Source: Parcubacteria group bacterium (lineage in GTDB: Bacteria > Patescibacteriota > Minisyncoccia > Moranbacterales > GCA-2747515). From it: 64,000 bases of DNA. A program made the position numbers and the translations under genes. Location: contig JBAZXC010000002.1 of assembly GCA_041660065.1 (NCBI GenBank), forward strand, positions 170,620 through 234,619, in the 5' to 3' direction. Of this stretch, positions 1-64,000 are shown piece by piece (positions within the stretch are counted from its first letter, which is position 1; each line of letters begins with the position of its first letter). The notes below the pieces were generated by a model that was not told where the DNA came from, ran no database searches, and was given only the letters and a program-made list of their open reading frames with translations.

Positions 1-704
1 TTATCTGCATCTTTTTTCACATTATCTCCATCCGTTTTCTCCCCATCCTCATTTTTTGCCGTACTCCACACGATAAAGTCATCCGTGAGATCTGCATCAG
101 CGATCACGGTCTTCTCCACATGGTCATTCACTACTTTTGCTTTATTGCCTTCCTCAATGCGATCGAGAGTGTTGCCAGCATCATTTTGTACCTCCACAGC
201 ACTTTCCACGACAAGCACTGACGTTGTGTCGCCCGATTCTGTCACGCCAAATTCCGTACCAAGCGCCTTGATCGCATAACGATCTGTTTGAACGATATAT
301 GTACGCGCATCATTTTTTGCAACACTATTGAAAATCTCCCCTTGTTCAACATCGATCTTTATATCCTGCACATTATCGACAAAGACAATGTGCGTATTCT
401 CATCCAATCGCACGATACTGCCATCCTCAAATGTTACGATCGCACGTGATTTCCCAAGCGTACGTAATTCATTGCCTTTTGCAAAAATATTACCCTTTGC
501 CGCAGTAAACCATCCAGACGTAGCACTCTCTCGCACTTCAACCGTACCTTCAGCATATTCCACCTGTCCATTGATCTTTTTTGTGGGTTGCTCCGCAGGA
601 ATTTCTGAGATTATTTGTGTCGATGTGCCTTGTGGCATATACCACAAAGCATAAAAACGTCCCGCAAAAAACGCCAACGTGAACAGAAGGATAAAAACGA
701 TCAT
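1..704 (-). CDS. FecR-domain protein (partial, 3' end runs off window start); N-terminal TM segment then FecR-like beta-rich domain
   Basis: Manual translation of minus strand from ATG at 704..702: MIVFILLFTLAFFAGRFYALWYMPQGT...GNELRTLGKSRAIVTFEDGSIVRLDENTHIVFVD...; open to position 1; explains why + strand ORFs 85..279 and 328..654 look non-protein-like. Confidence 0.5.
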   Translation of the reverse strand, partial: MIVFILLFTLAFFAGRFYALWYMPQGTSTQIISEIPAEQPTKKINGQVEYAEGTVEVRESATSGWFTAAKGNIFAKGNELRTLGKSRAIVTFEDGSIVRLDENTHIVFVDNVQDIKIDVEQGEIFNSVAKNDARTYIVQTDRYAIKALGTEFGVTESGDTTSVLVVESAVEVQNDAGNTLDRIEEGNKAKVVNDHVEKTVIADADLTDDFIVWSTAKNEDGEKTDGDNVKKDAD

Positions 705-775
705 AATAATTATAAAGATCTTTCGTCCTTTTTCTTCATAAAAATCCAGCATAGACTTTATCATTAAAATTAAAT

Positions 776-1684
776 CTACTTTTGAGAAGCGACCAGCGCA
801 CTGCGGAGTACACAGTTTGAACCGCGCAGATACATCGGTCGTTGATCTTTTTTGTAAAAATCGACACGTTCTTCAAATGTCTTTCGTTTTGCGTGCGCAT
901 AAAAGACACCCAGTGGCAATCGATCCGTTTCTGTTGCACGACGAAATGCATCCACCCGATCAGTCACATCACGATCATCTTCCATATAATACGTATGCTC
1001 TTTGAACCATTGATAGGTATTGATCTTGTTGAAAACAACACATGGCTGGAATAGATCCACCAAAGAAAATCCCTTGTGATCGATCGCTTGCGCGATGATC
1101 GCTTGCATTTTTTGTGGATCACCGACACTTGCGCGCGCCACAAACGGTGCGTCAAGAGAAATTGCCAGAGCGATCGGATTGATCGGCATATCGATCACAC
1201 CGTATGGTTGTGTTGGTGTGACTGTGCCTTCCTCTGTAGTCGGTGACGCTTGCCCTTTTGTCAGACCATAGATCATATTATTGTGGACGATGACGGTAAT
1301 ATCAGGATTGCGACGGATCGCATGGATGAGGTGATTACCTCCCTCGCCATAGACATCCCCATCCCCACTGGTAACGATCACCGTTTGCGTTGGATTTGCA
1401 ATTTTAACCCCGGTCGCAACAGGCAACGCGCGTCCATGCAGTCCATTGAAATAATTACAATTGATATATTGCGGTAATTTTGCAGCCTGCCCGACGCCTG
1501 ATACGAATGTCACATCTTGTGGCGCAAGATTTTTTTCTTGCAAAACATTTTTGATCGTTTGCAAAATAGGAAAATTACCACATCCCGGACACCACTGGCA
1601 TTCCACGGATTGTGGAACTGTAAAATTATTTTTGATATGTGCCGATCCGATCATAATATTTAGTTCAAAGTTTATAAAGGTCAA
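776..1684 (-). CDS. korB: 2-oxoacid:ferredoxin oxidoreductase beta subunit (TPP-binding)
   Basis: CQWCPGCGNF cysteine motif, GDGD...GGNH TPP-binding region; directly downstream of alpha/gamma subunit gene. Confidence 0.85.
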   Translation of the reverse strand: MTFINFELNIMIGSAHIKNNFTVPQSVECQWCPGCGNFPILQTIKNVLQEKNLAPQDVTFVSGVGQAAKLPQYINCNYFNGLHGRALPVATGVKIANPTQTVIVTSGDGDVYGEGGNHLIHAIRRNPDITVIVHNNMIYGLTKGQASPTTEEGTVTPTQPYGVIDMPINPIALAISLDAPFVARASVGDPQKMQAIIAQAIDHKGFSLVDLFQPCVVFNKINTYQWFKEHTYYMEDDRDVTDRVDAFRRATETDRLPLGVFYAHAKRKTFEERVDFYKKDQRPMYLRGSNCVLRSALVASQK

Positions 1685-1710
1685 AAGTTTATAAAGAAAA
1701 GAATATCACA

Positions 1711-3441
1711 TTACATTTTTTTTATTTGCTCCACAAGTTCTTCCACATTGAATGGTTCACCATTCCATTTGAGAATGGTTTTATCTATCGCGATGTCACA
1801 TTCTTGTGTCAAAAGATGCGCAAATTGTCCCGTGGCATTGTTTTCCACAACAATTACTTTTTCCGCTTTTGCAAAGATCTTTTTGATCTTCTTTTTATCA
1901 AGAGGAAATAATTGCACAAAATGTACGACAGTCATATCCTGATTGCCGGCTTCACTCACCGCCTCAACAACCGTGTTGCGCGTCGATCCCCAGCATACGA
2001 TCAATTTTTTGCCGGATTTTTTACTGCGTCCCGTTGTAGTTTTTTGCGTAATAACTTCCGGCAAAAGCATCACTTCTTCAAGAAGAGCACGTCTTTTGAA
2101 GAGACGCTTTTCTGCCATGTGCATATGAATTCCACGTGTGTCCTCGGTAATACGACCGGTTTCATCATGCTCATCACCATCCACACACACCAATCCGTCA
2201 CCGAACCCCGGCACGCCACGCTCGCTTACACCATTTTCCGTAAGTGCATATCGCTTGTAATCGCGTGTTGTTTCTATAATATGTTTTACGTTGTTTTGTT
2301 CCACAAAATCATTTTTTTCAACTTTGTACAATGCATCCACAAAATACTGATCCGTAAGCACAAATGTCGGAATCTGATATTTATCGGCAATATCAAGTGC
2401 ATGCGCCGTGACAGCATATGCCTGCATCGGTGTACCGGGCGCAAAGATCGCTCGCATAAATTCCCCATGTCCCGCATGAAGCACGAGATTGAGATCTTCT
2501 TGTCCCGTGTGCGTTGGCAAACCGGTTGCCGGACCGGGACGTTGTCCGATATGAAACGTGATCGGTGTTTCGATCATTCCCGCCAGAGAAACCGCCTCGC
2601 ACATCAGATCAAACCCACCGCCGGACGTCGTCACAATACTTCGCGCACCGGCATATGAAGCACCTAGTGCCATATTGACTGCTTCGATCTCATCTGTTGC
2701 CTGCTCTACCACCGCACCACACTCCTTGCTGTTCTGTGCCAAAAAAGTCAAAAGCCCCGTTGACGGCGACATGGGATACGCCACACAAAAATCAACCCCT
2801 GCCGCAAGCGCCCCAAATCCCACAGCATCAATGCCAGACATGAAGAGGTCATCTTTGACTGCCTCTTTTGTTTTCATTGCAACATGCACATCGTGTGAAA
2901 AAGCGAAATGTGCACCCATTTTAAAACCTCGTGATAATGCCTCTTGATTTTTTGTAATGATATCCTTTCCCTTTTTTACAAAGAAATTGCGTAAATATTC
3001 ACGTGCATGCTTTTCATCTGCGCCGATCAATCCCAAAATCGCACCGGCCGCAACCGTATTAGCATAAAGAGTGCCACCAATCGACTGCGCAATGCTTATA
3101 AAATTCACTTCCATCACACAATCCTGGCAAAATTCCGCGTCACGAAACCCCAAAAACATCGTCTTATCATTAAAACGATGCTTATAAAAAGAAAATGACC
3201 GCGGATCAAGAGAAACGAAGAGATCGATCGTAGAACGAAATGCGTCTCTTTTTTCACTGGAAATACGAATGGTCGTGGAATTGATCCCGCCACGCACGCG
3301 CGACATGTATTCCGCCGTCGCAAAGACATGAAAGCCTTGTAATTTCAAAATGTGCGTCAGCAAATGCGCAACGCTCTGAATCCCTTGTCCGGCTTGCCCT
3401 GCGATCACGATCGAAAGATCATCTGTAATATGATGTGCCAT
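1711..3441 (-). CDS. korA: 2-oxoacid:ferredoxin oxidoreductase alpha subunit with fused N-terminal gamma domain
   Basis: N-terminal gamma-like domain (IVIAGQAGQGIQS) followed by alpha domain (TSGGGFDLM, pyruvate-flavodoxin oxidoreductase family signatures); 576 aa. Confidence 0.85.
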   Translation of the reverse strand: MAHHITDDLSIVIAGQAGQGIQSVAHLLTHILKLQGFHVFATAEYMSRVRGGINSTTIRISSEKRDAFRSTIDLFVSLDPRSFSFYKHRFNDKTMFLGFRDAEFCQDCVMEVNFISIAQSIGGTLYANTVAAGAILGLIGADEKHAREYLRNFFVKKGKDIITKNQEALSRGFKMGAHFAFSHDVHVAMKTKEAVKDDLFMSGIDAVGFGALAAGVDFCVAYPMSPSTGLLTFLAQNSKECGAVVEQATDEIEAVNMALGASYAGARSIVTTSGGGFDLMCEAVSLAGMIETPITFHIGQRPGPATGLPTHTGQEDLNLVLHAGHGEFMRAIFAPGTPMQAYAVTAHALDIADKYQIPTFVLTDQYFVDALYKVEKNDFVEQNNVKHIIETTRDYKRYALTENGVSERGVPGFGDGLVCVDGDEHDETGRITEDTRGIHMHMAEKRLFKRRALLEEVMLLPEVITQKTTTGRSKKSGKKLIVCWGSTRNTVVEAVSEAGNQDMTVVHFVQLFPLDKKKIKKIFAKAEKVIVVENNATGQFAHLLTQECDIAIDKTILKWNGEPFNVEELVEQIKKM

Positions 3442-3674
3442 AATTTTTATTTATATTTTTCAAAAATCTCTGAATGCTCTCGCTTTTGTCATGTTGCATT
3501 TCAGCGATCTCTTTTGATCTTATTATAACACAAAACAAAAAACGACCGTAACAGATCGCTGATAACGACTCCTTTTTTTCAACTACTCTAAAATTAACCA
3601 ACAAAACACATGCCATGGGTACTGATGTGGGTACCCAAAAAGTTTTACACTATTTTCCCGTTGTAACCACGTTT

Positions 3675-3878
3675 TTATTCAGCCAGATCTTTTTTTACTT
3701 CTTCAAATTCATTCTCAATTTCCTGCAAACGCTTTTTTGATTCTTTGATGAGTTTTGCGCCTATTTTTACTTTTTCAATGCCCTGTTCCACATCCACTTC
3801 ATCTTGCTTTTCAAACCATGTAACGATCTCTTCGATCTCCTTGAGGTTTTTGGTCAAATTGCTTTTTGCTTGTGCCAT
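3675..3878 (-). CDS. xseB: exodeoxyribonuclease VII small subunit
   Basis: 67-aa coiled-coil protein, KNLKEIEEIV...FEKQDE...GIEKVKIGAKLIKESKKRL typical XseB; adjacent to xseA. Confidence 0.7.
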   Translation of the reverse strand: MAQAKSNLTKNLKEIEEIVTWFEKQDEVDVEQGIEKVKIGAKLIKESKKRLQEIENEFEEVKKDLAE

Positions 3879-3884
3879 ATATTT

Positions 3885-4040
3885 ATTAGTATGTTATTAG
3901 TATGTTAGACACGCCTTGCTTTAGACACACTGCGTTTTAGACACGCTACGCTAGTAGACTTTACACGACATTCTTCTGCATGTCTACATATCTAGAGCGT
4001 AGCGTGTCTACCAGTCTAATAGTCTAAATTTACTATACTA
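3885..4040. repeat. xseA-xseB intergenic motif array: TTATTAGTATG x2, TTAGACAC x3 direct, then GTCTA(C/A) x4 inverted; contains perfect 15-bp inverted repeat TAGACACGCTACGCT (3938..3952) / AGCGTAGCGTGTCTA (3996..4010)
   Basis: Read directly from sequence; 15/15 complementary arms separated by 43 nt. Confidence 0.6.
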
Positions 4041-4064
4041 CGATTTTTATTTTTACAAAAATAC

Positions 4065-5720
4065 CTATTGTACCTCCGTCATGATCTCGCCATCGCTGAT
4101 GTGAATTGTCATATGATCACCTTTGCTCACATCGTTTTTTCTTCGCACAACATTTCCCCGTTCATCACGTGCAATGCTGTATCCGAGCATGAGTTGTCTC
4201 TGCGGATCATTTTGTACGATCGACTTTGCAAGGAATTGCAGGCGCTTCATATATTGTATGATGCCACTTTGGAAAAGAGCGAATGCCCGTTGCATATTCA
4301 CAAGAGTTCTCGCATCATCGATCATGCGTCCATAGAAACGAAAGATGTGATCTTGCGCAACAGTAAAAAATGTTTTTTTGCGGTCAATGCTTTTTTCCAT
4401 GTGATGGATCACGTTTGCAAAGCGACGAAATAATTCTAATGATGATGTTACAATCTCTTCCAAAAAGTCCGTAAGTTGCCGTTCGTACTCATTGCCACGT
4501 TCTTGTTGTTGTCGCAGAGCTTTGTCAAAAAAGTGCACGATCATCTGCTCCCGACTGCGTACATATTCGCCACATTGATCCCAGCTCTCACGCACAGCAC
4601 GTGCCGCCGCCGTCGGCGTACTCACACCGCGATCCGCCACGAGTGTCGTCAACGTTTCATCCTGCTCATGCCCCACACCGGCAACAACCGGCACAGGAAA
4701 ATCTGCGACCATGCGCACCACTTTTTCATTATTGAATGCTTGCAAACTCTCCAAACTACCACCACCGCGCACAATGACCAAAACATCCAAATCTTTTTTT
4801 GCCATTGTCGTAAGGGCGCTGATCAGATCATCAACTGCCTGTGCACCCTCCACACGTGATTGATGGAAAATGATTTTGTATCCATAGTGACCCACATTGG
4901 TCGTAAAATCTCCGATTGCCGCACCTGTACGCGATGTAATGAGTCCAACTCGCTGTGGCAATTGTGGCAGTGCACGCTTTTTTTCCAGTGCCAACAATCC
5001 CTCCGCGTCCAATTTTTTCTTGAGATCATCATAGGCCTTTTTGAGCGCCCCTTCACCGTATAACTCCACCATCGTGCCCACAAAGCTAAATCCGTATTGC
5101 TTATGATAGTTGGGATGTCCCGTGATCACAATCTCCATACCGTCTGCAAGTGCGACACCGGCCAGATCATAACGATCGCAAAAGATCATACATCGCATCA
5201 CACTGGAGCGATCTTTGATCTCAAAATATACGTGCCCGCTCGCATTGCGCTTAAAGCCCACAACCTCACCCTGCACACGCACATTGCGAAAATGTGTTTG
5301 CAACAGTGTGTCCAACATCGTCACAAAATCCGTAACGCTTACTGCCACATCATTTTTATCGATGATTTCCCCGGTCTCCTGATCATAGTGCATCGGTTGT
5401 TGTACCGGCATGGGACGTATTGCCGCCAGATCATTCACCGCTTGTGCCTCTGCAAAAAGATTGTTCTTTGTTTCATAGGCAACAGATACATCGCCGGTAA
5501 TCCCATTGCCGCGCACCAAACCTAAAATTACATCACCATACTTGCGAATTTTTGCCGGACCGATGCCTTTGATCCGCAAAAGATCACTGCTTGTCTTTGG
5601 CTGCAATCGTGCAATTTCTTTGATGGTATTGAATTGTAAGACCATATATGGCTCCAGATGTTCTTTACCTGCCTGTTCTTGTTGCCATGTGATCAGTTGT
5701 TGCATAAGCGTCATATGCAA
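4065..5720 (-). CDS. xseA: exodeoxyribonuclease VII large subunit with N-terminal HRDC/helix-hairpin-helix-like extension
   Basis: OB-fold plus catalytic core (VYFEIKDRSS, VIVRGGGSLESLQAFNNE); first ~75 aa (FNTIKEIARLQPKTSSDLLRIKGIGPAKIRKYGDVIL) resemble HRDC/HhH domain, atypical for XseA. Confidence 0.8.
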   Translation of the reverse strand: MHMTLMQQLITWQQEQAGKEHLEPYMVLQFNTIKEIARLQPKTSSDLLRIKGIGPAKIRKYGDVILGLVRGNGITGDVSVAYETKNNLFAEAQAVNDLAAIRPMPVQQPMHYDQETGEIIDKNDVAVSVTDFVTMLDTLLQTHFRNVRVQGEVVGFKRNASGHVYFEIKDRSSVMRCMIFCDRYDLAGVALADGMEIVITGHPNYHKQYGFSFVGTMVELYGEGALKKAYDDLKKKLDAEGLLALEKKRALPQLPQRVGLITSRTGAAIGDFTTNVGHYGYKIIFHQSRVEGAQAVDDLISALTTMAKKDLDVLVIVRGGGSLESLQAFNNEKVVRMVADFPVPVVAGVGHEQDETLTTLVADRGVSTPTAAARAVRESWDQCGEYVRSREQMIVHFFDKALRQQQERGNEYERQLTDFLEEIVTSSLELFRRFANVIHHMEKSIDRKKTFFTVAQDHIFRFYGRMIDDARTLVNMQRAFALFQSGIIQYMKRLQFLAKSIVQNDPQRQLMLGYSIARDERGNVVRRKNDVSKGDHMTIHISDGEIMTEVQ

Positions 5721-5778
5721 CTATTGTGGCACAAAAAACCAAATAAAAAAAGCTTTTTCCTAAGAGTATCTCTCCCAG

Positions 5779-7245
5779 CTACAAAATCAACAAGAAAATT
5801 GCCGCAATGATCAAACACGTCACAAAAACGATCGATGCCCATCCGCATACCCGTACCCACCACGGATGCGTTTCTCTCCCCATGATGTGTTTATCATCCC
5901 CGACGATCATGATCACCACCAAAAGAGGCAAAGCGATCACACCATTGATGAATGCCGCATAATACAATGCCATGATCGGATTGATATGAAAAAAATTCAA
6001 AGAAAGCCCAAATAAAATTGAAATGACGATGATCATATAAAAACCTTTTGCATGAGAAAATTTCTCTTCCAGACCCTCATGCCATTTCATGACCTCCGCA
6101 AGCGCATACGCACCGGACCCGGCCAAAATCGGGACGGCAAGCATACCGGTACAGATCAAACCGATAGAAAAAAGAAGAAATGCATGTTCTCCCGCCAATG
6201 GGCGCAGTGCCATCGCCGCTTGATCTGCAGACTCGATATTATATATCCCATTCTGATGTAAGACTTGTGCTGTTGTGATAATGATGAAGAAGAAAACACT
6301 GTTTGCCAAAAACATCCCCGTTCCGACATCCGTACGCATTTTCCGTATTTTTGTCGTCAGTCCATGTTTTTCTTTTTTGAGAGGAATGATGGCACTTCTT
6401 TTTTCCATACGATTTTCCTCCACTTCTTCTGACGTTTGCCAAAAAAAGAGATATGGCGTGATGCTTGTGCCAAAAACAGCGATCATCGCAAAAACATATG
6501 ATTCATCAGGTAAAAATTGCGGCACAAAGGCAAAATGAAATATTTCGCGCCACGCAGGATGGATAATAAAACCTGTCACAACATACGCCAAAACTGAAAT
6601 AGTCAACCATTTCAACACGCGCACATAAATGCGATACCCGATGAAGATCTCACACACGATTGACACTGCCGCAAAAAGAAGCGCCGCGATATAAAAATTT
6701 ATATGCGTAAGCATATTCAATGCAGACGCCATTGCGCCAAGATCAGCACCAATATTCACAACATTTGCAATAATGAGTAGCACAACGATCCCGCCGACAA
6801 TACGTTTTTTATAATGACGCTGTAAAACACCGGCCAAACCATGATTTGTCACGATACCAATGCGTGCACATACTTCCTGAATCGCCATCATCATCGGCAA
6901 AAGCCACACGGCCATCCAGAGAATACTCAAACCGAACTTCGCACCAACAGAAGAATACGTACCGATACCTGACGGGTCATCATCCGACGCACCCGTAATG
7001 AGACCCGGTCCAAGTGCACGAAAAAAAAGATGCATTTTTTTCCAAGGGTTTTTTGCCAACTCCATGACGCGAATGACTTCTGTCTCCGCGATCACGACCG
7101 TACCATCAATCGTCTTGACAGCCCTAACCTCGCCCCACACGACCAATTTGCGCGCAACAATAAGAGGAATACCCGCCATATGTCGGAATTCCGACATGGA
7201 GAAAAATTTTTCATTATGATTATTGTCGTTTTGTATTGTTTCCAT
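5779..7245 (-). CDS. mntH: Nramp-family divalent metal (Mn2+/Fe2+) transporter with ~70-aa N-terminal extension
   Basis: GPGLITGASDDDPSGIGTYS motif (Nramp DPGN-like), about 11 TM helices, MLAVPILAGSGAYA. Confidence 0.75.
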   Translation of the reverse strand: METIQNDNNHNEKFFSMSEFRHMAGIPLIVARKLVVWGEVRAVKTIDGTVVIAETEVIRVMELAKNPWKKMHLFFRALGPGLITGASDDDPSGIGTYSSVGAKFGLSILWMAVWLLPMMMAIQEVCARIGIVTNHGLAGVLQRHYKKRIVGGIVVLLIIANVVNIGADLGAMASALNMLTHINFYIAALLFAAVSIVCEIFIGYRIYVRVLKWLTISVLAYVVTGFIIHPAWREIFHFAFVPQFLPDESYVFAMIAVFGTSITPYLFFWQTSEEVEENRMEKRSAIIPLKKEKHGLTTKIRKMRTDVGTGMFLANSVFFFIIITTAQVLHQNGIYNIESADQAAMALRPLAGEHAFLLFSIGLICTGMLAVPILAGSGAYALAEVMKWHEGLEEKFSHAKGFYMIIVISILFGLSLNFFHINPIMALYYAAFINGVIALPLLVVIMIVGDDKHIMGRETHPWWVRVCGWASIVFVTCLIIAAIFLLIL

Positions 7246-7321
7246 TTTTTCTCAAAAAAATATCTATCATCATTGTGTCACACTTCACGCGTTTTGATAA
7301 GAACAAAAAACCCTACCTCTT

Positions 7322-8104
7322 TTAAACACTGTATGGCGCATGATCGAAAATTTCATTGTCAATCGCGTTCTTCACCGCATTATATTCCGCGATATCTTTT
7401 ATCGCCCATGTGAGCAGTGGTTTATTTTTTTTGTGTGCAACAGACACGATCCAACACCGTGGCAACAATGATGCCCGACAAACAAAGAAATCCGGCATAT
7501 GCGCACTCACGCTCCACAAAATATACAAACCAATCTTTCGCACCCAGCCGCCACAAAAACTCTTATTCTTATAGTCAGTGAAGTTTTGTCCGCATGAGAT
7601 CTGCGGAAAATATTTTTTTGCTTTTTTGACCAAAAGCGGATCAAATGACGACAACGCGTAATTCCCATGATATTTTTTTAAAATATCGCGCAGTGTAGCA
7701 AGAAAAAATTCTCGATCATGTCTTTTGTTTTTCATCTCAATAAGAAGAGGCACGCGCCCACGGACAAGAGCCAGTACATCATCCAGCGTTGGAATATGCT
7801 CCTGCGATGAGCCTAGTATACACGCGGAAATCTCTTTTTTTGTCATGTCAGACAATACTGTGTCCACATTGCACATACGTTTTAGCGACCAATCATGAAA
7901 GACGATCATTGCGCCATCTGCCGACATCTGCACATCCAATTCAATCGGATAACTGGCATCAACAGCTTTTTGACATGCTCCCAATGAATTTTCCGGCGCA
8001 TCGTGACCCCATGCGCCCCGATGTGCGATCGGCTGCTGTTGTATCCACTGTTCTGTTTTCATAATAATCCACTGTATGCATTGCCCAAGACGCCCATTGC
8101 CCAT
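7322..8104 (-). CDS. glycerophosphodiester phosphodiesterase (GDPD family)
   Basis: HRGAWGHDAPENSLGA...ELDVQMSADGAMIVFHD GDPD catalytic motifs. Confidence 0.8.
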   Translation of the reverse strand: MGNGRLGQCIQWIIMKTEQWIQQQPIAHRGAWGHDAPENSLGACQKAVDASYPIELDVQMSADGAMIVFHDWSLKRMCNVDTVLSDMTKKEISACILGSSQEHIPTLDDVLALVRGRVPLLIEMKNKRHDREFFLATLRDILKKYHGNYALSSFDPLLVKKAKKYFPQISCGQNFTDYKNKSFCGGWVRKIGLYILWSVSAHMPDFFVCRASLLPRCWIVSVAHKKNKPLLTWAIKDIAEYNAVKNAIDNEIFDHAPYSV

Positions 8105-8262
8105 GGGAGTATAAAGATGAGACCGATCAACGGCAAGACAAACGTCACGATCGTAATGATCAATGTCGCGAGAAAGATCTTTCGCGCGCTTTCCACACTT
8201 TTATAAATTGCATTGATCTTTTTCTCTTGTTCCTCCAATTTTTGTAATATTTTTTCTTCCAT
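8059..8262 (-). CDS. small membrane protein (start trimmed to internal Met to avoid overlap with nth)
   Basis: Single hydrophobic helix IITIVTFVLPLIGLIFILPWAMG; ORF only. Confidence 0.3.
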   Translation of the reverse strand: MEEKILQKLEEQEKKINAIYKSVESARKIFLATLIITIVTFVLPLIGLIFILPWAMGVLGNAYSGLL

Positions 8263-8266
8263 ATTT

Positions 8267-8893
8267 TTATATATTCTTTTGACAAATATCATATAATACA
8301 CACTGATCGCATTTCGGAACGCGTCCACAGATCGCACGTCCATGCGTGATTAAATATTCATTCCATTCCACATATTTTTTTGGCGCGACAATTTGGCTCA
8401 TTTCCCCACTCATTTTTTCCGGCGTCCTCGCGTCACTAAGTCCGATGCGTTTACATAAGCGAAAAACATGTGTGTCCACCGCCATGCCCACATGTTTTCC
8501 ATATGCTTTTGAAAGCACGAGATATGCTGTCTTGATCGATACACCGCGCAATGTAAGCAATGCCTCCAATGTGTCCGGTACCTTGCTACCAAAATTTTTT
8601 ACCATCGTTTGCCCGCTTTCCTTGAGTGCTTTGGCTTTGGAGTGATAAAATCCCGTTGAGTAGATCTCTTTTTCCAACGTTGTGATCTTCGCCTTTGCAT
8701 AGTCTTCTGCCGTTGTATATTTTTTAAACAATTTTTTTGTCACCATATTCACACGCGTATCCGTACACTGCGCAGAAAGAATTGTCCCGACAAGTAATTC
8801 CAGGGGCGTTGTCCATTCTACAAACGGACCCGTTGTTTTATACGATTTTTTCAGCCGACGCAAAACTTCCCGCGCAATTTTTTGCTTATCCAT
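8267..8893 (-). CDS. nth: endonuclease III
   Basis: HhH-GPD domain (LVGTILSAQCTDTRVN), 4Fe-4S cysteine cluster C-x6-C-x2-C-x5-C at C-terminus; start set at MDKQKI. Confidence 0.85.
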   Translation of the reverse strand: MDKQKIAREVLRRLKKSYKTTGPFVEWTTPLELLVGTILSAQCTDTRVNMVTKKLFKKYTTAEDYAKAKITTLEKEIYSTGFYHSKAKALKESGQTMVKNFGSKVPDTLEALLTLRGVSIKTAYLVLSKAYGKHVGMAVDTHVFRLCKRIGLSDARTPEKMSGEMSQIVAPKKYVEWNEYLITHGRAICGRVPKCDQCVLYDICQKNI

Positions 8894-9013
8894 GATGCAA
8901 TTGTGGCACATCTCACACAAGAAATCAAAGATTGACAAAATTGTTGTCCATTGGTATAGTCCATACGCGGAAAATACCATTCACTGTTTCTTTGACAAAA
9001 AGGAGAGTATACG

Positions 9014-9565
9014 ATGACAAAAAATAATTCCCATAGCACAGTAACGCGATGTGCTCGATGTTCTTACATGCTCATGCCCCATGAAGGTTATGATGAAACG
9101 TGTGGTACACTCAATGTAACACTGTGCGAAGATTGTTATGCACACCCTTCGATCAATCCTGGGGAATACGCTTACGCGATCAAACTATGCCTCATAAACG
9201 ATTTTGGCACCTTGTCGCCGTACGAGATGCCGGTGTTTTGGCCACAAAAGGACGACGAACCTCTCGAGATTGAAGAAATCTTAAAAATCACACTTGAAGA
9301 ATCTGCATCGGACATTCCTTGCGGAAAGACCTGCAAATGCATGAGCATTTCCACAGAAATGCAAGCACGTGCAGAAATGAAAGATGGCAGTCTATGCATT
9401 TTTCACCGCATGGAAAACGGAATGCGCAGAAAAGCGCTTATGCTGTACTGGTGGCTTCGCTATTATGAAAAGAGTAACAGCCATCCGGATTTCTGGACGG
9501 ATTTTACAGAGGACGACATCATGTCCCCGCAAATCCTCGCCACCCATGCTCTCGGCATTGCATAA
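9014..9565 (+). CDS. Cys-rich hypothetical protein
   Basis: ORF with SD AAGGAGAG upstream; CxxC pairs (CARCSY, CEDCY); no recognisable family. Confidence 0.4.
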   Translation: MTKNNSHSTVTRCARCSYMLMPHEGYDETCGTLNVTLCEDCYAHPSINPGEYAYAIKLCLINDFGTLSPYEMPVFWPQKDDEPLEIEEILKITLEESASDIPCGKTCKCMSISTEMQARAEMKDGSLCIFHRMENGMRRKALMLYWWLRYYEKSNSHPDFWTDFTEDDIMSPQILATHALGIA

Positions 9566-9620
9566 TTTCACCCCATCCATAGCAGTCTGCGCACTGCTAT
9601 GGATATTTTTTTACAAAAGA

Positions 9621-11300
9621 TCACCAGCTTCCGCCACCACCGCCGCCAAATCCGCCACCCGATCCGCCACCGCTAAACCCCGATCCGCCGGAGCCTGCCG
9701 ATGACGGTTGCGAAACCATCGTGGCATTATTTGCATCGCTAAACGCGTGCAAACTATGTGCAAAAAGGATCGGTGAAAATGTTGCATCACCGCTTTCATA
9801 CCACTGTGGCTTTGTTTTATAAATATCCTCAAATTGTTTTGCCCATGCTTCTTCCACGCCGAGCACCATTGCATATGGCAACAACTTTTCAAATCGTTCC
9901 AGATTTTTTTCCGGCGCATTATGAAAATTGATCCGATCTTTTTCTGCTGTTTCCATATACAATTTCAACCCCAAAACCTGCTCACGAACGATCGCACCAT
10001 TTTTTGTCCGTTGTGGCATCACGATGCCAAAACTCAAAATAATAACGGATGAAAGAAATGTCGCTATGCCATAAGCAAGACCTGCCATACTGCCGGCAAT
10101 AAATGAACCGACAATAAGAAATATGCCGATCGTCACATATGTTGCGCGCACTATTGATGGCGTTCCCGTATAGTATCCCTTCTGCATGATCGCACCTTCT
10201 ATGCTTTTTTTGATTGCAACGAGATCCTTATAGAATTTTTCTTTAAGGTCTGACATCCTGCGCGTTTGCGCACCGCCAAAAATCGCATCAAATAATAATT
10301 TGTCTTGCTCGCTCACATCTGCAGAGCTCTTTCCTGTCTGCGTAAATTCATAATCCTCCGAAGAAAATACTCCTTTTTTGTCGATCTTTTTGATCGTGAG
10401 ATGGCCATTCACCGCCAGCTGGATGATCGCCGCAGAGACGCTCTTTGGTGCAACGGCATCTTCTGCGATCATCCCAACTTCCGCTGCCGTCAGACCTTCC
10501 GGCGCCTCGTAATATGGCACGATCGTCCCTTTACCTTCCGGATCACGCCCTTTGGTGTACCACAATCGCCACATGACTATAAGCACAAAAACAGGTAATC
10601 CAAAGATCCAATTGTCCATAAGATATTTGACGATCTTTTGTTGCAATGTCGGCTTGTACACTGTTCCGGCCGGCATGCCGATCACGGTTGTCACACCGGA
10701 ACCTGACACAAGATTTTCTTGCGCAAATGTCACTGTACGATCATTATTAGTGATCATGTCATCGCATGCGACTGTTGACCCATACGGTCCAGCAAAGCAT
10801 GCTGTTTTGCTGATCTGTGGTGCATGCACCGTTACCTGCACAGCCTTCATCAGCGCCGACCATCGATCTCCCGTTGCATTCCAATACAACTCGTCGTGAT
10901 CGTCAAAATAATTGATCGCGCCTGTGACCGTGTATGTGATCACATAAGTGTTCATACCTGTCACAAACTTATCCGCATTCCCAATCTTGATCTGCAGATT
11001 ATCCCCATCTCGTGCTGTGACAAATGTGTAGGGAACACCATATTGATCTGCGACAGTAATATGATCAAGTGTGATCGTACGATTATCATTTGTCGCATTG
11101 GTATATTTCACAGGAACATCACGATAGATCCCATGTCGCTGTGTCGTGCCATAATCATATTGGATCGTTTCTGCCACATCCACCGTTGCATCAGCATTGA
11201 TCGTCATATCTACATCATATGTTTTGATCTCCTCCGCACGTACGCTGAATATCGGCGCCAAAAGAAGCAGTCCTCCGAAGAAAAAGAATATTTTTTTCAT
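9621..11300 (-). CDS. DUF2207-family secreted/membrane protein with C-terminal Gly-rich tail
   Basis: Signal peptide MKKIFFFFGGLLLLAPIFSVRA, large extracytoplasmic domain, TM segments, C-terminal GGSGFSGGGSGGGFGGGGGGSW typical of DUF2207; alternative start at 11345. Confidence 0.65.
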   Translation of the reverse strand: MKKIFFFFGGLLLLAPIFSVRAEEIKTYDVDMTINADATVDVAETIQYDYGTTQRHGIYRDVPVKYTNATNDNRTITLDHITVADQYGVPYTFVTARDGDNLQIKIGNADKFVTGMNTYVITYTVTGAINYFDDHDELYWNATGDRWSALMKAVQVTVHAPQISKTACFAGPYGSTVACDDMITNNDRTVTFAQENLVSGSGVTTVIGMPAGTVYKPTLQQKIVKYLMDNWIFGLPVFVLIVMWRLWYTKGRDPEGKGTIVPYYEAPEGLTAAEVGMIAEDAVAPKSVSAAIIQLAVNGHLTIKKIDKKGVFSSEDYEFTQTGKSSADVSEQDKLLFDAIFGGAQTRRMSDLKEKFYKDLVAIKKSIEGAIMQKGYYTGTPSIVRATYVTIGIFLIVGSFIAGSMAGLAYGIATFLSSVIILSFGIVMPQRTKNGAIVREQVLGLKLYMETAEKDRINFHNAPEKNLERFEKLLPYAMVLGVEEAWAKQFEDIYKTKPQWYESGDATFSPILFAHSLHAFSDANNATMVSQPSSAGSGGSGFSGGGSGGGFGGGGGGSW

Positions 11301-11344
11301 AATAATAAAAAATTTAACTTGTAACTTATTTAATATGACTGTCA

Positions 11345-11456
11345 TTTTTTCTTTTATATAAGCAATTACTGAAAGCCCACTTTTGTCATCCTGAATGTGT
11401 TTCAGGATCTCGCATATACGGCTTATATAGATGCTGAAACACGTTCAGCATGACAT
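11345..11456. repeat. ~115-bp intergenic repeat element copy 1 (two hairpins: TCCTGAA..TTCAGGA and ATGCTGAA..TTCAGCAT)
   Basis: Near-identical to 56149..56280 (second copy has a 22-nt insertion in hairpin 2 loop). Confidence 0.7.
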
Positions 11457-11564
11457 GGATATTAAATGAGTCTTTGTGTCTTTATTATACCACTATTCCC
11501 CATGTAAAGAATAAAGCCCCAATATTTTTTGTAAAATATTGGGGCTTTGGAATCAGTGATGGCA

Positions 11565-12017
11565 CTATTGCACCGTTCCGATGATCTTTTTGATCTCGGC
11601 AACGGTCTCTCCTGATCTATTCTGAATAATCGCAGAAAAAAAATACATGCCTCTTTTTGCCCCAAGTAATTTTACTGTGATGGCGAGCAAATCATGCGGT
11701 TTGACTTGTTTTTTATATCGGACACCGTCAACGCCCACAACCATTGGAGTTCCCGACAATTCAAAAAAATTCTTTGCCAATACTGCCGCAACCAGATTGG
11801 CACATTCGATCTGGCAATGACCTGGGAAAATAGGATTATCACGGAAATGTCCCATAAACCACGGATCATCCGAGCAAATGGTTTTAATTCCGACCATCTC
11901 ATGCGGTCTTTCCGTGTTGTAGGAAATACGATCAAGCATTTGCGCCGGCCCTGTATGCGGGATCATCTCCGCAATATCTCCTCTCTCAAGAAAAAAAGAT
12001 TTTTTTTCGTCTGCCAT
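11565..12017 (-). CDS. hotdog-fold dehydratase (FabZ/FabA-like)
   Basis: HFRDNPIFPGHCQIE...GVDGVRYKKQVKPHD pattern of FabZ hotdog domain. Confidence 0.6.
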   Translation of the reverse strand: MADEKKSFFLERGDIAEMIPHTGPAQMLDRISYNTERPHEMVGIKTICSDDPWFMGHFRDNPIFPGHCQIECANLVAAVLAKNFFELSGTPMVVGVDGVRYKKQVKPHDLLAITVKLLGAKRGMYFFSAIIQNRSGETVAEIKKIIGTVQ

Positions 12018-12127
12018 TTCATTCCCTCCATATTGAATGACGTGGATCGGTTTGACACAAAAATGATGCTGTCTTTATAAAATATGAATAAAAGGTACTA
12101 ATGGACCATTATACCACAAAAACCACC

Positions 12128-13375
12128 TTAATGCAAGTGTCGATCTTTGTCACGTGTTTTTTTGTGAAAAGAGATGGCAAATCGATGCGCTTCCTCACGC
12201 ATGCTTTCCAACAACTCTTTATCGGTAATGATCGCATGATTGACTGGAAAAAATGCACTTTTATAGACATCGACCTTTTTACGCGTTGGCCCTTTGGCAA
12301 CTGCGATCACGGGAATATTTATATCTAGTTTTTGCCATAGATCATCCGCCATGTTGAGATGTCCTTTTCCGCCGTCCAAAACAATCAGCTGCGGTATGCC
12401 CCAATCATCGAGATGATTGAGCCGTCGCGCCAGCACTTCTCGCATCGCGCCCACATCATCGATCCCCTGCACAGACTGCACTTTGAATTTACGGTACTGA
12501 CTTTTATCCGCCACTCCGTTTATAAATACGATCATCGACGCAACCATCGCTTCCCCGCCGATATGTGAAATATCATATGCTTCCACACGCATCTCATGTG
12601 CACTAAATCGCGTAAATGCAATGTCCTTTTTCATCAGCGCAATATCATTGATATGTGTGAGTGCAAAGATCTGCCGTTTCACTTTGTCCGCTTCTTCGAA
12701 TTTTTCTTTTTTTGCCAAAGCGCGCATCTGCTTTTCCAACTTTTCGAGAAGTGCTTTCTTATGCCCGGAGAGAAAAAGCGCGATGTTGCGCATATTGCGT
12801 TTGTAGTCCGCCTCAGAGATCGCGCCGTCATACGGTCCGGGACACAGTCCCATTTGATAATGCAGACACCCTTTTTCACTCTGCTCACTGCGATCATGAA
12901 ATGGAAATATTCGGCGAATGATCTTAAGCGCGATCTTCATCTGATCGCGCGATGTATACGGACCATAAATTTTTCCCTTACGATACATCGCATCCTGAAA
13001 CTGTTCCTTATCAAAATCCGTCTGTCGTACGATCACAACACGCGGAAACCGTTCTTTGGTAATGACAAAAAAAGAAAAACTTTTATCATCTTTTCCGTCA
13101 ATATTATATTTTGGCTTATGCGTGCGGATTAGTTCCGCTTCAAGGATGAGCGCTTCAAGTACGCTATCGGTTTGAATTGTTTCAATGTCTGTTGCTTGCG
13201 CTACCAATCGTTCGATCCGCTCACCGCGCGTATCATGACCGGAAAAATATTGTCGCACGCGATCACGCAATGACGTCGCCTTGCCCACATACAACACCTC
13301 TCGTTTTGCACCACGAAAAAAATACACGCCGGGTGCTTTTGGCAATTCCGTTATTTTTTTCGCGTTATTTTTCAT
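12128..13375 (-). CDS. uvrC: excinuclease ABC subunit C, short form lacking C-terminal HhH domain
   Basis: N-terminal GIY-YIG (PGVYFFRGAKREVLYVGKATSLRDRV), UvrC RNaseH-like endonuclease region (GIPQLIVLDGGKGHLN); 415 aa vs ~600 typical. Confidence 0.8.
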   Translation of the reverse strand: MKNNAKKITELPKAPGVYFFRGAKREVLYVGKATSLRDRVRQYFSGHDTRGERIERLVAQATDIETIQTDSVLEALILEAELIRTHKPKYNIDGKDDKSFSFFVITKERFPRVVIVRQTDFDKEQFQDAMYRKGKIYGPYTSRDQMKIALKIIRRIFPFHDRSEQSEKGCLHYQMGLCPGPYDGAISEADYKRNMRNIALFLSGHKKALLEKLEKQMRALAKKEKFEEADKVKRQIFALTHINDIALMKKDIAFTRFSAHEMRVEAYDISHIGGEAMVASMIVFINGVADKSQYRKFKVQSVQGIDDVGAMREVLARRLNHLDDWGIPQLIVLDGGKGHLNMADDLWQKLDINIPVIAVAKGPTRKKVDVYKSAFFPVNHAIITDKELLESMREEAHRFAISFHKKTRDKDRHLH

Positions 13376-13403
13376 AAATATAGATCATCGTAGCACTGTA
13401 AAT

Positions 13404-13964
13404 CTATTCTTTCTTGGAGCGAGGTTTTTCTTCAGCATGGTCAATTTTCTTTTTTGCCGCAATCATCTGTAATTTGTTGATGATCGCCGATTCTGCAAAT
13501 GAACCGACTTCCGCAAATTGATCTTCAGGGATCATTTCACCATCAAGAGCACCACTCTTCATCACAAACTTATACATGGTCTTCTTTTTTCCGTTGTCGG
13601 AAATTTCACGCGCTCCCTGTATGATGCCCGCAAGCATCACATGATGCCCATTGAGATCGATCGCACAGGTCACGCGGTCACGGTCAATAGTGATATTTTT
13701 AATTGCATGTGTGATTTGCGCTTCCGTCATCATAACATCCCGTCCTGAGAGATCATTGTCGATCAATTTTTTCCAAAAATTTCTATCCGCATTATGACAA
13801 ATTGCTTGCGCTTCACACGTCCCCTCATATTTTCGCGCATTCTTGGTCACAAAACCCTGCCCATCAGCCGTCGGCACAAAAAAAGACCTGTATTCTTCGG
13901 GGATATCTTCAATACTGTGATATTTATTATCATGAGGATCAAATTGTGGTTTTTCTAAAGACAT
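13404..13964 (-). CDS. hypothetical protein
   Basis: ORF only; 28-nt gap to uvrC start, probably co-transcribed. Confidence 0.4.
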   Translation of the reverse strand: MSLEKPQFDPHDNKYHSIEDIPEEYRSFFVPTADGQGFVTKNARKYEGTCEAQAICHNADRNFWKKLIDNDLSGRDVMMTEAQITHAIKNITIDRDRVTCAIDLNGHHVMLAGIIQGAREISDNGKKKTMYKFVMKSGALDGEMIPEDQFAEVGSFAESAIINKLQMIAAKKKIDHAEEKPRSKKE

Positions 13965-14023
13965 GTGTGTGTGCTTAGATTTTTACATTCCCATCATAGC
14001 AATTTTTATGCGCCTTTACCACA

Positions 14024-15475
14024 TCATTTTGACAGATCCAAATCCTCTGTGATCCCAAGTTGATCGACAAATGATTGCACGTGACTCACTACGATCATCG
14101 CACCCTCATATTTTTTGAGTGCCTCCGCAATCACGGGGATATGACGAAAGTTGATATGATTGGTCGGCTCATCGAGAATGAGAAGTCCCGGCTCGAGCAA
14201 CACAAGTTGTGCAAATGCCACCAATCCCTTTTGCCCTTCAGACAAACTGCCGATCTTTGCCTCCATAACATGCTTGGTCAAGAGAAATCCGCTGGCAACA
14301 GCACGCAGTTTTTCCTCTTCTTGTATTTGCATGACATTTAGAAGTGCATCATACACCGTATCATCAAAGTTCAGTGTAGAAAAATCCTGTCGATAATAAC
14401 CCACACGCACACCATCCAATATTTTTGCACCCTCTGTATTGTTTGATGCCAATCGTTCAAGCAGTGTCGTCTTTCCAATACCATTCGGCCCTTTCAAAAG
14501 CAAGTGTTCTTTTTTCTTGAGGACAATATCCACCTTTTTCTCGATGGGTTCGTGATCTTTCATGATGTGCACCGATGTGATCGTGATCACATTCCCCACA
14601 AAATCACTTTGCGCAGGGATCACAAATTTACGGATCGTCTTATCCTCTTTGCGCACATCCACTTTTGATGCTTCCATTTCTGCGATCTCATCACGCATTT
14701 TCTTCGCCACGAGACGCATCTTACCACCTTTGTTTGCGAAGTAATTCATCTTCTCCTTATTGTCCCGAATCTGCTTTTCGAACTGCGCGTTCTTGCGAAT
14801 TTCTTTTTCGATCTGCGCTTTGATCTCCTCTACGACAATATAATAATCCCCCACATACTGATCGATCTTGTGATTGAATATATCGAGATACAACACACCA
14901 TCTGTGAACATGTTGAGGAAATCCGCATCATGAGAGATCACGATGCACGTCTTTTCATACATCATGAGAAACGTGAGCAAATGCCCCACGCCGGAATCAT
15001 CCAAATTGTTCGTCGGCTCATCGAGAAGTAACACGTCAGGCTCTTGGATCAATGCCGAAGCCAGAAGAAGTCGCGCTTGCTGTCCACCGGAAAAGGCGGA
15101 AATCGGTTTGTCCATCGGCAATGTCAGATCGACGGCACGCATCACTTCTTTGATATGTTTGTCCAATTCATAATCCTCTCCTTTAAAATACACGGCAAAA
15201 AATTCTCGCACAGTCAACGTCAGCTGTTCGCGCGGGATCACCTGTTGCGCGCATGCGATCGTTTGTCCGTCATTGATATAAATGTGTCCTGCTGTTGGTT
15301 TGTATGTCCCCATGATCAAGTTAAAAAGTGATGTTTTGCCCGCACCGTTTTGCCCCATGAGAGCTACTTTTTTTCCTTTGCGCAAAGCAAAAGACGCCTC
15401 ATCAAGGATCACCTTGCCGTTCTCATATGCAAAATTCACATCGCTAAAACGAATTGCTATTTCTTCCTGTGCCAT
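14024..15475 (-). CDS. ABC-F family ATPase (tandem ABC domains, no TM)
   Basis: Two Walker A (GQNGAGKTS, GPNGIGKTT), two LSGGQ signatures, linker between; start set at MAQEEI. Confidence 0.85.
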   Translation of the reverse strand: MAQEEIAIRFSDVNFAYENGKVILDEASFALRKGKKVALMGQNGAGKTSLFNLIMGTYKPTAGHIYINDGQTIACAQQVIPREQLTLTVREFFAVYFKGEDYELDKHIKEVMRAVDLTLPMDKPISAFSGGQQARLLLASALIQEPDVLLLDEPTNNLDDSGVGHLLTFLMMYEKTCIVISHDADFLNMFTDGVLYLDIFNHKIDQYVGDYYIVVEEIKAQIEKEIRKNAQFEKQIRDNKEKMNYFANKGGKMRLVAKKMRDEIAEMEASKVDVRKEDKTIRKFVIPAQSDFVGNVITITSVHIMKDHEPIEKKVDIVLKKKEHLLLKGPNGIGKTTLLERLASNNTEGAKILDGVRVGYYRQDFSTLNFDDTVYDALLNVMQIQEEEKLRAVASGFLLTKHVMEAKIGSLSEGQKGLVAFAQLVLLEPGLLILDEPTNHINFRHIPVIAEALKKYEGAMIVVSHVQSFVDQLGITEDLDLSK

Positions 15476-15664
15476 AAACCTTTTTCTAAGATAAAAAATA
15501 TTTTTACTGAATTCCCATTGTACAGGAAAAATAAAAAATGTGCAATCAATGTCTTTAGCGTTATTTATAGACACGCAATATTTATATATTACAAGTCTAT
15601 AATAATAAATCAAAAACGTGCAACTTACACGTTTTTGAATGATATATATCCGGCTATATTTCGA

Positions 15665-16201
15665 CTAGTTCTCAATAATATTTTTTGCTTCTACTACTGC
15701 GATTGTGTTTCTAATAGATTTAGCCTGCTCGTATTTTTTTTGCAACTCATCAAATAATGCTTTTGCATCCTCTTCCACAATTTGCGATCCATTTACTATG
15801 CCATCATATCCACCCACTGGTCTTCTTGGAATATGCCTTCCTCGAAAACCCTTCTCACGCACATTTACAGCAGAACCATTAATTGTTCCTTTGATAATAA
15901 TATCTGCTCCATCCTCCTCCTTTTGCAAATCCGTCTTTGTTAAGATTTCGAATTCCTGTTCCGAAATAACACCCTGAGATTTAAGTTTCCGATACTTTTC
16001 TTCGGTGATTGCATCCATGTGAACTTGACTTTCTACAGTCTCACCATTTTTTAAAATATTTTGTAAAATTGTGTTCCCTTCTTTTGCTCGATCAGCAACA
16101 TTATGTTCATAATTAGTTCGTTTTTGATCTGGAGTTGGCTGAGGTATAAATTGATTTTCAAAACCCATACACTTTGAATTAATGATGATATGATTTGTCA
16201 T
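15665..16201 (-). CDS. hypothetical protein
   Basis: ORF only. Confidence 0.4.
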   Translation of the reverse strand: MTNHIIINSKCMGFENQFIPQPTPDQKRTNYEHNVADRAKEGNTILQNILKNGETVESQVHMDAITEEKYRKLKSQGVISEQEFEILTKTDLQKEEDGADIIIKGTINGSAVNVREKGFRGRHIPRRPVGGYDGIVNGSQIVEEDAKALFDELQKKYEQAKSIRNTIAVVEAKNIIEN

Positions 16202-16232
16202 ATTATCACATCTTTGTTATAAATACAATCTA

Positions 16233-16261
16233 TTGACAAAAATTTAAATACGTGCTATGCT
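16233..16261 (+). promoter_or_regulatory. sigma70-like promoter TTGACA-N17-TATGCT driving the GC-rich + strand locus
   Basis: Consensus -35 and near-consensus -10 with 17-nt spacer. Confidence 0.45.
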
Positions 16262-16466
16262 GGTCCGTTAACATAAAGTTCCTTCATATTTAGTCACACA
16301 AAAAACAGCAAAAGTCGATTTTACATGCATTTTCAAAAATGTGATGGAAAATAATGCGCTCTCAAAAATGTGAGCTTATTTTTCCCGTCGCATCTGCCAA
16401 TATCTGGTCGAAAGCGCAAAACGGGGTCAAAAAAATCCGACACCATGCTCGGAAAAGGAGGCAAAA

Positions 16467-16568
16467 ATGCACAAAGATGGATTGTCGCCGCCCGTACAGG
16501 GCACCTATGAGTCCCTAAGTGGACATTTAATTTTTGATAATACCCTGCCGGCGCCGGCTGCTGCCTGA
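16467..16568 (+). CDS. small ORF, 33 aa (MHKDGLSPPVQGTYESLSGHLIFDNTLPAPAAA)
   Basis: Perfect SD AAAAGGAGG 7 nt before ATG; inside ~57% GC island. Confidence 0.3.
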   Translation: MHKDGLSPPVQGTYESLSGHLIFDNTLPAPAAA

Positions 16569-16617
16569 CAACCTGGCCTCGTCCTTCAACACTGGTACCT
16601 ACCAAAAAAGGAGGTGA

Positions 16618-16698
16618 ATGCGAATTGACGAATCCACGAGCACCGCCCGGATGAAACCCCCTGAAGCGCAATGTTGTAATAACTGTTGCGCTTTTTAA
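16618..16698 (+). CDS. small ORF, 26 aa, Cys-rich C-terminus (MRIDESTSTARMKPPEAQCCNNCCAF)
   Basis: Perfect SD AAGGAGGTGA 7 nt before ATG; followed by intrinsic terminator. Confidence 0.3.
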   Translation: MRIDESTSTARMKPPEAQCCNNCCAF

Positions 16699-16756
16699 AT
16701 TTATTCACAAAACTGTCTGATCGGTCTGATCTACCCAGATTATCTTGCAGCTTGCA

Positions 16757-16790
16757 GGAGCAGGTTTTATAACCTGCTCCTTTCGTTTTT
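16757..16790 (+). terminator. intrinsic terminator GGAGCAGGTT-TTAT-AACCTGCTCC + TTTCGTTTTT
   Basis: 10-bp perfect stem plus T-run; near-identical copy at 17892..17926. Confidence 0.75.
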
Positions 16791-16930
16791 ACAAAACAAA
16801 CATAAGTCACTTTTTACAGCACGAAAACAAATTATTGCTTCTCCTTGTGCCAAACACTTTACTAGAATTTCTTGACAAGAGAGAGAGAGTAAAATGATAC
16901 GTATAGACAATAGGATTTTATATTTACATA

Positions 16931-17377
16931 ATGGAAAATTATCAAAAATATAATATTTTATATCTAATTCAATCGTTCATTGCAATTTTTATTGGAGGTC
17001 TGATTTATATAATTTACCGAACAGACTCCTTGCTTATGTTTAAATGGTTCTACTATTTGAACTTGGATCAAACAATATTTTTTTTGAAATCATTTAGCAT
17101 CCCCGTAAACGATCTCATAAAATATAGTTTACCAGATGCTTTGTGGATATATTCTTATATCATGGCAATGTTATTCTTGTGGAAAGGCGCTGTAAATAGA
17201 AAAAATATTTTATGGATCTTATTTATCCCCCTAATCGGGATAAGCACTGAACTACTGCAAATATATGGATTTTCAGGAACATTCGACGTCGTAGATATTT
17301 TACTTTGTATTTTTGCAATAACATTAGCACTTCTTCAAATACGCTGTTTCAATTTAACAATTAATTATAAAATATGA
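16931..17377 (+). CDS. hypothetical integral membrane protein
   Basis: 4 predicted TM helices; ORF. Confidence 0.45.
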   Translation: MENYQKYNILYLIQSFIAIFIGGLIYIIYRTDSLLMFKWFYYLNLDQTIFFLKSFSIPVNDLIKYSLPDALWIYSYIMAMLFLWKGAVNRKNILWILFIPLIGISTELLQIYGFSGTFDVVDILLCIFAITLALLQIRCFNLTINYKI

Positions 17378-17856
17378 AACAAAGCAAAGAAAAATTTGGA
17401 TCAATAATAGTAATTATGCTATTTGCTTTTTTGGCTATCGGTAGTGCAGATACTACTGAAAAATCAACATCTCAACCTGGATCGACGACAGGTGAATCTC
17501 AACAAAATACAAATACAGCCCCAGAACCTCCAAAAGAAATTACCTACACTCCTGTTACAGCGAATGTACTATGCTCCGAGTACAAATCAAATGAAATCGC
17601 AGCAGACAAAAAATTTAAAGATCAATACCTTGAAGTGACTGGCATTGTCAAAAGTATTGATAGTGATTTCACCGATATGCCGGTTGTACATATAAAGTGT
17701 GGGGGAGAATATGATTTTATTAGCGTAGATTGTCATTTTGAAAGTAAAGATGAAGCAGCAACACTTGAAAAAGACAAGACGATAGTTATCCAGGGACGAA
17801 GTTCTGGTGAAGTAATGGGCAATCCTCAAATTAATACTTGTAAGATAAAAAAATAA
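17374..17856 (+). CDS. secreted/lipoprotein with OB-fold (tRNA_anti-like) domain
   Basis: Signal peptide MKQSKEKFGSIIVIMLFAFLAIGSA; C-terminal region resembles tRNA_anti-like OB-fold lipoproteins. Confidence 0.45.
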   Translation: MKQSKEKFGSIIVIMLFAFLAIGSADTTEKSTSQPGSTTGESQQNTNTAPEPPKEITYTPVTANVLCSEYKSNEIAADKKFKDQYLEVTGIVKSIDSDFTDMPVVHIKCGGEYDFISVDCHFESKDEAATLEKDKTIVIQGRSSGEVMGNPQINTCKIKK

Positions 17857-17891
17857 TTACAACACTAAAGAGCTTGACTTGCAATCTTGCA

Positions 17892-17926
17892 GGAGCAGGT
17901 TTTATAACCTGCTTCTTTTCATTTTT
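17892..17926 (+). terminator. intrinsic terminator, duplicate of 16757..16790
   Basis: GGAGCAGGTTTTATAACCTGCTTC + T-run; ~45 nt including 5' flank CTTGCA..CTTGCAGGAGCAGG shared with first copy. Confidence 0.7.
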
Positions 17927-18010
17927 ACAAAACAAGAATGCAAAGCACACTGCAACTGCGTTACTGCAAAATTTGTAAAACAATAGACGGTCTTTAATTA
18001 TGTATACTGT

Positions 18011-20878
18011 TCATTTCTTTAAAACCTCGCGCAAGAATTTTGCTGTGTAGCTTTCTTTGTAATATTTGATGACTTCTTCCGGAGAACCTGCAACAATAAT
18101 TTTTCCACCGCCAGATCCGCCCTCCGGACCCATGTCGATGATCCAGTCCGCTGTTTTGATCACATCCATATTGTGCTCGATCACCACCACGCTGTTCCCG
18201 CTTTCCACCAATCGATGCAAAACATCGAGCAATTTTGCCACGTCATCAAAGTGCAATCCCGTCGTCGGTTCATCGAGGATATACATCGTTTTGCCTGTTG
18301 CTTTGCGCGCGAGTTCCGTTGCCAGTTTTACACGTTGCGCCTCACCGCCACTGAGGGTTGTCGCACTTTGTCCGAGATGGATATATCCGAGCCCCACGTC
18401 TTGTAATGTCTTGATGATCGTATGGATCGCCGGATACGGCTCAAAAAAATCCACCGCCTCATCAACTGTGAGATCCAACACATCCGCGATCGTTTTGCCA
18501 CGATAGGTAATCTGCAATGTCTCGCTATTATATCGTTTACCTTTGCATACATCGCACGGCAAATACACATCCGCCATAAATTGCATCTCGATCTTGAGCG
18601 CACCATCACCATCACAATTGTCACATCGCCCGCCACGCACATTGAAACTAAATCGTCCCGGTTTATATCCCCGGGCTTTTGCCGCCTTTGTCTGCGCAAA
18701 TAATTCACGGATCGGTGCAAATACACCAGTATAAGTCGCTGGATTGGATCGTGGTGTGCGGCCGATCGGACTTTGGTCGATCAATATCACTTTATCGAGA
18801 TGCTCCACACCAACGATCTCTTGATACTTACCGGGACGCACTGCACTACGCATGAGCTTATGTGCCAATCCTTTATACAGGATTTCTTCAACAAGCGTTG
18901 ATTTCCCACTGCCAGATACGCCCGTGACCACTGTCATCATGCCCAAGGGAAATTCTACGGTGATCCCCTGCAAATTATTTTCTCTCGCACCACGTACTGT
19001 GAGGATCTTTTTATTTTTTATCAAACGTCGATGTTCTGGCACTGGAATGAATTTCTCACCGCGCAAATATTTTGCCGTCAAAGACTCTTTGTTTTGGATC
19101 ACTTTTTCCGGCACATCTGCCACAACGATCCGCCCACCGTGCTTACCTGCACCCGGACCGATATCAACGAGAAAATCCGCCGCACGCATCGTCTCCTCAT
19201 CATGCTCGATCACGATCACCGTATTGCCGAGATCACGTAAATACAGCAATGTTTCCAGAAGCTTTGAATTGTCACGCGCATGCAGTCCGATCGATGGCTC
19301 ATCGAGAATATACAACACACCCACCAACTGCGATCCGATCTGACTCGCCAGTCTGATGCGCTGTGATTCGCCACCGCTGAGTGTGTGCGCACTGCGCGCA
19401 AGCATCAAATATCCCAATCCCACTTTATTCAAAAAACTGAGCCGTGAGATCACTTCTTTAATGATCCGCTCACCGATGATCTTTTCTTGTGTGTTGAGTG
19501 GCAATTTTTCAAAAAATTGTACAGCGTCCGTGATCGTCATTTGCGATATTTCATCAATATGTTTTCCACCGATCTTGATCCACAAAACCTCTTGTTTGTA
19601 TCGACTGCCCTGGCACGCGCTACATGGTTTGCGCGACATATATTGTTCGATATCTTTACGAATACTATCTGATTCTGTTTTTTTGTACCGCTCTTCGAGA
19701 AACCCCACAATACCTTTCCATTCCACAGTAAAACGCCATGTGCTCCCTTTGGCACTTTTCATGCTCACAGGAATTGGATCTGGATCCTCATCGCCATGCA
19801 CCAAAACATCAAATTGTCGCTCGGCCAGATCTTTGAGACGCACATTTTCGGGAATGTGATAATATTGCAAAACGGCATGAAAGATCGCTCCATAGTATGA
19901 GTTTTTCTTTTTATTGCTCCACGGCAATACGCCGCCCTGTGCGATCGTTTTACTTGTATCAGGGATCACCATCGTGTAGTCGATTTCTTTTTTTGTACCC
20001 AAACCCTCACAGGCCGGACACGCACCATATGGCGAATTGAAACTGAAGAGGCGCGGCTCCAAATCGGGAAAAACGATCTTTGGATGGCGATGGCATGCAA
20101 ATTTTTGATTATATACAGTCACGGATTTTTTCTTTTTGTCATAAGGACGACGTACATATACCAATCCATCCGCGATCTTGAGCGAGATCTCCACAGCCTC
20201 AAAAAGCCGTGAGATTTCTTCCGCATCCGCCTTCATCGTATCTACGATGATCTCGATATTGTGTTTTTTATTGCGGTCCAATGCCAACTCACTGGCGGCA
20301 TCCAAATTGTGCACCTCTCCATTGATATATGCCTCGAGAAATCCCCTGTCCCACATATCGGAAAATAGTTTCAAATAGGTACCCTTGCGTGCGCGCACGA
20401 CAGGCGCACAAATTTCAATCTCCTCGCCTTGTGCATTTTCAATGATCTGCGCAACGATCTCATCGGTCGAGAGCACTGTGATCGGTTCATGACACTCCGG
20501 ACAATGTGGCACACCGATCTTTGCCCAGAGAAGACGCAGATAATCATGCACCTCTGTCACCGTCCCTACCGTAGAACGAGGATTGTGTGACGTCGTTTTC
20601 TGATCGATCGAAATCGCCGGCGACAATCCCTCGATCGTATCCACATCCGGTTTATCCATCTGCCCCAAAAACTGCCGCGCATAACTGGACAAACTCTCCA
20701 GATACCGTCGTTGACCTTCTGCAAAGATCGTATCAAACGCCAGTGTGGATTTCCCGCTTCCGGACAAACCGGTAAACACCGTAAAACTGTCTCGCGGAAT
20801 CGTGAGATTGATATTTTTGAGATTATTTTCTCGTGCGCCTTTGATGACAATATAGTCCGATTTATCTTTCATAGTCAT
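18011..20878 (-). CDS. uvrA: excinuclease ABC subunit A
   Basis: Two ABC ATPase modules with zinc-finger insertions ([13 protein letters not shown], CPxC motifs, LSGGE); ORF-track N-terminal 131 aa judged non-coding, start at [20 protein letters not shown]. Confidence 0.9.
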
Positions 20879-20881
20879 CAC

Positions 20882-20910
20882 AGTATAGATCATAAATGAT
20901 GATCTTTCAA
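20882..20910 (-). promoter_or_regulatory. uvrA promoter TTGAAA-N17-TATACT whose spacer is the palindrome GATCAT-N5-ATGATC (20888..20904); candidate LexA operator; leaderless or near-leaderless start
   Basis: Read on coding strand: TTGAAAGATCATCATTTATGATCTATACTGTGATG. Confidence 0.4.
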
Positions 20911-20984
20911 GTAATGATGAAATAATCATTGACAAAGACCTATCAAAATACACGTCTTTGCGAGGAATGCAGTGATAACGGAAT

Positions 20985-21043
20985 GACGAAGCAATCTCAC
21001 TAAAATATGCTGTTTTTCGTGCAGTGATCGAGATTGCTTCGTC
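20985..21043. repeat. 14-bp perfect inverted repeat GACGAAGCAATCTC / GAGATTGCTTCGTC with 31-nt loop upstream of uvrA
   Basis: Read from sequence; loop contains GCAGTGAT repeated at 20970 and 21022. Confidence 0.5.
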
Positions 21044-21095
21044 GCTACACTTCGTTCCGATCCTCGTAAAGACGAGACTAATAAGTCCACTATCT

Positions 21096-21644
21096 TTATA
21101 TCTTGGAAAAAGGTGAGTGGTTACTATATTGTGCGATAAAATCACTCGGACGCACCCAATCCTCTTTTTTTGTACGCTTCTGCTCTGACTTGAAATATCC
21201 AGGTAAAACAGTTCCGTCCCATGCTCCCACATAGATCCCAAAATGCAGATGTTCCTCTTGCCACCAGCCATTATCCACCGTATTGCTCTTACCTACCAAT
21301 CCGATCACATCTCCCATGTCGACGCGCGCACCTTTTTTCTTGTTTCGCTCACCGAGATGTCCATACAATGTGTAAAAAAGTTTATGTGTCACTGGATGTT
21401 TATGCACCACGATGATGATATTACCCCAATTACCTTTTGTCGCACTGCCCGCATGCAGTGCCGAATACACGACAGACCCGCGACCAATTGATACGACAGG
21501 CGTCCCCGCAGAGCAGATGACATCTTCACCGAGATGTTCACCCCAATCCACACCTCCAAAAATCCCATACACACCAAAACCCAACCCATTCACACGGTAT
21601 TCATCGACTGGGTAACACAATTGTCGTGCATAAGGATACGCCAT
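21096..21644 (-). CDS. M23-family metallopeptidase
   Basis: HxxxD (HLGEDV) and HxH (HLHFG) zinc motifs of the LytM/lysostaphin family. Confidence 0.8.
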   Translation of the reverse strand: MAYPYARQLCYPVDEYRVNGLGFGVYGIFGGVDWGEHLGEDVICSAGTPVVSIGRGSVVYSALHAGSATKGNWGNIIIVVHKHPVTHKLFYTLYGHLGERNKKKGARVDMGDVIGLVGKSNTVDNGWWQEEHLHFGIYVGAWDGTVLPGYFKSEQKRTKKEDWVRPSDFIAQYSNHSPFSKI

Positions 21645-21645
21645 A

Positions 21646-21861
21646 TTACCATTTGATCTGAAATTCCAATTCCTCTCCGTCTTTTCCTCTTTCGTGTTCA
21701 ATGTTGATCACCGCATCTTTGGGAATGCGTAATTTTTCTCCCGCAACGTGGATCACGAATTTTTCATCTTTTTCCAACACGTCTGCCAAACGTCGCAACT
21801 TTTTGATAAACTCTTTTTTCGTATAGACTTTTTCAATATCTCTGTTTTTTGATCTTTGCAT
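21646..21861 (-). CDS. amphi-Trp domain protein
   Basis: 71 aa, charged, C-terminal EFQIKW; matches amphi-Trp small protein family. Confidence 0.45.
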   Translation of the reverse strand: MQRSKNRDIEKVYTKKEFIKKLRRLADVLEKDEKFVIHVAGEKLRIPKDAVINIEHERGKDGEELEFQIKW

Positions 21862-21872
21862 ACGTGAAAAAT

Positions 21873-22982
21873 TTATTTATTAACTTCTCCATATAATATT
21901 TCTTTGGATCTTTCTTCTGTTTTTAAAAACTCATCACCCAACTTTTTTAATTCATTATTTGTTACATTGCCAAAAAGTTTTTCTATCAAACGCTGCCCAC
22001 TCTCCGGGAGTCTTTCTTGCGCTTTTTTCATGAGTTCCTCCCCATCGATATCTTTTTCTAAAGATAAAATGTTATTCACCCACCGTGCCGCACCTGCTTG
22101 GCGGATTATTGTTTGTAAATCCGGCAAGTCATATTCTCTGAGCTTTGCATTTTTTACCGCAGAAAAAACCTCTGCACTCCTTTTTGAAAAATCCCCTTGC
22201 ATCCCATGAGCATCTTGTTCACTTGGCAAACTCAAATATCGCTTATGAGATCCCTTAAATAAAGAATCATCCCTGCACATCGAACGTCTTTTTTGCAACG
22301 TGAACCATGCAATATCATTTGCGATCTTTTCCTTTATCTCCTCGCTTTCCATATCTCTGACAGTGGCACACTGAAAGGCGTGTGCGATCTCATGTGCAAT
22401 TGCATCTAAAAAATCCTTGAGATTCTCATTATGCTCAAGCTTGCCTCTACCAATACCGATTGTGCCAAGTAAATCGCCAAAGCCTTCATAATAGATTGCG
22501 TCAGCGGTAATTGTTCTTCCCGCATCAAATACGGTTATCTTTGGGATCTTATAACTGGCGCATAATTGATTTGCCCATTCCTGGCACATCTCCAACCGCC
22601 CACTTGTATCTCTGCCAATCCATTTTTTATTCAGATCCAAAAGACTTTCTTCAATTGCATGTAATGCTTCATTCGTACAAATTTTGTGAATATCCTGCAA
22701 TTCTTTGCTTGGTGTATACAGTTCATAAATTCTTGATTCTGCTTCAAGCATTTCTTCCGGCATGTGGATACGTGCTCCATTTTTTTCAAAAACATGCCAA
22801 CGCAAATCACTTATCAAATCTCTCTTCTCTTCGTCAGACAGAGATTTCAGATGCTCCTCAGGAAAGGACAAGATCTCTCTCGCCTTTTCTTGATTTTTTG
22901 TATTTATTATTTCTTTCTCATGATCAACAAGGCTTTTCTGGTCATTGCTGTGCAAAGTTTCAAATTCATTCATAAATATCAT
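21873..22982 (-). CDS. hypothetical protein with HExxH zinc-metallopeptidase motif
   Basis: DAIAHEIAHAFQ motif; no signal peptide. Confidence 0.45.
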   Translation of the reverse strand: MIFMNEFETLHSNDQKSLVDHEKEIINTKNQEKAREILSFPEEHLKSLSDEEKRDLISDLRWHVFEKNGARIHMPEEMLEAESRIYELYTPSKELQDIHKICTNEALHAIEESLLDLNKKWIGRDTSGRLEMCQEWANQLCASYKIPKITVFDAGRTITADAIYYEGFGDLLGTIGIGRGKLEHNENLKDFLDAIAHEIAHAFQCATVRDMESEEIKEKIANDIAWFTLQKRRSMCRDDSLFKGSHKRYLSLPSEQDAHGMQGDFSKRSAEVFSAVKNAKLREYDLPDLQTIIRQAGAARWVNNILSLEKDIDGEELMKKAQERLPESGQRLIEKLFGNVTNNELKKLGDEFLKTEERSKEILYGEVNK

Positions 22983-22985
22983 TAG

Positions 22986-23540
22986 CTATTGCATCATCGT
23001 CAACAATTCTTCCAATCCTGTCGTAAATGTCACAAATCCACTCACTTGATTGATGTGTCCGACGTCATTGAGTACGATCAATTTTCCTCCCAATTTTTCT
23101 TCCAAAACCTTCCCCTCTGCAAGCGGTACATAGGGATCATTGTCAGAATTGATAAAGACTTTTTGCATCACAGACCGCGCAACTTTATCATAATCCAAGG
23201 GCGAAGTAAAAAAACTCTCCAAATACGGGATACCGATCGAATGTGAAAATCCCGAAACTAAAAGCATACCTCCGATCTTTTCATTTTCTGCCAGAGATTC
23301 CACATACCGCATGATCGCCATACACCCCAGACTATGTCCGACCAAAAAAATCTCTTCGTTTGGCGTGCCGATCTTTGTGTGCAAATATTTCACCCACTCA
23401 TCCATTTGAGGAAAATCTGCGATTGGCATCTGCAATACTTCTGCAGAAATATTTTTCGCGCTGAGCTCGTCTTTCATCCACGGAAGCCAATCTGATTGCG
23501 CAGAACCACTCCACCCATGGACAATAAATACCTTTTTCAT
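22986..23540 (-). CDS. alpha/beta serine hydrolase (RBBP9/YdeN family)
   Basis: IVHGWSGS oxyanion region, GHSLGC nucleophile elbow, ~185 aa. Confidence 0.7.
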   Translation of the reverse strand: MKKVFIVHGWSGSAQSDWLPWMKDELSAKNISAEVLQMPIADFPQMDEWVKYLHTKIGTPNEEIFLVGHSLGCMAIMRYVESLAENEKIGGMLLVSGFSHSIGIPYLESFFTSPLDYDKVARSVMQKVFINSDNDPYVPLAEGKVLEEKLGGKLIVLNDVGHINQVSGFVTFTTGLEELLTMMQ

Positions 23541-23723
23541 ATATTTTATCAAAAAATGACTTACTGCCTATATTTTACTCCACTCACTGTAAAATCCAAA
23601 ATTCATATGTGAATTCGCTTTCTTGACAAAATATATTTTTTGATGCTAATATTGACAGTTGTTTTTTACATCAAAAAGAGCTCGTACCTAAAAAATCTGA
23701 TTTTCCCACAAAGGAGACTCCCC

Positions 23724-24011
23724 ATGGCAAACGAAATTTACAAAGTGGATATTTTTGCAGTTGATCGTGCAATGCTAGGCGACTCAAAAACGATCACGAT
23801 CCATCGAAACAATGGCATTCCATTGAAAATTCCTCTCTCTCGCATTACATGGTCAATCGTGCCGGATGATATGGGAGAAATCGATTTTTGTATTACCCCA
23901 GTCATTGACGATGATCTGCAAATGACCTATGAGATCGCCGGATACAAAAAGTACATGGAGGAATTTGCCGAAGCAATAGGTCTCCGCACCGGCATTTTTA
24001 AAAAAGACTAA
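23724..24011 (+). CDS. hypothetical protein (95 aa)
   Basis: SD AAAGGAGA upstream of MANEIYK; terminator downstream. Confidence 0.4.
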   Translation: MANEIYKVDIFAVDRAMLGDSKTITIHRNNGIPLKIPLSRITWSIVPDDMGEIDFCITPVIDDDLQMTYEIAGYKKYMEEFAEAIGLRTGIFKKD

Positions 24012-24035
24012 CAGTTACCCACCTCCTGATTCAAA

Positions 24036-24085
24036 AACTCTGCATTAGCGCACTATTGCAGAGTTTTTATTTTGAAAAATTTAAT
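24036..24085. terminator. bidirectional intrinsic terminator (AACTCTGCA..TGCAGAGTT flanked by A-run and T-run)
   Basis: Read from sequence between convergent genes. Confidence 0.6.
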
Positions 24086-24094
24086 GCACCACAT

Positions 24095-24385
24095 TTACAA
24101 CAATTTCCTTCTTGCCCAGACTTTCTCCACATAGATCTTGCGCCACCATACACGTCCGGACAAAAAACCGCCAACTGCGCCCAATAGCAAAAGCACCCAG
24201 TAAAAGATTGGACCTATATGATCACCCCCCGGAGAATTCAATTGACTGAACTCGACCAAAGCGCACGCGACAATGCCGACAAGCGCGCCCAAGATCGTGG
24301 CCGCAATCAGATACACGATCTTTTTGGTGACTGTTGGTTCTCCCGGGGCAACAAATTGTACGACACGATCTGCAATGATTCTCAT
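24095..24385 (-). CDS. small membrane protein (2 TM)
   Basis: ORF, hydrophobic helices. Confidence 0.35.
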   Translation of the reverse strand: MRIIADRVVQFVAPGEPTVTKKIVYLIAATILGALVGIVACALVEFSQLNSPGGDHIGPIFYWVLLLLGAVGGFLSGRVWWRKIYVEKVWARRKLL

Positions 24386-24538
24386 ATGTTTTTTTATTTT
24401 AAATTTATCATCTCTTCGTATACTATCATAGCAAATACTTTCAAAAAGTCCCAGAGTAAAAAATATCCGGCACATGCCTTTTTGCAAAAATATAAAAAGA
24501 GCTGGTTAGGCTCTTTTGATTCATATTTTATAACCTTT

Positions 24539-25525
24539 TTATTGTAGTATTAATTTATAATACCGAAACTTATTGATTGTGAGGATGTTATTATGATCCC
24601 GCACATGTCGACCGACATCACTATAAAAAATCACTAAACGTTCGCGATCCTTTTTGACGTACTCGATGATCTTTTCTGTCTCGAAAATTTCATGGATAAA
24701 GCCGTTTCCTTTTGCACATTCCAATCGTCGCTTGTATGACTGCGCATTTCTATCTGACAGATCCCCACCATCAACGATATACAGGTCATAACCGGAGAAA
24801 TTATCTCGGAAATTATCAACGATGTATTCCAGACGATTTTTGGGAAGCCTGTACAAAAATCTGTTTCCCTTTTTGTTCTTCATCTGCACCTGCTGAATGA
24901 GGATCCGCCGGTCATTCATGATTGAGAAGCCGATTGTCATAACATGCGTACCTTTATAGTGCACGAGAAAACCAAATATCCCATCCAAGAATGTGCGACT
25001 GTGTTTGGAATAACCATATTCATTATAGCCTGTAGTAAAATCAAGTCTTACAGAAAAATCCTTTGGTAGACCACGAAAAACAAATTCCGTCAGATGATCA
25101 TATGCATCGACCACTTCATTCCAAACATTACGACCACCACCATACAACCACATGGAACTCTGGATCTTCCGCACAAGATTATACCGATCATCACATTTAA
25201 AAAGATCCTCGACAGTAGTATGCATGTATCCAGATGAATATTCGATCTTGCACAACTCATCAAATGTAAAATGCTCAAATACCTCAAGCGGTAATTGATA
25301 AAAATTGCGCCAGAATTGAAAATCCTCGGGATCGCACAGATGATCAGCGATCAATTCTCGCTTACCTGCCAATTTTTTGGAAATATTGCGCAATGCGTAG
25401 ATCGGTTCTTTCCACCGCGGACTCACCTTGCGCAAACAACCTTTTACCTGTCCCAATTCAATGCCCACCATGAAAATCACCTCCTTTGTATATTTTGACA
25501 CATCTCTTTTATTTTTAAATAACAA
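24539..25525 (-). CDS. hypothetical protein
   Basis: ORF only. Confidence 0.4.
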   Translation of the reverse strand: MLFKNKRDVSKYTKEVIFMVGIELGQVKGCLRKVSPRWKEPIYALRNISKKLAGKRELIADHLCDPEDFQFWRNFYQLPLEVFEHFTFDELCKIEYSSGYMHTTVEDLFKCDDRYNLVRKIQSSMWLYGGGRNVWNEVVDAYDHLTEFVFRGLPKDFSVRLDFTTGYNEYGYSKHSRTFLDGIFGFLVHYKGTHVMTIGFSIMNDRRILIQQVQMKNKKGNRFLYRLPKNRLEYIVDNFRDNFSGYDLYIVDGGDLSDRNAQSYKRRLECAKGNGFIHEIFETEKIIEYVKKDRERLVIFYSDVGRHVRDHNNILTINKFRYYKLILQ

Positions 25526-25621
25526 CCGGTCATTCTAAACCATACAAAACAATTTGTCAACGGTCGTTGCGTGCTTTTTTGTATATAGATGTACACGACA
25601 GTACAACAGTGATATAATTTC

Positions 25622-26134
25622 TTGGTTATGAACACAATTCAAGAAAATAAAAATCCCACACAAGAGGACTCAACATTGGAAAGTCTTGCATTCAAAGCCA
25701 CACGACACATCGGGTCAACGACATCACTGATCATCCACTCGATTTTTTTCGTGGGAATTTTTGCGTTGCAGTGGCTCAATTTTACTTTTGATCAGATCAT
25801 GCTCATCCTCACAACCGTTGTATCTTTAGAAGCGATCTATCTCGCCATATTCATCCAGATGACCGTCAACCGCCACGCAAGCGAACTCGCTGATATCAGT
25901 GAAGATGTGGAGGATATTAGCGAGGATGTGGAAGAGATTTCCAAAGATATTGATGATATCCAGGAAGATGTGGAGGATATTAGCGAGGATGTGGAAGAGA
26001 TTGGCGAAGAAATGGAAAAGGATGATGAAAAAGATGATGCAAAACACAACAGCAGTCAACAACGGATCAATCACATCGAAAGCATCCTCAAAGAACTCCT
26101 CGCCGAGGTTCGTGAGCTAAAGGATAAGAAATAA
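25622..26134 (+). CDS. 2-TM membrane protein with acidic 21-aa tandem repeat (EDVEDISEDVEEIS..)
   Basis: 63-nt tandem DNA repeat at ~25901..26026; 3' terminal 68 nt duplicated at 27917..27984. Confidence 0.55.
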   Translation: MVMNTIQENKNPTQEDSTLESLAFKATRHIGSTTSLIIHSIFFVGIFALQWLNFTFDQIMLILTTVVSLEAIYLAIFIQMTVNRHASELADISEDVEDISEDVEEISKDIDDIQEDVEDISEDVEEIGEEMEKDDEKDDAKHNSSQQRINHIESILKELLAEVRELKDKK

Positions 26135-26194
26135 AATAAAAAACGACGATGCAACTGACACCGTCGTTAAAATTCTTCTGTGGATTATCTTGAT

Positions 26195-26788
26195 TTAGAG
26201 ATCCGATTTAAACTGCAAGAGCATTTCCAATAAACTGCGCTCTTTTAGGAGAATCTCAATAAAAAAGATCTCCGGTAAAGATGTGTACGGACTTTCTACT
26301 CCCACTTCATGAAATATGAATGAGGTATTTGTTGAAAGCAAAGCCTCTTGCACCAGTGTATTTTGCCGGATCTTCTCATGAATGAATGTGACAATGAGCA
26401 TACGGTGTTCAATTGAGTTATAGATGATCTGCTCATCTCCCCAATAAACAAAACGCTTTTCCCCTTTTTGAATGGAATGCGTGATTTCCCTTCCAGCTCT
26501 CAGTGCATCCATCCCATCCATCGCAAATATTTCTTCTCGCTCGGCAATATCCGCAAATTTAATGCCCTGCAATGGACTCTCAACGGATGGAAAAATGTGT
26601 GACCCAATTGCAAATGGTGTTGTGGCAGGATTTGACAAGATTTGCCCTCTCCAATCCTCCGAGCGATATCGGATGTTCAAACTGTCCTTGTTTTTTTGAA
26701 CCATAAGATCACCTATTCCTTGTTTTATGATATATTTTGTTAAAATAACGGTAAAAATCAGCATATAGTATTTTGTATACCATGTCAA
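26195..26788 (-). CDS. NADAR (DUF1768/YbiA-like) domain protein
   Basis: C-terminal MLIVTFIHEKIRQNTLVQEALLSTNTSFIFHEVGVESPY resembles NADAR consensus. Confidence 0.45.
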   Translation of the reverse strand: MTWYTKYYMLIFTVILTKYIIKQGIGDLMVQKNKDSLNIRYRSEDWRGQILSNPATTPFAIGSHIFPSVESPLQGIKFADIAEREEIFAMDGMDALRAGREITHSIQKGEKRFVYWGDEQIIYNSIEHRMLIVTFIHEKIRQNTLVQEALLSTNTSFIFHEVGVESPYTSLPEIFFIEILLKERSLLEMLLQFKSDL

Positions 26789-26953
26789 TCAACACGACCA
26801 TTGTGATCACAATAGCATGAATTTTAGTCAAAAATTTATCTTTTTTGCACCCCGCGCACAAAGACTTCCGACAGAGCAGAAATTCTCACGAAAAAAGATC
26901 ACTCTCATTGTGAGGATGACCTTTTCTTTTTTTGAAAACTTTTCTGTGATGAC

Positions 26954-27190
26954 CTATTTTGTGCTGATGCCAAAAAATTTGTACAGCATGCAATAGCCAG
27001 TCGCTGCGGTCAGAAGCAACATTACGCCAATAATATACCCGACAACCTGCCCCCAGCCAGCAAATGCGCTGTACGCAAAATACATCACCACCAAACCCGC
27101 GATCGCGCGAAAAACACGATCCATTGTGCCCTCGTTGACCTGCATATGATTATAAATTAACAAATTATCTTTGTATTGTAGTACCTCCAC
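26954..27190 (-). CDS. DUF2892 (YgaP-like) small membrane protein
   Basis: RVFRAIAGLVVMYFAYSAFAGWGQVVGYIIGVMLLLTAATGYCMLY pattern. Confidence 0.5.
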   Translation of the reverse strand: MEVLQYKDNLLIYNHMQVNEGTMDRVFRAIAGLVVMYFAYSAFAGWGQVVGYIIGVMLLLTAATGYCMLYKFFGISTK

Positions 27191-27353
27191 AATCCCCCCT
27201 TTATTTCACCCATTCGTCATTGCGATGAACAGAGAGAAGACTCTTGCCCTTTTATCTCTTTGACAGACCACATATAAACTGCTATGCTAACGCGTTACCA
27301 AAAAAGTCATTTAACAATCACACAAACACATTCCCGTATAGGAGGACTCAGAG

Positions 27354-27854
27354 ATGCCCGCGTACGAACCGACCGGACCGTATATCTTACAGAGCGGTCC
27401 AAAAAAAGGCCTGAGCATTGAGCAACTCATGTTCAGTAATTACGAATGGCTCGTCTTCATGAAAAATTTTCTCAATGAAAAAAGCCCCGACGCCAAAAAC
27501 CAGTTACACAAACACATTGAGTGGGTACTTGGTCAAGGAAGTCGCCGCTCGCCCACGATGATTTGCCCCCAATGTGGCAAAAGACCGGTATCCTATTTTT
27601 CCTATCTCGGATCCGAACAATTTGGCTATTCGATGGGCGCTACATACACATGCTGTAATGATGAGGACTGCATACACCGATTGAGTACCCGGGGCATTGA
27701 AAAAAAACCGGCTTTTTTATCGATCGACCACTCATCGATCATACATTTCAAATCAAAGCGTGATCAAAAGAAAGTCGTAGACATTCTCAAAAAATGTTAT
27801 GAGTTGCCCAAACGGCTGACTAAAGAGACATTGTTCGCGTTCTTTAACAAGTAA
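27354..27854 (+). CDS. hypothetical protein with zinc-ribbon (CPQC...CC..C)
   Basis: Strong SD AGGAGG; ORF. Confidence 0.45.
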   Translation: MPAYEPTGPYILQSGPKKGLSIEQLMFSNYEWLVFMKNFLNEKSPDAKNQLHKHIEWVLGQGSRRSPTMICPQCGKRPVSYFSYLGSEQFGYSMGATYTCCNDEDCIHRLSTRGIEKKPAFLSIDHSSIIHFKSKRDQKKVVDILKKCYELPKRLTKETLFAFFNK

Positions 27855-27913
27855 CGCAAAACAAAAAGAGCCTGTATCATTCAGACTCTTTTTTCTTTTT
27901 CTCCTATTTATTC

Positions 27914-27984
27914 ATCTCAATCACATCGAAAGCATCCTCAAAGAACTCGTCGTCGAGGTCCGCGAGCTAAAGGATAAGAAATGA
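27914..27984 (+). pseudogene. remnant of the 3' end of gene 25622..26134 (encodes ..INHIESILKELVVEVRELKDKK*)
   Basis: 68 nt with 5 mismatches vs 26067..26134; no start codon upstream. Confidence 0.55.
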
Positions 27985-28048
27985 AAAAATCGGTCTTTCT
28001 CTCCACAAAGAGAAAGACCGATTGCACGTGATTACGTACTGACAATAT

Positions 28049-28972
28049 TTATTGCTTGCACATTTCCCACACATCTGGATATTGTTGCATCGTCTGAGCC
28101 GTAGCGAGATTCCACGAATCAGTATTACACTGTATTTCTCGATCATCTTTATGCAAAGATTCGAGATAGTTGCGATACAGCTCATAGAATTGTCGCTCTC
28201 GGATCGATCCGGGATTAAACCGATGGACTGCGTCAGGATGACTATTCATCAAACCGGCAAAATTACTCGTGGCGACGTTTATCAATTCCTGTTGCACAAT
28301 GACTTTGGGATTCTCAGCAATTTTGAGCGCATATTCATACCTTTCCGTCGTCAATGGCATTTTCCCCAGTGTGGAAACCTGCTCATCATACACCGCCTGC
28401 TGTGTTGGGATCGTGGTCCAAAATGGAGTAATGTAAAATCCACGAATAGGAAACATCGCCAAGAAAATCAAACCTGCGCCACAAAATACACCACAAAAAG
28501 GAACAATGAAACCAATGAACTCAAGGTTGTTTAACTTTCTCACAACAAACATGCAACAAGAAAGAACGGCAAAAAAGTACATCAGCATAAAATATGACGA
28601 CGGAGAAACACCTGCATACATGGACGGTACATGTCTGACCCTAAAAATACACATGACCGCAATAAGATTAACAATCCAAAGAAGCAGCAGCATAGCACCT
28701 ATTTTGCTATATAACGGCTTCGCAAGCCTAAAACTCCTTTCCTTCTTATCGAGATATATCCCATCTTTGAGTATAATACTCTTGCACTTTTTACACTTGT
28801 CCTCATTCCATTCCAAGTCTATCGACTTGATGTGTTTACCACATCTAGGACAACGGCGAAAATCATGCATTGCCTCAGAATTTCCTTCTGCTTTTACCAA
28901 GTATTCTTTGGCAAAGCAACGTCTCCACAGATCAACAACATAGTTTTTCAACGAACTGACAAGCTGTGCCAT
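28049..28972 (-). CDS. hypothetical membrane protein with N-terminal zinc ribbon
   Basis: CPRCGK...CKKCK then 4 TM helices; terminator hairpin 27991..28020 downstream. Confidence 0.45.
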   Translation of the reverse strand: MAQLVSSLKNYVVDLWRRCFAKEYLVKAEGNSEAMHDFRRCPRCGKHIKSIDLEWNEDKCKKCKSIILKDGIYLDKKERSFRLAKPLYSKIGAMLLLLWIVNLIAVMCIFRVRHVPSMYAGVSPSSYFMLMYFFAVLSCCMFVVRKLNNLEFIGFIVPFCGVFCGAGLIFLAMFPIRGFYITPFWTTIPTQQAVYDEQVSTLGKMPLTTERYEYALKIAENPKVIVQQELINVATSNFAGLMNSHPDAVHRFNPGSIRERQFYELYRNYLESLHKDDREIQCNTDSWNLATAQTMQQYPDVWEMCKQ

Positions 28973-29193
28973 AATAGCACCTCCTCTGATAGAAAATTAC
29001 GCTTTTTTAGATCATGCGATTGTCATGCCGGTGTACTTATGCATCGAGATGCAATTCCACTCTGGCGATGTATATCGTCACGTCTTTCGCGTATTTTATC
29101 GTTCCGACCTATTCGGACCGACATGAAAGTTTAATACAGAACTGATTGTATGTCAAGGATGGTTTTTTGGGTAATATAAAGCAAATGGATCAC

Positions 29194-30312
29194 TTATTTG
29201 AAATGGATCACCGTGATCTCCGGACGTCCTGATGTGCGCATTGCCGGACCCCATGTGCCGACACCCCGCGATGTATAGATCGAGAAATCTCCCTCACGCG
29301 TCAGTCCATTCGCATAGCGACCATAGATCGCACGCGTGATCAGTTGAAATGGAAATAATTGCCCGCGGTGCGTGTGCCCCGCCAATTGCACATCAAAACC
29401 CAGATCCTTGGCAGTACGTGCACTAGAGGGATCATGATACAGGAGGATGTTTGGTTTGTTGAGGTCGAGATCCTGCATATTGTGGATTGTTTCTGCGATG
29501 TCTTTTTTCTCGCCACGCTCGGGATAACTCACGCCGACGATCTGCATTCCATCCACAGATACCACAGCATCATCCAAAGTTTGGATCGCTGTTTGTGCAA
29601 GCGTATCGGTCACCATATCCAGACCGAGATATGTCTCATGATTACCCGTAATAAAATATACACCCTGCGGTGCTGTCATATGTCGCAACGGATCGATGAG
29701 TTCTGCCAGCGCGCCATCCATCCCGTCAAAGAGATCCCCCGTGATAAACACCACGTCAGGATGTTCCTTATTGACCGCAGTCACTACCTGCGTCAAAAAA
29801 CGCGCGCCATATGTGTGACCGAGGTGCACATCTGATAATTGCACGACCGTTTTGTCTTTCCATGTCTCAGGCAGATCTTTGACCTCTAGTGTGATGTGTG
29901 TGACTGTGGGATGAAATGCGCACCATATACCATACCCGGAGTACACGAGAGCGACAATGAGAAAAGAGGTTGCCACAAATTTTTCATTCATGCCACATGC
30001 AAACATGTGACAGATCAGAACAATACCCCACACGATGATACACACTATGATCACATTCCACCCGATGGCAAGCAGTAATCCCGAGATCCCATAAAAAGCT
30101 CTCGTAAAAATATTCTCCGCATAGTGCGCGAGGATCGATGCAATGATAAAGCTCACACCACACACAAACAATCCCACCACCAACCACATTTTGTATTGCG
30201 GATCACTGATGCTAAAAAATCTGACCAAAGAAATATAAATAAAATAGTTCCCGCCAAAAAGGATCGCGATAAAAATGACCAAAAATATCATGAAGCCCCA
30301 CACCATATGCAT
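29194..30312 (-). CDS. membrane-anchored calcineurin-like metallophosphoesterase
   Basis: DVHLGH, GDLFD, GNHE, GHTHRG phosphoesterase motifs; N-terminal TM helices. Confidence 0.8.
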   Translation of the reverse strand: MHMVWGFMIFLVIFIAILFGGNYFIYISLVRFFSISDPQYKMWLVVGLFVCGVSFIIASILAHYAENIFTRAFYGISGLLLAIGWNVIIVCIIVWGIVLICHMFACGMNEKFVATSFLIVALVYSGYGIWCAFHPTVTHITLEVKDLPETWKDKTVVQLSDVHLGHTYGARFLTQVVTAVNKEHPDVVFITGDLFDGMDGALAELIDPLRHMTAPQGVYFITGNHETYLGLDMVTDTLAQTAIQTLDDAVVSVDGMQIVGVSYPERGEKKDIAETIHNMQDLDLNKPNILLYHDPSSARTAKDLGFDVQLAGHTHRGQLFPFQLITRAIYGRYANGLTREGDFSIYTSRGVGTWGPAMRTSGRPEITVIHFK

Positions 30313-30383
30313 GAATAATTAATCGTTAAACTCATCTCACACAATTGTACGCTATTGGAATCATTTTGACTACGCGTGGTCCG

Positions 30384-31136
30384 TTATGTTTTTGCTTGCA
30401 CTGCTGCGACATAATTACAATAATCACAATTTTCCGCTGCCGGAGGAATGTCATCACGCATGAGACACGCGTGCGCATCAGTGATGGTCTGCTCCACCCA
30501 GCTCGCATCACCAACATAGGGGATGACTTTGACATCAAATTCCAATTTACTGTCAAAAGCCTCTTTGTCAGTGTCTCCATTACAATAGACAAAATACCCC
30601 GTGTTTGAGACGGTAAAACCGTTTTTGCGAAAAAGCCATTGATAGATTTCCATCTGCCGTTTGTAACCGATCTGCCACTCCGCATCCAGACTAACTTCCC
30701 CGCTTTTTGACGTTGCCTTATAATCCACGATGATCAATTCTCCTTGCGGATTGACCCACACATCATCCACTCCGCCAGTGACGAGTATATTGGTTTTTTC
30801 ATGCAGATACTGTATACCCCGTCGCAATGAATCCCGCCACTCATCCATCCGCTTATCATCAAACGGCACAGCATCGATACCATATTCTTGCATCAAGGGA
30901 TGCGCTGTTTGACCGACTCTATGGATATCAAATTCTTTTTTGAGCAAAGCATCCACTGCCGAGTTGAGATTGAACGGAAATCCCGGCGGACGCCCCACAC
31001 CGAGCCTCCGGTCCAAATAAAAACATCGTGGACAATTCAAAAACAGATCAATCTTTGACCGCGATAGCTTAAATGCGTTCTCAGATGCAGGATCAAAAAT
31101 ATTGCGCGTTCTTATAGCCTTATAATATTCAGACAT
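30384..31136 (-). CDS. Cas4-like PD-(D/E)XK nuclease with Fe-S cysteines (stand-alone, no CRISPR nearby)
   Basis: N-terminal CPRC, IVDYK catalytic motif, C-terminal C..CDYC; palindrome R1 ~38 nt upstream. Confidence 0.6.
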   Translation of the reverse strand: MSEYYKAIRTRNIFDPASENAFKLSRSKIDLFLNCPRCFYLDRRLGVGRPPGFPFNLNSAVDALLKKEFDIHRVGQTAHPLMQEYGIDAVPFDDKRMDEWRDSLRRGIQYLHEKTNILVTGGVDDVWVNPQGELIIVDYKATSKSGEVSLDAEWQIGYKRQMEIYQWLFRKNGFTVSNTGYFVYCNGDTDKEAFDSKLEFDVKVIPYVGDASWVEQTITDAHACLMRDDIPPAAENCDYCNYVAAVQAKT

Positions 31137-31173
31137 ATGTTTAATTTTACGATGTAGTTAATTAAGCCGATCC

Positions 31174-31207
31174 GTAACATAATTATACGACCGTATAATT
31201 ATGTGAC
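31174..31207. repeat. 34-bp palindrome R1 GTAACATAATTATACGACCGTATAATTATGTGAC
   Basis: Member of 6-copy family; upstream of Cas4-like nuclease gene. Confidence 0.85.
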
Positions 31208-31301
31208 ACGGTATTGTTGCCTGTTGTATCAATTGATCAATTCTTTAAAAAATTGAGTTGTGTTTTGTCCCATATTTTTATAATTAAGTTATTTGCAAAG
31301 T

Positions 31302-31335
31302 GGTACATAATCGCACGGCCGTGGGATTATGTTAC
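31302..31335. repeat. 34-bp palindrome R2 with ~70-bp conserved left flank
   Basis: GGTACATAATCGCACGGCCGTGGGATTATGTTAC; flank shared with R5 and R6. Confidence 0.85.
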
Positions 31336-31398
31336 GGGGTTTTTAGCATTTGCAGTTTGGATAAATTGCAAAATATGTAATGGGATAGGAATGTAATG

Positions 31399-32007
31399 TT
31401 ATGCATCTTTACGATCCTTCCAAAATTTATGTTTTTTATTCTGCTCATTGACCAATTTTTTCAGCTTGTTCCAATTTTGTTTTTTATTTCCTTCATCCAT
31501 CATCTTATTGATATCTTTTCCGTTTAACCCGGCATACAATGCCGCGATCTCATAACGCACACCTTGATTATCATTTGGATTCATTTTTAGCAAAAGTCGA
31601 TATAATTCAATCGCCTTTTCATTATCTCCTTGATCCCAATAATCATCGCCCATGTATTGTATTGCACGCATGTACGCTCGATTATCCATGTCGCCCCACT
31701 CCATGGATTTCGGCCATTTTGGAAATTTTTTGACCGTTTTTCTAAAAGCGATTCTCGTCACTTCTTCACGCCTTTTGTCATCACCAAGCACGCCATACAC
31801 ACTGATCAAACCAATATACGTTTGCACATAATCATCATCCGCAATTAATGCAGATTGCAGTATTTTTAACGCTTTCTTTGCACCTCTCTTACCTTCATCC
31901 AAGAGATCCATTGCATCATAATAATTATTATTAAGTTCTTCATAATCTATATTTTTGTTGTTCATATATAGTTTATAAATTATTATCATTTTTCCAACTA
32001 CACCCAT
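31399..32007 (-). CDS. TPR-repeat protein
   Basis: Tetratricopeptide-like repeats (AYMRAIQYMGDDYWDQGDNEKAIELYRLLLKMNP). Confidence 0.55.
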   Translation of the reverse strand: MGVVGKMIIIYKLYMNNKNIDYEELNNNYYDAMDLLDEGKRGAKKALKILQSALIADDDYVQTYIGLISVYGVLGDDKRREEVTRIAFRKTVKKFPKWPKSMEWGDMDNRAYMRAIQYMGDDYWDQGDNEKAIELYRLLLKMNPNDNQGVRYEIAALYAGLNGKDINKMMDEGNKKQNWNKLKKLVNEQNKKHKFWKDRKDA

Positions 32008-32033
32008 AGTTAGAAAAACCCACTTTTAAAAAT

Positions 32034-32067
32034 GTAACATAATTATACGGCCGTATGATTATGTGAC
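32034..32067. repeat. 34-bp palindrome R3 (overlaps stop codon of PaaX-like gene, upstream of TPR gene)
   Basis: GTAACATAATTATACGGCCGTATGATTATGTGAC. Confidence 0.85.
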
Positions 32068-32625
32068 TTTTCTTTTAAAGAAATGTTTTTTAAGTTCTGA
32101 TGCATTATCGATGGTTGATGCTGTAATTATACGCACATATTTATCTGCATTGTATAGACGAACGAGATCCAATATCGTTTTTTCGCACGGATATGGTGAT
32201 ACAAAGACGCTTTGTTGCAATTGTTTGAATTCCAACACATAAAGATGTTTGCGCAAAATATCACGAAAGACACGATCATCCTCCGGTATATCAAAGATCA
32301 CAATGCGCCACTTCTTATCCCATTTTTTAGGTTTGACAAATGTTGCAATCGATCCAAATAAGTCCAACTGGTGCGCAATCCTTTTTCCTTGCGCAGTCAA
32401 AACCAGCATAAAAGATCCATCTGGCATCTTGCGTTCTTTGATAAGCTTTTCTTGTGAAAGTCGTTTGAGCGATCGCGCAAAACTGCGACGATTAATTTTT
32501 TGCCAATCTTTGTGCATAACGGAAAGCGTAGCAAAATACTGACCTGGGGAATGGGATAATCCCAGTGCGACACCGCCAAACAACAAAACGAGAATCTTTT
32601 TTTGTAACTTCCCTATTTTATACAT
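32059..32625 (-). CDS. PaaX-family transcriptional regulator-like protein (Cas2-like C-terminal domain)
   Basis: WRIVIFDIPE...LRKHLYVLEFKQLQQSVFVS motif of PaaX_C/Cas2-like fold; palindrome R4 begins 13 nt upstream of start codon. Confidence 0.6.
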   Translation of the reverse strand: MYKIGKLQKKILVLLFGGVALGLSHSPGQYFATLSVMHKDWQKINRRSFARSLKRLSQEKLIKERKMPDGSFMLVLTAQGKRIAHQLDLFGSIATFVKPKKWDKKWRIVIFDIPEDDRVFRDILRKHLYVLEFKQLQQSVFVSPYPCEKTILDLVRLYNADKYVRIITASTIDNASELKKHFFKRKVT

Positions 32626-32637
32626 AGCGCACTAATG

Positions 32638-32671
32638 GTAACATAATCCCACGGCCGTGGGAATATGTTAC
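32638..32671. repeat. 34-bp palindrome R4, candidate autoregulatory operator
   Basis: GTAACATAATCCCACGGCCGTGGGAATATGTTAC, perfect 34-bp palindrome. Confidence 0.85.
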
Positions 32672-32851
32672 TTTTTTACACGTTTGAAATTTGGAGAATT
32701 GTGGTGTATTTCATCCTATATTTTTGCATTGATCATTTATCCCGATAATTTTAACGCAATGAAAGATACCAAACCACATCTATCATTTATTCTTTCAAAA
32801 ATTGAATTGTTTTTTGCCCCGTGTTTTATTTTTTAATGACTTTAGCTATGT

Positions 32852-32885
32852 GGTACATAATTATACGGCCGTGGGAATATGTGAC
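32852..32885. repeat. 34-bp palindrome R5 with conserved left flank
   Basis: GGTACATAATTATACGGCCGTGGGAATATGTGAC. Confidence 0.85.
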
Positions 32886-32979
32886 CTTTGATGCGTCGAT
32901 TGATATCATTTGTCAGACCAATCTTCACATACCCCGGCATCGCCTCGTTGATCAAAATATAGATAATTTCATTTATAGT

Positions 32980-34158
32980 TTATTTTTTAGGTTTTAATAA
33001 CAATAGTAATTCTTCTGATTTCACTCGTGATGCTTTGATTTTATTATTTTTTAGTTTATTGTTTCCTCCTAGAGTACTAAATTTACCAACAATGACATCA
33101 TGAGAATGTTGTCTACTGGACTTATCAATGTCAAAATATTTTCTTGATATCTCCTTAACTAGTTCACCAGAAAGTCCATTGCTACATTTTCCTTTTGGAA
33201 ACGTGAAAATTACTGACACTTTTTTTTGTGCAAGCACACATAAAAGATCATTAAGTGCTTTTTTTGACTGACTTAAATTACTAAAATGTGACTGTGGTCT
33301 CTCCGTAATGTCTGGGTAGCGTCCTACGCCGGATACTGGTCCACATGTGCCTCGTGCGATTGTTTCTAATACGTGATAAAACCTACTATAATGCACACCG
33401 GAATATGGCGGATCAATAAAGACAAGATCGCCCTCTTTAACTTTTGTTTTGATAAAATGGATTGCATCATCCACATATGTCTTTCCTTTTACTTTTGCGT
33501 GTTTTTCAGAAATTTCCTTAAGGGTAGTCTTGCATACATGTATGATATCTCTATGCCATGCGTCATAGAGAAACTTTCCAGCAGTTTCTGTTGGTTGAAA
33601 AGGTTGAGCTGTGTGCCCCGGAGCTGCTATCGTTCGACTTACAGCATCAATAAGCGCTGCAAGACATGCTGTTTTTTCTGTACTGTTTTTTGGTAAATAT
33701 TTTATAAGATAATCAATCGTCAACGCTTGTAATGGACTGAAATAGTGACCGCCATATGCATTCCAGATTGGACCAATACTTGATTTTTTTTCACATAGTT
33801 TTCGTGATTTTTGAACTGTTTTTCTAAGTACACTGATTTTACAATCCTGCAACTTCACTGCTTCATTAAAAAATGTGGAGGATTTTATCTTTGCATTTGC
33901 TTCTTCAATCCATTTATTTTCCAGTGACACAGGATTTAACTTTTTGTCTCGCTCAATAATAGAACCAGACAAAATCTTACCATACATTTGCAAATCAGAA
34001 GCTAAAACAGGCACATTGAAACTTTGTGCAACATGATGCACAACCGATCCAGCACCACAAAAAGGATCCACAAATCTTTTTGCAGTTGGCACGGTTTTTT
34101 TTATTAGTTCACCCAATCCATTATTTAGCATGAACCGCTTTGAGCCCATGTATTTCAT
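32980..34158 (-). CDS. D12-class N6-adenine DNA methyltransferase (Dam-like) with ~100-aa C-terminal extension
   Basis: DPFCGAGS (motif I) and VFIDPPYSG (motif IV, DPPY). Confidence 0.75.
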   Translation of the reverse strand: MKYMGSKRFMLNNGLGELIKKTVPTAKRFVDPFCGAGSVVHHVAQSFNVPVLASDLQMYGKILSGSIIERDKKLNPVSLENKWIEEANAKIKSSTFFNEAVKLQDCKISVLRKTVQKSRKLCEKKSSIGPIWNAYGGHYFSPLQALTIDYLIKYLPKNSTEKTACLAALIDAVSRTIAAPGHTAQPFQPTETAGKFLYDAWHRDIIHVCKTTLKEISEKHAKVKGKTYVDDAIHFIKTKVKEGDLVFIDPPYSGVHYSRFYHVLETIARGTCGPVSGVGRYPDITERPQSHFSNLSQSKKALNDLLCVLAQKKVSVIFTFPKGKCSNGLSGELVKEISRKYFDIDKSSRQHSHDVIVGKFSTLGGNNKLKNNKIKASRVKSEELLLLLKPKK

Positions 34159-34177
34159 ATTTTTGTTTTTTAACTTC

Positions 34178-35335
34178 CTATAGTCCAGATTTTTCTTTCA
34201 GTTCCCTGTACAGAGCTGATGGACCAGTGCCACCCGGAGCATATCTGTCCCTATTAAAATCATCATCTTGCAAATCTATCCGATTAAATATTTCCAAAAA
34301 CTCCTCCTTTGTGACAATATCGCCAACTTTATCAAAACTGAGATAGGCATCTTTTAAAAATCGCATCAAGGCAATAAACCCCGTTGATTTGTTTAATATC
34401 ATATTTTGTTGAACATCGTTCCATGCAGTTGGCCACTTTTGTTGCACTGCAAAAAAATAATTCCACAATATTTGAGCAATATTTGCATCTTCTTCTTCAA
34501 TAAACATATTTCTCAAAAAAAGTTTTTTTTCATCATCACCATTAACTTTATTTGGTATTGAATCTCTTTTATAAATATCCCTATCTTTCATTGCACAAAT
34601 ATTATTTCCTGAGATATACCGAATCAACGAATCAACAAATGTTGCTTGGGTTATTGTCTCAAATCTATCCGTAGCTACACCAAGGATTTTAATTTTACCA
34701 AAAAATGGACTACCCTCCTTCTGATCTAGTGCTCTAGCAATATTATGAGCAGTTTTTTGTGGACTTCTAGTTTTTGTATACTCAAATAAATCTGCAACAA
34801 GTGATTTATTTACCTTTGTGTGGCTTTTATTTATTGTAGCAAAGATAATTGCTTGGTCTTCAATATCCATATCAACAAATATCGTCACATTTAGAGTGAA
34901 ATCTTCATTGTTCAAATCAAGTCCACCCTCTCTCAAACCAGCTAGTCTATGTTGACCATCTAGTATTTTTGCTACATTATTATTTCTGCGAATCATTAAC
35001 TTTCCACTACTTTCATCATAATTAATGTTGCAAATTGCAGAATCGCCAACATTTTCAAACTGACTAATTTCTACAATGATACCAGTTGGAAATGTTGCAT
35101 CTACAAGCTGAACATAGCTCGCTATTTCCTTCACTCTATTTTTTGATAATAATCTTTGAATTCCAATATATTTTTCTAGTTCAGTCGAGTTTGTTTCCAA
35201 ATGTCTTATATCTGCATAAGATATTTCCAGTAAATCTTTATAACCAATTGATGCAACATAAAAAACTCCAACGGGTTGTTTCACCTGAATGCAACTAACT
35301 TCAATATAATTTTCATTATTATTTAAAGTATTCAT
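34178..35335 (-). CDS. DGQHR-domain protein (DndB-like, ParB/Srx fold)
   Basis: Literal DGQHRLAGL motif; adjacent to MTase and R-M genes. Confidence 0.7.
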   Translation of the reverse strand: MNTLNNNENYIEVSCIQVKQPVGVFYVASIGYKDLLEISYADIRHLETNSTELEKYIGIQRLLSKNRVKEIASYVQLVDATFPTGIIVEISQFENVGDSAICNINYDESSGKLMIRRNNNVAKILDGQHRLAGLREGGLDLNNEDFTLNVTIFVDMDIEDQAIIFATINKSHTKVNKSLVADLFEYTKTRSPQKTAHNIARALDQKEGSPFFGKIKILGVATDRFETITQATFVDSLIRYISGNNICAMKDRDIYKRDSIPNKVNGDDEKKLFLRNMFIEEEDANIAQILWNYFFAVQQKWPTAWNDVQQNMILNKSTGFIALMRFLKDAYLSFDKVGDIVTKEEFLEIFNRIDLQDDDFNRDRYAPGGTGPSALYRELKEKSGL

Positions 35336-35850
35336 GATAATTGATTCATAATATCTCTTTGACTCTCCTTATTTTCTTGATCAGGATCAAGATTTTGGGA
35401 TTGACGATAGTGTGCATAATATATCGTACCAAGAGCATAAAGAACAAATATCCCCGATATTAATCCTATATATTGTGTTTTAGTTGGAACAACTGTAGTG
35501 GCCATATAGCCTACAGCAGAAAATATAATTACAACCCAGGAAATCATATATAAGATTTCTGACAAATTTACTGGTTTTTTTGAATAACCTCTCATCATGT
35601 GAATAGCAGAGCCTAATAATGCTGCGCTATATATAAAAAATTCTCCATTTTTCCAGAGTTGATTTATGCTAAAATTATCATCGGTTATGAGTACGTAAAA
35701 AAAAGTGAGCCAAATTGGTAAAAATGAAAAAAATATTGTTACAAAAATGAAAAACACCGACTCCTTATGATCGTCCCAAGCCTGTGTTTCTTTAATTATC
35801 TTAAATATATTCATAATAATTAATTTGCTATTGTAGCATTCAATATTCAA
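35332..35850 (-). CDS. small integral membrane protein (4 TM)
   Basis: ORF, hydrophobic helices; inside defense gene cluster. Confidence 0.4.
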   Translation of the reverse strand: MNIECYNSKLIIMNIFKIIKETQAWDDHKESVFFIFVTIFFSFLPIWLTFFYVLITDDNFSINQLWKNGEFFIYSAALLGSAIHMMRGYSKKPVNLSEILYMISWVVIIFSAVGYMATTVVPTKTQYIGLISGIFVLYALGTIYYAHYRQSQNLDPDQENKESQRDIMNQLS

Positions 35851-35877
35851 ATATGCAAATGACGATTAATATTCACT

Positions 35878-38355
35878 TTATTCACTCCACAATTTAGCGA
35901 TCACATCTTTTGTTTTTTGTTCGTATATGTCGATGAGTTTTTTTGCTGATTCAACCAAAACACGTTCTGCTTCAATTTTTTCTACAATTAGTTTTTGATT
36001 TATTTTTGATGGCAAAGAAATTTTGATGGATCTAATAATTGGCATATTCAAACCACCTCTTTGATTTTCTCCGTTAATGTTTCTTATTTCTTGATATTTT
36101 TCTTTCAAAGAATATAATAAAAATTCTGAGATCAATTTATTTTCATCTGGATTTATAGAAACCAACGATTGATTACAAGCAGCTTCAGTTCTAAGAATGG
36201 CAATGGTCCCACGTGTCTTTCCTTGACCATTCAATGCTATCAAAACAGAGTTTTTTGGCAATAATCTAGCATTTGAATTATCTAATCCAAGCTGTGTAAT
36301 CCTACCTTCACAATCATAAATTTCCCCTCTATGGATATCACCAGAAACAAGCCACTTAATATCCCCATTATAATATTCTTTAATTGTGGATCGTGGAGTG
36401 CCTCCTGTCATGAGCGTAGAAACATCTCCAATCTTTACCTTTTTCCACTCTGGGTCAATTTCAATTTTTGGCTTCCAATTTTCTGTGATTTGTTTTGCGC
36501 CGGTGATGATTTTTTGATAGCCATCCAATTCTGCTACGATTTTTTCTTGGATTTCGAGAGGTGGAAGTGGAATTTTTGTTGATTTTAATTTTCCAAAATG
36601 TCTTTTGTACCCGTCAGATTCTATTGGATTTACTATTAAATAATAATACAAAAATTTTGGAAGCAATTTGTCATTTGTCTGCAAAATTTTAATACCATCT
36701 GCACCTTGAATAAAATTATTTTCAATATATTTAATTGCGCAGGTATGATCACCAAAAACAATCACTGGGTTTTGTACTGATATTATGGCATCTACATCAT
36801 CGCTCCAACCAGATATATTATCTTGAGATTGATCAATGACAGGATATCGACCATCACTTTTTATATCTTCTTTTTTTAATTTTTTTGGTGGAACAATCGT
36901 AAGTATTAAGTCTTCAATTTTTATCATTGGCCATTTTACATTTGTATAATCTACAGATTCAAAATAGCGATCGCCACTCAAATTATAATCTCCACTCTCC
37001 ACAATTTTAGATTTTTTAACGGCTGTTGCTATAGATTCCGGATCAAGTCCGGAATGACATGATGAAGGCATCGTTTGATTTTCTTTCCATGCATTTAAAA
37101 TTTCCACTGCACATGACAAATCATTTTTATCACTTGGTCTGCGCTGTGCGCCGAGATCAAAACCATCATTGGCGATTTTGACAAAAAGAATTTCGTCATT
37201 CGTTTCCTTTTTGGTCTTGTCAAAAAAGAGGATTGACGTCTTCACACCTGCATACGGATTAAAAACGCCACTCGGCAAACTTACCACAGCCCAAAGCCCT
37301 GCATCTTCTACAAGCTTCTCACGAATCGCTTTATGCGCACGAGCTGCCTGAAAAATCACGCCCTCTGGTACAATCACGCCACATCGCCCACGATCAGTCA
37401 GATGACGAATCATATAATTGAGAAAAAGCACTTCAGTCGCTCCTGTGTCCATCTGCAATTCTTCTGCCACTGCCGCACGATCGATCTTGCCCGCGAATGG
37501 TGGATTTGCCAATATGATATCCCATTTTGTCGTTTCCCCTTGCGTATCCACAAGTGAATTGCGTCGCTTAATCGTCGCATGTGGCAATTTATGAAAGTAT
37601 AAATTCATGAGACCGAATTTGATCATATCCGGATCACTGTCAAACCCCGTGAATGCTTGATTTTCCAAAAATTTCTGTTGTTTTCCTGTGAGGATATCCA
37701 TCGGAAATTTTCCCGCTTTTTTAAAATCATCAGTTGTGTACTTCTGTTTCAAATGATCCAATGCCGCAACAAGAAATCCGCCCGTACCACAGGCCGGATC
37801 ACAAATACTTTCTTCTGCCTTTGGATCGATGACGTCTACAATAAATTTGATAATATGTCTTGGTGTGCGGAACTGTCCTCCTGTGCCCGCTGATGCGATA
37901 CTGGAAAGCAAATATTCATAAAGATCGCCAAAAAGATCCGATCGTGTTGTTTTTTCTTCAGATTCTAGATCTGCCATCAATTCTTCGATTTTATGCACGA
38001 CTGTACGCAGTGCCGGTCTGGCAAAAAGTTTCACATGTGCTTTGTTGTAAAGCATCTTCACTGTTGGATTCGTTGTTTTTTCTGCAATTTTTTCAAAGGC
38101 ATCTCCCAAGTGTCCGAAAAGAGCATCTGCATTGAGACTGAGAATATTATCCCACTGATAAATTGCCAGCTCCCCACTTAAAACCGGTTTATATTTTTTG
38201 TCCAACAGTTTTTGCTCTTGATCATGCTTGTGTAGTTCGCGTAAAAAAATAATATAAATCATGAGTTCAATCACCGCCGTATGATTGGTAAGACCGCCAG
38301 CCCAAATGACATCCATAATGCTATTGATCTTGCTACGAAATTCTTGTAATGACAT
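35878..38355 (-). CDS. hsdMS: Type I R-M methyltransferase fused to specificity subunit (HsdM-HsdS single polypeptide, two TRDs)
   Basis: HsdM N-domain, motif I DPACGTGGF, motif IV LANPPFAG; C-terminal half has two target-recognition domains each ending in conserved LPPLEIQEKIVAELD / LPSKINQKLIVEKIE. Confidence 0.85.
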   Translation of the reverse strand: MSLQEFRSKINSIMDVIWAGGLTNHTAVIELMIYIIFLRELHKHDQEQKLLDKKYKPVLSGELAIYQWDNILSLNADALFGHLGDAFEKIAEKTTNPTVKMLYNKAHVKLFARPALRTVVHKIEELMADLESEEKTTRSDLFGDLYEYLLSSIASAGTGGQFRTPRHIIKFIVDVIDPKAEESICDPACGTGGFLVAALDHLKQKYTTDDFKKAGKFPMDILTGKQQKFLENQAFTGFDSDPDMIKFGLMNLYFHKLPHATIKRRNSLVDTQGETTKWDIILANPPFAGKIDRAAVAEELQMDTGATEVLFLNYMIRHLTDRGRCGVIVPEGVIFQAARAHKAIREKLVEDAGLWAVVSLPSGVFNPYAGVKTSILFFDKTKKETNDEILFVKIANDGFDLGAQRRPSDKNDLSCAVEILNAWKENQTMPSSCHSGLDPESIATAVKKSKIVESGDYNLSGDRYFESVDYTNVKWPMIKIEDLILTIVPPKKLKKEDIKSDGRYPVIDQSQDNISGWSDDVDAIISVQNPVIVFGDHTCAIKYIENNFIQGADGIKILQTNDKLLPKFLYYYLIVNPIESDGYKRHFGKLKSTKIPLPPLEIQEKIVAELDGYQKIITGAKQITENWKPKIEIDPEWKKVKIGDVSTLMTGGTPRSTIKEYYNGDIKWLVSGDIHRGEIYDCEGRITQLGLDNSNARLLPKNSVLIALNGQGKTRGTIAILRTEAACNQSLVSINPDENKLISEFLLYSLKEKYQEIRNINGENQRGGLNMPIIRSIKISLPSKINQKLIVEKIEAERVLVESAKKLIDIYEQKTKDVIAKLWSE

Positions 38356-38358
38356 TTT

Positions 38359-40779
38359 TTATATTTTTAATATTTTACTTGTGGCAATATCTTCCGCCAT
38401 TTCGATCAGTTCTTCCTCTTTAAATCGTTCTAACCATTCACCCGGTCTATACACGTTAAATGGTGGCTCTGATAAAAATGACACATTTCTCTCCTGTGCA
38501 GATCGCACCACTTTCTCACGCAATTCATCGTTGGTCGTCATCTTGGCAAAAATCAGTCGTGACATCAATGTGCGCTCTTGATCCGCACCTGGCTCTATAC
38601 CGTATTTTTGTACCATATCCTCCATCCATTGATCTCTCTGCGAATCACGCGTTGGAAGCTCTTCCTTGCCCAGTGCACTGAGTACAAAATTACGAATGGA
38701 TACAATTACACCAAAACCTTCTTGCAATTTATCTTCTGAAAAATATTCTTTTGGTTTGTTAAATACGTGTTCATCCAAAAATAGACTCAACTCTGCCTCA
38801 CGCTCTTCATCTTCTGCCATCTTGAGAACTTCCCCATTTTCTGCGACAATTTCTTGAATTGCTTTGGTCCATGCGGATTGATACATGTTTTTGTCCACTG
38901 CATCACCATCGGGACCAACCGTCATTTTATCCCTGGTAAGCACAGCATCATCATCGTTGCTCACAATTGGTGTAAATGGCGACGGCGTTTCAGTTCCACC
39001 ATCGCCAATAACTCCCTCACCTCTGCCACCTGTCACCGTAGCCCCCTTTAATATTAATGGGGTTTTGAGTGGCGCTTCCCAATCATATTTTTCTTCAAAG
39101 TATTCCACAACACCGCAAAAATCAAAAATCGTAAAAAACTCTTTTTTAAAATCTTTACCATCATGGTGAAACGTGTACAAACGTGTGCCGCGTCCCTTAA
39201 TTTGCTGATATGAGGTTGTTTCAAAAATCGGTCGTGCAAGTACGATATTGAGAACTTCCGGACAGTCAAAACCTGTGGTGAGCATATCTACTGATACCGC
39301 AACACGCATACGTTGATTTTCTGGATCCTTGAATTCTTTGGCGATTTGTTGTGCATTCATCACACTACTCGTAATTGTTTTGGCAAATTGTCCACCATAT
39401 GCCGGCATCATCTCATTGAGAATTTTTTCCAACTTCAGTGCATGCCGCTGTGATACCGCAAAAATAATCGACTTGCCAATTTCTCCATCAGGTGCTTTAT
39501 TGGCATTATCGAGAAATTCCTGCATCATCGTGCGGTTCGTTTTTTCCAAATAGACCTTCTTTTCCAAATCTCGAATTGTAAAGGATTCGCCCTTTGCCTC
39601 GGATACTTCCAAACCCTCTGGACTAAGTGCCTTTTGCGTAAGCACCGTGTTCATTTTGTGAAATCGTGGACCGACAAGAAATGGCCCCTGTGAATCGCCA
39701 ATGCCATCTTGAATAGTATAACGATATGTTGCCACACCATCCGCACATCCAAAAAACTTATATGTATCTCTCTGAAGACGTTTTTCAAATGCACGCGGAT
39801 CATCTATTTGTAATTGTGATTCATCAATATTTTTGAGAAAGTCTTTCGGTGTGGCAGTGAGACCAACTTTTGTCGCTCCGTAAAAACGATCTGTTGCAGC
39901 ACGTGCTTGTGCAGAATATATACTGCGGTGTGCCTCATCATGAATAATTAAATCAAAATACCCCGGTGAAAAATAATCTTCGCCATTCTTAATCATGCTT
40001 TGAATTGTTGCCACCACAACATTTGCGCCAACAATATTATTGCGTGCACTTCCCCAAAATGTGGCAATGGATGATAAATCACCTAAAATTGGTTCGAATG
40101 CCCCCTTGGTTTGTGTAGCAAGTGTAATACGGTCTACAAGAAAGAGAACATTTTGCGCCTGGTGTGTTTCTAAAAATTTGCGAATAAGCGCAGCCGCAAG
40201 TCCAGTCTTACCCGTCCCCGTTGCCATCTCCAAAAGAAATGCTCTTTTGCCGGCATCATATCCTTCGGCAATTGTATTGATTGCTTCTACTTGATAATGG
40301 CGCAATGAAAAATTACTCGGATCAACTCTTTGTAAATAGTCTGGTGTGATCGGATTGCGCGTAAGTGGCACTACATTACCCATCGTATCAGCATTTCTTT
40401 TGCGCTCAAGATCCCGTTGTGTATAAAATTCATTTACTTGAATCGCATCTCCTTTGGTAATATCCCAAAAATAAATAACGTGATCATTTGCCAAATAAAT
40501 ATATTGGATTTTTCCTTTATACTGAGCATCCACATAATTTAACGCCTGTTGTTTGGCGCTATACGGATCAATTTCTGGTGCCTTTGCTTCAATAAGCGCT
40601 AATGGTTGTCCAGATGAGTTTTTCAAAATATAATCCGATCGTCCTGCAACGCCATGATCTTCAAAAATAACTTGTTGAAAACTTTCAATATCCCATTTGG
40701 CATCCCGCAATTTTCTATCAATAACAACACGTGAAAAAGCTTCACTCATAGATATAACATCATAATATAACTCTTTCAT
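38359..40779 (-). CDS. hsdR: Type I restriction enzyme R subunit
   Basis: N-terminal PD-(D/E)XK (DYIL...EAK), helicase motif I ATGTGKT, motif II DEAH; start set at MKELYY. Confidence 0.85.
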   Translation of the reverse strand: MKELYYDVISMSEAFSRVVIDRKLRDAKWDIESFQQVIFEDHGVAGRSDYILKNSSGQPLALIEAKAPEIDPYSAKQQALNYVDAQYKGKIQYIYLANDHVIYFWDITKGDAIQVNEFYTQRDLERKRNADTMGNVVPLTRNPITPDYLQRVDPSNFSLRHYQVEAINTIAEGYDAGKRAFLLEMATGTGKTGLAAALIRKFLETHQAQNVLFLVDRITLATQTKGAFEPILGDLSSIATFWGSARNNIVGANVVVATIQSMIKNGEDYFSPGYFDLIIHDEAHRSIYSAQARAATDRFYGATKVGLTATPKDFLKNIDESQLQIDDPRAFEKRLQRDTYKFFGCADGVATYRYTIQDGIGDSQGPFLVGPRFHKMNTVLTQKALSPEGLEVSEAKGESFTIRDLEKKVYLEKTNRTMMQEFLDNANKAPDGEIGKSIIFAVSQRHALKLEKILNEMMPAYGGQFAKTITSSVMNAQQIAKEFKDPENQRMRVAVSVDMLTTGFDCPEVLNIVLARPIFETTSYQQIKGRGTRLYTFHHDGKDFKKEFFTIFDFCGVVEYFEEKYDWEAPLKTPLILKGATVTGGRGEGVIGDGGTETPSPFTPIVSNDDDAVLTRDKMTVGPDGDAVDKNMYQSAWTKAIQEIVAENGEVLKMAEDEEREAELSLFLDEHVFNKPKEYFSEDKLQEGFGVIVSIRNFVLSALGKEELPTRDSQRDQWMEDMVQKYGIEPGADQERTLMSRLIFAKMTTNDELREKVVRSAQERNVSFLSEPPFNVYRPGEWLERFKEEELIEMAEDIATSKILKI

Positions 40780-40887
40780 TCTACCCCCTATCCCACCAAA
40801 AATCAAAAAAATGGCTTTTTTATGGTGTTTTTTTTGGTGTTGCTATTTATTTCATTTTATCATGATGCTCTTTTGATAACATATACC

Positions 40888-40985
40888 AGATTGCTACACC
40901 CAACTCAAAGAGGGCTCGCAATGACAATGGGAGATTGCTACACCCACTCAAGGAGAACTCGCGATTGGCGATGGGAGATCACTTA
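40888..40985. repeat. 44-bp tandem repeat, 2.2 copies (AGATTGCTACACCCAACTCAAAGAGGGCTCGCAATGACAATGGG)
   Basis: Read from sequence upstream of hsdR. Confidence 0.6.
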
Positions 40986-41128
40986 CTAAGAGATACGAGG
41001 AGTGGCTATGTGTGTATTGAAATACACTTTTTACATGGCACATTTCACACATATTGAGATTTTTGCTATGATATCTATAAATAATTGCACCATCACCATT
41101 AGATCATCATACTATTGAGGAGGATTTC

Positions 41129-41284
41129 ATGGCTGGACACGGAACCAACAAAACAGGCAACAAAAAAAGCAATGGACGGCGAGCCGGAATCAAGACAAAA
41201 GGTCGTGCCAAACAAATGCCACCCACAATCGCTGCCAAAAGAGAGCAGGAGAAGCGTGAAAGAAGCAGAAATAACCGCTATTAG
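41129..41284 (+). CDS. 51-aa lysine/arginine-rich small protein (module copy 1)
   Basis: MAGHGTNKTGNKKSNGRRAGIKTKGRAKQMPPTIAAKREQEKRERSRNNRY; SD GAGGAGG; paralog at 45332..45487 with >90% DNA identity over first 80 nt. Confidence 0.45.
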   Translation: MAGHGTNKTGNKKSNGRRAGIKTKGRAKQMPPTIAAKREQEKRERSRNNRY

Positions 41285-41311
41285 TCGTTAAAACGACCAA
41301 CAACTCCCCAT

Positions 41312-41348
41312 GGAGACAGTGTGCAACATCACCTGTCTCCCTTTTTTA
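41312..41348 (+). terminator. intrinsic terminator GGAGACAG..CTGTCTCC + T-run (conserved in module copy 2 at ~45515..45550)
   Basis: Read from sequence. Confidence 0.6.
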
Positions 41349-41441
41349 ATGTGTTGCATTTTTATCAATTTTGTGTTAGGATGGCACGTCGTGTACATTT
41401 AACAATTTCCTAAACAAACCCTACATCACGGAGGAATACCT

Positions 41442-41732
41442 ATGCAGAGCATCACATCACGTGACATTATCAGCACAAAGTACACCATCATAGATGGCAA
41501 ATCAGTCATCCTCATCTTGCTTGTGAAGTTGCCCCTGGTCAGACTACCTCTTGAACGAACTACATGGCTTGTTGACAAATCTGCACCGACCAATAGCGTT
41601 GAAATCTCAGAAGAGCCCAATCAAGGAACCGCAGAATGTGATTTTACCATTGTAGGTGACACGATGGAAACATTGCGCGCATTTGGACATCAGATTCTCA
41701 CCGACTCATTTAATGAAATATTGTGGAGATAA
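41442..41732 (+). CDS. 96-aa hypothetical protein (module copy 1)
   Basis: Paralog of 45647..45937 (~35% aa identity, shared C-terminal ..FARQILTD.F); own SD and terminator. Confidence 0.45.
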   Translation: MQSITSRDIISTKYTIIDGKSVILILLVKLPLVRLPLERTTWLVDKSAPTNSVEISEEPNQGTAECDFTIVGDTMETLRAFGHQILTDSFNEILWR

Positions 41733-41959
41733 CCTGGACTCTCCCCTATCGCCACAACCGACGACATGTCTATACATGTTGTCGGTTTTTATTTTTTATT
41801 AATTTATGTTAATTGTCTTTTTTTAATAATGTATCACTGTACGCCCCCCCTTGCATGCTCATGATAACAATTATTATTACTCCTTGACTAATTTTTGAAT
41901 ATAAAAAAGCGTGACCCTCATTAAGTCACGCCTACTTTGATATTTGCAGAGATTTCTGC

Positions 41960-42298
41960 TCAACTTTTTTTACTTGCCGCTTCCAATAATGCACCTACCA
42001 GGATCGCAGCACCGACACCAACTGCCACTTTTGCTACTTTACCCATAGGCTTTTTTGGAGCATCTTGCGGATAATCTTGCGGTTCCACATCATATGCTAG
42101 GCCAGCAGTAAAAAAACCTTCTTTTCTTTTTTTTGTTCGACCGCACCTAGGGCATTGATGATATGTGAACCCATCAGTATCGCCACATGTTCGCTCCATG
42201 TCAACAGGGATTCTTATAATCCGTGTTCTCCCATATCCAATCTCTTCCTCCGACTCATCAAAACAACTTTTACATTTCATAATATCACCCTCCTCCAA
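41960..42298 (-). CDS. zinc-ribbon protein with C-terminal TM helix
   Basis: CKSC...CPRC; C-terminal VAVGVGAAILVGALL. Confidence 0.4.
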   Translation of the reverse strand: MEEGDIMKCKSCFDESEEEIGYGRTRIIRIPVDMERTCGDTDGFTYHQCPRCGRTKKRKEGFFTAGLAYDVEPQDYPQDAPKKPMGKVAKVAVGVGAAILVGALLEAASKKS

Positions 42299-42401
42299 GT
42301 TTTGCGCTTACCTCCTAATTGCCTCTTCGACAAAGAACTTCTAATTTCATTATCAATACCATATTACAAATATGCTAATTTGTCAAGGTTCATCAATATT
42401 T

Positions 42402-43445
42402 TTATTCTTCTTTCACACGGTTTTGTTTCACTATAAAATGATCTTCGGGATATGTCATTTTTTGTTCCTCTGCAAGTTTTCGCAAATATCCCTTCCCCAT
42501 CGTTTTCTCAATCAGTCGTGCAAGTGGCAAAAGATGTCCTGTGAAATGTGCTTTTGCAAAAACAGCAAAGACATCTTCGCGCGATGCGAATTGTTCAGAA
42601 CTTTTTTCATAGATTTGGTCAATAAGCTTATTGAGAAATTGTCGCTCTTCGAGATATACATCAGCTGTCCCCCATTTGGACATTCCTTCATAGCCCCTCT
42701 TATGCAGTTCTCTCACAAATGTGCCTGAAATACGCTCCGTTTCATCAAATCCAGGATAAGTTTCATCACGAAAATTCATTCCGGCCTCAAGAGCAGGTAT
42801 GTCCGCAAAATTCTCCACTGCAAATCGTCTTGCCAATTCCTCTGTGACAGCCTCATTCAACATTTCAAAATACCCATAGCCACCTTCTTTATCTTGCATA
42901 CCAAAGATTCTCATGCCGTCTCTTCGTCTATGATAGTGCAATTTGCTCTTTTCATCATCTTGCCATTGTGCATGTACTGTTTGATATTCTTGCAAGTGAA
43001 TCAATTCATGTGAAAGGACTTTTGCAAATTTTACAAGATCATCATGACGAAATAGATTTATCAAGGCACCTTGAATCTCCATTATATAAAGTCCATCACA
43101 CATTGAGCCATCTTCATCGCGAAATCTTGACCAATTAGATTTTGATAACTTTTTTTGATCTATAATATGGATATGATCAGCGGTGATTTTAGTATATATT
43201 CCACCATAGCGTTCCACAAAGTCTTTCATTTTTTCATTGACAGCATCAATAATCTCAGATTCATCGTCTGTTTTCTCTCTTTCAAAGCCATAAAATTCTT
43301 GATTTTCAAATAGATCCGCAAAGAATTCCAATGCTTTTTCTTCATCTTCTTTATTTTTCATCAATGCGCGTGAAATAGTTGTTTTTCTTTCCGGCGTATT
43401 TTCCGCGGGAGCTTGTGCAACGGGTTGTTCAAATGGATTTTTCAT
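42402..43445 (-). CDS. hypothetical protein with HExxH metallopeptidase motif
   Basis: VLSHELIHLQEY. Confidence 0.45.
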   Translation of the reverse strand: MKNPFEQPVAQAPAENTPERKTTISRALMKNKEDEEKALEFFADLFENQEFYGFEREKTDDESEIIDAVNEKMKDFVERYGGIYTKITADHIHIIDQKKLSKSNWSRFRDEDGSMCDGLYIMEIQGALINLFRHDDLVKFAKVLSHELIHLQEYQTVHAQWQDDEKSKLHYHRRRDGMRIFGMQDKEGGYGYFEMLNEAVTEELARRFAVENFADIPALEAGMNFRDETYPGFDETERISGTFVRELHKRGYEGMSKWGTADVYLEERQFLNKLIDQIYEKSSEQFASREDVFAVFAKAHFTGHLLPLARLIEKTMGKGYLRKLAEEQKMTYPEDHFIVKQNRVKEE

Positions 43446-43558
43446 ATGTGGGCATTTTTTTATCTTTGAATCAGTATTCCGATACTATATCTTTCCCTGA
43501 TATTCTATTAATTATTTTTTTTATATCAATTTTTCCTTCTTCTTTTTCCTCTGTTATA

Positions 43559-44545
43559 TCATTTTCCATTCAATAATAACAATATCAGTCCGATCATGCG
43601 ATCTTTGTCGCGTGGTTTTGATTCTGCCACAAGCAGTGTGATCGTGGTAAGTGATTCCGGCGTGATCTTTTTTTGGAAATCAATACCCGTTTTGTGCAAA
43701 AACCACACAAATGCAAATGCGCCCGTACGCTTATTGCCATCGTTAAACGGGTGATTTTTCACGACAAAATATAGTAGATGTGCAGCTTTTTCTTCAATAC
43801 TCGGATACATATCAGCGCCAAACGCTGATTGCAAAACGTTACCCAATATACCTTCAAGATTTTTTTCTTGTTTTTCTTGTGCAAACAGATCCGATGCTTG
43901 TTTTTTGGCAATCAAATCTTTCTTTAAATCACCTACAGCACTGTACAAATCACTCGCACGCAGTGATACATCTTTTTTTGTTACACCCTTGTGTGGCAAC
44001 CGATCTTCATCATAGGCTTCCAATGAAAACCATGTACCGGCAAATGTTTTGATCAGTTCCAAAATATCATCTGTTTTGATCGTATGATCTTTTGGTAGCA
44101 GCTTTTGTACGTGTTCTACCGCTGTGAGAAAATTGTCATAATTTTTGCCAATCCGTTGCGGATTGATGAGATATCCTTTTGTGATATATTGTCCGAGAAT
44201 TTTATTAGCCCAACGTCTAAACTCAATTGCGCGAACAGAATTTGTTCTATATCCAACCGCTAAAATAATATCCAAGTTATAGAAATTCACTGTCCTAGTT
44301 TGCATTTTCCCCTCTATCGCTCCGTGTTTTGTGGTATGTGCAAAATTTGCACATACCACTTTCTGATCAAGTTCTTTATCAGAAAAGATGTTTTTAATAT
44401 GTTTGACAATCACAGTTCTATCAACATCAAAAATCTCGGCAATTTGTTTTTGTGTTGCCCAAATTGTTTCATTATCAAAATCCTCACGAAGTTCTATTGC
44501 TCCGTTTTTTGCTTGATAAATTGCCAATTGTTTCTTGTTTGCCAT
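43559..44545 (-). CDS. RhuM-family N-domain fused to Fic/Doc domain protein
   Basis: Fic motif HPFNDGNKRTG; N-terminal ~130 aa resemble virulence protein RhuM family. Confidence 0.75.
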   Translation of the reverse strand: MANKKQLAIYQAKNGAIELREDFDNETIWATQKQIAEIFDVDRTVIVKHIKNIFSDKELDQKVVCANFAHTTKHGAIEGKMQTRTVNFYNLDIILAVGYRTNSVRAIEFRRWANKILGQYITKGYLINPQRIGKNYDNFLTAVEHVQKLLPKDHTIKTDDILELIKTFAGTWFSLEAYDEDRLPHKGVTKKDVSLRASDLYSAVGDLKKDLIAKKQASDLFAQEKQEKNLEGILGNVLQSAFGADMYPSIEEKAAHLLYFVVKNHPFNDGNKRTGAFAFVWFLHKTGIDFQKKITPESLTTITLLVAESKPRDKDRMIGLILLLLNGK

Positions 44546-45331
44546 GGATATATTTTGTTTTAAATTAGCACATTCATTCTACCCTTTTTCCCTATTCCCT
44601 GCCAATGTGATGCAATTTTTAAACTCTTCAGAATTCCCGAATGGTTGGGGATGTTTAAAATCCCTCTTTAATTCCTACCTACCGGCAGGCAGGCCCCCTT
44701 TACAAAAAGGAGATATGCAAAATTTTTTTGTGTGATAACAAATTTACAGCCAAGCACAGGTAATAAAAATGGGCATCAGTGATTTACACCAATGCCCTTT
44801 GCAAATTTACCAAGGGTTCTTCCCTCTTTTTTACAGATTTAACGGATCAATTTCGTCATGATTATCCAAAACGATCATCCCCTCCACGGTAATGTATCGT
44901 ATGGGAATTTTGACTCCAGGTGGCAACACAAGTCCATTCGTCTTGCTAATATCTTTTTTTTACAATGATATCGAGTCGCTTGGCTCTCGTCTCTTTCCTT
45001 TGGCGATCCCTCCCCACTTCCACTACGCGATCATAGTGAATTTGTTGACGGTATTGAATCGCTTGTGATCTCATCTTATCCCTATTTTGGCACCCTCTTT
45101 TCATCTTGTCCCCCATATTTTTGTTGAATTTGATCAAACTGGAGACTCATCTTATCCGCTTGTGTATTTATCTAAAGAACTTCGTTTTGTAATCGACTAT
45201 AAAAAAGAGTACACGGCGAGCCGGCTCATGTCAATTTTTTTGCACATTTCACACGCATTGCGTTTTTTGCTATGATAGCAATAAATGGATTTTACCGAAC
45301 CATAAACCATCCCAATGACAAGGAGGATCTC

Positions 45332-45487
45332 ATGGCTGGACACGGAACTAACAAAACAGGCAACAAAAAAAGTAATGGACGGCGAGCCGGAATCAAAACA
45401 AAAGGTCGTACCAAACCAGTGCCCCCCAATATCGTTGCAAAAAGAGAACAAAAAAAGCGCGAAAAGGGTCGACCTACCCGCTATTAG
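45332..45487 (+). CDS. 51-aa basic small protein (module copy 2)
   Basis: MAGHGTNKTGNKKSNGRRAGIKTKGRTKPVPPNIVAKREQKKREKGRPTRY; conserved promoter (..CACATTTCACAC..TTTTTGCTATGATA) shared with copy 1. Confidence 0.45.
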   Translation: MAGHGTNKTGNKKSNGRRAGIKTKGRTKPVPPNIVAKREQKKREKGRPTRY

Positions 45488-45646
45488 TCGCTCAAACGAC
45501 CAATAGCTCTCTACGGAGACAGGATGCAACATCACCTGTCTCTATTTTTTTGGCGTTGTGTATTTTTCAATTGTGATATACAATGACTCATCGCGTTATT
45601 TAACAGTTTTTTTTGGAAAAACCCCTACATTTCGGAGGAGTATTTC

Positions 45647-45937
45647 ATGATAAAAATCACTACGGACGATATCATCAACACAAAGTGCATCATCACGGGT
45701 GACAAAGTAACCGTCCTCATCATCCACCTGAAAGGTAAGGTGCTAAAAATTCCCCTTGATAATACCATGTGGATCACTACAAATAAAATGCCGGAAAATA
45801 CAGTTTTGATCGCGTCAAAAGAACCCAACGATGAATCTGCTGAACGCACTTTCATCATTGCGAGCTCTTCGGTCGAATACTTGCACGAATTTGCACGTCA
45901 AATTCTTACTGACACATTTGATCCAAACGAATTCTAA
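45647..45937 (+). CDS. 96-aa hypothetical protein (module copy 2)
   Basis: Paralog of 41442..41732; followed by terminator CGACGACATGTGTAGACATGTGTCGG-like hairpin + T-run. Confidence 0.45.
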   Translation: MIKITTDDIINTKCIITGDKVTVLIIHLKGKVLKIPLDNTMWITTNKMPENTVLIASKEPNDESAERTFIIASSSVEYLHEFARQILTDTFDPNEF

Positions 45938-46129
45938 ATGCCCCGATACAACCGACACATGTCTACACATGTCGTCGGTTTTTTTATCTTTTTGATTCGC
46001 GTTGATTACCTTGGAATCACTTACGTTATCTACTCAAAGATCAATTCCGCGATCTTCCCTCTAATAAGTTCTTTGAAAAACTGTATTGTGCTCTGCCCCA
46101 TATTTTTATTTTTAAATTATTTACAACGT

Positions 46130-46163
46130 GTAACATAATTATACGGCCGTGGGATTATGTTAC
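46130..46163. repeat. 34-bp palindrome R6 with conserved left flank, 240 nt upstream of AAA-CYTH gene
   Basis: GTAACATAATTATACGGCCGTGGGATTATGTTAC. Confidence 0.85.
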
Positions 46164-46401
46164 GCGGTATTTTTAACGTTGCATTCATAATTATAATATT
46201 TTTTTCATTAAAATTTCATGTAAGTAATTGATTGCTTAATTAAAGGTACCTGACCCCATTTATCAAATGTGTTTAGACATTACCAAAAAATATTGACTTT
46301 TTACTGTATTTATATTATTATTTCCTGTCAGATCTTTGACAAGTAAATATCCATACATTTTTGATCACTATCGTTTCAACCCAAAAAATTGGAGGCTACA
46401 T

Positions 46402-47505
46402 ATGCTTACAGGAAAGATTTTATTGATCGTTTTGACAGGTGGTCCTTGTGCAGGAAAAACCAGCGCCCTCTGCCGACTCTTGGAGTGGCTGACGGGACTG
46501 GATTACCGTGTTGCCATCGTTCCGGAGGCAGCCACTGAGCTGATCACCTGCGGGATCCGACCACAAAATTTTGATGACAACGTGCTGTTTCAGCAGTTTG
46601 TAACCAAAAACATTTGTGCAAAGGAGGACTTGTTTGCGATGGCCGCTTTGCGGATGAAAACAAACGACCCTTCCAAGCCAACCATTCTCCTGTGCGACAG
46701 AGGCCTCATGGATTCACGTGCCTATGTCGGAGATGAAGCATTTACAAAGATCCTCGCCAAAGAAAATTTGGATCTTGCAGATGCATGTGACAGGCGCTAT
46801 GCCGGTGTGATCCATCTGCGCACAGCCGCTGATGGAGCAGAAGAATATTACACACTGAGCAATAATGCCGCACGATCAGAATCGCCCAAAAAAGCACGAG
46901 AATTGGACCAAGCCACTGAACAAGCGTGGCACGGTCATCATCGCTTGGTCGTTGTGGACAACAGCACGTCTTTTGCAGGAAAACTCATGCGCACACAACA
47001 GATCGTGTCCTCGATCCTGGGCATTCCCGGTCCGACAGAGTATGAACGGAAATTCCTCATTACCGAGGCTGACGAACCGCTCATCATCCCTATTCCCCAT
47101 GTAGATGTTGCCATAGAGCAATACTATCTCAACGGAGACAAGGAGCGCGTCAGGAAACGGACACGGCATGACGCCAGTACGTACTTCTACACGATCAAAA
47201 CAAATCGTCCGGGCATGGAGAGAGCCAAGGTCGATCGGATCATTAGCGAAGATGAATTCTTCGACTTCCTGCGCAGAAGGGATCTTTCGCGAGGCGTGGT
47301 ACGGAAGACCCGGACGCATTTCGTCTGGCAAAACCAGTATTTCGAGTTGGACCATTTCCATCACAACAACATGAAAATTCTCGAAGTGCGCCTTACCCAG
47401 GGGCAAACAGAGGTCATTCTCCCCCCGTTCATTCCCACGTCACTTGACGTAACGGATGATGAACGGTTTTACAACAACAGTATCGCCGCATCGATCAAAG
47501 ATTGA
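46402..47505 (+). CDS. P-loop NTPase (AAA_28/NadR-like) fused to C-terminal CYTH (triphosphate tunnel metalloenzyme) domain
   Basis: Walker A LTGGPCAGKTS; CYTH signature EYERKFLI; GC content visibly higher than surroundings; start set at MLTGK after SD GGAGG. Confidence 0.6.
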   Translation: MLTGKILLIVLTGGPCAGKTSALCRLLEWLTGLDYRVAIVPEAATELITCGIRPQNFDDNVLFQQFVTKNICAKEDLFAMAALRMKTNDPSKPTILLCDRGLMDSRAYVGDEAFTKILAKENLDLADACDRRYAGVIHLRTAADGAEEYYTLSNNAARSESPKKARELDQATEQAWHGHHRLVVVDNSTSFAGKLMRTQQIVSSILGIPGPTEYERKFLITEADEPLIIPIPHVDVAIEQYYLNGDKERVRKRTRHDASTYFYTIKTNRPGMERAKVDRIISEDEFFDFLRRRDLSRGVVRKTRTHFVWQNQYFELDHFHHNNMKILEVRLTQGQTEVILPPFIPTSLDVTDDERFYNNSIAASIKD

Positions 47506-47713
47506 TTGATATGAGGTGGCACAAGATCAAAAAGCAAGAGCATGAGGAAAACTCCCCATGCTCTTTATTTATTGTGTATAGGATTAAGTCTAGATTCCCG
47601 TTTTCACGGGAATGACAAGAGTTTTCAGACTCAAACATAGTTTCTCCTGACAATTTTTTCTTTGATTTCTTGCCCAAATGTAAAAGCCGGTGTTTCTTTT
47701 GAAACATCCGGCT

Positions 47714-48109
47714 TTAGTAGTGTTGGATATGCAGCTCCGGCTCATAATACAGGCACTCATACAGCAGGATCGTGCGATGACAGAGTGTCGGCACAGATTC
47801 GATACACAGGAATGTCACTCTCTTATGCAATGCATAACGCGCAATCGTTCGCACGATCGTCGCGATGTGATCTTTGCGCAGATGCGCCAGATACAGATCG
47901 CAGTAGTGACCATAAGTGATCTCCCCCCGATAATATTTCCCGACAATTCTGTCCGGTGGCGCGAGATCTTTGAGCCATAGATCAAATGAACATGGCCAGA
48001 TGCGCTCGTCCGGCGTGGTACCATCGTTTAGCGTGTGTCGCGACATCACTGAGATCCGCAACCCATCAGAATTTGTCGCCGGCAATAAAATACATTTTGT
48101 ACGGATCAT
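47714..48109 (-). CDS. DUF488-family protein
   Basis: DLWLKDLAPPDRIVGKY...EITYGHYCDLYLAHL pattern of DUF488; elevated GC. Confidence 0.55.
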   Translation of the reverse strand: MIRTKCILLPATNSDGLRISVMSRHTLNDGTTPDERIWPCSFDLWLKDLAPPDRIVGKYYRGEITYGHYCDLYLAHLRKDHIATIVRTIARYALHKRVTFLCIESVPTLCHRTILLYECLYYEPELHIQHY

Positions 48110-48136
48110 TATTGATCTCCTTTTTTGATCGTTTTT

Positions 48137-48730
48137 TTACTTATTTTTATTGATCTTTTGATTTCCAATTATATCATATATACATCGATCATTGGCTCCT
48201 TTGACAAAGATAAAAGAATCATCCTGAAGCTCCAACTGCATTGAACACAGCTGGGGGCTTTTTGATAGCTTTGCCGTTTCAGAGACAATGTTGTTATAAA
48301 AAAAGATTATCGCAATCACAACCAAAACTATCCCAAGAATTTTCCCTGGATTTCCGTTGACAAAACGATTCTTATTGACCATCACAATGATAACGCCAAC
48401 GATTATGGCCAAGAGGCAGAATATCCCATACATAAAACCGACCGCCAAAAGCATGAGGCATTCTTGCCCAACGCCTATGCCGCCCAAGCCATAAAATAAC
48501 ATCAGTAAGGAAAAGATGATTAGACTGCTCGCTGAAATATTCCACACGTTCATTATTTTCGAATTGTCCAGTTTTTTAATATCATTGGCTATGGATATGC
48601 ACGTGATCAAAGCGAGTAACCCAACGCTAAAAAGTACGAGAAACCCTATCCCATCCGAGAAATCATACAGGATCACCAATAAAGAAACTGCGTACACGAT
48701 CAAATCAATCTTAGAATTTTTGCTGAGCAT
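48137..48730 (-). CDS. hypothetical integral membrane protein
   Basis: ORF, multiple TM helices. Confidence 0.4.
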   Translation of the reverse strand: MLSKNSKIDLIVYAVSLLVILYDFSDGIGFLVLFSVGLLALITCISIANDIKKLDNSKIMNVWNISASSLIIFSLLMLFYGLGGIGVGQECLMLLAVGFMYGIFCLLAIIVGVIIVMVNKNRFVNGNPGKILGIVLVVIAIIFFYNNIVSETAKLSKSPQLCSMQLELQDDSFIFVKGANDRCIYDIIGNQKINKNK

Positions 48731-48747
48731 ATCATTTTTTTAGCTTA

Positions 48748-49956
48748 TTATTTCTCCACAGAAGAAATTGATCCTGCCATCCGCTGAAACACTTGCACCG
48801 CCTCCTTGAGTTCAGCGTGAGCATCCGATCCGTCCAACAGCCCTTGAGCGTATTTTTCCACTACTTCTTCCTGACTAATTCCCTCTTTTTGGGAAATTGT
48901 ATTGATCTCATCATAGATCCCTATATCCAAACAAATCGACGGGTATGCACTACTGGCAGTGGAATATGCTTGCATTGACGGCATCGGTTCTCCTTCATAG
49001 ATGATGCGATAATCAATCGCCGTATGGCTATTCAGTTTTTTGCAACCTTTTTTACAAAAACGATCCACATCGTCAAAATCGACAGCGCATGTGCCGGCTC
49101 CATTGGTCGGACTATCGGGGATATAATCTTTTTTTGCCGCTACCAGCCATATTGAAAAATCATTACGTATATCAGCTGAGAGATTTTCATTGGTGATTTT
49201 TATCTCAACAAAATCTTGGCTCTTCTGAAATTCGGAAGCTGACCAATTCGAAGGAAGATCAATGGCAAAACCGTATTTTTTGTTGGTATAACGCTTCCAT
49301 TTTCCATCTGTCTGCCACATTTTTGAAAGAGCATCGTTTCTTTCTTCAAAATATCCTTGGTCACCGGTATTTTCTGGAATGATTTCTACTTTTTGTTTTT
49401 CTACTTCCATTTTTGCCAATTCCCCGTCCAATCTCTTTTGTAGGATGATATTTTCTTGCTCGCTTCTTTTTTGGTCTATTTCATCGCGATTACGATGGGC
49501 ACTAATAATCTGGACATAGAGAGTGCCGGCATATAAAACAATACTAAACAGAACAACCAGAACAACAAATATCCACCAATTGCTTTGTTTCCTGCTATCC
49601 GGAGAAATATCCGCATCATTTTTTTGTTGTCGATAATTTTTCCATTTGAAAAAAAGATAGCCCGCCAAAAGCCCCGCAAGTACCCAGAGAACAGCCGTTA
49701 CAAATATATACACGTAGAAAGCTTTTTCCGCTTCCAATTCGAAGACTGGCTGAAAGATCACAACGACCAAAGACATGGGAACAAAAAAAATCACCGATAA
49801 ATGTCGGCTGATCGTTCCTCCGTCTTGCGTTTCAAAAAAGATCCCTATGAGCGGAAAAATCATTCCCAAAATAAACCCAGAAAACAAGCCCCAAATCAAA
49901 TATTTACTTAGAAAGATTTTCTGTTCCATAAATTCTTTATAGTGGTCTCTTTTCAA
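48748..49956 (-). CDS. hypothetical membrane protein with C-terminal extracytoplasmic domain
   Basis: ORF, N-terminal TM helices. Confidence 0.45.
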   Translation of the reverse strand: MKRDHYKEFMEQKIFLSKYLIWGLFSGFILGMIFPLIGIFFETQDGGTISRHLSVIFFVPMSLVVVIFQPVFELEAEKAFYVYIFVTAVLWVLAGLLAGYLFFKWKNYRQQKNDADISPDSRKQSNWWIFVVLVVLFSIVLYAGTLYVQIISAHRNRDEIDQKRSEQENIILQKRLDGELAKMEVEKQKVEIIPENTGDQGYFEERNDALSKMWQTDGKWKRYTNKKYGFAIDLPSNWSASEFQKSQDFVEIKITNENLSADIRNDFSIWLVAAKKDYIPDSPTNGAGTCAVDFDDVDRFCKKGCKKLNSHTAIDYRIIYEGEPMPSMQAYSTASSAYPSICLDIGIYDEINTISQKEGISQEEVVEKYAQGLLDGSDAHAELKEAVQVFQRMAGSISSVEK

Positions 49957-50122
49957 AAGAAAGCTCTTTAAATATTTTGTCTTTCTAACTTAAATTGTGA
50001 TGTTCAACTCTGAGATAAGAATTGCCATCAGAATTAGACAAGTATACTGATATTAAATACTGTGCTTATTATACCATTTTTCGATTTTTTGACGAATGCA
50101 GAGACATTGCGTTTATCTGAAT

Positions 50123-50791
50123 TTACACATCTCCTTTTTCTTGGAAACTGTAAAAGGCAGTTTGTGTGATGATGATGTGATCGATGAGCTCGACGCCCAT
50201 GACCCTTCCCGCCTCAGTGAGCCTCTTGGTCACACTGATATCATCATCTGATGGCGTCACGTCTCCTGAGGGATGATTGTGCGCCACGATGATCGACGTT
50301 GCCAGATGTTCAAGCGCCGGCTTGAACACTTCACGCGGATGGATGAGGCTCGCGTTCAACGTCCCGACTGAGATCGTTTCTTTGTGCACCAGCTGATTGC
50401 GTGCATTGAGATAGAGTGCGACGAAATGCTCTTTCTTTACTGTGCGCAGTTCCTGCAACTGTGCAACGGCTTCTTTGGCGCGAACGATCGTTGGCAGATT
50501 GTTGTCCTGCACGTCCAACGCCCGCTTGGTCAATTCAAAAGCCGCAAGAAGCAGACACGCCTTTGCCGGACCGATGCCTTTGATCTGTGACAGGTCTTTA
50601 TAATTGAGATGAAGAAGTTTTTTGGTCGGAAATTTTTGCAAGATGTCGCGTGAAACGTTCAATACATTTTTCCCCGCAATACCCGTGCACAACAAGACGG
50701 CCATCAATTCATGGTCTTTCAAATTCTCCGCACCTTTTTCCATCAACTTTTCCCGTGGCATCACATGCCGCGGCATATCTTTGATCATCAT
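50123..50791 (-). CDS. radC: RadC-like JAB/MPN domain protein
   Basis: HNHPSGDVTPSDDD JAMM motif; HhH region LSQIKGIGPAKA; start may be internal (MPREKL). Confidence 0.8.
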   Translation of the reverse strand: MMIKDMPRHVMPREKLMEKGAENLKDHELMAVLLCTGIAGKNVLNVSRDILQKFPTKKLLHLNYKDLSQIKGIGPAKACLLLAAFELTKRALDVQDNNLPTIVRAKEAVAQLQELRTVKKEHFVALYLNARNQLVHKETISVGTLNASLIHPREVFKPALEHLATSIIVAHNHPSGDVTPSDDDISVTKRLTEAGRVMGVELIDHIIITQTAFYSFQEKGDV

Positions 50792-50969
50792 GATTCTTTT
50801 TTAAAATTTACACTACTACACTGTCTTTGCGTCTTCTTTTATGTAGACTATTTTTAATTTTAAGTTTGGTTTATTGACAATATAGCTATATAAGTATATA
50901 ATATACATGTAGACAATAGGTTTACTCGATTTTGATCGATTACCGCCAGCAGTGGCGGTTTTCTGATTT

Positions 50970-51584
50970 TTAATGCTTTTTTTTGAATTTATCAAAACTA
51001 ATCCTATATTCAAAATCCTCAGCAAACAAAACTTCCTTTACCACGCCAAGTTTCTGCATATCAAAAACTTCTCGCCCCACATGATTCCTCGCACCAAAAA
51101 CATAACATTCTTTTTGATATTCTTCATACATATATTTTATCGCATACATCAAATCCCCATCACCTGAAAACAAAATTACCGTATCATAATTATCTCTTTC
51201 TTTTATCAAATCGACTGCCATTTCCACATCAAGATCACATTTTTTTTCAAACCCATATTTGTTATCATCGCTATGAATATATTTTACTCTTTTTTGAACA
51301 ACATCAAACCCACTCATTTTTGCCTTTTCAAGAATCAATCGTGACCAGCTAATTAAATTGGTTGATTTTTCATTTTCACCATAATCAGCGCCATAATAGA
51401 ATCTTCTTAAAAATTTTTTTCCAGTTGAAAAGTTCTTACAAAGCTGTGCAAGCTCTTTGATACCAACTCTCCATATCAAACTATGTTTCCATTTTTCTAT
51501 ATTTCCATAGTCAACAATTATCAATGTCTTCTCTTTTTTATTAGAAAATGAATCTACAAATTTTTTGATTTCGTCTTTTGTCAT
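50970..51584 (-). CDS. NYN/LabA-like (PIN-like) domain protein
   Basis: LIIVDYGN...DLDVEMAVDLI...ILFSGDGDL. Confidence 0.65.
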   Translation of the reverse strand: MTKDEIKKFVDSFSNKKEKTLIIVDYGNIEKWKHSLIWRVGIKELAQLCKNFSTGKKFLRRFYYGADYGENEKSTNLISWSRLILEKAKMSGFDVVQKRVKYIHSDDNKYGFEKKCDLDVEMAVDLIKERDNYDTVILFSGDGDLMYAIKYMYEEYQKECYVFGARNHVGREVFDMQKLGVVKEVLFAEDFEYRISFDKFKKKH

Positions 51585-51601
51585 AACTCAACAAATCTCA
51601 T

Positions 51602-52282
51602 TTATTTTTTATGCGTGCTGTGTGTTGCTGGCAATACTTTGCGAAACACGCCGGCAATGAGGATCTGATCCGACTCATCGAGATAGATCGGCTGATGTTT
51701 CGGGTTGGTCGACTGCGGGAATAAGCCAATCATATGCCCTCTGAGCTTTCGATATTTTTTGATCGTCGCCATGCCATTGATCACCGCCACAACAATCTTT
51801 CCTTCGAGATCCTCGCCATTGTCATACTTGGCAAACACGACATAATCATTGTCATTGATATCCGCTTTATTCATCGAATCCCCCAACGCTTTCACGGCGA
51901 ATAGTTGTGCCGGTTTTTCTTTGCGAAAAAGGCTCGTGGATACTTGCACATACCCCTCCACATTATTATCCGCAAACGCCAATGCTTCTCCGCATGACGC
52001 AAGTCCAAATGTCGGAATGGAAAAAATATTCTCGAGATCGGAGAATGACTCATTTTTCACCATATAGATCTTTCTTTTATCATCACGCTTGATGAGCCCC
52101 TTCTTCTCCAGTGCTTCCACCACTTGTACCGTGCCTTTGAGCGCACCAACGTCATGTCCTTCTTCCTGCAATGTTGCATGCACTTTGTATGCGGTTGGAT
52201 TATGTGATCCCTGCTCAATGATCTCGCGAATCGTCTCCAAGATCACATGTTGTTTGCGTGTGAGTTCTTGCGTCTTTTGCAT
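51602..52282 (-). CDS. lexA: LexA repressor
   Basis: N-terminal wHTH, S24 peptidase domain with ALGDSM (Ser) and K dyad; start at MQKTQ. Confidence 0.85.
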   Translation of the reverse strand: MQKTQELTRKQHVILETIREIIEQGSHNPTAYKVHATLQEEGHDVGALKGTVQVVEALEKKGLIKRDDKRKIYMVKNESFSDLENIFSIPTFGLASCGEALAFADNNVEGYVQVSTSLFRKEKPAQLFAVKALGDSMNKADINDNDYVVFAKYDNGEDLEGKIVVAVINGMATIKKYRKLRGHMIGLFPQSTNPKHQPIYLDESDQILIAGVFRKVLPATHSTHKK

Positions 52283-52305
52283 ATTTTTTATTTTTATGTA
52301 ATTAT

Positions 52306-52340
52306 AGTGATATAGTATCATCATCGTATATCACTGTCAA
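52306..52340 (-). promoter_or_regulatory. lexA promoter TTGACA-N17-TACTAT overlapped by inverted repeat AGTGATATA-N12-TATATCACT; candidate SOS operator
   Basis: Read on coding strand: TTGACAGTGATATACGATGATGATACTATATCACT. Confidence 0.45.
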
Positions 52341-52506
52341 TAATTTCACGTGACAAATGTAAAATCCCCCTTTTCCCCCCTTTGCCAAAGGGGGAGGGGC
52401 GTTGACTTTCCGAGAACTTTATGTTATAATAGCCTGTTGTGTTTCATTAACAATCCCGAGAGGGATATATACGCCTGAGAAGGCATCCTAGAGACAGGAG
52501 GAAAAA

Positions 52507-52944
52507 ATGAAAGAATTGGCATCACAAAAACTGAACCCAGAGGAAATCGTGACACATCTGATCAGAGGATCAGAAAAAGTCGACCGCATGAGGAAAGAAG
52601 TTGAGTGCCTCATTCGCACAATTGCAGGACTAATAAAGATTGAATCATTACCCATGCCCAGATTTAGTGAGCACAAAACGGAACAATGTTCCTGGCGATT
52701 CACACCGGTGAATACCGACGACCATGGTATTGTGACCCGAGATCTCGAAATATATTGCATCTTTCACTTCACGCCTAAAAATTCTGGCATCGTGTATTCC
52801 CTCAAAAAATCCGTACCCTTTCATTCTAAATATGTACAGCACGTTCACCAATGCCTCCCTGATTTTGTTCAGGGTGTATTACGGTTTTTTCCTGAGATAC
52901 AAAACCAGTGGGAGTTTCTCTTGCGTGCATCTCTAAATATTTAA
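52507..52944 (+). CDS. hypothetical protein (divergent from lexA)
   Basis: ORF with SD GGAGG. Confidence 0.4.
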   Translation: MKELASQKLNPEEIVTHLIRGSEKVDRMRKEVECLIRTIAGLIKIESLPMPRFSEHKTEQCSWRFTPVNTDDHGIVTRDLEIYCIFHFTPKNSGIVYSLKKSVPFHSKYVQHVHQCLPDFVQGVLRFFPEIQNQWEFLLRASLNI

Positions 52945-52981
52945 CTCTATTGGAAAATCTCACATAGACTGGAGGAATATC

Positions 52982-53278
52982 GTGTCAAACGAAATAGAAT
53001 GTAGAAATGATCTGTTTTGGCGTCAATTACCTGAACATAGCGGCAGACTCACTGCCAACGGAAACCCTGACCATGAACTCATCGAGGACGAAATCATCAC
53101 AAAGGTTTTTACACGAGGCAAAAAATATCCCATAACGCTTCATATCGATGGGAGTGATCGTGGTGATGTGGATATCGTAATCTGCGCTTGTAGTGATGAT
53201 GGAAAACTCCATCAGATCATTTTGGCAATTGACGTCCGTGTTACCGAACAAAAACTCCTGGATCATTTTATTTTTTGA
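52982..53278 (+). CDS. 98-aa hypothetical protein, tandem paralog A
   Basis: Paralog of 53456..53773 (shared ..EIITKVFT.GK.YP...H......D.DI.I.A..DDGK...); conserved downstream terminator AAGCGAGTACG.TATG..TATATCTGACTCGCTTTTTT. Confidence 0.45.
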   Translation: MSNEIECRNDLFWRQLPEHSGRLTANGNPDHELIEDEIITKVFTRGKKYPITLHIDGSDRGDVDIVICACSDDGKLHQIILAIDVRVTEQKLLDHFIF

Positions 53279-53455
53279 TAGATATGATCTAAACAACCCG
53301 CAAAAGCGAGTACGGTATGTAATATATCTGACTCGCTTTTTTATTTCACCCGGTTGACTTCTCTTACATTTCATCCTACACTACCCCTTCATGTTGTTTA
53401 ACAACACTTTGTATAAAAACCCATCCCCAAAACCTAACAGAGGAGGTGCACATCC

Positions 53456-53773
53456 ATGTCCGGCAAAAAAGAACCCAAAAATAATAAAACAACATGCACG
53501 AAAGATCTGTATTGGCGCTACGTCCCTAACTATTCCGGCACTCTCAGTGCCGACGGCACGCCTGATCCCCAACTTGTAAAAAAGGAGATCATCACAAAGG
53601 TATTTACCGCAGGCAAAACGTATCCTCTCTCAGTCCACGTCTCCGAAAGTGATTGTGCTGACGCAGACATTACGATTTACGCTCTCGGTGACGATGGGAA
53701 AGAATACCCTGTTCTTGTTGCCGACGATATCCTCGTCAGAGACAAGCGCCTCTTGAGTCATTTTTGTTCTTAA
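53456..53773 (+). CDS. 105-aa hypothetical protein, tandem paralog B
   Basis: See paralog A; SD GAGGAGG. Confidence 0.45.
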   Translation: MSGKKEPKNNKTTCTKDLYWRYVPNYSGTLSADGTPDPQLVKKEIITKVFTAGKTYPLSVHVSESDCADADITIYALGDDGKEYPVLVADDILVRDKRLLSHFCS

Positions 53774-53984
53774 AAAAATTTCATTCTTGATCCTACACAA
53801 GCGAGTACGATATGCACTATATCTGACTCGCTTTTTTGTTGGCAAATCCAGCCGTCGCATGAAGCTATGGACTGGCAAGAAAAAACCGGGGGAATCTCTG
53901 CTGAGATCCTCCCGGTTATGCTTCGCCAAGCCATAGCCTTTTGTTCGTAGAATGGCTTTGCCAAGCCGTAGCCTTGGTCTTTTT

Positions 53985-55283
53985 TTAGTGCACAGTACCA
54001 AATCCTCCTGACTGTGCTTGCATTTGGCGCATCATTTCTGCGATTTCCTCTTCAGTCGACATTGCGCCGGTCATACCTGCTGATGGACCGCCAATCATAA
54101 TGGCGATACCTGCAATCCTTTTTTCTTTCGCATCCTCCTCTGCTTTTTTGAGAGCCTTTGCCACATCGATTTTGAGACCGAATTTCTTCTTTGCAGTAAA
54201 AAGCGCATCCGCCGCCGCATCCCCGAAAAATTTTCTCGTGGTCACACACTCTGCGAGACCCTTTAATTGCTTCTTCGTGAGGGTGTCGCATGTCTGCAGA
54301 TATGCAACAATAAATCGATGTTTGCCGGTTCTGGTCATGAACGACTGTGCGAATCCGCTTGGGTCACCGCCATCAACGATGAGGAATGGCAGAGCTCTTT
54401 GGATCACAAATTCCTCCTTCTTTTGCATTTCTGCTTCACCACCTCTTGGCGCCGTGATGTTGCGAGCAATAATCTTTAGCTGATCCAATGAGAGCTCGAC
54501 ATTCTCGTACTCCACGAGATCAATGAGTTTCCGCAGGAACACATCATATGTCACTCCGATGTATGGTGCTTCGTTTATTGATCCTCTGCATTCATCGCTG
54601 TAAAAGATCGGTGCATGCATTGCATCAAGAAGAATGTCTGCCGTAACAGCCTCTTCCAGTGAGATCGCCATGATAAGATCACAGCAGTGCAAAGCGGAAT
54701 TCCTTTCATGGAGAAAATACGATGCGTAAGTCTGGCCATTCATGATTTTCCCCACCATCGCATCCACGATCTCACTTGCAAAGATATCTACTGCCGGAAT
54801 ATGATCGATACTGGCAAACATCGCACTGTCCAGGAGAATGTGTATTCTTTCCGCCACCTGCATCAATTCATTCAATATCTCTGCATCCGGTGACTCCGGA
54901 ACGATAAAGAGATCATTTCCTTTCGCGAGAATCTCTCGCACAAGACCAGCGACGGCATCTTTATGAATTCTCGACAAAACGAGAAGGATCAGTTGCTCCA
55001 TCTCAAATAGCGACGGTACCCATGACGCTCTGATGTGTTGACGAATGGCCAGATGTCGCAAATCATGATGGCGACATGCTCGGACAAATTTACTTACATC
55101 ATCCAAATCATCCGTTGTCAATCGATCGATACCTGCACGCAGATGATTTAAATTTTGCTCATGGATCTTTCTTTCATCCGCACGCATCGCTTGAACATCC
55201 GAAGAAGGAATGCTGTTTGCGATCCCCACAAGCTGAACCAAATTTTTTGCTACCTTGACCTGCCCTTCAATTGTTAATGCCAT
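53985..55283 (-). CDS. hypothetical protein (433 aa)
   Basis: ORF; start set at MALTIEGQ preceded by GGAGG; ORF-track N-terminal extension judged non-coding. Confidence 0.4.
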   Translation of the reverse strand: MALTIEGQVKVAKNLVQLVGIANSIPSSDVQAMRADERKIHEQNLNHLRAGIDRLTTDDLDDVSKFVRACRHHDLRHLAIRQHIRASWVPSLFEMEQLILLVLSRIHKDAVAGLVREILAKGNDLFIVPESPDAEILNELMQVAERIHILLDSAMFASIDHIPAVDIFASEIVDAMVGKIMNGQTYASYFLHERNSALHCCDLIMAISLEEAVTADILLDAMHAPIFYSDECRGSINEAPYIGVTYDVFLRKLIDLVEYENVELSLDQLKIIARNITAPRGGEAEMQKKEEFVIQRALPFLIVDGGDPSGFAQSFMTRTGKHRFIVAYLQTCDTLTKKQLKGLAECVTTRKFFGDAAADALFTAKKKFGLKIDVAKALKKAEEDAKEKRIAGIAIMIGGPSAGMTGAMSTEEEIAEMMRQMQAQSGGFGTVH

Positions 55284-55656
55284 CTCAATCCTCCATTTTG
55301 ATCTATGTTTATGAAGCACTTCAATGCAACTAGTGTAATATGCTTCTGTTAAAGTACAACATGATATAGTACATGAATATTTACAACGCGTCAAACCGTA
55401 AAAACTGCACGTCTGAAAACTCAAAAAATCACGCATATATCAACAAGACCCCCTCTCCCTGAGGGAGAGCTTGCCTACCGGCAGGCAGGGGTTGGGGTGA
55501 GGGGTATTTCAAGCAAGATCATTGCCTGATCACACTTTTTAGTGTATAACTGCACAAGGTGCCAAACACACCACCCTTTGCGTAAAGCTACGGCTTGGCA
55601 AAGAAAGAACTGCCATTTTTGTGACAGTTTTCTTTTTTATCCTATTTTTTCTTTTT

Positions 55657-56100
55657 TTACACAAATTCAATGTCATCCACGGTTTTACCGTAAAAGTCTT
55701 GTCTTTTACCAGTGCGATCATGAATCCCCAGGCTCAGGTACGATCCATCACTGGATTCGTAATCCCAAAATGTCTCACTGTCCCCTTCTTTGAAGATCTC
55801 CTCACCACTTGTCCGCTCAGCAACAGCATGTGCATCAAATAGAAACGTGAAATCTTTCCCGTCATAGACCAATTCTTCCGGAAACGGCTCTGCGATGCCA
55901 CTATAAACCTCTCGCACCAACACAAAAGAATTTGTCTTGGCATCATCTGCCAATACATATCCATCCGAGAGAAAACATTTGATATAAAAACTTTTATCGT
56001 CAAAACGGAACAATACGACTTCCCGCACCTCAAGTTCCTTATCGTCCACAATGATCGTTGCGCCTGCGGCAATCTTTTTGCGAAATTCTTGTACGTACAT
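55657..56100 (-). CDS. hypothetical protein
   Basis: ORF only. Confidence 0.4.
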   Translation of the reverse strand: MYVQEFRKKIAAGATIIVDDKELEVREVVLFRFDDKSFYIKCFLSDGYVLADDAKTNSFVLVREVYSGIAEPFPEELVYDGKDFTFLFDAHAVAERTSGEEIFKEGDSETFWDYESSDGSYLSLGIHDRTGKRQDFYGKTVDDIEFV

Positions 56101-56148
56101 ATATGGCTGTTATTAGTATCCCTATTAACTAATTTAATATAAATGTTA

Positions 56149-56280
56149 TTTTTTCTTTTATATAAGCGCTTATTGAAGGCAAACTTTTGTCATCCTGAAT
56201 TTATTTCAGGATCTCACACTCATGGCTTACTTAGATGCTGAAACAATCTGCCTGCCGATAGACAGGGTTCAGCATGACAT
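56149..56280. repeat. ~115-bp intergenic repeat element copy 2 (with 22-nt insertion related to the CCTGCCTGCCGG motif)
   Basis: Aligns with 11345..11456. Confidence 0.7.
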
Positions 56281-56376
56281 AGAAAAATAAATAAACTCTA
56301 TATGTTTGACTATATCACACAAATGCAAAGCCCGCACAAGTAACCGTACAGGTTTTTCATTTTTCTTGATCCGTTC

Positions 56377-57765
56377 CTACGAAAACAGTTCAACCAAAAG
56401 TCGTACAGGAGAACCCTTGGCGCCTTTGGCAAGTTGTTCATCAAAAATAGCTGTCATGGTCGGTGCCATATCGATATGCACCCACTTGTCTTTGTATTCT
56501 TTGGCAAAATGCTTGAGGAAAATCGCACCCGTAATGGCTCCGCCAATCCCGCCTTGTCCCTTGGTGCGAATATTGGAAATATCCCCATGCGTCCCCGCAA
56601 TCTCTGCGCTATAATCATCCCATAGTGGCATACGCCACACCGCATCACCTGTTTTTTCTCCTGCCTCAATCACTTTTTGCGCCAATGCATCATTATCGGT
56701 GAACACCGCACTCGCACGCTCGCCCAGCGCAACCACCGCCGCACCTGTAAGCGTCGCCACATCGATCACCTGTTTTGGATTGAAGCTCTTGGCATATGTG
56801 AGTGCGTCTGCGAGAATCAGCCGTCCCTCCGCATCCGTGTGCCCGATCTCCACATGCGTACCGTCCATCATTGTGATGATGTCTCCCGGACGCATGCTGG
56901 TCCCGCTTGGCATATTTTCTACTGCCGGGATCAATACGACAATGTGCTCTTCACTGTTCAATCGATCTGCCGCAAAGATCGCCGCCACAACAGCCGCGGC
57001 ACCGCTCATATCCATCATCATTTCCAATCCATACGGATGTGGCTTGGTATCGATGCCACCACTGTCATACGTCACGCCCTTACCCACAAGCACCGTCGGT
57101 TTTTTTGTCCCCGTGCCAAAATATTCCAAAATGATAAACCGCGATTGACATGTACTTCCCTGTCCCACTGCGAGCACGCCATTCATTTTTTTGCGACGCA
57201 TTTGTTTCTCATCCAACACACGCATTTTGATCTTGGTGCCTTTGATCGCCTTGCGGATGATCCCTGCGAGATGCACCGGCGTCATATCACCGCCCGGCGT
57301 ATTGGCGAGGTCACGACAAAAGTTTACTTGTGACGCGATCGTCACACCTCTGCGAAAATCTTTGTGTACGCATGTCTTGTCTTTTTTTTGCGCCACAACG
57401 ATCACCTCATCGATATCATGCCATCCTTCTTCCGGTTTGGCCTTGTATTTGCGGAACTCATAATCCGCCATATACACCGCCTCTGCAAAAATCTGACACA
57501 AGTCGTCACCGATGCCCTCAAACACTATCAGGTCCTTCCATGTAATTTCCAATCGCTCGATCTTGTATTTCTTGGCCTCTTGGATGATCGTGCGCACAAG
57601 CACAATCCATTTGCGCCGCGTCATCGCATCCGCTTTTGGCACTTTGATCTCCAACACATCGCCCTTTGCACCCGCCACAAAACGATTTCCCACGATCTTT
57701 TCCTGCAATGACACGCGCGTATATTTTTTGCGTGTAGTATTTTTTTCAACGATCGTGATCTTCAT
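56377..57765 (-). CDS. pepA: leucyl aminopeptidase (M17)
   Basis: NTPGGDMTP, VGKGVTYDSGGID, MKxDMxGAA M17 signatures. Confidence 0.85.
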   Translation of the reverse strand: MKITIVEKNTTRKKYTRVSLQEKIVGNRFVAGAKGDVLEIKVPKADAMTRRKWIVLVRTIIQEAKKYKIERLEITWKDLIVFEGIGDDLCQIFAEAVYMADYEFRKYKAKPEEGWHDIDEVIVVAQKKDKTCVHKDFRRGVTIASQVNFCRDLANTPGGDMTPVHLAGIIRKAIKGTKIKMRVLDEKQMRRKKMNGVLAVGQGSTCQSRFIILEYFGTGTKKPTVLVGKGVTYDSGGIDTKPHPYGLEMMMDMSGAAAVVAAIFAADRLNSEEHIVVLIPAVENMPSGTSMRPGDIITMMDGTHVEIGHTDAEGRLILADALTYAKSFNPKQVIDVATLTGAAVVALGERASAVFTDNDALAQKVIEAGEKTGDAVWRMPLWDDYSAEIAGTHGDISNIRTKGQGGIGGAITGAIFLKHFAKEYKDKWVHIDMAPTMTAIFDEQLAKGAKGSPVRLLVELFS

Positions 57766-57829
57766 ATGTGCAATTGGTTAAAAGATTATTTACAGCCTGT
57801 CTCTATTAAAGGTTGTTTCTTGCACTTCG

Positions 57830-58858
57830 TCAAATATGCAATAGCGCATGATCCAATTTTAATGCAATTTTTGTTTTCAATCGATGTGTATTTCCATGGC
57901 TCAACAACCCTTCATATGAACGCCATCTTTTCAGTGTCGCATTTTTCCTCATCCGTCGCACCATCCTCTTTTTCGTCTTCGTCCGCAAGATCCGATGATC
58001 AGAAAAGATGATCATCCCGAGAAAATCCACACCGGATGAGAGGGTTTTGATAAAAACCTTGTCCGGATGCATTTCCAGTCGTAATTCTTCCCACAAAAAG
58101 TTCTCTATGGCTGGAATATCATTCTCCAACTGTTTTTTGTTTGTGGCTAAGAATACAAAATCATCCGCGTAACGAATATAGTATTTTGCTTTCATTGTAT
58201 GTTTTGCAAACTGATCGAATTTGTTCATATAAATATTCACAAATAATTGTGAAGTCAGGTTGCCCAGCGGAAGTCCGATTTTCCTCTCTTTCCTGTGGTA
58301 CGGTTGAAATGACGAGAAACTCTCTATGATGTTTTCAAGAAGTGTGATGATATTTTTGTCCGGAATATATTCGGAGAGAATTTTTAATAAAATATCATGG
58401 TCGATATTTGCAAAGAATTTTTTGATGTCGCATTTCAAAACCCAACATGTTTTTGTGTTATTTTGACTGACTTTATGAAAATATTTTTTAAATCTATTGA
58501 TTGCTTTATGGGTTCCTTTATCATTTCTGCATGAATACGAATCAGCGATAAATGTTTTGTCAAAAAACGGATAGAGTTTTCTATAGATTGCATGATGCAA
58601 AAGCCGATCACGCACGATAGCTTTGTGGATGTTTCTTGGTTTGGGATCGTTGATTTTGAACGCTTGATAACCGCCGTGTTTATAGGTAAAATTACAGAGA
58701 TCATTGTGAAGCAAAAAGATGTGATCCATGAGTCTCAAGGAAAATTCCTGCACGTCCTTCCTGTTTCTCTTTCCTTTTTCAAATTCTTTCCATGCTTCCA
58801 ACAAGTTTTCTACACTGATAATATCATCATACGTATGAATCAATTGAATTTTCATCAT
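57830..58858 (-). CDS. diversity-generating retroelement reverse transcriptase
   Basis: RT motifs incl. YADD (IRYADDFVFL) and DGR-type motif 4 GLPLGNLTSQLFVNIYM (SQ instead of SP); 342 aa, no maturase/endonuclease domain; adjacent Avd, TR and VR. Confidence 0.8.
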   Translation of the reverse strand: MMKIQLIHTYDDIISVENLLEAWKEFEKGKRNRKDVQEFSLRLMDHIFLLHNDLCNFTYKHGGYQAFKINDPKPRNIHKAIVRDRLLHHAIYRKLYPFFDKTFIADSYSCRNDKGTHKAINRFKKYFHKVSQNNTKTCWVLKCDIKKFFANIDHDILLKILSEYIPDKNIITLLENIIESFSSFQPYHRKERKIGLPLGNLTSQLFVNIYMNKFDQFAKHTMKAKYYIRYADDFVFLATNKKQLENDIPAIENFLWEELRLEMHPDKVFIKTLSSGVDFLGMIIFSDHRILRTKTKKRMVRRMRKNATLKRWRSYEGLLSHGNTHRLKTKIALKLDHALLHI

Positions 58859-58886
58859 AGTCAGACTTTTAAAGCCCCCCAGAGGA

Positions 58887-59240
58887 GTGCCTGCTGTAAT
58901 TACAAAGGAAAAAGAAACGTATAGTTATTGGTTGACATTACATCGCAATTTTCCCAAAACGGAACGCTACGGGCTCGGACGCAGGATCGACCAAATATTT
59001 CTCGAAGTTCTGGAATCAAGTTTTACTGCCACATATTTGCCACCAGAACAAAAAGTGCTACTTCTGGGGAAAATAATTTCACGCCTTGATATACTCAAAT
59101 TTTATTCTCAACTTGCATGGGAAAACAAACTCATCCCCAATAATCATTATATAGATCTTTCACAGAGACTAGAAGAGATCGGTCGCATGCTCGGTGGATG
59201 GAGAAAAGGACTTTTGGAAAAGAAAACTCCTGCAAAGTAA
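58887..59240 (+). CDS. avd: Avd (accessory variability determinant, four-helix-bundle protein); GTG start; opposite strand to RT/TR/target
   Basis: Architecture and C-terminal EIGRMLGGWRKG match Avd/TIGR02436 family (compare Bordetella phage Avd ..EVGRILGSWI..). Confidence 0.7.
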   Translation: MPAVITKEKETYSYWLTLHRNFPKTERYGLGRRIDQIFLEVLESSFTATYLPPEQKVLLLGKIISRLDILKFYSQLAWENKLIPNNHYIDLSQRLEEIGRMLGGWRKGLLEKKTPAK

Positions 59241-59264
59241 GCAGGAGAAAAAACAATAAGTTTC

Positions 59265-59374
59265 GGAGCCACCAAACGATGTTGATTCTCGGCGTTCCAG
59301 ACGTTCGAGTTCTCAAGCCGGTTCACATTCGCCTTGAGCAAGTCGTCCGAGTTGAAGTTCACGTTGGCAACGAA
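59265..59374 (-). repeat. DGR template repeat (TR), 110 bp
   Basis: Aligns with VR at offset 433; 12 mismatches, all at TR adenines on the minus (sense) strand. Confidence 0.85.
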
Positions 59375-59684
59375 ATATGCGACGAGCCATCCACACCATC
59401 ATCCTTTGAATACTCTCAGGATTGTATCTTATGCGGGACATAGAAGTCTGCCGGCTCATCGCACCAACTGGCTGTTTTTTTGTTTCAAAAAACATATCCG
59501 CTATTTTGCAAGACATATCCGGCAAAATCCTCGAGTACATTTTTTGACAACCTTGATCTGAGGCCTTAACCGCAAATTTTTCCAAGATTATAACTCTATT
59601 ATACAAAAAAATCCCTCTGATTCAAAGTGCCAAAGCACCAAAGAATCAAAGGGACTAAAAGAAAAGGAACTAGATGACTTAGTT

Positions 59685-60455
59685 TCAAGCCAGATGCGGA
59701 GCCACCAAACGAAGTCGAAACTCGGCGTACCAGACGTTCGAGTGCTCAAGCCGGCGCACATACGCCCTGAGCAAGTCGTCCGAGTTGAAGTCCACGTAGG
59801 CAACGAAGAACTCACCCGTATCTTCATTTTCAAGTAGAAAAAATGTGCCGTAACCATCTCTCTTGAGTTTATCGCGATACTTCACCGCGAATTCTTCAAC
59901 GTGACCTTGTCCGACACAAAGCTTGCGCAGATCTTCCCGATATTTTTCAACGAACTCCCCAAAACTTTGAAATTCATCAGGAGATGCGCCAAACAAAAAA
60001 CCAAAAAGTTGACCAAATGTGCCATCCTCAATCATTTCGCGAACGCGAACCGTGATTTTGTTTTTTCTGGAACACTTTTTACTAAGTCCCCAATTTACAA
60101 AATCGCGATCTATGCCAGCCTTAAAAGTATCTTTGGCATTAGAAAGCATCTTGGTGCCATCATCCGGTCCGAGCTCTATGATTTCATCCTGATAAAGATC
60201 GCGGAGATAGACTTTTGGACTACTAGAGGGTTTTACTACCTCAGCCACATTATCAACTGGCACGATCTTATGTGTGCCGTTGAGAACTCCGCGAAATCCT
60301 GCGTGATTCCTATACTGACCGAACTTTGTAACCTCACTTGATGTCCAACCTTCCGCTTCCAGCTTTTCCATCAGTTGATGCGTTTGACCTTCGGAATAAG
60401 AAGACATGTCTTCCTCCTTTTGGCACATGTGCCATCGTAAATATTTTGCTGCCAA
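59685..60455 (-). CDS. DGR target protein with C-terminal variable C-type-lectin-like region (..DFNSDDLLRAYVRRLEHSNVWYAEFRLRLVAP)
   Basis: VR at 3' end; TR-encoded version has AAY (Asn) codons at variable sites; ends in FRLxLV-like motif common in DGR VRs. Confidence 0.75.
   Translation of the reverse strand: MAAKYLRWHMCQKEEDMSSYSEGQTHQLMEKLEAEGWTSSEVTKFGQYRNHAGFRGVLNGTHKIVPVDNVAEVVKPSSSPKVYLRDLYQDEIIELGPDDGTKMLSNAKDTFKAGIDRDFVNWGLSKKCSRKNKITVRVREMIEDGTFGQLFGFLFGASPDEFQSFGEFVEKYREDLRKLCVGQGHVEEFAVKYRDKLKRDGYGTFFLLENEDTGEFFVAYVDFNSDDLLRAYVRRLEHSNVWYAEFRLRLVAPHLA
59698..59807 (-). repeat. DGR variable repeat (VR) occupying the last ~36 codons of target gene
   Basis: Identical to TR except at positions where TR sense strand has A; shared GC-rich 3' end TCGTTTGGTGGCTCC (IMH-like). 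Confidence 0.85.
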
Positions 60456-60676
60456 CTTGGCCGATATGGTTTCGCCACAGCCAAAAATTGCCTTAGATAA
60501 GCCTTTTTTGGCTGTGGTGAATGAAAAGTTGTCAAGTTACTACGATTTTACGTTGTACGCCTAAATCGTCATTTTGTCAATATTTTTGTAAAAATCTCCC
60601 CTAGCCCCTCTTTACAAAAGAGGGGTACAAACTCTCCCTTTTTTAAAAGGGAGATGTCCGTAGGACAGAGGGATTT

Positions 60677-62077
60677 TTACAGATTTTTGCTAAGAAATGT
60701 TTGCAATTCTTCCACGGCGACACTTGTCTGTTCCATCGTGTCGCGATCGCGCACCGTTACTATACCCTTTTCCAGTGTGTCAAAATCGATCGTCACACAG
60801 TACGGTGTACCGATCTCATCTTGACGACGATAACGCTTGCCCACATTGCCATTGTCATCAAATTCACACATATATTGCATCTTGAGCATATCATGGATCT
60901 CACGTGCTTTTGCCACCAATTCCGGTTTGTTTTTGAGAAGCGGAAATACTGCCACCTTGATCGGCGCGAGAACCTTTGGCAATTTGAGTACTGTGCGCGT
61001 CTTACCCTCGCCCAGATCTTCCACAGTAAATGCCTTGTCCAGAAACATCAGGAATAGTCGCCCCAATCCCACAGACGTCTCCATGATATGCGGGATGAAT
61101 TTTTCTTTGGTCTTTTCATCCACATAATCCAATGTCTTGCCGGAAAATTTGCTATGTTGTGAGAGATCCCAATCACCACGCGCATGAATGCCTTCCACCT
61201 CTTTGAATCCACCAAGAGATCGGAAATTATATTCAATGTCATATGCTTGGGAAGCATAGTGCGCAAGCTTCTCATGTTTGTACCAACGAATATCATCCAC
61301 ACCGATCCCGAGATCGAGATACCACTGCCATCGCACAGCTTTCCACATATCATATTTTTCTTCCATCATGGATGGATGGAGGAAATATTGCATTTCCATT
61401 TGTTCAAATTCTCGTGTACGGAAAACGAATTGCCGCGCCACGATCTCATTGCGAAACGCCTTACCCACCTGCGCGATACCAAACGGCAATTTGACACGCG
61501 TAGAATCCACCGTGTTTTTATATTCAAGGTAAATACCCCCGCATGTCTCCGGACGCAAATACACGACGTTTTCCTCACTGAGCACATCCGTCGGTGAGCC
61601 GAGATTGGATTTGACCATGAGTGAAAATCGCTTGGCCTGTGTGACATCCGTCGAACCGCAATTGATACACTTCAGCTTTCCCTTTTCTCGTAATTTGTCC
61701 AATTCCGCATTGATAAACTCAATTGGCATCTTGTCCGCCACAATATCAAACGCTTCCAAGACATGATCGGCACGCATACGTGCTTTGCATTTACGACAAT
61801 CGATCTGCGGATCATCAAAGCTGTCCACATGTCCCGACGCAACCCATGTCGTCGGATGCATAAAGATCGCACTGTCCAGTCCCACCACATCATCACGGTA
61901 TTGCACCATATGTCGCCACCATGAATCGCGAATGTTATTTTTGAGCAGTGTCCCATAATGTCCATAATCATAGATCGCACCCAATCCGCCATAGATCTCC
62001 GACGATGGAAATACAAACCCACGCCTCTTGGTCAATGACACCAACTCGTCCATGATCGTCTTTTTATTATCTGCCAT
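60677..62077 (-). CDS. glyQS: glycyl-tRNA synthetase (alpha2 type)
   Basis: Class II aaRS motifs, full-length GlyRS homology (SSEIYGGLGAIYDYGHYG). Confidence 0.9.
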   Translation of the reverse strand: MADNKKTIMDELVSLTKRRGFVFPSSEIYGGLGAIYDYGHYGTLLKNNIRDSWWRHMVQYRDDVVGLDSAIFMHPTTWVASGHVDSFDDPQIDCRKCKARMRADHVLEAFDIVADKMPIEFINAELDKLREKGKLKCINCGSTDVTQAKRFSLMVKSNLGSPTDVLSEENVVYLRPETCGGIYLEYKNTVDSTRVKLPFGIAQVGKAFRNEIVARQFVFRTREFEQMEMQYFLHPSMMEEKYDMWKAVRWQWYLDLGIGVDDIRWYKHEKLAHYASQAYDIEYNFRSLGGFKEVEGIHARGDWDLSQHSKFSGKTLDYVDEKTKEKFIPHIMETSVGLGRLFLMFLDKAFTVEDLGEGKTRTVLKLPKVLAPIKVAVFPLLKNKPELVAKAREIHDMLKMQYMCEFDDNGNVGKRYRRQDEIGTPYCVTIDFDTLEKGIVTVRDRDTMEQTSVAVEELQTFLSKNL

Positions 62078-62304
62078 AATATTTTAGTTAAAAGTTATAA
62101 AGTTTGTACTCTAAATAAAAAACTCGTCCTAATCACTCCAAAGACTTTGCTTTGAAATCATCAGGACGAGTATCTGACCACCGTCGCTCTCACGAGCTTT
62201 GGCGAGTTAAACCCGCGGTTCCACCTGCTTTTTCGGACGTTTTATGTCCAAACACCTCTTAAATTTTCACCCCTCGTGAGTGCGCCACCACCCATCAGCC
62301 ACAT
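62078..62304 (-). promoter_or_regulatory. T-box riboswitch-like leader of glyQS: promoter TTGACA-N17-TATTTT (~62311..62339), T-box sequence AGCAGGTGGAACCGCGGG (62212..62228) with UGGA bulge, intrinsic terminator hairpin (62123..62170) + U-run
   Basis: Conserved T-box motif GGUGGNACCGCG read on minus strand; UGGA matches tRNA-Gly discriminator U; terminator directly precedes start codon. Confidence 0.5.
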
Positions 62305-62410
62305 AGCATGAAAATACCATGGACAGAATTCCTTGTCAAGACAACAGAATCATTCTTGCTTTAATATAAAAAGGGCAAGTAATAAAAAATATTGACTTGC
62401 CCTGTCGGCA

Positions 62411-62782
62411 CTAGAAACAAATATCAGATCTCATGTGTGAAGGAAAACTTTGCTGGATCATATCATACAATTGATCAAGTCGCACGTTTTCGGAAAGATC
62501 ATATGCATGTTTCTTGCCCGATGGATCATAGGCATCGACGTGATTTTCTCCATTGTAATGATACACCCATGTCTCAACCGCCATACTCATGCGCACCCCG
62601 GTAATGGGCGCAAACATATCATCGATAGGATTTGGTTGCGGCACAATGAGGGCGTAGATGCGCTCTGCACCAATTTCAATGCGTTCAAACTTAAAGAACC
62701 CTTTATCATCAGTTTTTGACACCTCTTTGCGAACAGCCTGTCTCCCTGCCACAATACCCTCAATGATCTCACTCATGCTCAT
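62411..62782 (-). CDS. hypothetical protein
   Basis: ORF; terminator hairpin AGGGCAAGT..ACTTGCCCT downstream. Confidence 0.4.
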   Translation of the reverse strand: MSMSEIIEGIVAGRQAVRKEVSKTDDKGFFKFERIEIGAERIYALIVPQPNPIDDMFAPITGVRMSMAVETWVYHYNGENHVDAYDPSGKKHAYDLSENVRLDQLYDMIQQSFPSHMRSDICF

Positions 62783-63006
62783 TTCCTTCTCCTTTTTGAT
62801 TGATTAACGGTGTATTTATCTCTCACCTTTCCTATAAAGAACACGTTGATCCTTGCATCAACGTGGTATTGTGTCATATTATTCAAATAAAGTCATTGTA
62901 ACTCAACATTTCCTATTATTTTACTTTCTTTTTGTCTATTTTTTGTTTATAATAAAGGTGTTTATTATTTATTATTTTTTGTCGATTTTGTCGACATTTT
63001 AAAGAT

Positions 63007-63738
63007 ATGCTGGAAAATGACCTATTGACGTTTGGATTTGACCAAAAAGAGTCACAAATCTATCTGGCACTCCTCGAGCTTGGAGAAGCGGGTGTACTGC
63101 GCATCGCACAAAAATCAAAAGTAAAACGCACAACAGTATATCACGTCTTAGAAAATCTCAAGAAAAGAGGTTTGATCGGCACAGTTGCTGTAAAAAAGAA
63201 AAAGCTCTACTTTGCCCAAACGCCAAAAAGATTGGCAAGTGAATTGGATGAGAAAAAGGGCGCGTTGGAAAAAATCATGCCCGAACTTTTGTCAATATCC
63301 AATCTCATTGAAAAAAAACCAAAAATCCAATATTTCGACGGCATCGGTGGGATTAAAACAATTCTTGAAGACGAACTTTCCGCCGGTGCGACAAAAATGA
63401 TGGGATGGTGCACAGAAAACTATTGTCATACGATTGGCGAAGAATATTTTGAAACATATTTCACGCCAAAAAGAATCGCACAAAAAATCTACTTTAATAT
63501 GATCGCCCCGGAAAGCGACCATTACAAGAAACTGCAAAAGAAAAATACTAAGATGTTTTGGACGATTAAAATGATGCACGCGGAGAATATCGCGCTCGAA
63601 ACTGATATCATTATTTATGGAAAATCAAAGACATCGCTTATTTCATACAATGAAAAGATCGGGCTGATCATCGACAGTCAAAGCATGCACAATACACTAA
63701 AAACAATTTTTGAATCGCAATGGCACTTGATGCCATAG
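63007..63738 (+). CDS. TrmB-family transcriptional regulator
   Basis: N-terminal wHTH LTFGFDQKESQIYLALLELGEAGVLRIAQKSKVKRTTVYHVLENLKKRGLI. Confidence 0.7.
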   Translation: MLENDLLTFGFDQKESQIYLALLELGEAGVLRIAQKSKVKRTTVYHVLENLKKRGLIGTVAVKKKKLYFAQTPKRLASELDEKKGALEKIMPELLSISNLIEKKPKIQYFDGIGGIKTILEDELSAGATKMMGWCTENYCHTIGEEYFETYFTPKRIAQKIYFNMIAPESDHYKKLQKKNTKMFWTIKMMHAENIALETDIIIYGKSKTSLISYNEKIGLIIDSQSMHNTLKTIFESQWHLMP

Positions 63739-64000
63739 ATGGATCGCCTGCATTGCCAAAAGAAATATCCTGGGTGACGAACAACTACAGCACTTCTTAA
63801 AACAAAAAATGACACAGCGGGTGGGAAGTGTCAATTTTTGTTTTTATTTTTGTTTTTGTTTTTGCCTCTAAATGATGATTATTTAACAAAAAATGAGCAA
63901 TGGTCGTCAAACGACACACTACTCACCCGTTGATACCATTATAGCACACTTTTATACAAAAAGCAAGTCCTCTATTTATGACTTTTTTAACAAAAATCCG

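Follow-up and report, generated by a model that had tools for sequence, protein, structure and literature searches.

Two copies of a composite hairpin element

Within the 64-kb stretch of a Parcubacteria genome analyzed here (the window), an intergenic element is present at nucleotides ~11322-11456 (copy 1) and ~56126-56280 (copy 2), both read on the + strand and delimited by alignment of the two copies. Copy 1 is located between a FabA-like gene, with a 16-bp terminator hairpin (11513-11548), and a DUF2207 gene. Copy 2 separates an M17 aminopeptidase gene, which has a terminator-like hairpin (56331-56352), from a DUF4178 gene. The four flanking genes are all encoded on the minus strand, in agreement with the original prediction, which had placed both copies between tandem minus-strand genes. 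Between the FabA-like terminator and copy 1, an extended -10-like box, GTGGTATAAT, can be read from the sequence (11484..11493, minus strand). If GTGGTATAAT is a promoter, copy 1 would form part of the 5′ leader of DUF2207. In a separate assembly of this strain, Logan contig L061 breaks off within copy 2 (bases 1-26 of the contig), which is consistent with a repeat that breaks short-read assemblies.

The predicted existence of two copies was corroborated with two probes, a 16-mer (TTTTGTCATCCTGAAT) and a 14-mer (GTTCAGCATGACAT), each found without mismatches at these two places of the window and nowhere else in it. Nucleotides 11322-11438 and 56126-56242 align without gaps and are identical at 98 of 117 positions; beyond this block copy 2 carries a 20-nt insertion, followed by 13 bases that are all identical to those of copy 1 (13/13). 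The right end proposed earlier for the element stands, whereas the left start does not: the block common to both copies begins ~23 nt further left, and identity is 90% between 11322-11363 and 56126-56167. The leftmost part of copy 1 is a non-hairpin extension of ~62 nt (TAACTTATTTAATATGACTGTCATTTTTTCTTTTATATAAGC..., 11322..11383, + strand), common only to copy 2, where the homologous sequence spans 56126..56187 (+ strand). No further match to it was found in the window, nor any in 180 REP-bearing loci from other genomes. A metagenome scan with an AT-rich 17-mer of this extension, TTTTCTTTTATATAAGC, gave 120 chance matches, none of them adjoining a hairpin unit. The extension is private to this genome and falls outside what the nuclease model proposed below accounts for; by analogy with the NIMEs of Neisseria, it may represent a co-repeated block. 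A 22-nt outer inverted repeat around copy 1 (11324-11345/11450-11471, 82%) was considered as the possible ends of the composite; it is AT-rich and is not reproduced in copy 2, and its status is left uncertain.

The remainder of each copy consists of two hairpin units in inverted orientation, identified by a scan. In copy 1, unit 1 (11384..11411, + strand) includes a TGTC tag, a perfect 8-bp stem formed by ATCCTGAA (11388-11395) and TTCAGGAT (11401-11408), the loop TGTGT between them and a CTC tail. After a 16-nt spacer, GCATATACGGCTTATA (11412..11427), the inverted unit 2 (11428..11455, minus strand) comprises tag TGTC, stem ATGCTGAA, loop CGTGT, stem TTCAGCAT and tail CTA. The arrangement in copy 2 is the same: unit 1 (56188..56215, + strand) reads TGTC ATCCTGAA tttat TTCAGGAT CTC, the spacer is again of 16 nt (ACACTCATGGCTTACT, 56216..56231), and the inverted unit 2 (56232..56279, minus strand) reads TGTC ATGCTGAA, a 25-nt loop (56243-56267), and TTCAGCAT CTA. 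Two consecutive hairpins had thus been correctly anticipated, but their stems are of 8 bp (ATCCTGAA/TTCAGGAT and ATGCTGAA/TTCAGCAT) and not of 6 bp. The swap from CC to GC between units 1 and 2 is compensated inside each hairpin, both copies being CC/GC heterodimers. The outer arms are mutually complementary, as had been noted, units 1 and 2 of copy 1 forming a 27-nt inverted repeat (89%). With DNA parameters, a single long hairpin is obtained for single-stranded copy 1 (-22.6 kcal/mol, z = -9.0), and either two hairpins or a branched long one for copy 2.

The insertion in the second loop of copy 2, which had been given as 22 nt, amounts to a net 20 nt (loop of 25 vs. 5 nt). The enlarged loop includes a mini-hairpin, CCTGTCtatcGGCAGG. 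The proposed resemblance of the insertion to a GC-rich motif found elsewhere in the window holds, CTGCCTGCCG at 56248 being the reverse complement of CGGCAGGCAG at 44683 and 55479. Small GC-rich palindromes, CCTACCTACCGGCAGGCAGG, CTTGCCTACCGGCAGGCAGG and CCCCCTCTCCCTGAGGGAGAG, are present in this AT-rich genome at 44674-44693 and 55450-55489; a perfect palindrome form, CCTGCCTGCCGGCAGGCAGG, lies in the spacer of a Microgenomates dimer, and a fragment of it corresponds to the loop insertion of copy 2. The window also contains a 45-nt terminator-like hairpin repeat, AAAAGCGAGT...ACTCGCTTTTTT, at 53301-53345 and 53796-53840 (495 nt apart, 89% identity).

Two single units of the same superfamily complete the set, so that 2 dimers and 2 single units are visible in the window. 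One of them (47591..47617, minus strand) reads TGTC ATTCCCGT gaaa ACGGGAAT CTAG, with a stem of 8 and a loop of 4. The other (37032..37059, minus strand) reads TGTC ATTCCGGA cttga TCCGGAAT CTA and lies in frame inside ORF 35878-38355, a type I restriction-modification HsdM/HsdS fusion in which it encodes SSCHSGLDPESIA; an HsdR-like gene is located next door (38359-40806). The TGTC tag is found in all four dimer units and in both single units, and GTC before the stem and C directly after it in 6/6. These six perfect units in 64 kb compare with ~3 on average in mononucleotide shuffles, units with one mismatch included.

A reverse transcriptase gene is located near copy 2. A link between the two was dropped, as the enzyme belongs to a separate and complete diversity-generating retroelement (57830-60455, minus strand) with its own pair of template and variable repeats: reverse transcriptase at 57830-58858, template repeat at 59259-59374 and variable repeat at 59692-59807, the latter in the 3′ end of ORF 59685-60455. 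All 14 differences between these two repeats fall on adenines of the template (14/14). A relation of this kind between copies 1 and 2 was ruled out, their differences not being confined to adenines.

Distribution and conservation of the hairpin unit

The orthologous sites of relatives were compared. In one of them (L314), whose DUF2207 protein is 88% identical and in which the UvrC-FabA-DUF2207 synteny is kept, the corresponding spacer is of 143 nt, with a terminator and a TATAAT sequence at the equivalent place, and the element is absent from it. It is likewise absent upstream of the DUF4178 gene in relatives with 77-81% protein identity. As both orthologous sites lack the element, we interpret it as a lineage-specific insertion and not as a conserved leader.

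The paired module is by no means restricted to this lineage. A scan that included one genome per species retrieved it from at least 120 genome loci, in which the hairpins are near-identical and nearly invariant and the spacer, of 15-45 nt, is variable and lineage-specific. Its hosts include Sphingomonadales, Syntrophaceae, Bdellovibrionales, Armatimonadota, Elusimicrobiaceae, Treponema, Ignavibacteria and one Firmicute MAG; among the Bacteroidota, Flavobacteriia, Bacteroidales, Chitinophagales and Pedobacter; furthermore Balneolaceae and Rhodothermales; and, within the CPR, Roizman-, Levyi-, Moranii- and Magasanikbacteria, Microgenomates and Saccharibacteria. In viral contigs, the pattern GTCATCCTGAA-N3-9-TTCAGGAT gave 88 matches in 60 loci of very different G+C content. 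Three phage-like viral contigs (L018, L021 and L040) carry 4-7 copies each of the ATCCTGAA unit, interleaved with GTCAT-framed hairpins (GTCATTTCGAG.., GTCATTCCCGAA.. and GTCATTGCGAGG..) in nearly every intergenic gap. A literature search by the raw sequence GTCATCCTGAA and its variants returned unrelated primers only.

The most conserved positions of the unit are unpaired, namely the GTC tag and the C after the stem. Two positions that the search patterns left unconstrained are informative in this respect. GTC is preceded by C in 211 and by T in 129 of 365 non-redundant units (340/365), and the stem is directly followed by C in 325 of the 365 (89%). Further along the tail, position +2 is T or C and position +3 is C or A, CCA being typical of Sphingomonads. 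The conservation of these free positions leads us to define the unit as YGTC / AT-N6 / loop / N6′-AT / C-Y-N. When the tag and tail frame was used with stems that had not been searched for, 35 of 155 sites were perfectly paired, vs. 0.24% in an untagged control. The original prediction had proposed covariation across copies and relatives as a check of the hairpins; 17 different stem sequences were seen. The hairpin is therefore maintained by compensatory change.

Heterodimers such as those of the window predominate, with 87 heterodimers and 36 homodimers among 123 unique dimers. Three other loci (L071, L090 and L097) show small-hairpin insertions nested in the loop of the second unit, as in copy 2, and in the first of them a complete further unit has been inserted. 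The loop of unit 2 may be a preferred insertion point.

Association with GIY-YIG genes and the proposed mechanism

A class of hairpins with the same frame has recently been connected with an enzyme. In Neisseria, the sequence NTS, CGTCATTCCCGCGMAVGCGGGAATCYRG, contains the repeat dRS3. SsnA, a GIY-YIG protein of 94 aa with a single domain, binds NTS as ssDNA and cuts it in this form, whereas dsDNA, RNA and the reverse strand of NTS are not cut (Chenal et al., 2025, Nat Commun 16:2388; PMC11893778). Mutagenesis of NTS showed that the C after the palindrome is critical for SsnA binding and the 3 nt upstream for cleavage; in the same study, loop identity was dispensable and loop extension tolerated, and both the sequence and the shape of the stem mattered for recognition (PMC11893778). 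Homologues of ssnA across bacteria are flanked by such hairpins, termed SRM, the biochemistry being established for those of Neisseria and Wolbachia (PMC11893778). As loop extensions are tolerated, the 25-nt loop of copy 2 is compatible with Ssn recognition.

When the ORFs of the ~180 REP-bearing loci were clustered, one small family stood out: proteins of ~100 aa with Pfam GIY-YIG as sole match. In Winogradskyella (L133), Sphingorhabdus (L142) and Candidatus Roizmanbacteria, a CPR lineage (L155), the corresponding gene lies between a (+) and a (-) unit of the ATSCTGAA/ATCCCGAA type, exactly at the position that the spacer occupies in a dimer. On this basis, the short pair looks like a gene-less form of the cassette. 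Elsewhere, a GIY-YIG gene abuts a cluster of units (L068), a GIY-YIG pseudogene lies 84 nt from a dimer (L089), and hairpins of the CGTC type flank a further GIY-YIG gene (L303). The association can also be read from the protein side. Among viral-contig loci picked by protein alone, CGTC-type units are found at ≤200 nt from the gene in 4 of 11, their stems varying per locus (ATGCTGAA, ATCCCCGC, ATTCCAGC). The bracketed proteins are 38-46% identical to the L142 reference, and their hairpins are almost the same. They were assigned by their Pfam GIY-YIG match, the published Ssn class being cd10448; searches of NCBIfam and of PDB sequences with them returned neither a name nor a structure.

In the 64-kb window itself, tblastn and a custom HMM did not reveal an intact Ssn-like gene, and for this reason Ssn activity in this genome is something that we infer. 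The GIY-YIG content of the window is limited to a 37-42-aa N-terminal fragment of T5orf172 type (32842-32979, minus strand). The region of this fragment (32660-32979, minus strand) adjoins a D12-class adenine methyltransferase gene (32980-34158). The fragment is truncated at a hairpin, ACATATTCCCACGGCCGT..ATTATGT, that recurs ~215 nt downstream, and it looks disrupted by, or ending in, a small repeat.

The anatomy of the units, their spread across phyla, the linkage of hairpins of this type to GIY-YIG genes in other genomes and the empty orthologous sites are observed directly, and we consider it probable that they have a common explanation: the elements would be inverted dimers of CGTC-tagged REP or SRM hairpins, serving as ssDNA substrate of an Ssn nuclease and derived, by lack of the gene, from a unit-ssn-unit cassette. 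Each copy in the window would then be a tags-outward, inverted dimer of CGTC-2-type units ("Ssn-related motifs") joined to the private extension of ~62 nt, and its functional form would be single-stranded DNA. Upon unwinding of the strand, each unit would fold as an 8-bp hairpin exposing the unpaired 5′ YGTC tag and the 3′ C. A single-domain GIY-YIG nuclease of the Ssn family would bind the hairpin and the 3′ C, and would nick only the strand concerned, a few nucleotides 5′ of the tag. As the units are inverted, there would be one cleavable unit on each strand. ssDNA carrying TGTCATCCTGAAnnnnnTTCAGGATCTC would be the expected substrate of a cognate Ssn, for example the L155 or the L133 protein; an Ssn would act both in this genome and upon stems of this type, and would mediate the mobility of the hairpins, the latter a hypothesis already raised for Ssn by Chenal et al. 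(PMC11893778). The short dimer, as a gene-less derivative of the cassette, would be a REPIN- or MITE-like repeat that spreads or persists non-autonomously. In the Parcubacteria genome, two unrelated genes would each have received a copy upstream of their start codon and downstream of a -10-like box, and any effect on these genes, such as an RNA hairpin in their leader, would be a by-product. No target-site duplication was found.

The "MITE-like repeat" of the original prediction was hence essentially right, in the sense of an inverted dimer of a REP-type hairpin that is absent from the orthologous sites of relatives and shares its geometry with the gene-carrying cassette of other genomes. This common geometry supports, without proving, a mobile element with non-autonomous derivatives. 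A more specific version, in which the ATCCTGAA/ATGCTGAA heterodimer is the non-autonomous form of a transposon that has Ssn as its mobilizing enzyme and unit-ssn-unit as its autonomous form, in at least 8 phyla and also in the reduced genomes of the CPR, is in our opinion possible yet rather doubtful. If true, it would represent the first GIY-YIG-driven ssDNA mobility of a "peel and paste"-like kind in bacteria, and would supply the missing transposase of the CGTC REPs.

Other explanations were weighed against the Ssn model. The units might be targets of recombination, either for an IS110/Piv-type recombinase or as a phage landing site, as has been described for Neisseria dRS3. This possibility, which is compatible with the Ssn model, would agree with the small hairpins nested in unit loops (copy 2, L071, L090 and L097). 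We regard it as unlikely, since genes of the IS110 type were not seen beside units in the loci examined and the 20-nt loop insertion is the sole pointer to such an event in the window.

A structured RNA, be it a small RNA gene, as originally proposed, or a 5′ leader that regulates DUF2207 and DUF4178 in cis, would account for the location of both copies, which on the coding strand are preceded by a terminator and a -10-like box and followed by a start codon, as well as for the stable RNA folds of copy 1 (z = -5.4 and -4.9). Nevertheless, both strands fold equally well, the orthologous leaders of relatives do not include the element, and single units occur inside ORFs. Across genomes, the ORFs flanking the 87 heterodimers are tandem in 29 cases, convergent in 10 and divergent in 10, and in the tandem contexts the orientation is unbiased (13 same vs. 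16 opposite). A promoter and terminator pair framing the element was not found on either strand. Nor was a known Rfam family: at the gathering threshold there are 0 families in the whole window and none overlapping the module in 12 other loci. The hits of mir-44, AaHKsRNA41, RAGATH-27 and RAGATH-32 at the copies were discarded as nonspecific matches of the kind that long hairpins give, with scores far under the gathering thresholds. The conserved GTC and C, both unpaired, lack a rationale at the RNA level; they coincide with the recognition determinants of a nuclease that binds ssDNA and not RNA (PMC11893778). The small RNA gene is accordingly unsupported, and an RNA role of either kind appears quite improbable. 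As the element is a DNA repeat of REP type, its annotation as sRNA is unwarranted.

REP doublets are reportedly the mobile unit in Pseudomonas, and the elements described here share with REPINs, doublets mobilized by a RAYT (the HUH Y1 transposase TnpA-REP), the geometry of two inverted palindromic units able to form one long hairpin. That they are classical REPINs is very improbable: their tag is YGTC and not GTAG, the 2013 survey of CGTC-tagged REPs did not find a RAYT or IS200 gene flanked by CGTC units (PMC3733652), and in our set of ~180 REP-bearing loci the GIY-YIG gene is the only small nuclease gene recurrently bracketed, with no cluster of Y1 transposases. Finally, a double operator, in which a dimeric regulator would read both palindromes (8-bp half-sites ATSCTGAA/TTCAGSAT, near putative promoters) as duplex DNA, is scarcely credible, as the 20-nt insertion splits one palindrome of copy 2, the palindrome spacing varies from 15 to 45 nt, and the same sequence recurs in unrelated surroundings in many phyla as well as within ORFs.

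Relation to described repeat systems

Under the model of Ssn-targeted inverted dimers, the anonymous "double hairpin" is now placed in a described repeat superfamily and related to a recently discovered enzyme family. It is a new occurrence, in a Parcubacteria genome, of a known and very widespread kind of DNA hairpin repeat, and what is added is the presence of this hairpin type in Parcubacteria and in many other CPR lineages. For annotation it is relevant that such repeats interrupt assemblies and give rise to spurious ORFs, among them peptides in frame within real genes.

CGTC-tagged REPs have been defined by a CGTC or TGTC (or CCTC) tag, a stem of 8-9 bp starting with AT, a loop of 4-5 nt and a 3-nt tail, most often CCA (Di Nocera, De Gregorio and Rocco, 2013, BMC Genomics 14:522; PMC3733652). 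They are mostly inverted dimers, with heterodimers prevailing in the family CGTC-2, whose spacers are of 20-100 bp with often complementary ends; families range from 20 to thousands of units per genome, intragenic copies exist and a dedicated transposase is not known (PMC3733652). CGTC-2 was reported from Sphingomonads, Bacteroidetes and others, and Neisseria dRS3 and Rickettsia RPE-4 and RPE-6 are listed as members of the CGTC REPs (PMC3733652). The dimer units of the window agree with CGTC-2 in their TGTC tag, 8-bp stem starting with AT, 5-nt loop, 3-nt tail and arrangement as inverted heterodimers, the exception being the 25-nt loop of unit 2 in copy 2, which is caused by the insertion. Units lie inside ORFs both in the window and in the survey, and an intragenic CGTC-2 unit of Sulfurovum (2013 supplement) encodes RHSELVSGS, compatible with CGTCATTCTGAACTTGTTTCAGGATCT. 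By the stated rules of the 2013 survey and this one peptide, the window dimers classify as CGTC-2 REPs. They differ from the published ones in their tails (CTC/CTA, the commonest published tail being CCA), in their host, a member of the CPR, a group outside the 2013 survey, and in their fusion to the private 62-nt extension.

Neisseria dRS3 (ATTCCC-N8-GGGAAT), a CGTC-1 member, belongs to the same superfamily and differs from the window units in stem sequence and loop length. In the NIMEs of Neisseria, dRS3 units flank other repeat blocks of 50-150 bp. The private 62-nt block attached to the dimer resembles such a block; a difference is that the window shows just two composite copies.

The likeness to NTS and the SRM lies in the HGTCAT-palindrome-C frame, whose GTC and C determine cleavage and binding, respectively, by Ssn, in the multi-copy nature of the hairpins, and in their bracketing of a gene for a single-domain GIY-YIG protein of ~94-100 aa. 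The stems are different. With the published SRM search pattern, HGTCWYN(0-2)YYVSBRHN(0-5)WNVSBRGN(0-2)RNCYNB, only the single unit at 47617(-) was matched in the window; the four dimer units were not, the mismatch being in stem composition and not in tag or tail. The ATSCTGAA stems fall outside the pattern and, as this abundant stem class is missed, SRM censuses undercount. Inverted gene-less dimers, the CPR and Bacteroidota do not appear in the main text of the 2025 study (PMC11893778).

The REPIN/RAYT system (Bertels and Rainey, 2011) is similar in that a non-autonomous inverted doublet is linked to a single repeat-flanked nuclease or transposase gene. The two systems are nevertheless distinct, a GTAG tag and a HUH tyrosine transposase being found in the former and YGTC and a GIY-YIG protein in the latter. 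Furthermore, REPIN sequences are lineage-specific, whereas the hairpin described here is nearly identical across phyla.

Follow-up and report, generated by a model that had tools for sequence, protein, structure and literature searches.

An unannotated locus between uvrA and an ABC-F gene

A short plus-strand locus lies at the 16233-16790 interval of the window, which is the whole 64,000-nt stretch of DNA analysed here. The genes around it are arranged in the order uvrC, p186, ABC-F and p178 (all on the minus strand), the locus itself, p148 and p160 (plus strand), and uvrA (minus strand). Neither the JGI nor the PGAP annotation contains a gene call between p178 and p160, and the locus tags there, WC819_03405 and WC819_03410, follow directly on each other. 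The DNA originates from JGI metagenome 3300037810, and its UvrA protein is at most 74% identical to that of any GTDB species representative, the nearest ones being Paceibacterota, Moranbacteria and Parcubacteria. Overall, the locus is best described as an unannotated unit of about 430 bases that is common to two uncultivated sister species: the one from which the window derives and a second one, named species B hereafter. The features that we recognised are the following:

16233-16261, plus strand: sigma-70-type promoter, TTGACA, 17-nt spacer, TG-extended TATGCT; 10 of 12 matches
16339-16393, plus strand: H1, an imperfect hairpin of about 25 bp in the leader; fold z = -4.4
16436-16461, plus strand: small hairpin UCCGA-loop-UCGGA followed by SD1; stem identical in species B, loop different
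16453-16461, plus strand: first Shine-Dalgarno site (SD1), AAAAGGAGG; identical in species B
16467-16568, plus strand: ORF1, 33 codons, peptide MHKDGLSPPVQGTYESLSGHLIFDNTLPAPAAA
16569-16592, plus strand: variable stretch separating ORF1 from the second Shine-Dalgarno block; 37.5% identity to species B, with a 7-nt indel
16593-16620, plus strand: second Shine-Dalgarno block (SD2) and start, CACTGGTACCTACCAAAAAAGGAGGTGA; start codon 3 nt past GGAGG
16618-16698, plus strand: ORF2, 26 codons, ending in CCNNCCAF; four Cys codons in six
16663-16696, plus strand: intrinsic terminator T1, stem 16663-16694 with core GCGCAA/TTGCGC, U-run 16692-16696; z = -4.5
16756-16790, plus strand: intrinsic terminator T2, 11-bp stem, hairpin 16756-16781 plus T-run; z = -4.65
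17871-17935, plus strand: T3, which duplicates T2 and its flanks, located after the p148-p160 cassette and not part of the small gene

An earlier sequence-only reading had described a stretch of about 300 bp with a GC content of about 57%, contrasting sharply with its surroundings. The first figure was overstated, since the GC content of the locus is 43.5-44.4% overall and the richest 300-nt stretch (16370-16669) reaches only 52.0%. The contrast stood in part: this stretch is among the top 2.5% of windows, but its GC level is equalled at 14 other places within the window, and the difference is mainly due to the unusual AT-richness of the three neighbour genes (p178, 35% GC; p148, 28%; p160, 35%), most genes in the window having 44-50% GC.

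The neighbourhood is variable in its own right. The region from uvrA through ABC-F to uvrC (12128-21271), when compared with L004, L089 and L095-L101, proved particularly prone to small insertions within this lineage, and the relatives carry differing, mostly orphan genes between the conserved uvrA, ABC-F and uvrC. One such gene is p178 (15665-16201, minus strand), which encodes an orphan protein of 178 aa, without homologues among 5.8 billion proteins. It forms part of a species-specific insertion (15531-16229) between ABC-F and the promoter of the locus, where species B has 54 nt. Elsewhere in the window we observed two paralogous modules, 4.2 kb apart (41038-41750 and 45242-45950), each of them consisting of a conserved promoter-like block, a 51-aa ORF led by a Shine-Dalgarno sequence and a 96-aa ORF; identity amounts to 84% at the DNA level (over 230 nt) and to 41% between the two 96-aa proteins, and Pfam gave no matches.

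Comparison with a sister species delimits the unit

Species B, represented by L089, was reached through the ABC-F protein and its cluster at 90% identity, and L090 and L092 carry an identical locus sequence. At the protein level, its ABC-F and UvrA are 97.5% and 95% identical to those of the window species. As a neutral yardstick we took five flanking genes, whose four-fold degenerate sites (n = 878) are 67% identical between the two species. The gene order in species B is uvrA, a gap of 673 nt, ABC-F, the p186 homologue and uvrC; p178, p148 and p160 are absent, and the locus sits in the 673-nt gap.

Window positions 16230-16696 align to L089 9953-9501 with 80.7% identity over 477 nt. Homology runs from the -35 box to the U-run of T1, and the flanks are unalignable (36-37% identity). 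These limits define the unit as extending from the promoter to T1, and not from the promoter to T2. Moreover, in species B the unit stands alone and is convergent with uvrA, the 3′ end of which is the next feature on its strand, which makes it independent of the neighbour genes present in the window. All the comparative evidence presented here comes from one pairwise comparison, species B being the single independent homologue. Judged by this alignment, the unit is real, under selection and independent of its present neighbours; the same alignment establishes where it begins and ends, and shows that the promoter, H1, SD1, ORF1, SD2 and T1 are conserved and that ORF2 is not.

A conserved promoter on the plus strand

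The promoter that had been proposed from the letters alone (TTGACA-N17-TATGCT) was indeed found at 16233-16261, with a TG-extended -10 box in addition; no promoter-like site in the 3 kb scanned was better. Its hexamers keep the 17-nt spacing and are conserved against diverged flanks, as expected of a sigma-70-type promoter: 30 of 32 bases (94%) are identical in species B, whose -10 box reads TATATT instead of TATGCT, and the sequences cannot be aligned upstream of the -35 box. We infer that the unit is transcribed, and transcription would start near position 16268.

When the whole locus was folded, the minus strand gave a lower score than the plus strand (z = -4.7 versus -2.3), as did the minus strand of the GC-rich core (-2.4 versus -0.35). 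We considered an RNA encoded on the minus strand and rejected it, because no promoter was found on that strand and the conserved promoter, the U-runs and the AT skew all favour the plus strand; the AT skew of the plus strand at the locus is positive, as in the plus-strand genes of the window. A terminator-like U-run on the minus strand (16436-16429) is broken in species B.

The leader hairpin H1 shows the strongest conservation within the unit

Sequence identity with species B was highest at H1, where 52 of 55 bases are identical (94.5%, compared with 67% at neutral sites). The probability of finding three or fewer differences in 55 nt at the neutral rate, calculated from the yardstick and the alignment, is about 1e-6. 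The three substitutions (AU to GU, GU to AU and CG to UG) all keep the pairing, and the hairpin also folds significantly in species B (z = -3.7). Conservation extends slightly beyond the hairpin, with only three differences in the 71 nt of the leader block 16339-16409.

Apart from H1, only T1 and T2 fold better than shuffled sequence on the plus strand, and the GC-rich core folds no better than shuffles (z = -0.35). No match was obtained with Rfam at the gathering threshold across the whole 64-kb window, so that no known non-coding RNA family was found over the region; permissive Rfam scans of the locus and of its copy in species B returned chance-level matches only (E ≥ 0.17, far below threshold), and ARAGORN found no tRNA or tmRNA. 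Thus, the suggestion that the locus might encode a structured RNA holds for the AT-rich 5′ leader, where H1 is 94.5% conserved, but not for the GC-rich core to which attention had been drawn. No paralogous copies of the leader were detected, either with covariance model R1 over 479 kb of related loci or with nhmmer. RNAalifold proposed a long-range pairing between AAAGCGCAA (16412-16420) and the 3′ arm of T1; both partners are conserved, without covariation, and in the underlying alignment the arms of T1 had been misaligned by MAFFT.

Both H1 and the promoter (94-95% identical) exceed ORF1 (80%) in conservation. This higher constraint on the leader points to a function at the RNA level as well, and H1 would accordingly act either in the control of ORF1 or as a separate regulatory RNA.

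ORF1 probably encodes a small protein

The two micro-ORFs of 33 and 26 aa reported previously are present at 16467-16568 and 16618-16698. Shine-Dalgarno sequences (AAAAGGAGG and AAGGAGGTGA) do precede both ATG codons, but at 5 and 3 nt, counted from GGAGG, rather than at the 7 nt that had been given. Two GGAGG-N3-10-ATG sites within 439 nt occurred in 0.03% of 20,000 dinucleotide shuffles (P = 3e-4), and in the window AGGAGG followed by ATG marks mostly true gene starts. For ORF1, the A-rich spacer of 5 nt between GGAGG and ATG lies inside the 5-8 nt range of the well-supported genes of the window, and SD1 and the start codon, placed at this functional spacing, are identical in species B.

The reading frame is preserved between the two species. 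ORF1 of species B has 31 codons and encodes MYKDGFSPPVQGTCESLSGHYFDNTLSPAQA, with start, stop and frame all kept, and the two indels that separate both versions are exactly 3 nt each. Substitutions are distributed as 3/3/8 over the codon positions (8 of 14 at the third), five of the changed codons are purely synonymous, and six residues are altered. When the same substitutions were placed at random in a Monte Carlo analysis, six or fewer amino-acid changes together with an intact ORF were obtained in 1.4% of the cases (P = 0.014); the bias towards codon position 3 taken alone gave P = 0.058 in a binomial test. This coding signal amounts to 14 substitutions and two indels in one homologue. Regarding codon usage, the log-odds of ORF1 (-0.10) is the best of its three frames and near the lower tail of real-gene windows.

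Searches for protein relatives were negative. None of the frames of the locus matched a family in Pfam, NCBIfam or PHROGs, and phmmer with ORF1 against 1.84 billion representative proteins retrieved only translated CRISPR arrays sharing GLSPPV.GT, a match that we consider, from the sequences compared, to be due to chance. A CRISPR array or remnant at the locus itself was discarded: only 17 of the 29 positions agree with the E. coli type I-E repeat, no internal repeat exceeds 15 of 29, and TRF found nothing. As a side observation on the library, many of its "proteins" result from translating GC-rich CRISPR arrays in three frames (GLSPPVRG / SIPARAGEP / VYPRPCGG), and such translated arrays (P0028-P0060) yield deceptively low E-values with short queries because they are repetitive.

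Taken together, the comparison indicates that ORF1 probably gives rise to a small hydrophilic protein of 31-33 residues. Of the small proteins suspected earlier, the first is supported by its conserved SD, start, stop, frame and third-position bias, whereas the second (see below) is not conserved.

The second start site is conserved but ORF2 is not

The second Shine-Dalgarno block contains AAAAAGGAGGTGA, which is identical in species B, and is followed at the same aligned position by a start codon that is ATG in the window and GTG in species B. Its spacing of 3 nt is shorter than that of any well-supported gene of the window (5-8 nt). The ORF that follows behaves differently. In species B, a 1-nt deletion right after the start codon leads to an ORF of 12 codons in another frame, and both the CCNNCCAF ending and the stop are lost. 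With a codon score of -0.24, the frame of ORF2 is the worst of the three. The Cys codons of the CCNNCCAF terminus, which had been correctly read from the window, lie in the arms of T1, where the sequence changes between the two species and the pairing is kept. On the basis of this comparison, ORF2 is not conserved as a coding sequence. The eye-catching Cys-rich peptide is a product of the terminator hairpin sequence, while the strongest constraint resides in the plain AT-rich leader. As regards peptide conservation and RNA covariation, the comparison that had been recommended for the locus, in the one species available the frame of ORF1 is kept and that of ORF2 lost, and the pairing of H1 and T1 is kept.

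Sequestration of SD2 by an upstream CCUACC is predicted in the window; in species B the pairing partner differs and the fold is not significant, and hence this candidate was not supported.

Tandem terminators and a duplicated repeat

T1 was missed by the sequence-only reading. It overlaps the end of ORF2 and constitutes the conserved 3′ boundary of the unit. Although only 57% identical to its counterpart in species B, its hairpin is kept, with at least two pairs changed on both sides; in species B it forms a perfect 10-bp stem (GCGCAACAAT/ATTGTTGCGC) followed by a U-run of 6 (z = -5.3). Both structure and U-run of this intrinsic terminator are therefore conserved. A decayed T2-like homologue is found just after T1 in species B and folds non-significantly. 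T2 may act as a back-up terminator to T1.

The terminator T2 had been noticed to recur almost identically after the next operon, and we could confirm it (17891-17925). The copy has its hairpin at about 17891-17916 and a single mismatch in the 33 nt of 17886-17918, with no such match expected by chance, and it is embedded in a direct repeat of about 59-65 nt with 88% identity (16737-16799 versus 17871-17935). T2 and T3 bracket an AT-rich cassette (16931-17856) that is absent from species B and comprises p148 (VanZ-like) and p160 (tRNA_anti-like lipoprotein). This arrangement would be explained most simply by insertion of the cassette next to T2, the site being duplicated in the process. Elsewhere, one p148 homologue lies near a tyrosine recombinase (L087). 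As tandem intrinsic (Rho-independent) terminators, T1 and T2 are ordinary GC-rich hairpins followed by U-runs, T1 being kept by compensatory change; nothing about them is unusual except that T2 and its copy T3 bracket a cassette absent from species B.

The unit is so far known from two sister species

The next relatives, whose ABC-F proteins are 87-90% identical, have either a spacer of 88-89 nt between uvrA and ABC-F (L095 and L096) or an unrelated gene of 235-237 aa in that slot (L097-L101). The locus was not detected in any of them (L095-L101) by nhmmer, by tblastn or with the leader covariance model. The possibility that the locus is a remnant of the 235-aa gene was examined and dismissed, since tblastn revealed no similarity. 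Inspection of the synteny around uvrA in 80 GTDB genomes yielded no homologue of the locus and a variable uvrA-uvrC slot, and p148 homologues elsewhere lack such an upstream region. No match was found in two metagenome scans with 12 back-translated seeds, or in three viral scans and blastn searches against phage and plasmid collections. As far as these searches reach, the unit is lineage-restricted, having been found nowhere outside the two sister species.

A small-protein mRNA with a structured leader as the favoured interpretation

We favour, with a confidence only somewhat better than even, the interpretation that the locus is an independent, lineage-restricted small gene. Its product would be the mRNA of a small protein, with a structured leader that is itself functional, and this mRNA may be a dual-function RNA. 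According to this model, a strong sigma-70-type promoter would drive a plus-strand RNA of about 430 nt ending at T1, with T2 as a back-up. The RNA would comprise three parts: a leader of about 200 nt that includes the 55-nt hairpin H1, under strong sequence-level constraint; an SD-led ORF of 31-33 codons, probably translated into a small hydrophilic protein; and a 3′ part running into T1, with a conserved second SD and start whose frame and peptide are not conserved. Against the small-protein reading we note the low log-odds of ORF1 (-0.10), the P value of 0.058 for the third-position bias, the orphan status of the peptide and the missing call in the JGI and PGAP annotations. The greater conservation of the leader with respect to ORF1 is consistent with the RNA, rather than the ORF1 peptide, being the main product, and this may be the case.

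The locus resembles the bacterial small-protein genes (≤50 aa) that are missed by annotation in its short SD-led ORF, its own promoter and terminator, and a frame conserved in a relative. It differs from them in that it belongs to no family, is present in two sister species and corresponds to a 430-nt RNA whose leader is more conserved than the ORF, the translation of which we infer. Dual-function sRNAs, such as SgrS/SgrT, RNAIII/hld and SR1/SR1P, offer a second term of comparison. These are likewise RNAs of a few hundred nt that combine a conserved structured non-coding part with a small ORF and end at an intrinsic terminator; unlike them, the locus has no known target, base-pairing seed or chaperone, and shares no sequence or structure similarity with them (Rfam negative).

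The main rival of the small-protein reading is a purely non-coding regulatory RNA, in which the leader hairpin and the two SD-like sites would bind a protein, mRNAs or the 16S 3′ end, with ORF1 as an untranslated by-product. We regard it as a possibility to be taken seriously, albeit an unlikely one. It would account well for H1 and the promoter being 94-95% conserved when ORF1 is 80% conserved, for the pairing kept by the H1 substitutions, for the weak codon statistics of an ORF1 that lacks protein homologues, and for a second SD and start conserved even though ORF2 is not. It would not predict, however, the in-frame 3-nt indels, the kept start and stop and the third-position bias of ORF1. 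Besides, SD1 with its 5-nt A-rich spacer and ATG forms a canonical initiation site for this genome, the GC-rich core shows no excess of structure on the plus strand (z = -0.35), and Rfam gave no match.

An elaboration in which both RNA and ribosome take part can also be envisaged. The locus might represent a new dual-function regulatory RNA of Patescibacteria, in which the 71-nt block 16339-16409 (including H1) would be a new protein- or RNA-binding motif, and the SD2/start would attract ribosomes that, on moving into T1, determine the 3′ end or the stability of the transcript, whatever the peptide. We put this forward as a speculative proposal with a rather small chance of being correct.

A decaying or neutral leftover, either a gene remnant or inserted DNA whose SD sites and ORFs are relics without present function, seems distinctly improbable. 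Such an origin would suit a locus whose slot, between uvrA and ABC-F, is variable, which is missing from the next relatives and orphan in all databases searched, and which contains a clearly drifted ORF2. Neutral drift is nevertheless hard to reconcile with an identity of 80.7% against 67% at neutral sites, with blocks of 94-95% that drop to about 37% at the flanks and at the internal spacer, with the compensatory changes in T1, or with the kept promoter.

It is very unlikely that the locus is the 5′ leader or attenuator of the p148-p160 operon, with translation of ORF2 through T1 controlling read-through by analogy with polycysteine or other leader peptides. Polycysteine short ORFs act as attenuators in mycobacteria (bioRxiv 10.1101/834739), and, like these and the classical leader-peptide attenuators, the locus has a short ORF with clustered Cys codons (four in six) and an overlapping RNA hairpin, here T1. 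In addition, no compatible promoter precedes p148, the sole candidate having a -10 box that overlaps the ATG. In contrast to those systems, ORF2 is SD-led and not leaderless, its Cys codons and frame are not conserved, the hairpin is the terminator at the end of the unit, and in species B there is no regulated gene downstream. There the locus exists without p148-p160 and faces the 3′ end of uvrA, which contradicts an ancestral role of this kind and implies that in origin the locus was not the leader of p148-p160. The strong T2 between T1 and p148, and the p148 homologues that lack such a leader, also speak against it.

Finally, a two-peptide bacteriocin or RiPP precursor pair, which two short SD-led ORFs and the CCNNCC C-terminus of the second had brought to mind, is barely credible and was rejected, given that ORF2 is not conserved, that its Cys motif is lost in species B and that within 10 kb there is no maturase, exporter, immunity or radical-SAM gene; the ABC protein next to the locus belongs to the ABC-F type, carrying two ATPase domains and lacking a membrane domain, and no precursor family was matched.

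Returning to the small gene with a structured leader, its biological reach is limited, as it concerns only two sister species and no function can be assigned to it; the locus is contained in four or five samples, and the organism occurs in JGI 3300037810 and 3300034048, SRR18595301 and ERR3245381-83. Patescibacteria (CPR) have small and poorly annotated genomes, and hardly anything has been learned so far about the small proteins and regulatory RNAs that they contain. For this group, the locus supplies an unannotated unit with a defined promoter, a terminator, a conserved leader hairpin and a probable micro-protein.

Follow-up and report, generated by a model that had tools for sequence, protein, structure and literature searches.

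The 3' end of a membrane-protein gene in a Parcubacteria group bacterium is directly repeated 1850 nt downstream as a start-less relic, and three small genes lie between the two copies. Our first choice of explanation, to which we give a probability of roughly 45%, is that the second copy is a dead fragment of the gene, left at the breakpoint of a local rearrangement that preserved orientation and proceeded by segmental duplication and then loss. We infer this path from the repeat itself and from the gene orders of relatives, and regard a single crossover of the Campbell type as its main rival. The three genes appear to be residents of the neighbourhood, not imported cargo.

Results

The window, by which we mean the whole 64,000-nt stretch of contig JBAZXC010000002.1 (assembly GCA_041660065.1) that was analysed, contains an intact gene, here called D (25622..26134, + strand), that encodes a DUF1003-like membrane/coiled-coil protein and matches PF06210 with E = 7e-6, a score slightly below the gathering score. 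Its end at 26134 stands as given in the initial annotation; the start differs, NCBI placing it at the ATG at 25628 (168 aa, WC819_03455). Positions 26067-26139 and 27917-27989 form a direct repeat of 73 nt with 92% identity and a spacing of 1850 nt, with 1782 nt of DNA between the copies. Of the 68 nt that run through the stop codon, 63 match, and the first 32 are identical, which bears out the earlier statement of a second copy of the gene's final 68 nt (26067-26134), with five mismatches, at 27917-27984. Copy 1 (26067..26139, + strand) is the functional 3' end of D, reading INHIESILKELLAEVRELKDKK and a stop, plus an A-run. Copy 2 (27917..27989, + strand) lies between two convergent terminators and reads, in frame, LNHIESILKELVVEVRELKDKK and a stop; no open reading frame initiated by ATG, GTG or TTG covers it on the + strand, so that its description as start-less, in frame and stop-ended also holds.

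All five differences fall within the right-hand 36 nt of the repeat (post-hoc P = 0.036). From copy 1 to copy 2, two of them alter the protein, CTC>GTC (Leu>Val) and GCC>GTC (Ala>Val), and three are silent, GTT>GTC and CGT>CGC being synonymous and TAA>TGA exchanging one stop for another, which gives mismatched bases of C, C, T, T and A in copy 1 versus G, T, C, C and G in copy 2. When the differences are polarised with three outgroups, both amino-acid changes are placed on copy 2, and the CGT and TAA changes, both silent, on copy 1, a pattern that would be consistent with relaxed constraint on the relic. Simulated neutral decay keeps the frame and the stop with two conservative changes at P ~0.06-0.15, a hint that the divergence may have arisen when the two copies still coded for protein.

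Beyond the stop codon the copies have only the A-run in common, which in each case is the T-tract of a convergent gene's terminator, and the hairpins behind the two copies (26142-26168 versus 27988-28023) are unrelated. A 24-mer from the repeat, with up to three mismatches allowed, matched at the two copies only and in 0 of 100 shuffles; searched against metagenome contigs, it gave two chance hits, both in TctC-like genes of high GC content in which the same peptide, IESILKEL, is encoded. The block between the copies has no homology to the body or the upstream region of D beyond chance-level 19-mers, and the intergenic spacers from 23 to 33 kb hold no further gene relics, just a palindromic motif. 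The internal 21-nt tandem repeats of D, encoding acidic heptads (EDVEDIS...), occupy 25891..26037 on the + strand and lie outside the duplication.

Gene N, the first between the copies (26195..26788, - strand), is a NADAR-like (Phage_30_3) gene whose match to PF08010 (E = 3e-11) exceeds the cut-off; gene callers place its start at 26764, for a product of 189 aa, or later, for one of 169 aa (WC819_03460). N alone has no match in a sequence search of the PDB, and a profile of 20 N homologs matches E. coli YbiA, the founder of the NADAR family (2B3W), with E = 1.5e-6; PF08719 is also present in one homolog. The homologs are 55-70% identical, and the organisms named for them, in the few sources that name any, are Patescibacteria, Nomurabacteria or KSB1. 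N ends in a hairpin terminator (26142..26168, - strand) whose T-tract is the A-run after the stop codon of D. Gene Y (26954..27190, - strand) encodes a small YgaP-like_TM / DUF2892 membrane protein (PF11127, E = 6e-19) that is 63% identical to a homolog from the same neighbourhood in a relative (contig L012). The initial annotation had recognised N and Y as a NADAR-like gene and a DUF2892 membrane protein, and these database matches uphold both identities. It had also named the third gene, Z (27354..27854, + strand; WC819_03470), a zinc-ribbon protein. Z is a Cys-rich protein of 166 aa with no Pfam or PHROG family, its own family amounts to only 6 clusters, with homologs on contigs L012, L013, L014, L015 and L017, and a structure model (pLDDT 50) was unusable. 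The cysteines (CPQC...CC...C) are invariant, as a zinc ribbon would have them, and the assignment remains plausible but unproven. A hairpin followed by a T-run (27863..27893) terminates Z, and relatives have a hairpin at the same position.

To the left of D lies a gene for a 328-aa protein (24539..25525, - strand) that is divergent from D and has no family and no PDB match in a sequence search. To the right of the relic, a perfect 15/16-bp hairpin (27988..28023, - strand) terminates a gene for a 307-aa membrane protein (28049..28972, - strand; WC819_03475), which has a zinc-ribbon-like CxxC pair at its N-terminus and for which no close homolog was found. It is followed by a metallophosphoesterase gene (Met; 29194..30312, - strand) that belongs to the resident neighbourhood.

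The nearest relatives carry N, Y and Z in this same neighbourhood, at 57-85% amino-acid identity. Contigs L012, L013 and L015 group Z, Y, the metallophosphoesterase, a PaaX-like gene and a 123-aa gene; on L017, N, the 123-aa gene and Z fall within 2.2 kb (2.5 kb with a nitroreductase gene included), and on L016 N adjoins the PaaX-like gene. The L017 contig is part of GCA_038208115.1, the genome that also carries the closest D. Gene order is nonetheless permuted between these neighbourhoods with the strand of each gene kept: L012 reads Met(-), 123(+), Z(+), Y(-), PaaX(-), as compared with 123(+), Y(-), Z(+), Met(-), PaaX(-) in the window; L017, once flipped, reads N(-), 123(+), Z(+), versus 123(+), ..., N(-), ..., Z(+) in the window; and contig L002 has D(+) followed by a 130-like gene(-), versus 130(-), ..., D(+) in the window. 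This is the pattern expected of duplication-loss or of transposition, not of inversion. In four relatives a convergent nitroreductase gene directly follows the Z terminator, so the junction between Z and the relic in the window is a derived breakpoint.

Homologs of D number in the thousands in Patescibacteria; the best foreign match is 79% identical and not syntenic. Its context differs in each of the five relatives examined, which indicates that breakpoints beside D are common; the contexts of the homologs P0002, P0004, P0005 and P0009 all differ, and none is syntenic with the window. No adjacency of D and N occurs in the contexts examined, five for D and two for N. Every relative examined lacks the relic, so the finding that the initial annotation had named as a refutation, relatives with both copies, was not made. 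A scan of GTDB genomes with the 166-aa family returned a single locus (on L015), no closer than L012. The 90% cluster of D has a single member, and a predicted chimeric empty-site allele is thus absent from the 15-billion-protein collection.

No features of a mobile element were found in or around the block. When the block and selected predicted proteins from 12 to 50 kb were scanned against Pfam and PHROG, no gene for an integrase, an excisionase or a transposase and no phage gene turned up, in line with the initial annotation, which had reported neither an integrase nor a transposase. Terminal inverted repeats are absent from the block, the repeat showed no inverted-repeat core, and scans of viral contigs for D, N, Z, the 307-aa protein and the metallophosphoesterase returned no relatives. 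A check of k-mer composition, proposed at the outset, was run: the distance of the block from the window lies at the 9th (3-mer) and 21st (4-mer) percentile of same-size segments, and its composition is typical of the window. We also considered and rejected a target-site duplication made by a transposon or insertion sequence, the repeat being 68 nt with five mismatches and there being neither terminal inverted repeats nor a transposase.

Positions 26069-27946 of the window recur without a difference in a Logan unitig (L001, SRR18595301), which independently confirms that the Z terminator joins copy 2 and that the tail of copy 1 leads into N. At 1878 nt, with 28 nt shared by its two ends, the unitig could be taken for a circle, a reading that we rejected, as a 32-nt repeat forces a unitig built at k=31 to end at precisely these points. 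The window comes from a metagenome-assembled genome, and at k=31 the k-mers of the integrated form are exactly those of an empty site (the body of D with the tail of copy 2) accompanied by a 1.85-kb circle or a strain variant, which an assembler could have wrongly joined through the 32-nt repeat. We find such an artefact scarcely credible: ordinary reads of 100-150 nt and larger assembly k-mers span the repeat, the D protein with the tail of copy 1 is identical in the NCBI and JGI records, and a circle of 1.85 kb without a replication gene would be an implausible replicon.

Discussion

In the path that we favour, a segmental (tandem) duplication would have had its left boundary 68 nt inside the 3' end of D, and the subsequent loss of redundant copies would have led adjacent gene blocks to swap order, for example from D, 307-Met, N-Y-Z to D, N-Y-Z, d'-307-Met, where d' is the boundary fragment. 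Flanked by the terminators of Z and the 307-aa gene, this fragment would then lie where transcription is silent, a location that may account for its survival. Several observations argue for duplication-loss: N, Y and Z are resident, the orders in relatives are permuted with strand kept, the composition of the block is typical, the relic sits at the synteny breakpoint on the side of Z, the contexts of D are variable, and the amino-acid changes are polarised to the relic. Others argue against it. One duplication and two deletions are needed, versus one step for a Campbell crossover; the 7% difference between the copies must postdate the event, with no indel; frame and stop are kept with two conservative residue changes; and the clustering of the differences in the right-hand 36 nt is not predicted.

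Campbell-type integration, or homology-facilitated illegitimate recombination, leaves a homologous segment directly duplicated around the inserted DNA. Here, a circular 1.85-kb molecule carrying a D 3' end and N-Y-Z would have recombined once with the resident 3' end, regenerating D and displacing its old end; the circle might have come from a sibling strain in which D adjoins N, or have been looped out, and the crossover could have been made by RecA within the 32 identical nt or else by a recombinase that is unlinked. About 32 nt of perfect identity is close to the minimum length for RecA, and the flanking direct repeats offer just such a block. A single event of this kind yields the exact layout, with copy 1 completing the gene and copy 2 start-less; it also lets the 7% difference, silent or conservative as between two functional alleles, predate the event, and the end of homology at the stop codon is what would be expected of D ends from different contexts. 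We nevertheless judge it appreciably less likely than duplication-loss. Neither a circle nor a donor arrangement has been observed, the ends of the Logan unitig being explained by the k=31 graph; with N, Y and Z resident, the recipient must have lacked them or gained two sets; D adjoins N in no relative examined; and both amino-acid changes sit on the relic.

The initial annotation had read the repeats as flanking a three-gene insert, either a decayed element or a local duplication-insertion. The flanking copies of the gene end stand, the insertion of the three genes is supported only in part, and while the geometry fits both of the options offered, the evidence favours the local one. A decayed site-specific element, which an integrase would have placed in the 3' end of D together with its own replacement gene end before the integrase was lost, does account for a direct repeat of the target gene's 3' end that flanks the block, with one copy completing the gene. 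This is the geometry of icd / e14 / icdC in E. coli K-12 and of phage 21, prophages in the 3' end of a protein-coding gene: the intact gene runs into the element, a C-terminal pseudogene with conservative differences lies at the far end, and recombination of the copies gives a functional chimeric gene (PMC13626634). However, e14 is a 15-kb element that encodes its integrase and is excised once the SOS response has been induced, whereas the block here, at 1.8 kb, is far too small, comes with no recombinase in or near it among the scanned proteins, and consists of neighbourhood residents of typical composition without viral-contig relatives or an inverted-repeat core. We therefore hold a decayed element to be very unlikely. 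The identity of 32 nt could permit RecA to loop out the 1.85-kb block and leave an intact chimeric D, and it is a long shot that the 3' end of D serves as the attachment site of an integrase-less N/Y/Z cassette, mobile via this identity or via a remote recombinase. If it did, each move of the cassette would leave a functional chimeric gene, and genomes regarded as poor in mobile elements would have a new, minimal kind of mobilisable cassette.

Two further readings move less DNA, or other DNA. In one, just 68 nt was copied into the spacer between the terminators of Z and the 307-aa gene, perhaps by a double template switch or by gap-repair at stalled hairpins, and N-Y-Z never moved. A single event would suffice, and each copy does end at an A-run abutting a hairpin, copy 2 lying exactly between two of them; yet the left junction has no clear microhomology, the coincident synteny breakpoint relative to four relatives is left unexplained, and dispersed 68-nt duplications over 1.85 kb are uncommon, all of which makes this improbable. 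In the other, more improbable still, the right-hand side is the newcomer: a segment d'-307-Met and onwards from another lineage, cut 68 nt inside its own D, would have been joined illegitimately downstream of Z. The metallophosphoesterase alone among the neighbouring proteins looked up has a homolog of ~91% identity (P0200) from another population, the best foreign homologs of every other measured gene being at most 85% identical; its 4-mer composition lies at the 92nd percentile of distance, and the nitroreductase gene, the ancestral downstream partner of Z, is missing. Against this, the metallophosphoesterase and its adjoining zinc-ribbon gene also occur in the neighbourhood on L012 and L015, and the 307-aa protein has no close homolog.

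A start-less, non-coding copy of a gene's 3' end near that gene is also the layout of a diversity-generating retroelement (DGR), in which copy 2 would be the template repeat and copy 1 the variable repeat of the target gene, and the window does contain a genuine DGR at 57.8-60.5 kb. The mismatches between our copies are not adenine-specific on either strand, which refutes this reading and leaves it a negligible probability; the reverse transcriptase, moreover, is not adjacent, lying 30 kb away with its own template repeat unrelated to D. In the genuine DGR the adenine pattern is present.

Returning to duplication followed by loss, pseudogene remnants at block edges are a classic by-product of duplication-random loss (PMC5745709). 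The likeness to the present case extends to an altered order with orientation kept and to a fragment of a duplicated gene at the block boundary. Differences are that the process is best described in animal mitochondria, while we deal with a bacterial chromosome, a single remnant and no sighting of the duplicated intermediate.

For annotation, the locus is a caution that the duplication of a gene end around a few genes resembles an att footprint and need not mean a mobile element, and that a 32-nt repeat breaks k=31 assemblies at such a block, so that a unitig with matching ends may pass for a circle. Most likely, the scar is real but ordinary, in a part of a Parcubacteria (CPR) genome where small accessory genes are prone to shuffling. 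It would then be a clean, datable scar of small-scale change in gene order in a streamlined CPR genome, and suggests that small accessory genes here are reshuffled by orientation-keeping events rather than by inversion.

A duplicated gene end between two terminators

The DUF1003-like gene D (25622–26134, + strand; NCBI start at the ATG at 25628) lies on a 307,481-nt contig of a metagenome-assembled Parcubacteria-group (CPR) genome (locus tags WC819_034xx). Its product combines two predicted membrane helices with an acidic repeat region of 21-nt period and, at the C-terminus, the motif HIESILKELLxEVRELKDKK, which the family conserves strongly. The terminal 68 nt of D (copy 1, 26067–26134) recur 1850 nt downstream at 27917–27984 (copy 2), with 63 of 68 positions matching and the 5′-most 32 nt identical; in a search with a 24-mer of the repeat allowing up to three mismatches the two copies were the sole matches, and shuffled sequences gave none. 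The duplication described in the initial annotation is therefore real and well above chance, and its account of copy 2 as a start-less relic also stands, since this copy translates in frame up to a stop and no ORF opened by a start codon was found over it. Copy 2 is located between two terminator hairpins, one belonging to the 166-aa gene Z (27863–27893) and one to the convergent 307-aa gene (27988–28023), and therefore in a transcriptional dead zone. Beyond the stop codon the copies have only an A-run in common, which at each copy doubles as the T-tract of the terminator belonging to a convergent gene; the two hairpins are unrelated to each other. No D relic was found in the relatives examined, nor any other gene relic in the local spacers.

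A Logan unitig (run SRR18595301, 1878 nt), identical to window positions 26069–27946, confirms the junction between the Z terminator and copy 2. Its ends have 28 nt in common and could be mistaken for a circle, a reading we rejected: its first 31-mer is the earliest one containing the first mismatch of copy 1 and its final 31-mer the last one containing the base preceding copy 2, so that its ends are precisely those that a 32-nt exact repeat imposes on a k=31 graph. The unitig is uninformative on circularity, as the integrated form and an empty site plus circle have the same k-mers at k=31 and only repeat-spanning reads discriminate between them. An assembly artefact is very improbable because the repeat is so short.

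Copies 1 and 2 are identical at 63/69 positions, compared with 51/69 for copy 1 and the nearest foreign D (contig L002), and their common ancestor is therefore much more recent than the split from that relative. Polarising the differences with three outgroups placed the two amino-acid changes on the relic, namely Ala>Val and a Leu>Val at a site that is Leu or Ile elsewhere, and the silent CGT and TAA changes on the functional copy, with no polarity for the GTT/GTC difference; this distribution fits relaxed constraint on the relic. Against this, an intact frame and no more than two amino-acid changes are expected from five random substitutions in only about 6–15% of cases, and the differences all lie in the right-hand 36 nt (post-hoc P = 0.036). 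The mildness of the changes and their clustering hint either that two alleles accumulated these differences as coding sequences or that the left half has been partly homogenised. Five sites are too few for the relaxed-constraint argument or the still-coding one to be decisive.

The intervening genes are residents of the neighbourhood

Three genes are present between the copies, as initially annotated. N (26195–26788, −; Pfam Phage_30_3) yields a profile of 20 homologs that matches E. coli YbiA, the founding NADAR protein; Y (26954–27190, −) is YgaP-like_TM/DUF2892; and Z (27354–27854, +) encodes 166 aa with invariant CPQC...CC...C cysteines, in no described family, its own family amounting to only six sequence clusters among 5.8 billion. 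The evidence is against this block being foreign or mobile. Scanned with Pfam and PHROG, the block and predicted proteins chosen from 12–50 kb showed no integrase or transposase, in agreement with the initial annotation, and no phage structural gene; the block has no terminal inverted repeats, and none of D, N, Z, the 307-aa protein and the metallophosphoesterase had a relative among viral contigs. Its k-mer composition is not atypical of the window, lying nearer to the average than most equal-size segments (9th percentile of distance for 3-mers, 21st for 4-mers).

The most telling evidence against a foreign block is the residency of its homologs in the nearest relatives. Z (64–67% identity), Y (63%), the metallophosphoesterase (57–62%) and a PaaX-like gene (82–85%), with a 123-aa gene, lie within a few kb in contigs L012, L013 and L015. 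In L017, a contig of GCA_038208115.1, the genome also holding the closest D homolog, N (61–65%), the 123-aa gene, Z (58%) and a nitroreductase gene all fall within 2.5 kb, and in L016 N adjoins the PaaX-like gene. N, Y and Z have therefore long been resident in this neighbourhood. L015 (DYDB01000001.1, 388,770 nt) is titled 'Micavibrio sp. isolate IMS_BF-2', yet its locus is syntenic with L012 and the genes there have 62–85% amino-acid identity to those of this Parcubacteria MAG; its taxonomic label looks wrong.

Between genomes gene order varies and orientation is constant. The order Met(−), 123(+), Z(+), Y(−), PaaX(−) in L012, where Met is the metallophosphoesterase, compares with 123(+), Y(−), Z(+), Met(−), PaaX(−) in the window; flipped L017 reads N(−), 123(+), Z(+) against 123(+), N(−), Z(+); and in L002 D(+) precedes a 130-like gene(−), where in the window the 130-aa gene(−) precedes D(+). 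The neighbours of D differ in 5/5 relatives examined (loci on L002, L004–L009 and the P0009 contig), and the gene 3′ of D is convergent in all four with strand information (L002, L004, L008 and the P0009 contig). In L004–L006 the DUF1003-like gene is divergently paired with a YgaP-like gene. Four relatives have a convergent nitroreductase gene directly after the Z terminator where the window has the relic and the 307-aa gene (28049–28972, −), which makes the relic's left edge a derived breakpoint of synteny. Among foreign D homologs the best match has 79% identity and lies in no syntenic context, a GTDB scan found one, distant, locus, and all but one of the 90% clusters of neighbouring proteins looked up hold only this contig. 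Scanning metagenome DNA with the repeat gave chance matches only; exact 24-nt matches at L010 681–704 and L011 3058–3081 are coincidental and fall in TctC-like genes of high GC content whose products contain the same peptide, IESILKEL.

Other features of the window

The metallophosphoesterase (29194–30312, −) is the sole neighbouring protein looked up with a ~91% homolog in another population (P0200; three contigs, the longest 95,572 nt), and among the D, N and Z homologs listed none was reported on a contig of that length. The 4-mer distance of its gene is at the 92nd percentile, and together these may indicate recent exchange. A palindromic intergenic motif, ACATAAT-NNN-ACGGCCGT-NNN-ATTATGT, occurs at 31177, 31305, 32037, 32641, 32855 and 46133 (six observed, zero expected); it mostly flanks the gene of the PaaX-like regulator (32059–32625, −) and is absent near the D relic. 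Short matches to the spacers carrying it recur in intergenic spacers of L012 and L015, and the motif is probably an operator or REP-like palindrome.

A defence-type island (32980–44545) contains a D12 adenine methylase, a DndB-like/DGQHR protein, a type I restriction-modification system (HsdM-S fusion, 35878–38355; HsdR, 38359–40806) and a RhuM/Fic protein (43559–44545); 34.1–35.1 kb is compositionally the most deviant part of the whole window. Direct repeats of 230 nt (41118–41347 and 45321–45550, 84% identity) appear to be paralogous small genes, those of 120 nt (11322–11441 and 56126–56245, 84%) lie upstream of a DUF2207 gene and a DUF4178 gene, and pairs of 40–45 nt (16751–16790 and 17886–17925; 53301–53345 and 53796–53840) look terminator-like. 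Diversity-generating retroelements (DGRs) are a known kind of element, common in CPR, and a complete one spans 57830–60455, with a reverse transcriptase (57830–58858, −; RVT_1, E = 3e-27), a bAvd-like gene (58887–59240, +), a template repeat (~59259–59374) and a variable repeat (~59692–59807) forming the 3′ end of the target gene (59685–60455, −). All mismatches in its core repeat are at template adenines on the coding strand; the D copies were rejected as a DGR repeat pair.

Origin of the relic

We put at about 80% the probability that the relic is a dead piece of sequence that records local rearrangement of resident genes, not a mobile-element footprint. In layout the feature most resembles E. 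coli icd/e14/icdC, in which the intact gene runs into the element, the far end holds a C-terminal pseudogene with conservative differences, and a functional chimera results from excision (PMC13626634). The likeness is in geometry only, as the window feature departs from an e14-type element in integrase, foreign cargo and size. The decayed integrative element initially proposed is unlikely, given a block with typical composition, no integrase among the proteins scanned and N, Y and Z resident in relatives. Import of the right-hand segment comprising the relic, the 307-aa gene and the metallophosphoesterase is suggested by the ~91% homolog that the last of these, alone among nearby genes, has in another population, and is scarcely more probable; a short template-switch copy of the 68 nt alone is also improbable, if marginally less so. 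A Campbell-type single crossover of a circular molecule carrying the D end, N, Y and Z would need one event, and the 7% difference between copies could predate it, but it requires a donor arrangement, none of which has been observed so far, and we consider it doubtful.

Duplication followed by loss comes first among the specific paths, at a little under even odds. On this path, tandem duplication of a segment whose left boundary fell 68 nt inside D, and then deletion of the redundant copies, would swap adjacent blocks with their strands unchanged, and would automatically leave a boundary fragment of D behind. Such a path matches the order-changing, strand-keeping style seen across relatives. 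Pseudogene remnants are classic in the duplication-random-loss model, and the window relic matches them (PMC5745709). On the tests that could be applied, the feature behaves as a duplication-loss scar would, and as a homologous single crossover would too. The initial annotation is partly right: the local duplication-insertion that it offered as the other option holds, and the feature is an ordinary rearrangement scar.

Follow-up and report, generated by a model that had tools for sequence, protein, structure and literature searches.

Comparison with described systems

The E. coli regulator PaaX recognises the inverted hexamers TGATTC-N27-GAATCA, which form a long split palindrome, and exerts autorepression on Px (PMC9493321). 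The locus considered here, a 64-kb stretch of DNA from a Moranbacteria (CPR/Parcubacteria) genome (in the following, the window), holds six copies of a 34-bp palindrome (R1 to R6, Table 1) and the gene of a PaaX-like protein of 188 aa. The protein resembles PaaX in its architecture, an N-terminal winged helix followed by a Cas2-like PaaX_M domain, with PaaX itself (8a39) as the closest PDB fold; an unusually long palindromic site and autoregulation would be further common traits, both of them predicted in the case of the 188-aa protein. It differs from PaaX in its length (188 aa versus about 305-316 aa) and lacks the C-terminal phenylacetyl-CoA domain. The site differs likewise: its 34 bp form one uninterrupted palindrome around a conserved G+C core, whereas PaaX uses a pair of hexamers and an unconstrained spacer. 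Moreover, sites are found on both sides of the gene, and no paa genes are nearby.

A second relationship is that to CIRCE and HrcA, where a long, highly conserved inverted repeat of broad taxonomic range is likewise combined with a dedicated repressor (in our case a predicted one), and the repeat is located between promoter and start codon. In contrast to the present locus, HrcA belongs to another protein family, and CIRCE has a spacer without self-complementarity; it is not known to lie downstream of hrcA as a bracket or to diversify in sequence between lineages. CIRCE has also been reported to be active as an mRNA hairpin.

With REPtrons the locus shares a single-copy gene between cognate palindromes, additional intergenic copies, and a co-diversification of protein and repeat. 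It differs from them in the absence of an HUH/Y1 transposase, in the low number of copies, and in sequence blocks that are kept where the hairpin is broken. REPtron was rejected as the identity of the locus, the bracket layout being present and a transposase match absent. With integron attC cassettes and Acinetobacter pdif modules the locus shares palindromic sites between co-oriented genes that overlap stop codons, as well as a gene content that varies among close relatives and changes at these very sites. Here, however, no recombinase is adjacent, the sites are symmetric and conserved in sequence, and the centre comprises 14-16 bp instead of 6-8 bp. An attC array was rejected on the symmetry and conservation of the sites and the lack of an integrase within 10 kb. 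The palindrome arm resembles TTATGTTA, which we take to be the XerD half-site, a resemblance that is missing from the palindromes of other lineages. A dif/Xer site was rejected as well, given six copies, a 14-16-bp centre and a monotonic GC skew across the window: a multi-copy palindrome off any GC-skew switch is not dif.

Palindromes in the window

The six coordinates given in the first-pass annotation are all correct. Scanning the window for the 34-mer with up to 3 mismatches recovers 5 of the six copies, and the 28-bp inner pattern with up to 1 mismatch recovers all of them (6/6); 100 dinucleotide-preserving shuffles gave 0 matches. Six copies versus none expected counts in favour of an operator. 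The description of the palindromes as near-perfect holds for R1, R3 and R4 (15-16 of 17 pairs), is weaker for R2 and R6 (14/17), and suits R5, the most degenerate copy, only poorly (11/17 pairs). Successive copies are separated by 128, 732, 604, 214 and 13278 nt; a CRISPR array was rejected, as these spacings are irregular and the gaps contain genes. At gathering score, Rfam has 0 matches in the window.

Table 1. Features of the locus, with positions in the 64-kb window.
Feature	Position	Strand	Context or basis
R1 palindrome GTAACATAATTATACGACCGTATAATTATGTGAC	31174..31207	.	37 nt upstream of the Cas4-like gene
R2 palindrome GGTACATAATCGCACGGCCGTGGGATTATGTTAC	31302..31335	.	after the TPR stop; small minus-strand ORF next
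R3 palindrome	32034..32067	.	conserved downstream bracket; covers the PaaX-like stop codon; upstream of the TPR gene
R4 palindrome	32638..32671	.	conserved upstream bracket, 12 nt from the PaaX-like start codon; presumed autoregulatory operator
R5 palindrome	32852..32885	.	second upstream site, 226 nt from the PaaX-like gene; borders the defence island
R6 palindrome	46130..46163	.	far edge of the defence island; then 23-codon minus-strand ORF
PaaX-like wHTH + Cas2-like (PaaX_M) gene, 188 aa, presumed palindrome binder	32059..32625	-	Pfam and fold
PD-(D/E)XK / Cas4-like nuclease gene, candidate regulon member	30384..31136	-	downstream of R1; Pfam PDDEXK_1/Cas4
TPR protein gene, cassette-like variable neighbour	31399..32007	-	between R3 and R2; Pfam
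Defence / R-M island	32980..44545	-	bracketed by R5 and R6; Pfam
Small ORF MGQNTTQFFKELIN* following R2	31229..31273	-	within the unit common to R2, R5 and R6
Small ORF MGQSTIQFFKELIRGKIAELIFE* following R6	46030..46101	-	homologous ORF after the palindrome at L119:7604
Degenerate small-ORF copy after R5	32790..32819	-	start codon lost (ACG)

Most of the proposed relations to genes stand. R4 ends just ahead of the ATG of the PaaX-like gene; R3 extends over the stop codon of that gene (..AAA GTC ACA TAA) and precedes the TPR gene, by 26 nt to the longest ORF or by about 68 nt to the start called in L120; and R1 precedes the nuclease gene. The TAT/ATA triplets of R1 result in TATAAT on both strands, and its minus strand reads GTGTCA-16-TATAAT. 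Pfam agrees with the identities assigned to the neighbours, namely PaaX_M, TPR, PDDEXK_1/Cas4, AAA_28+CYTH, and a defence island that contains a D12 methylase, a DndB-like protein, a type I HsdM-S fusion with HsdR, and RhuM-Fic. A weak link is the proposed control of the AAA-CYTH gene by R6: the distance to its start is 172-238 nt and the gene has a promoter-like sequence of its own (TTGACT-17-TATTAT, 46293-46321). From this arrangement, the gene is probably not under R6 control.

A flank of about 70 bp, described as common to R2, R5 and R6 and as promoter-like, is indeed shared and is not a plus-strand promoter. The unit at R2 (31236-31344) is 81% identical over 109 nt to that at R6 (46064-46172) and is also present at R5. 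On the minus strand it consists of a spacer after the palindrome and a small conserved ORF, MGQ(N/S)T(T/I)QFFKEL. No target-site duplications were seen at the ends of the unit.

The PaaX-like protein

The product of the PaaX-like gene is identical to the NCBI entry 'hypothetical protein WC819_03495 [Parcubacteria group bacterium]'. It carries the Cas2-like central domain of the PaaX family (Pfam PF20803, PaaX_M; E 3.2e-23, 82 bits versus a cut-off of 24). The N-terminal winged helix of this family is likewise present in the AF2 model (pLDDT 78): helices 27-58 and wing strands 62-76 resemble the wHTH proteins MarR, PadR, ZitR and RosR, and the profile of the protein aligns with the HxlR-type proteins QsrR and YodB. 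The best PDB match of the model is E. coli PaaX (8a39, E 4.7e-6), followed by 3l09, Cas2 and MarR/PadR; Foldseek also returns Cas2 and VapD. The protein has no PaaX_C domain, as the chain stops at residue 188, and reaches only 31.7 bits in TIGR02277, the PaaX equivalog, with a cut-off of 264.55. Genes for phenylacetate degradation (paa) were not found near the regulator in the window, L116 or L119. Features of HUH or Tyr transposases are absent from the protein; the folds matched are PaaX, MarR and Cas2. We regard it as a truncated PaaX-type regulator without the C-terminal ligand domain.

Co-occurrence in other genomes

The motif ACATAAT-N3-ACGRYCGT-N3-ATTATGT recurs in other Moranbacteria-type species, at 35 loci, and a further locus is found in one Doudnabacteria MAG whose PaaX-like protein is only 32% identical. 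An orthologue of the regulator lies between two sites in L004, L005, L008, L012, L014, L015, L020, L021 and others, repeatedly with a copy just 5' of the start codon and another at the stop codon or beyond it. Sites immediately 5' of the start codon accompany orthologues in at least 11 of the loci ascertained by palindrome and in many loci ascertained by protein. The latter set consists of 68 distinct loci retrieved via the PaaX-like protein alone, independent of the palindrome. In these loci the genes of distant relatives adjoin different palindromes of 30-42 bp, and the density of long palindromes is 1.36 per kb beside regulator genes versus 0.049 per kb elsewhere (28-fold; 68 loci). Upstream sites mostly end 0-65 nt ahead of the start codon; a downstream site was found in 27 of 62 cases, an upstream site in 20 of 64.

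The palindrome arms are specific to lineages, and the palindrome class shifts with the protein clade and with presumed recognition-helix residues; even neighbouring paralogues can carry different arms. This co-variation of clade and class suggests an operator. Together with the sites in front of orthologues it also supports the earlier assignment of the palindrome to the PaaX-like protein. The proposed small regulon fits the number of copies, which are few and clustered (about 7 per genome; in IMS_BF-2, 6 lie within 12 kb of the regulator), with flanking genes that include nucleases and genes of defence or repair. Apart from the regulator, the flanking genes are heterogeneous. Most sites fall within 0-65 nt upstream of a start codon. 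However, the downstream site persists in L005, L021 and L035 despite a convergent next gene, about 5 sites fall into convergent gaps, and two species have canonical sites at the 3' end of uvrB. In L025 a variant palindrome is present in three identical copies whose flanks are also identical. No palindrome match was found in 2.9 million viral contigs.

Symmetry and signals of termination

As RNA, R1 and R4 fold with -17.6 and -21 kcal/mol, respectively, whereas R5 (-6.1 kcal/mol, z about 0) remains at the level of shuffled sequences. Within the window's own clade the N3 triplets pair in 33% of cases versus 44% in shuffled sequences; outside this clade, the triplets are complementary in 75% (40% by chance) and the outer bases in 82% (32%). 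Mirrored changes on both sides number 215, compared to 90 in shuffles. The stem mismatches (G.T 7, A.C 10, other 30) reveal no sense-strand bias for G.U. That the conserved blocks outlast poor hairpins, namely R5 and the triplets of the window's clade, favours an operator, as does the missing G.U bias.

Internal TATAAT occurs 11 times in sense and 8 times in antisense, hence without general strand bias, and no consistent sigma-70-like promoter could be placed at a fixed position relative to the sites. Roughly one site in three is followed by a T-run, the uvrB 3' sites included, and A-tracts are frequent ahead of the sites (consensus AA..TTT). Among the six window copies, only R3 has a U-tract in the sense of the gene, and by our reading of the flanks most sites downstream of the regulator have none. 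The window also contains other repeated terminator hairpins, families D15 and D20.

Variation of gene content

Between the window, L116 and L119 the homology around the regulator extends as far as the outer ends of its two palindromes and breaks off there. The TPR gene is missing at the corresponding position in L116 and L119, and these two close relatives also differ from the window in the content of the defence island; the DNA identity between relatives is about 82% in the regulator. Each of the indels between L116 and L119 (a 184-aa gene plus site; NUDIX plus SDR; a 74-aa gene) adjoins a palindrome, and in both loci the sites occupy successive intergenic gaps of co-directional genes. Palindromes often overlap the stop codon of the upstream gene, and R5 and R6 with their common flanks form direct repeats around the 13-kb island. 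The window, L116 and L119 all lack an integrase, resolvase or transposase within 10 kb. Where close relatives are compared, the sites mark the borders of exchanged gene cassettes beside a variable defence island.

Functional interpretation

Judged from comparison, the palindrome is probably a cognate double-stranded DNA operator through which the 188-aa protein would regulate its own gene and a small regulon nearby. Further points in favour are the fold of the protein, the long split site of PaaX itself, the density of long palindromes beside regulator genes, the bracketed orthologues in other species, and copies that are few and local. The binding and repression that we infer would involve a symmetric dimer, held together by the Cas2-like domain, that sets its two recognition helices on CATAAT and ATTATG, about two helical turns apart; contacts to the central ACG..CGT would come from elsewhere in the protein, probably from the wings. 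R4, perhaps with R5, would mediate autorepression from its position before the start codon, and R1 and R3 would extend this control to the genes of the Cas4-like nuclease and the TPR protein. The site behind the regulator's stop codon and those that fill consecutive gaps in the relatives may be extra operators, roadblocks or insulators between co-directional genes, or partners in DNA looping, and in some lineages sites may double as hairpin terminators. Several observations count against a simple operator. The site downstream of the regulator is at least as common as the upstream one, the model does not account for the uvrB 3' sites or for those between convergent genes, and a dimer on duplex DNA does not require mirror-image covariation at unconserved positions. 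The missing consistent promoter placement and the heterogeneous flanking genes also speak against it.

An explanation that we consider unlikely is a protein-bound boundary or hairpin element instead of a promoter operator, in which extruded hairpins or duplex roadblocks insulate genes and bracket their own binder. Formally this is REPtron-like, with a wHTH-Cas2-like protein replacing the HUH transposase. It would account for the family-wide bracket on both sides of the regulator, the perfect symmetry over 30-42 bp and its numerous mirrored double changes, the sites at the 3' end of uvrB and between convergent genes, and the filled co-directional gaps of L116 and L119. The protein, however, has PaaX, MarR and Cas2 folds and no HUH or Tyr transposase features, copies number about 7 per genome and not tens to hundreds, and the window's clade keeps sequence blocks rather than hairpin quality. 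By the established physics of DNA, a palindrome centre of G+C only should impede cruciform extrusion and not promote it. Very unlikely, in our estimate, are recombination sites that delimit mobile cassettes at a defence-island hotspot in the manner of attC or dif modules, with the PaaX-like protein as an accessory or site-recognition factor. The homology breaks at the outer palindrome edges, the indels, the island content and direct repeats, and the overlapped stop codons would all fit, but recombinase genes are absent within 10 kb, a centre of 14-16 bp exceeds the length of tyrosine-recombinase core sites, and ordinary homologous recombination should likewise leave breakpoints at conserved 34-bp repeats.

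That the palindromes are plain intrinsic (bidirectional) terminators, duplicated locally and without a dedicated protein, is highly improbable. T-runs, including those at uvrB, preceding A-tracts, the strong stems of R1 and R4 and the presence of other terminator hairpins in the window are compatible with termination, which does not, however, need block-wise conservation down to 32% protein identity. Moreover, U-tracts are mostly missing, R5 does not fold, upstream sites abut start codons, and switches of palindrome class follow the neighbouring protein. The MITE- or REP-like selfish repeat that the first-pass annotation had offered as its alternative can hardly be upheld: the paralogous flanks of about 100 bp at R2, R5 and R6 and the identical copies of L025 point in this direction, but target-site duplications are not seen, the very few copies are clustered and keep orthologous positions across species, viral contigs contain none, and the common flank is a small ORF and not a pair of terminal repeats.

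We consider it quite unlikely that a large family of wHTH-Cas2-like proteins across Parcubacteria, each with a private perfect palindrome of 30-42 bp around its own gene, constitutes a new system of cassette exchange or insulation built on the Cas2 fold. If true, the palindromes would be more than operators, namely working sites with an integron- or REPtron-like logic that delimit adjacent cassettes at the edges of variable defence islands. As a conserved and co-varying pair in many uncultured Parcubacteria, the protein and its putative site provide a rare, testable handle on the gene regulation of these organisms.

Palindromes and genes of the window

The six palindromes (R1 to R6) are real sequence features: five of them were found with the 34-mer of the first-pass annotation at three or fewer mismatches, and the 28-bp inner pattern ACATAAT-N3-ACGGCCGT-N3-ATTATGT retrieves all six copies at one mismatch or less, with no chance match in 100 dinucleotide-preserving shuffles. 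The gene-relative positions claimed for three copies hold. Between the end of R4 and the ATG of the PaaX-like regulator gene (188 aa, minus strand) lie 12 nt, R3 spans the stop codon of the same gene, and R1 lies 37 nt upstream of the PD-(D/E)XK/Cas4-like gene. The symmetry is more uneven than "near-perfect", the earlier wording for all copies: of 17 positions, 15–16 are paired in R1, R3 and R4, 14 in R2 and R6, and just 11 in R5. Gene labels are borne out by Pfam, which also identifies the interval between R5 and R6 as a 13-kb restriction-modification/defence island (D12 methylase, DndB-like protein, type I HsdM-S fusion, HsdR and RhuM-Fic).

The flank shared by R2, R5 and R6 had been described as promoter-like, and as a plus-strand promoter we reject it: its conservation is seen on the minus strand only, the strand of the neighbouring genes, where it consists of a post-palindrome spacer of about 30 nt and a small ORF. 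The encoded peptide, MGQ(N/S)T(T/I)QFFKEL..., is conserved between two species with synonymous nucleotide changes, and the ORF may encode a leader peptide, be a very small gene in its own right or be what is left of a cassette gene since lost. The proposed control of the AAA-CYTH gene by R6 likewise needs correcting. Membership of this gene in a regulon is doubtful, because it has its own promoter-like site (TTGACT-17-TATTAT) 130 nt past R6. A duplicated two-gene module (copies about 84–87% identical) occurs once within the defence island and once just ahead of R6; each copy comprises a promoter-like TTGCTATGAT..TATAAAT, a very basic ORF of about 50 aa (MAGHGTNKTGNKKSNGRRAGIKTKGR...), a hairpin terminator, a 77–96-aa ORF without Pfam match and a second terminator (AACCGACGACATGTCTATACATGT...).

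Coordinates of features in the window and in compared loci of other genomes (L-numbers)
Feature	Position	Strand	Remark
R1	31174		
R2	31302		
R3	32034		
R4	32638		
R5	32852		
R6	46130		
Regulator gene	32059–32625	-	
Defence island	32980–44545		
Small ORF after R2	31229–31273	-	MGQNTTQFFKELIN (stop)
Small ORF after R5	32790–32819	-	ATG lost
Small ORF after R6	46030–46101	-	MGQSTIQFFKELIRGKIAELIFE (stop)
Small ORF after palindrome, L119	7660–7698		MGQNTIQLFKTI (stop); mostly synonymous differences
Two-gene module	41038–41790; 45242–45990	+	
Terminator-like hairpins, first pair	16751–16790; 17886–17925		
Terminator-like hairpins, second pair	53301–53345; 53796–53840		
21-nt tandem coding repeat	25891–26037		
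Duplicated 73-nt segment	26067–26139; 27917–27989		
Homology of window and L116	32677–32033; L116 9949–10595		82% identity
Variant palindrome AGGACATGAGATGACGGCCGTCATCTCATGTCCT, L025	214; 1091; 1689		
Canonical palindrome, L025	924		
Palindrome at uvrB, L007	6858		
Palindrome at uvrB, L026	4849		
G+C-richer stretch, L026	4883–5485		

A truncated PaaX-type protein

The regulator is identical to a hypothetical protein listed at NCBI under "Parcubacteria group bacterium". Its homologues number at least 579, are about 185 aa long and without exception carry PF20803. Pfam assigns it PaaX_M, the Cas2-like central domain of PaaX (E 3e-23); the C-terminal PaaX domain is absent from its Pfam matches, and its score against the NCBIfam PaaX equivalog is far under the cut-off. 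An AlphaFold2 model built from 30 homologues (pLDDT 78) has a winged helix and, C-terminal to it, a ferredoxin-like domain. E. coli PaaX (8a39) is the top Foldseek match of this model, ahead of the PaaX-like structures 3l09 and 3kfw and, further down, of Cas2, VapD and winged-helix regulators of the MarR/PadR/ZitR kind. In profile comparison the N-terminal part aligns with HxlR-type regulators. Taken together, these domain, score, fold and profile results identify the protein as a truncated, presumably DNA-binding member of the PaaX type and not as a PaaX orthologue. E. coli PaaX, which is a repressor of its own promoter, binds a split palindrome of great length, TGATTC-N27-GAATCA (PMC9493321); the predicted site of the regulator is likewise a very long palindrome. 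No paralogue of the regulator was found elsewhere in the window.

Conservation and co-variation of protein and site

An exact-pattern scan covering one genome per prokaryotic species found the canonical motif (ACATAAT-N3-ACGRYCGT-N3-ATTATGT) at 35 loci, nearly all in MAGs of Candidatus Moranbacteria (Moraniibacteriota), with one Doudnabacteria MAG and one MAG labelled Saccharibacteria among them; the labels "Bdellovibrionales" and "Micavibrio" on some motif-bearing MAGs are probably wrong. The sites are intergenic essentially without exception, and their sole recurrent neighbour is an orthologue of the 188-aa protein. In L004, L005, L008, L012, L014, L015, L020, L021 and other loci this orthologue is bracketed by two sites, one a short way upstream of the start codon, the other at the stop codon or immediately past it. 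Genomes hold about seven copies, six of which in IMS_BF-2 lie within 12 kb of the regulator; a viral contig collection yielded none. One locus (L025) carries a variant palindrome in three identical copies with identical flanks within 1.5 kb, beside one canonical copy, which suggests a second site class, perhaps with a second paralogue, in that genome.

The association is also found when loci are ascertained by the protein alone. The gene flanks of 80 metagenomic loci, retrieved with the regulator at 30–66% identity, were scanned de novo for palindromes, and many homologues have one long near-perfect palindrome repeated upstream and downstream of the gene. Its sequence varies by lineage and its architecture is kept, namely lineage-specific arms around a G+C-rich palindromic core (for example TCCTCACCAATGTCCGGCCGGACATTGGTGAGGA, AAAATCTCACTAAAAACGCGACCGCGTTTTTAGTGAGATTTT, ACAGTGAGAATGCGATCGCATTCTCACTGT, ATTGACAACAATAACGCGGCCGCGTTATTGTTGTCAAT and ACACTTATAATGCGCTATAGCGCATTATAAGTGT; CCTCACCAATGTCCGGCCGGACATTGGTGAGG belongs to a class foreign to the window). 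Across 68 distinct loci, palindrome density is 1.36 per kb beside the regulator gene versus 0.049 per kb elsewhere. At a strict threshold 20 of 64 loci have an upstream palindrome, 27 of 62 a downstream one and 14 of 59 both; most upstream copies end 0–65 nt ahead of the start codon.

Palindrome class tracks the protein clade and the residues of the presumed recognition helix. Proteins with RS[LI]KRLS mostly have ACATAAT arms (in L039 and L040 the helix is kept with other arms), those with RS.R[RK]L[SC] mostly TCATAAT arms (RSMGRLC in L015), and RSFSVLA is paired with CCTCACCAATGT. Two neighbouring paralogues with RALNNAIRDLY and RMLEKAISSLY have ACAGTGAGAAT and CCCTGAGATA, respectively. A protein that recognises a site of its own by sequence should leave just such a pattern. 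On a single 788-kb contig, Ga0209319_1000001 (L037 and L113), two divergent regulator paralogues (64% and 37% identity to the query) are accompanied by one palindrome class each; genomes can thus hold several orthogonal protein-site pairs.

Duplex recognition, hairpins and other identities

Among 75 distinct canonical sites, 82.5% of cells are paired versus 69.9% in shuffles, with 215 versus 90 both-side changes; none of 500 shuffles matched the observed values, and slid controls reach 28–45% pairing. By itself, such maintained complementarity is compatible with a hairpin as well as with a symmetric dimer whose specificity and sites co-evolve. Four observations favour recognition of duplex sequence. 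The conserved blocks CATAAT, ACG, CGT and ATTATG are separated by variable triplets, with some 20 bp, close to two helical turns, from one arm centre to the other. In the clade of the window (18 sites) triplet complementarity is 33% versus 44% in shuffles, with the blocks intact. Gene-sense RNA folds of the six copies range from -21 to -6.1 kcal/mol, that of R5 being no better than shuffled sequence. Sense-strand mismatches in palindromes beside regulator genes comprise 7 G.U, 10 A.C and 30 others. Sense-strand selection for an RNA hairpin was rejected, given the lack of G.U bias and the highly uneven fold energies. In other lineages triplet complementarity is 75% versus 40%; this extra pairing at unconserved positions possibly reflects a further role as terminator or roadblock, or quasi-palindromes being "corrected" by template switching.

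That the palindromes are terminators is a rival reading, consistent with a T-run after roughly a third of sites and a consensus flank AA...TTT; against it, only R3 of the six window copies has a U-tract in sense orientation, and in other species one is missing, by our reading of the flanks, from most of the sites that lie downstream of the regulator. A MITE, the alternative of the first-pass annotation, finds little room with target-site duplications absent, about seven copies per genome and none in the viral collection. Copy number, length of the central region and GC skew all speak against a dif/Xer site, the skew being monotonic over the window, which is therefore not a terminus. A DNA-uptake sequence was also rejected on copy number. 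The variable triplet as a general directional -10 box was dismissed (11 sense versus 8 antisense); such a pattern is at most clade-specific. Scans of the window gave no Rfam match and no tRNA. Terminator-like hairpins with T-runs occur in the window as two pairs, each of near-identical members 0.5–1.1 kb apart, so local terminator duplication seems common in this genome.

Candidate regulon

Among the genes with a start that faces a site are those for Mrr-like and PD-(D/E)XK nucleases, RarA/MgsA, Fpg, an HhH-GPD glycosylase, dCMP deaminase, NUDIX, RhuM, KilA-N, Rrf2 and rhodanese proteins. In two different species (L007 and L026) a canonical palindrome directly follows the stop codon of uvrB, that of L007 in a convergent intergenic gap. 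The candidate regulon leans towards DNA repair and defence, but its members are heterogeneous, and only the regulator itself is conserved. Neighbours such as uvrB, fpg, the HhH-GPD glycosylase, rarA/mgsA, NUDIX and nuclease genes hint at an SOS-type regulon. We keep this as a hint only, since the set is heterogeneous, some sites lie at 3' ends, and the DNA-damage network of Patescibacteria was the subject of a comparative-genomics paper in 2017, which reportedly assigned the regulon of that network to LexA. Between the palindrome and the next gene L026 has a 600-nt stretch, G+C-richer than its surroundings and without convincing ORF, Rfam match or homologue in the other loci, which may be an unknown RNA.

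Neighbourhood in relatives

The regulators of two close relatives, L116 (IMS_BF-2) and L119, are 88% and 84% identical to that of the window and also lie at the edge of a defence island, the content of which is wholly different among the three: PLD-SNF2, an Eco57I-type methylase, ThsB-TIR and Mrr in L116; Vsr, a MutH-like protein, Dcm and a NucS-like protein in L119. Palindromes occupy successive gaps between short co-directional genes beside the regulator in L116 and L119. Around the regulator, DNA homology of the window to both is bounded by the outer edges of the two bracketing palindromes, and every indel between L116 and L119 adjoins a palindrome. This cassette-like modularity could have arisen through ordinary recombination, with the 34-bp repeats as partners, or through a more specific process; no recombinase gene was found near the regulator in the window, L116 or L119. 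The window also holds an acidic-codon-rich 21-nt tandem coding repeat (GAT ATT AGC GAG GAT GTG GAA...) and a duplicated 73-nt segment that includes a gene end (92% identity, 1.85 kb apart).

The breakpoints at palindromes, the downstream site of the bracket, the sites in convergent gaps and the mirror covariation would also suit boundary elements or cassette sites, a reading we consider rather unlikely. Conservation, bracket geometry, enrichment, fold and co-variation best support the proposal that the palindromes are operators of the PaaX-like protein; on balance, we infer that the regulator probably binds the six copies and acts as a repressor.

Significance

Since nearly all CPR/Patescibacteria are uncultured, their transcriptional regulation is, to our knowledge, almost wholly unexplored, and the searchable literature yielded no description of PaaX in CPR, of these palindromes or of the protein-site family. 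The regulator and its palindrome would constitute a concrete and widely conserved candidate protein-site pair for these organisms. Its specificity pattern is readable, with recognition-helix variants matched to arm variants and adjacent paralogues with distinct sites, and lends itself to in vitro tests on synthetic protein and DNA that need no cultivation. The palindromes also mark a hotspot beside the regulator, where close relatives have swapped defence and repair genes and the breakpoints fall at the palindromes. Should the sites be more than operators, for instance insulators or recombination boundaries, very small genomes would have a new means of arranging their accessory genes.
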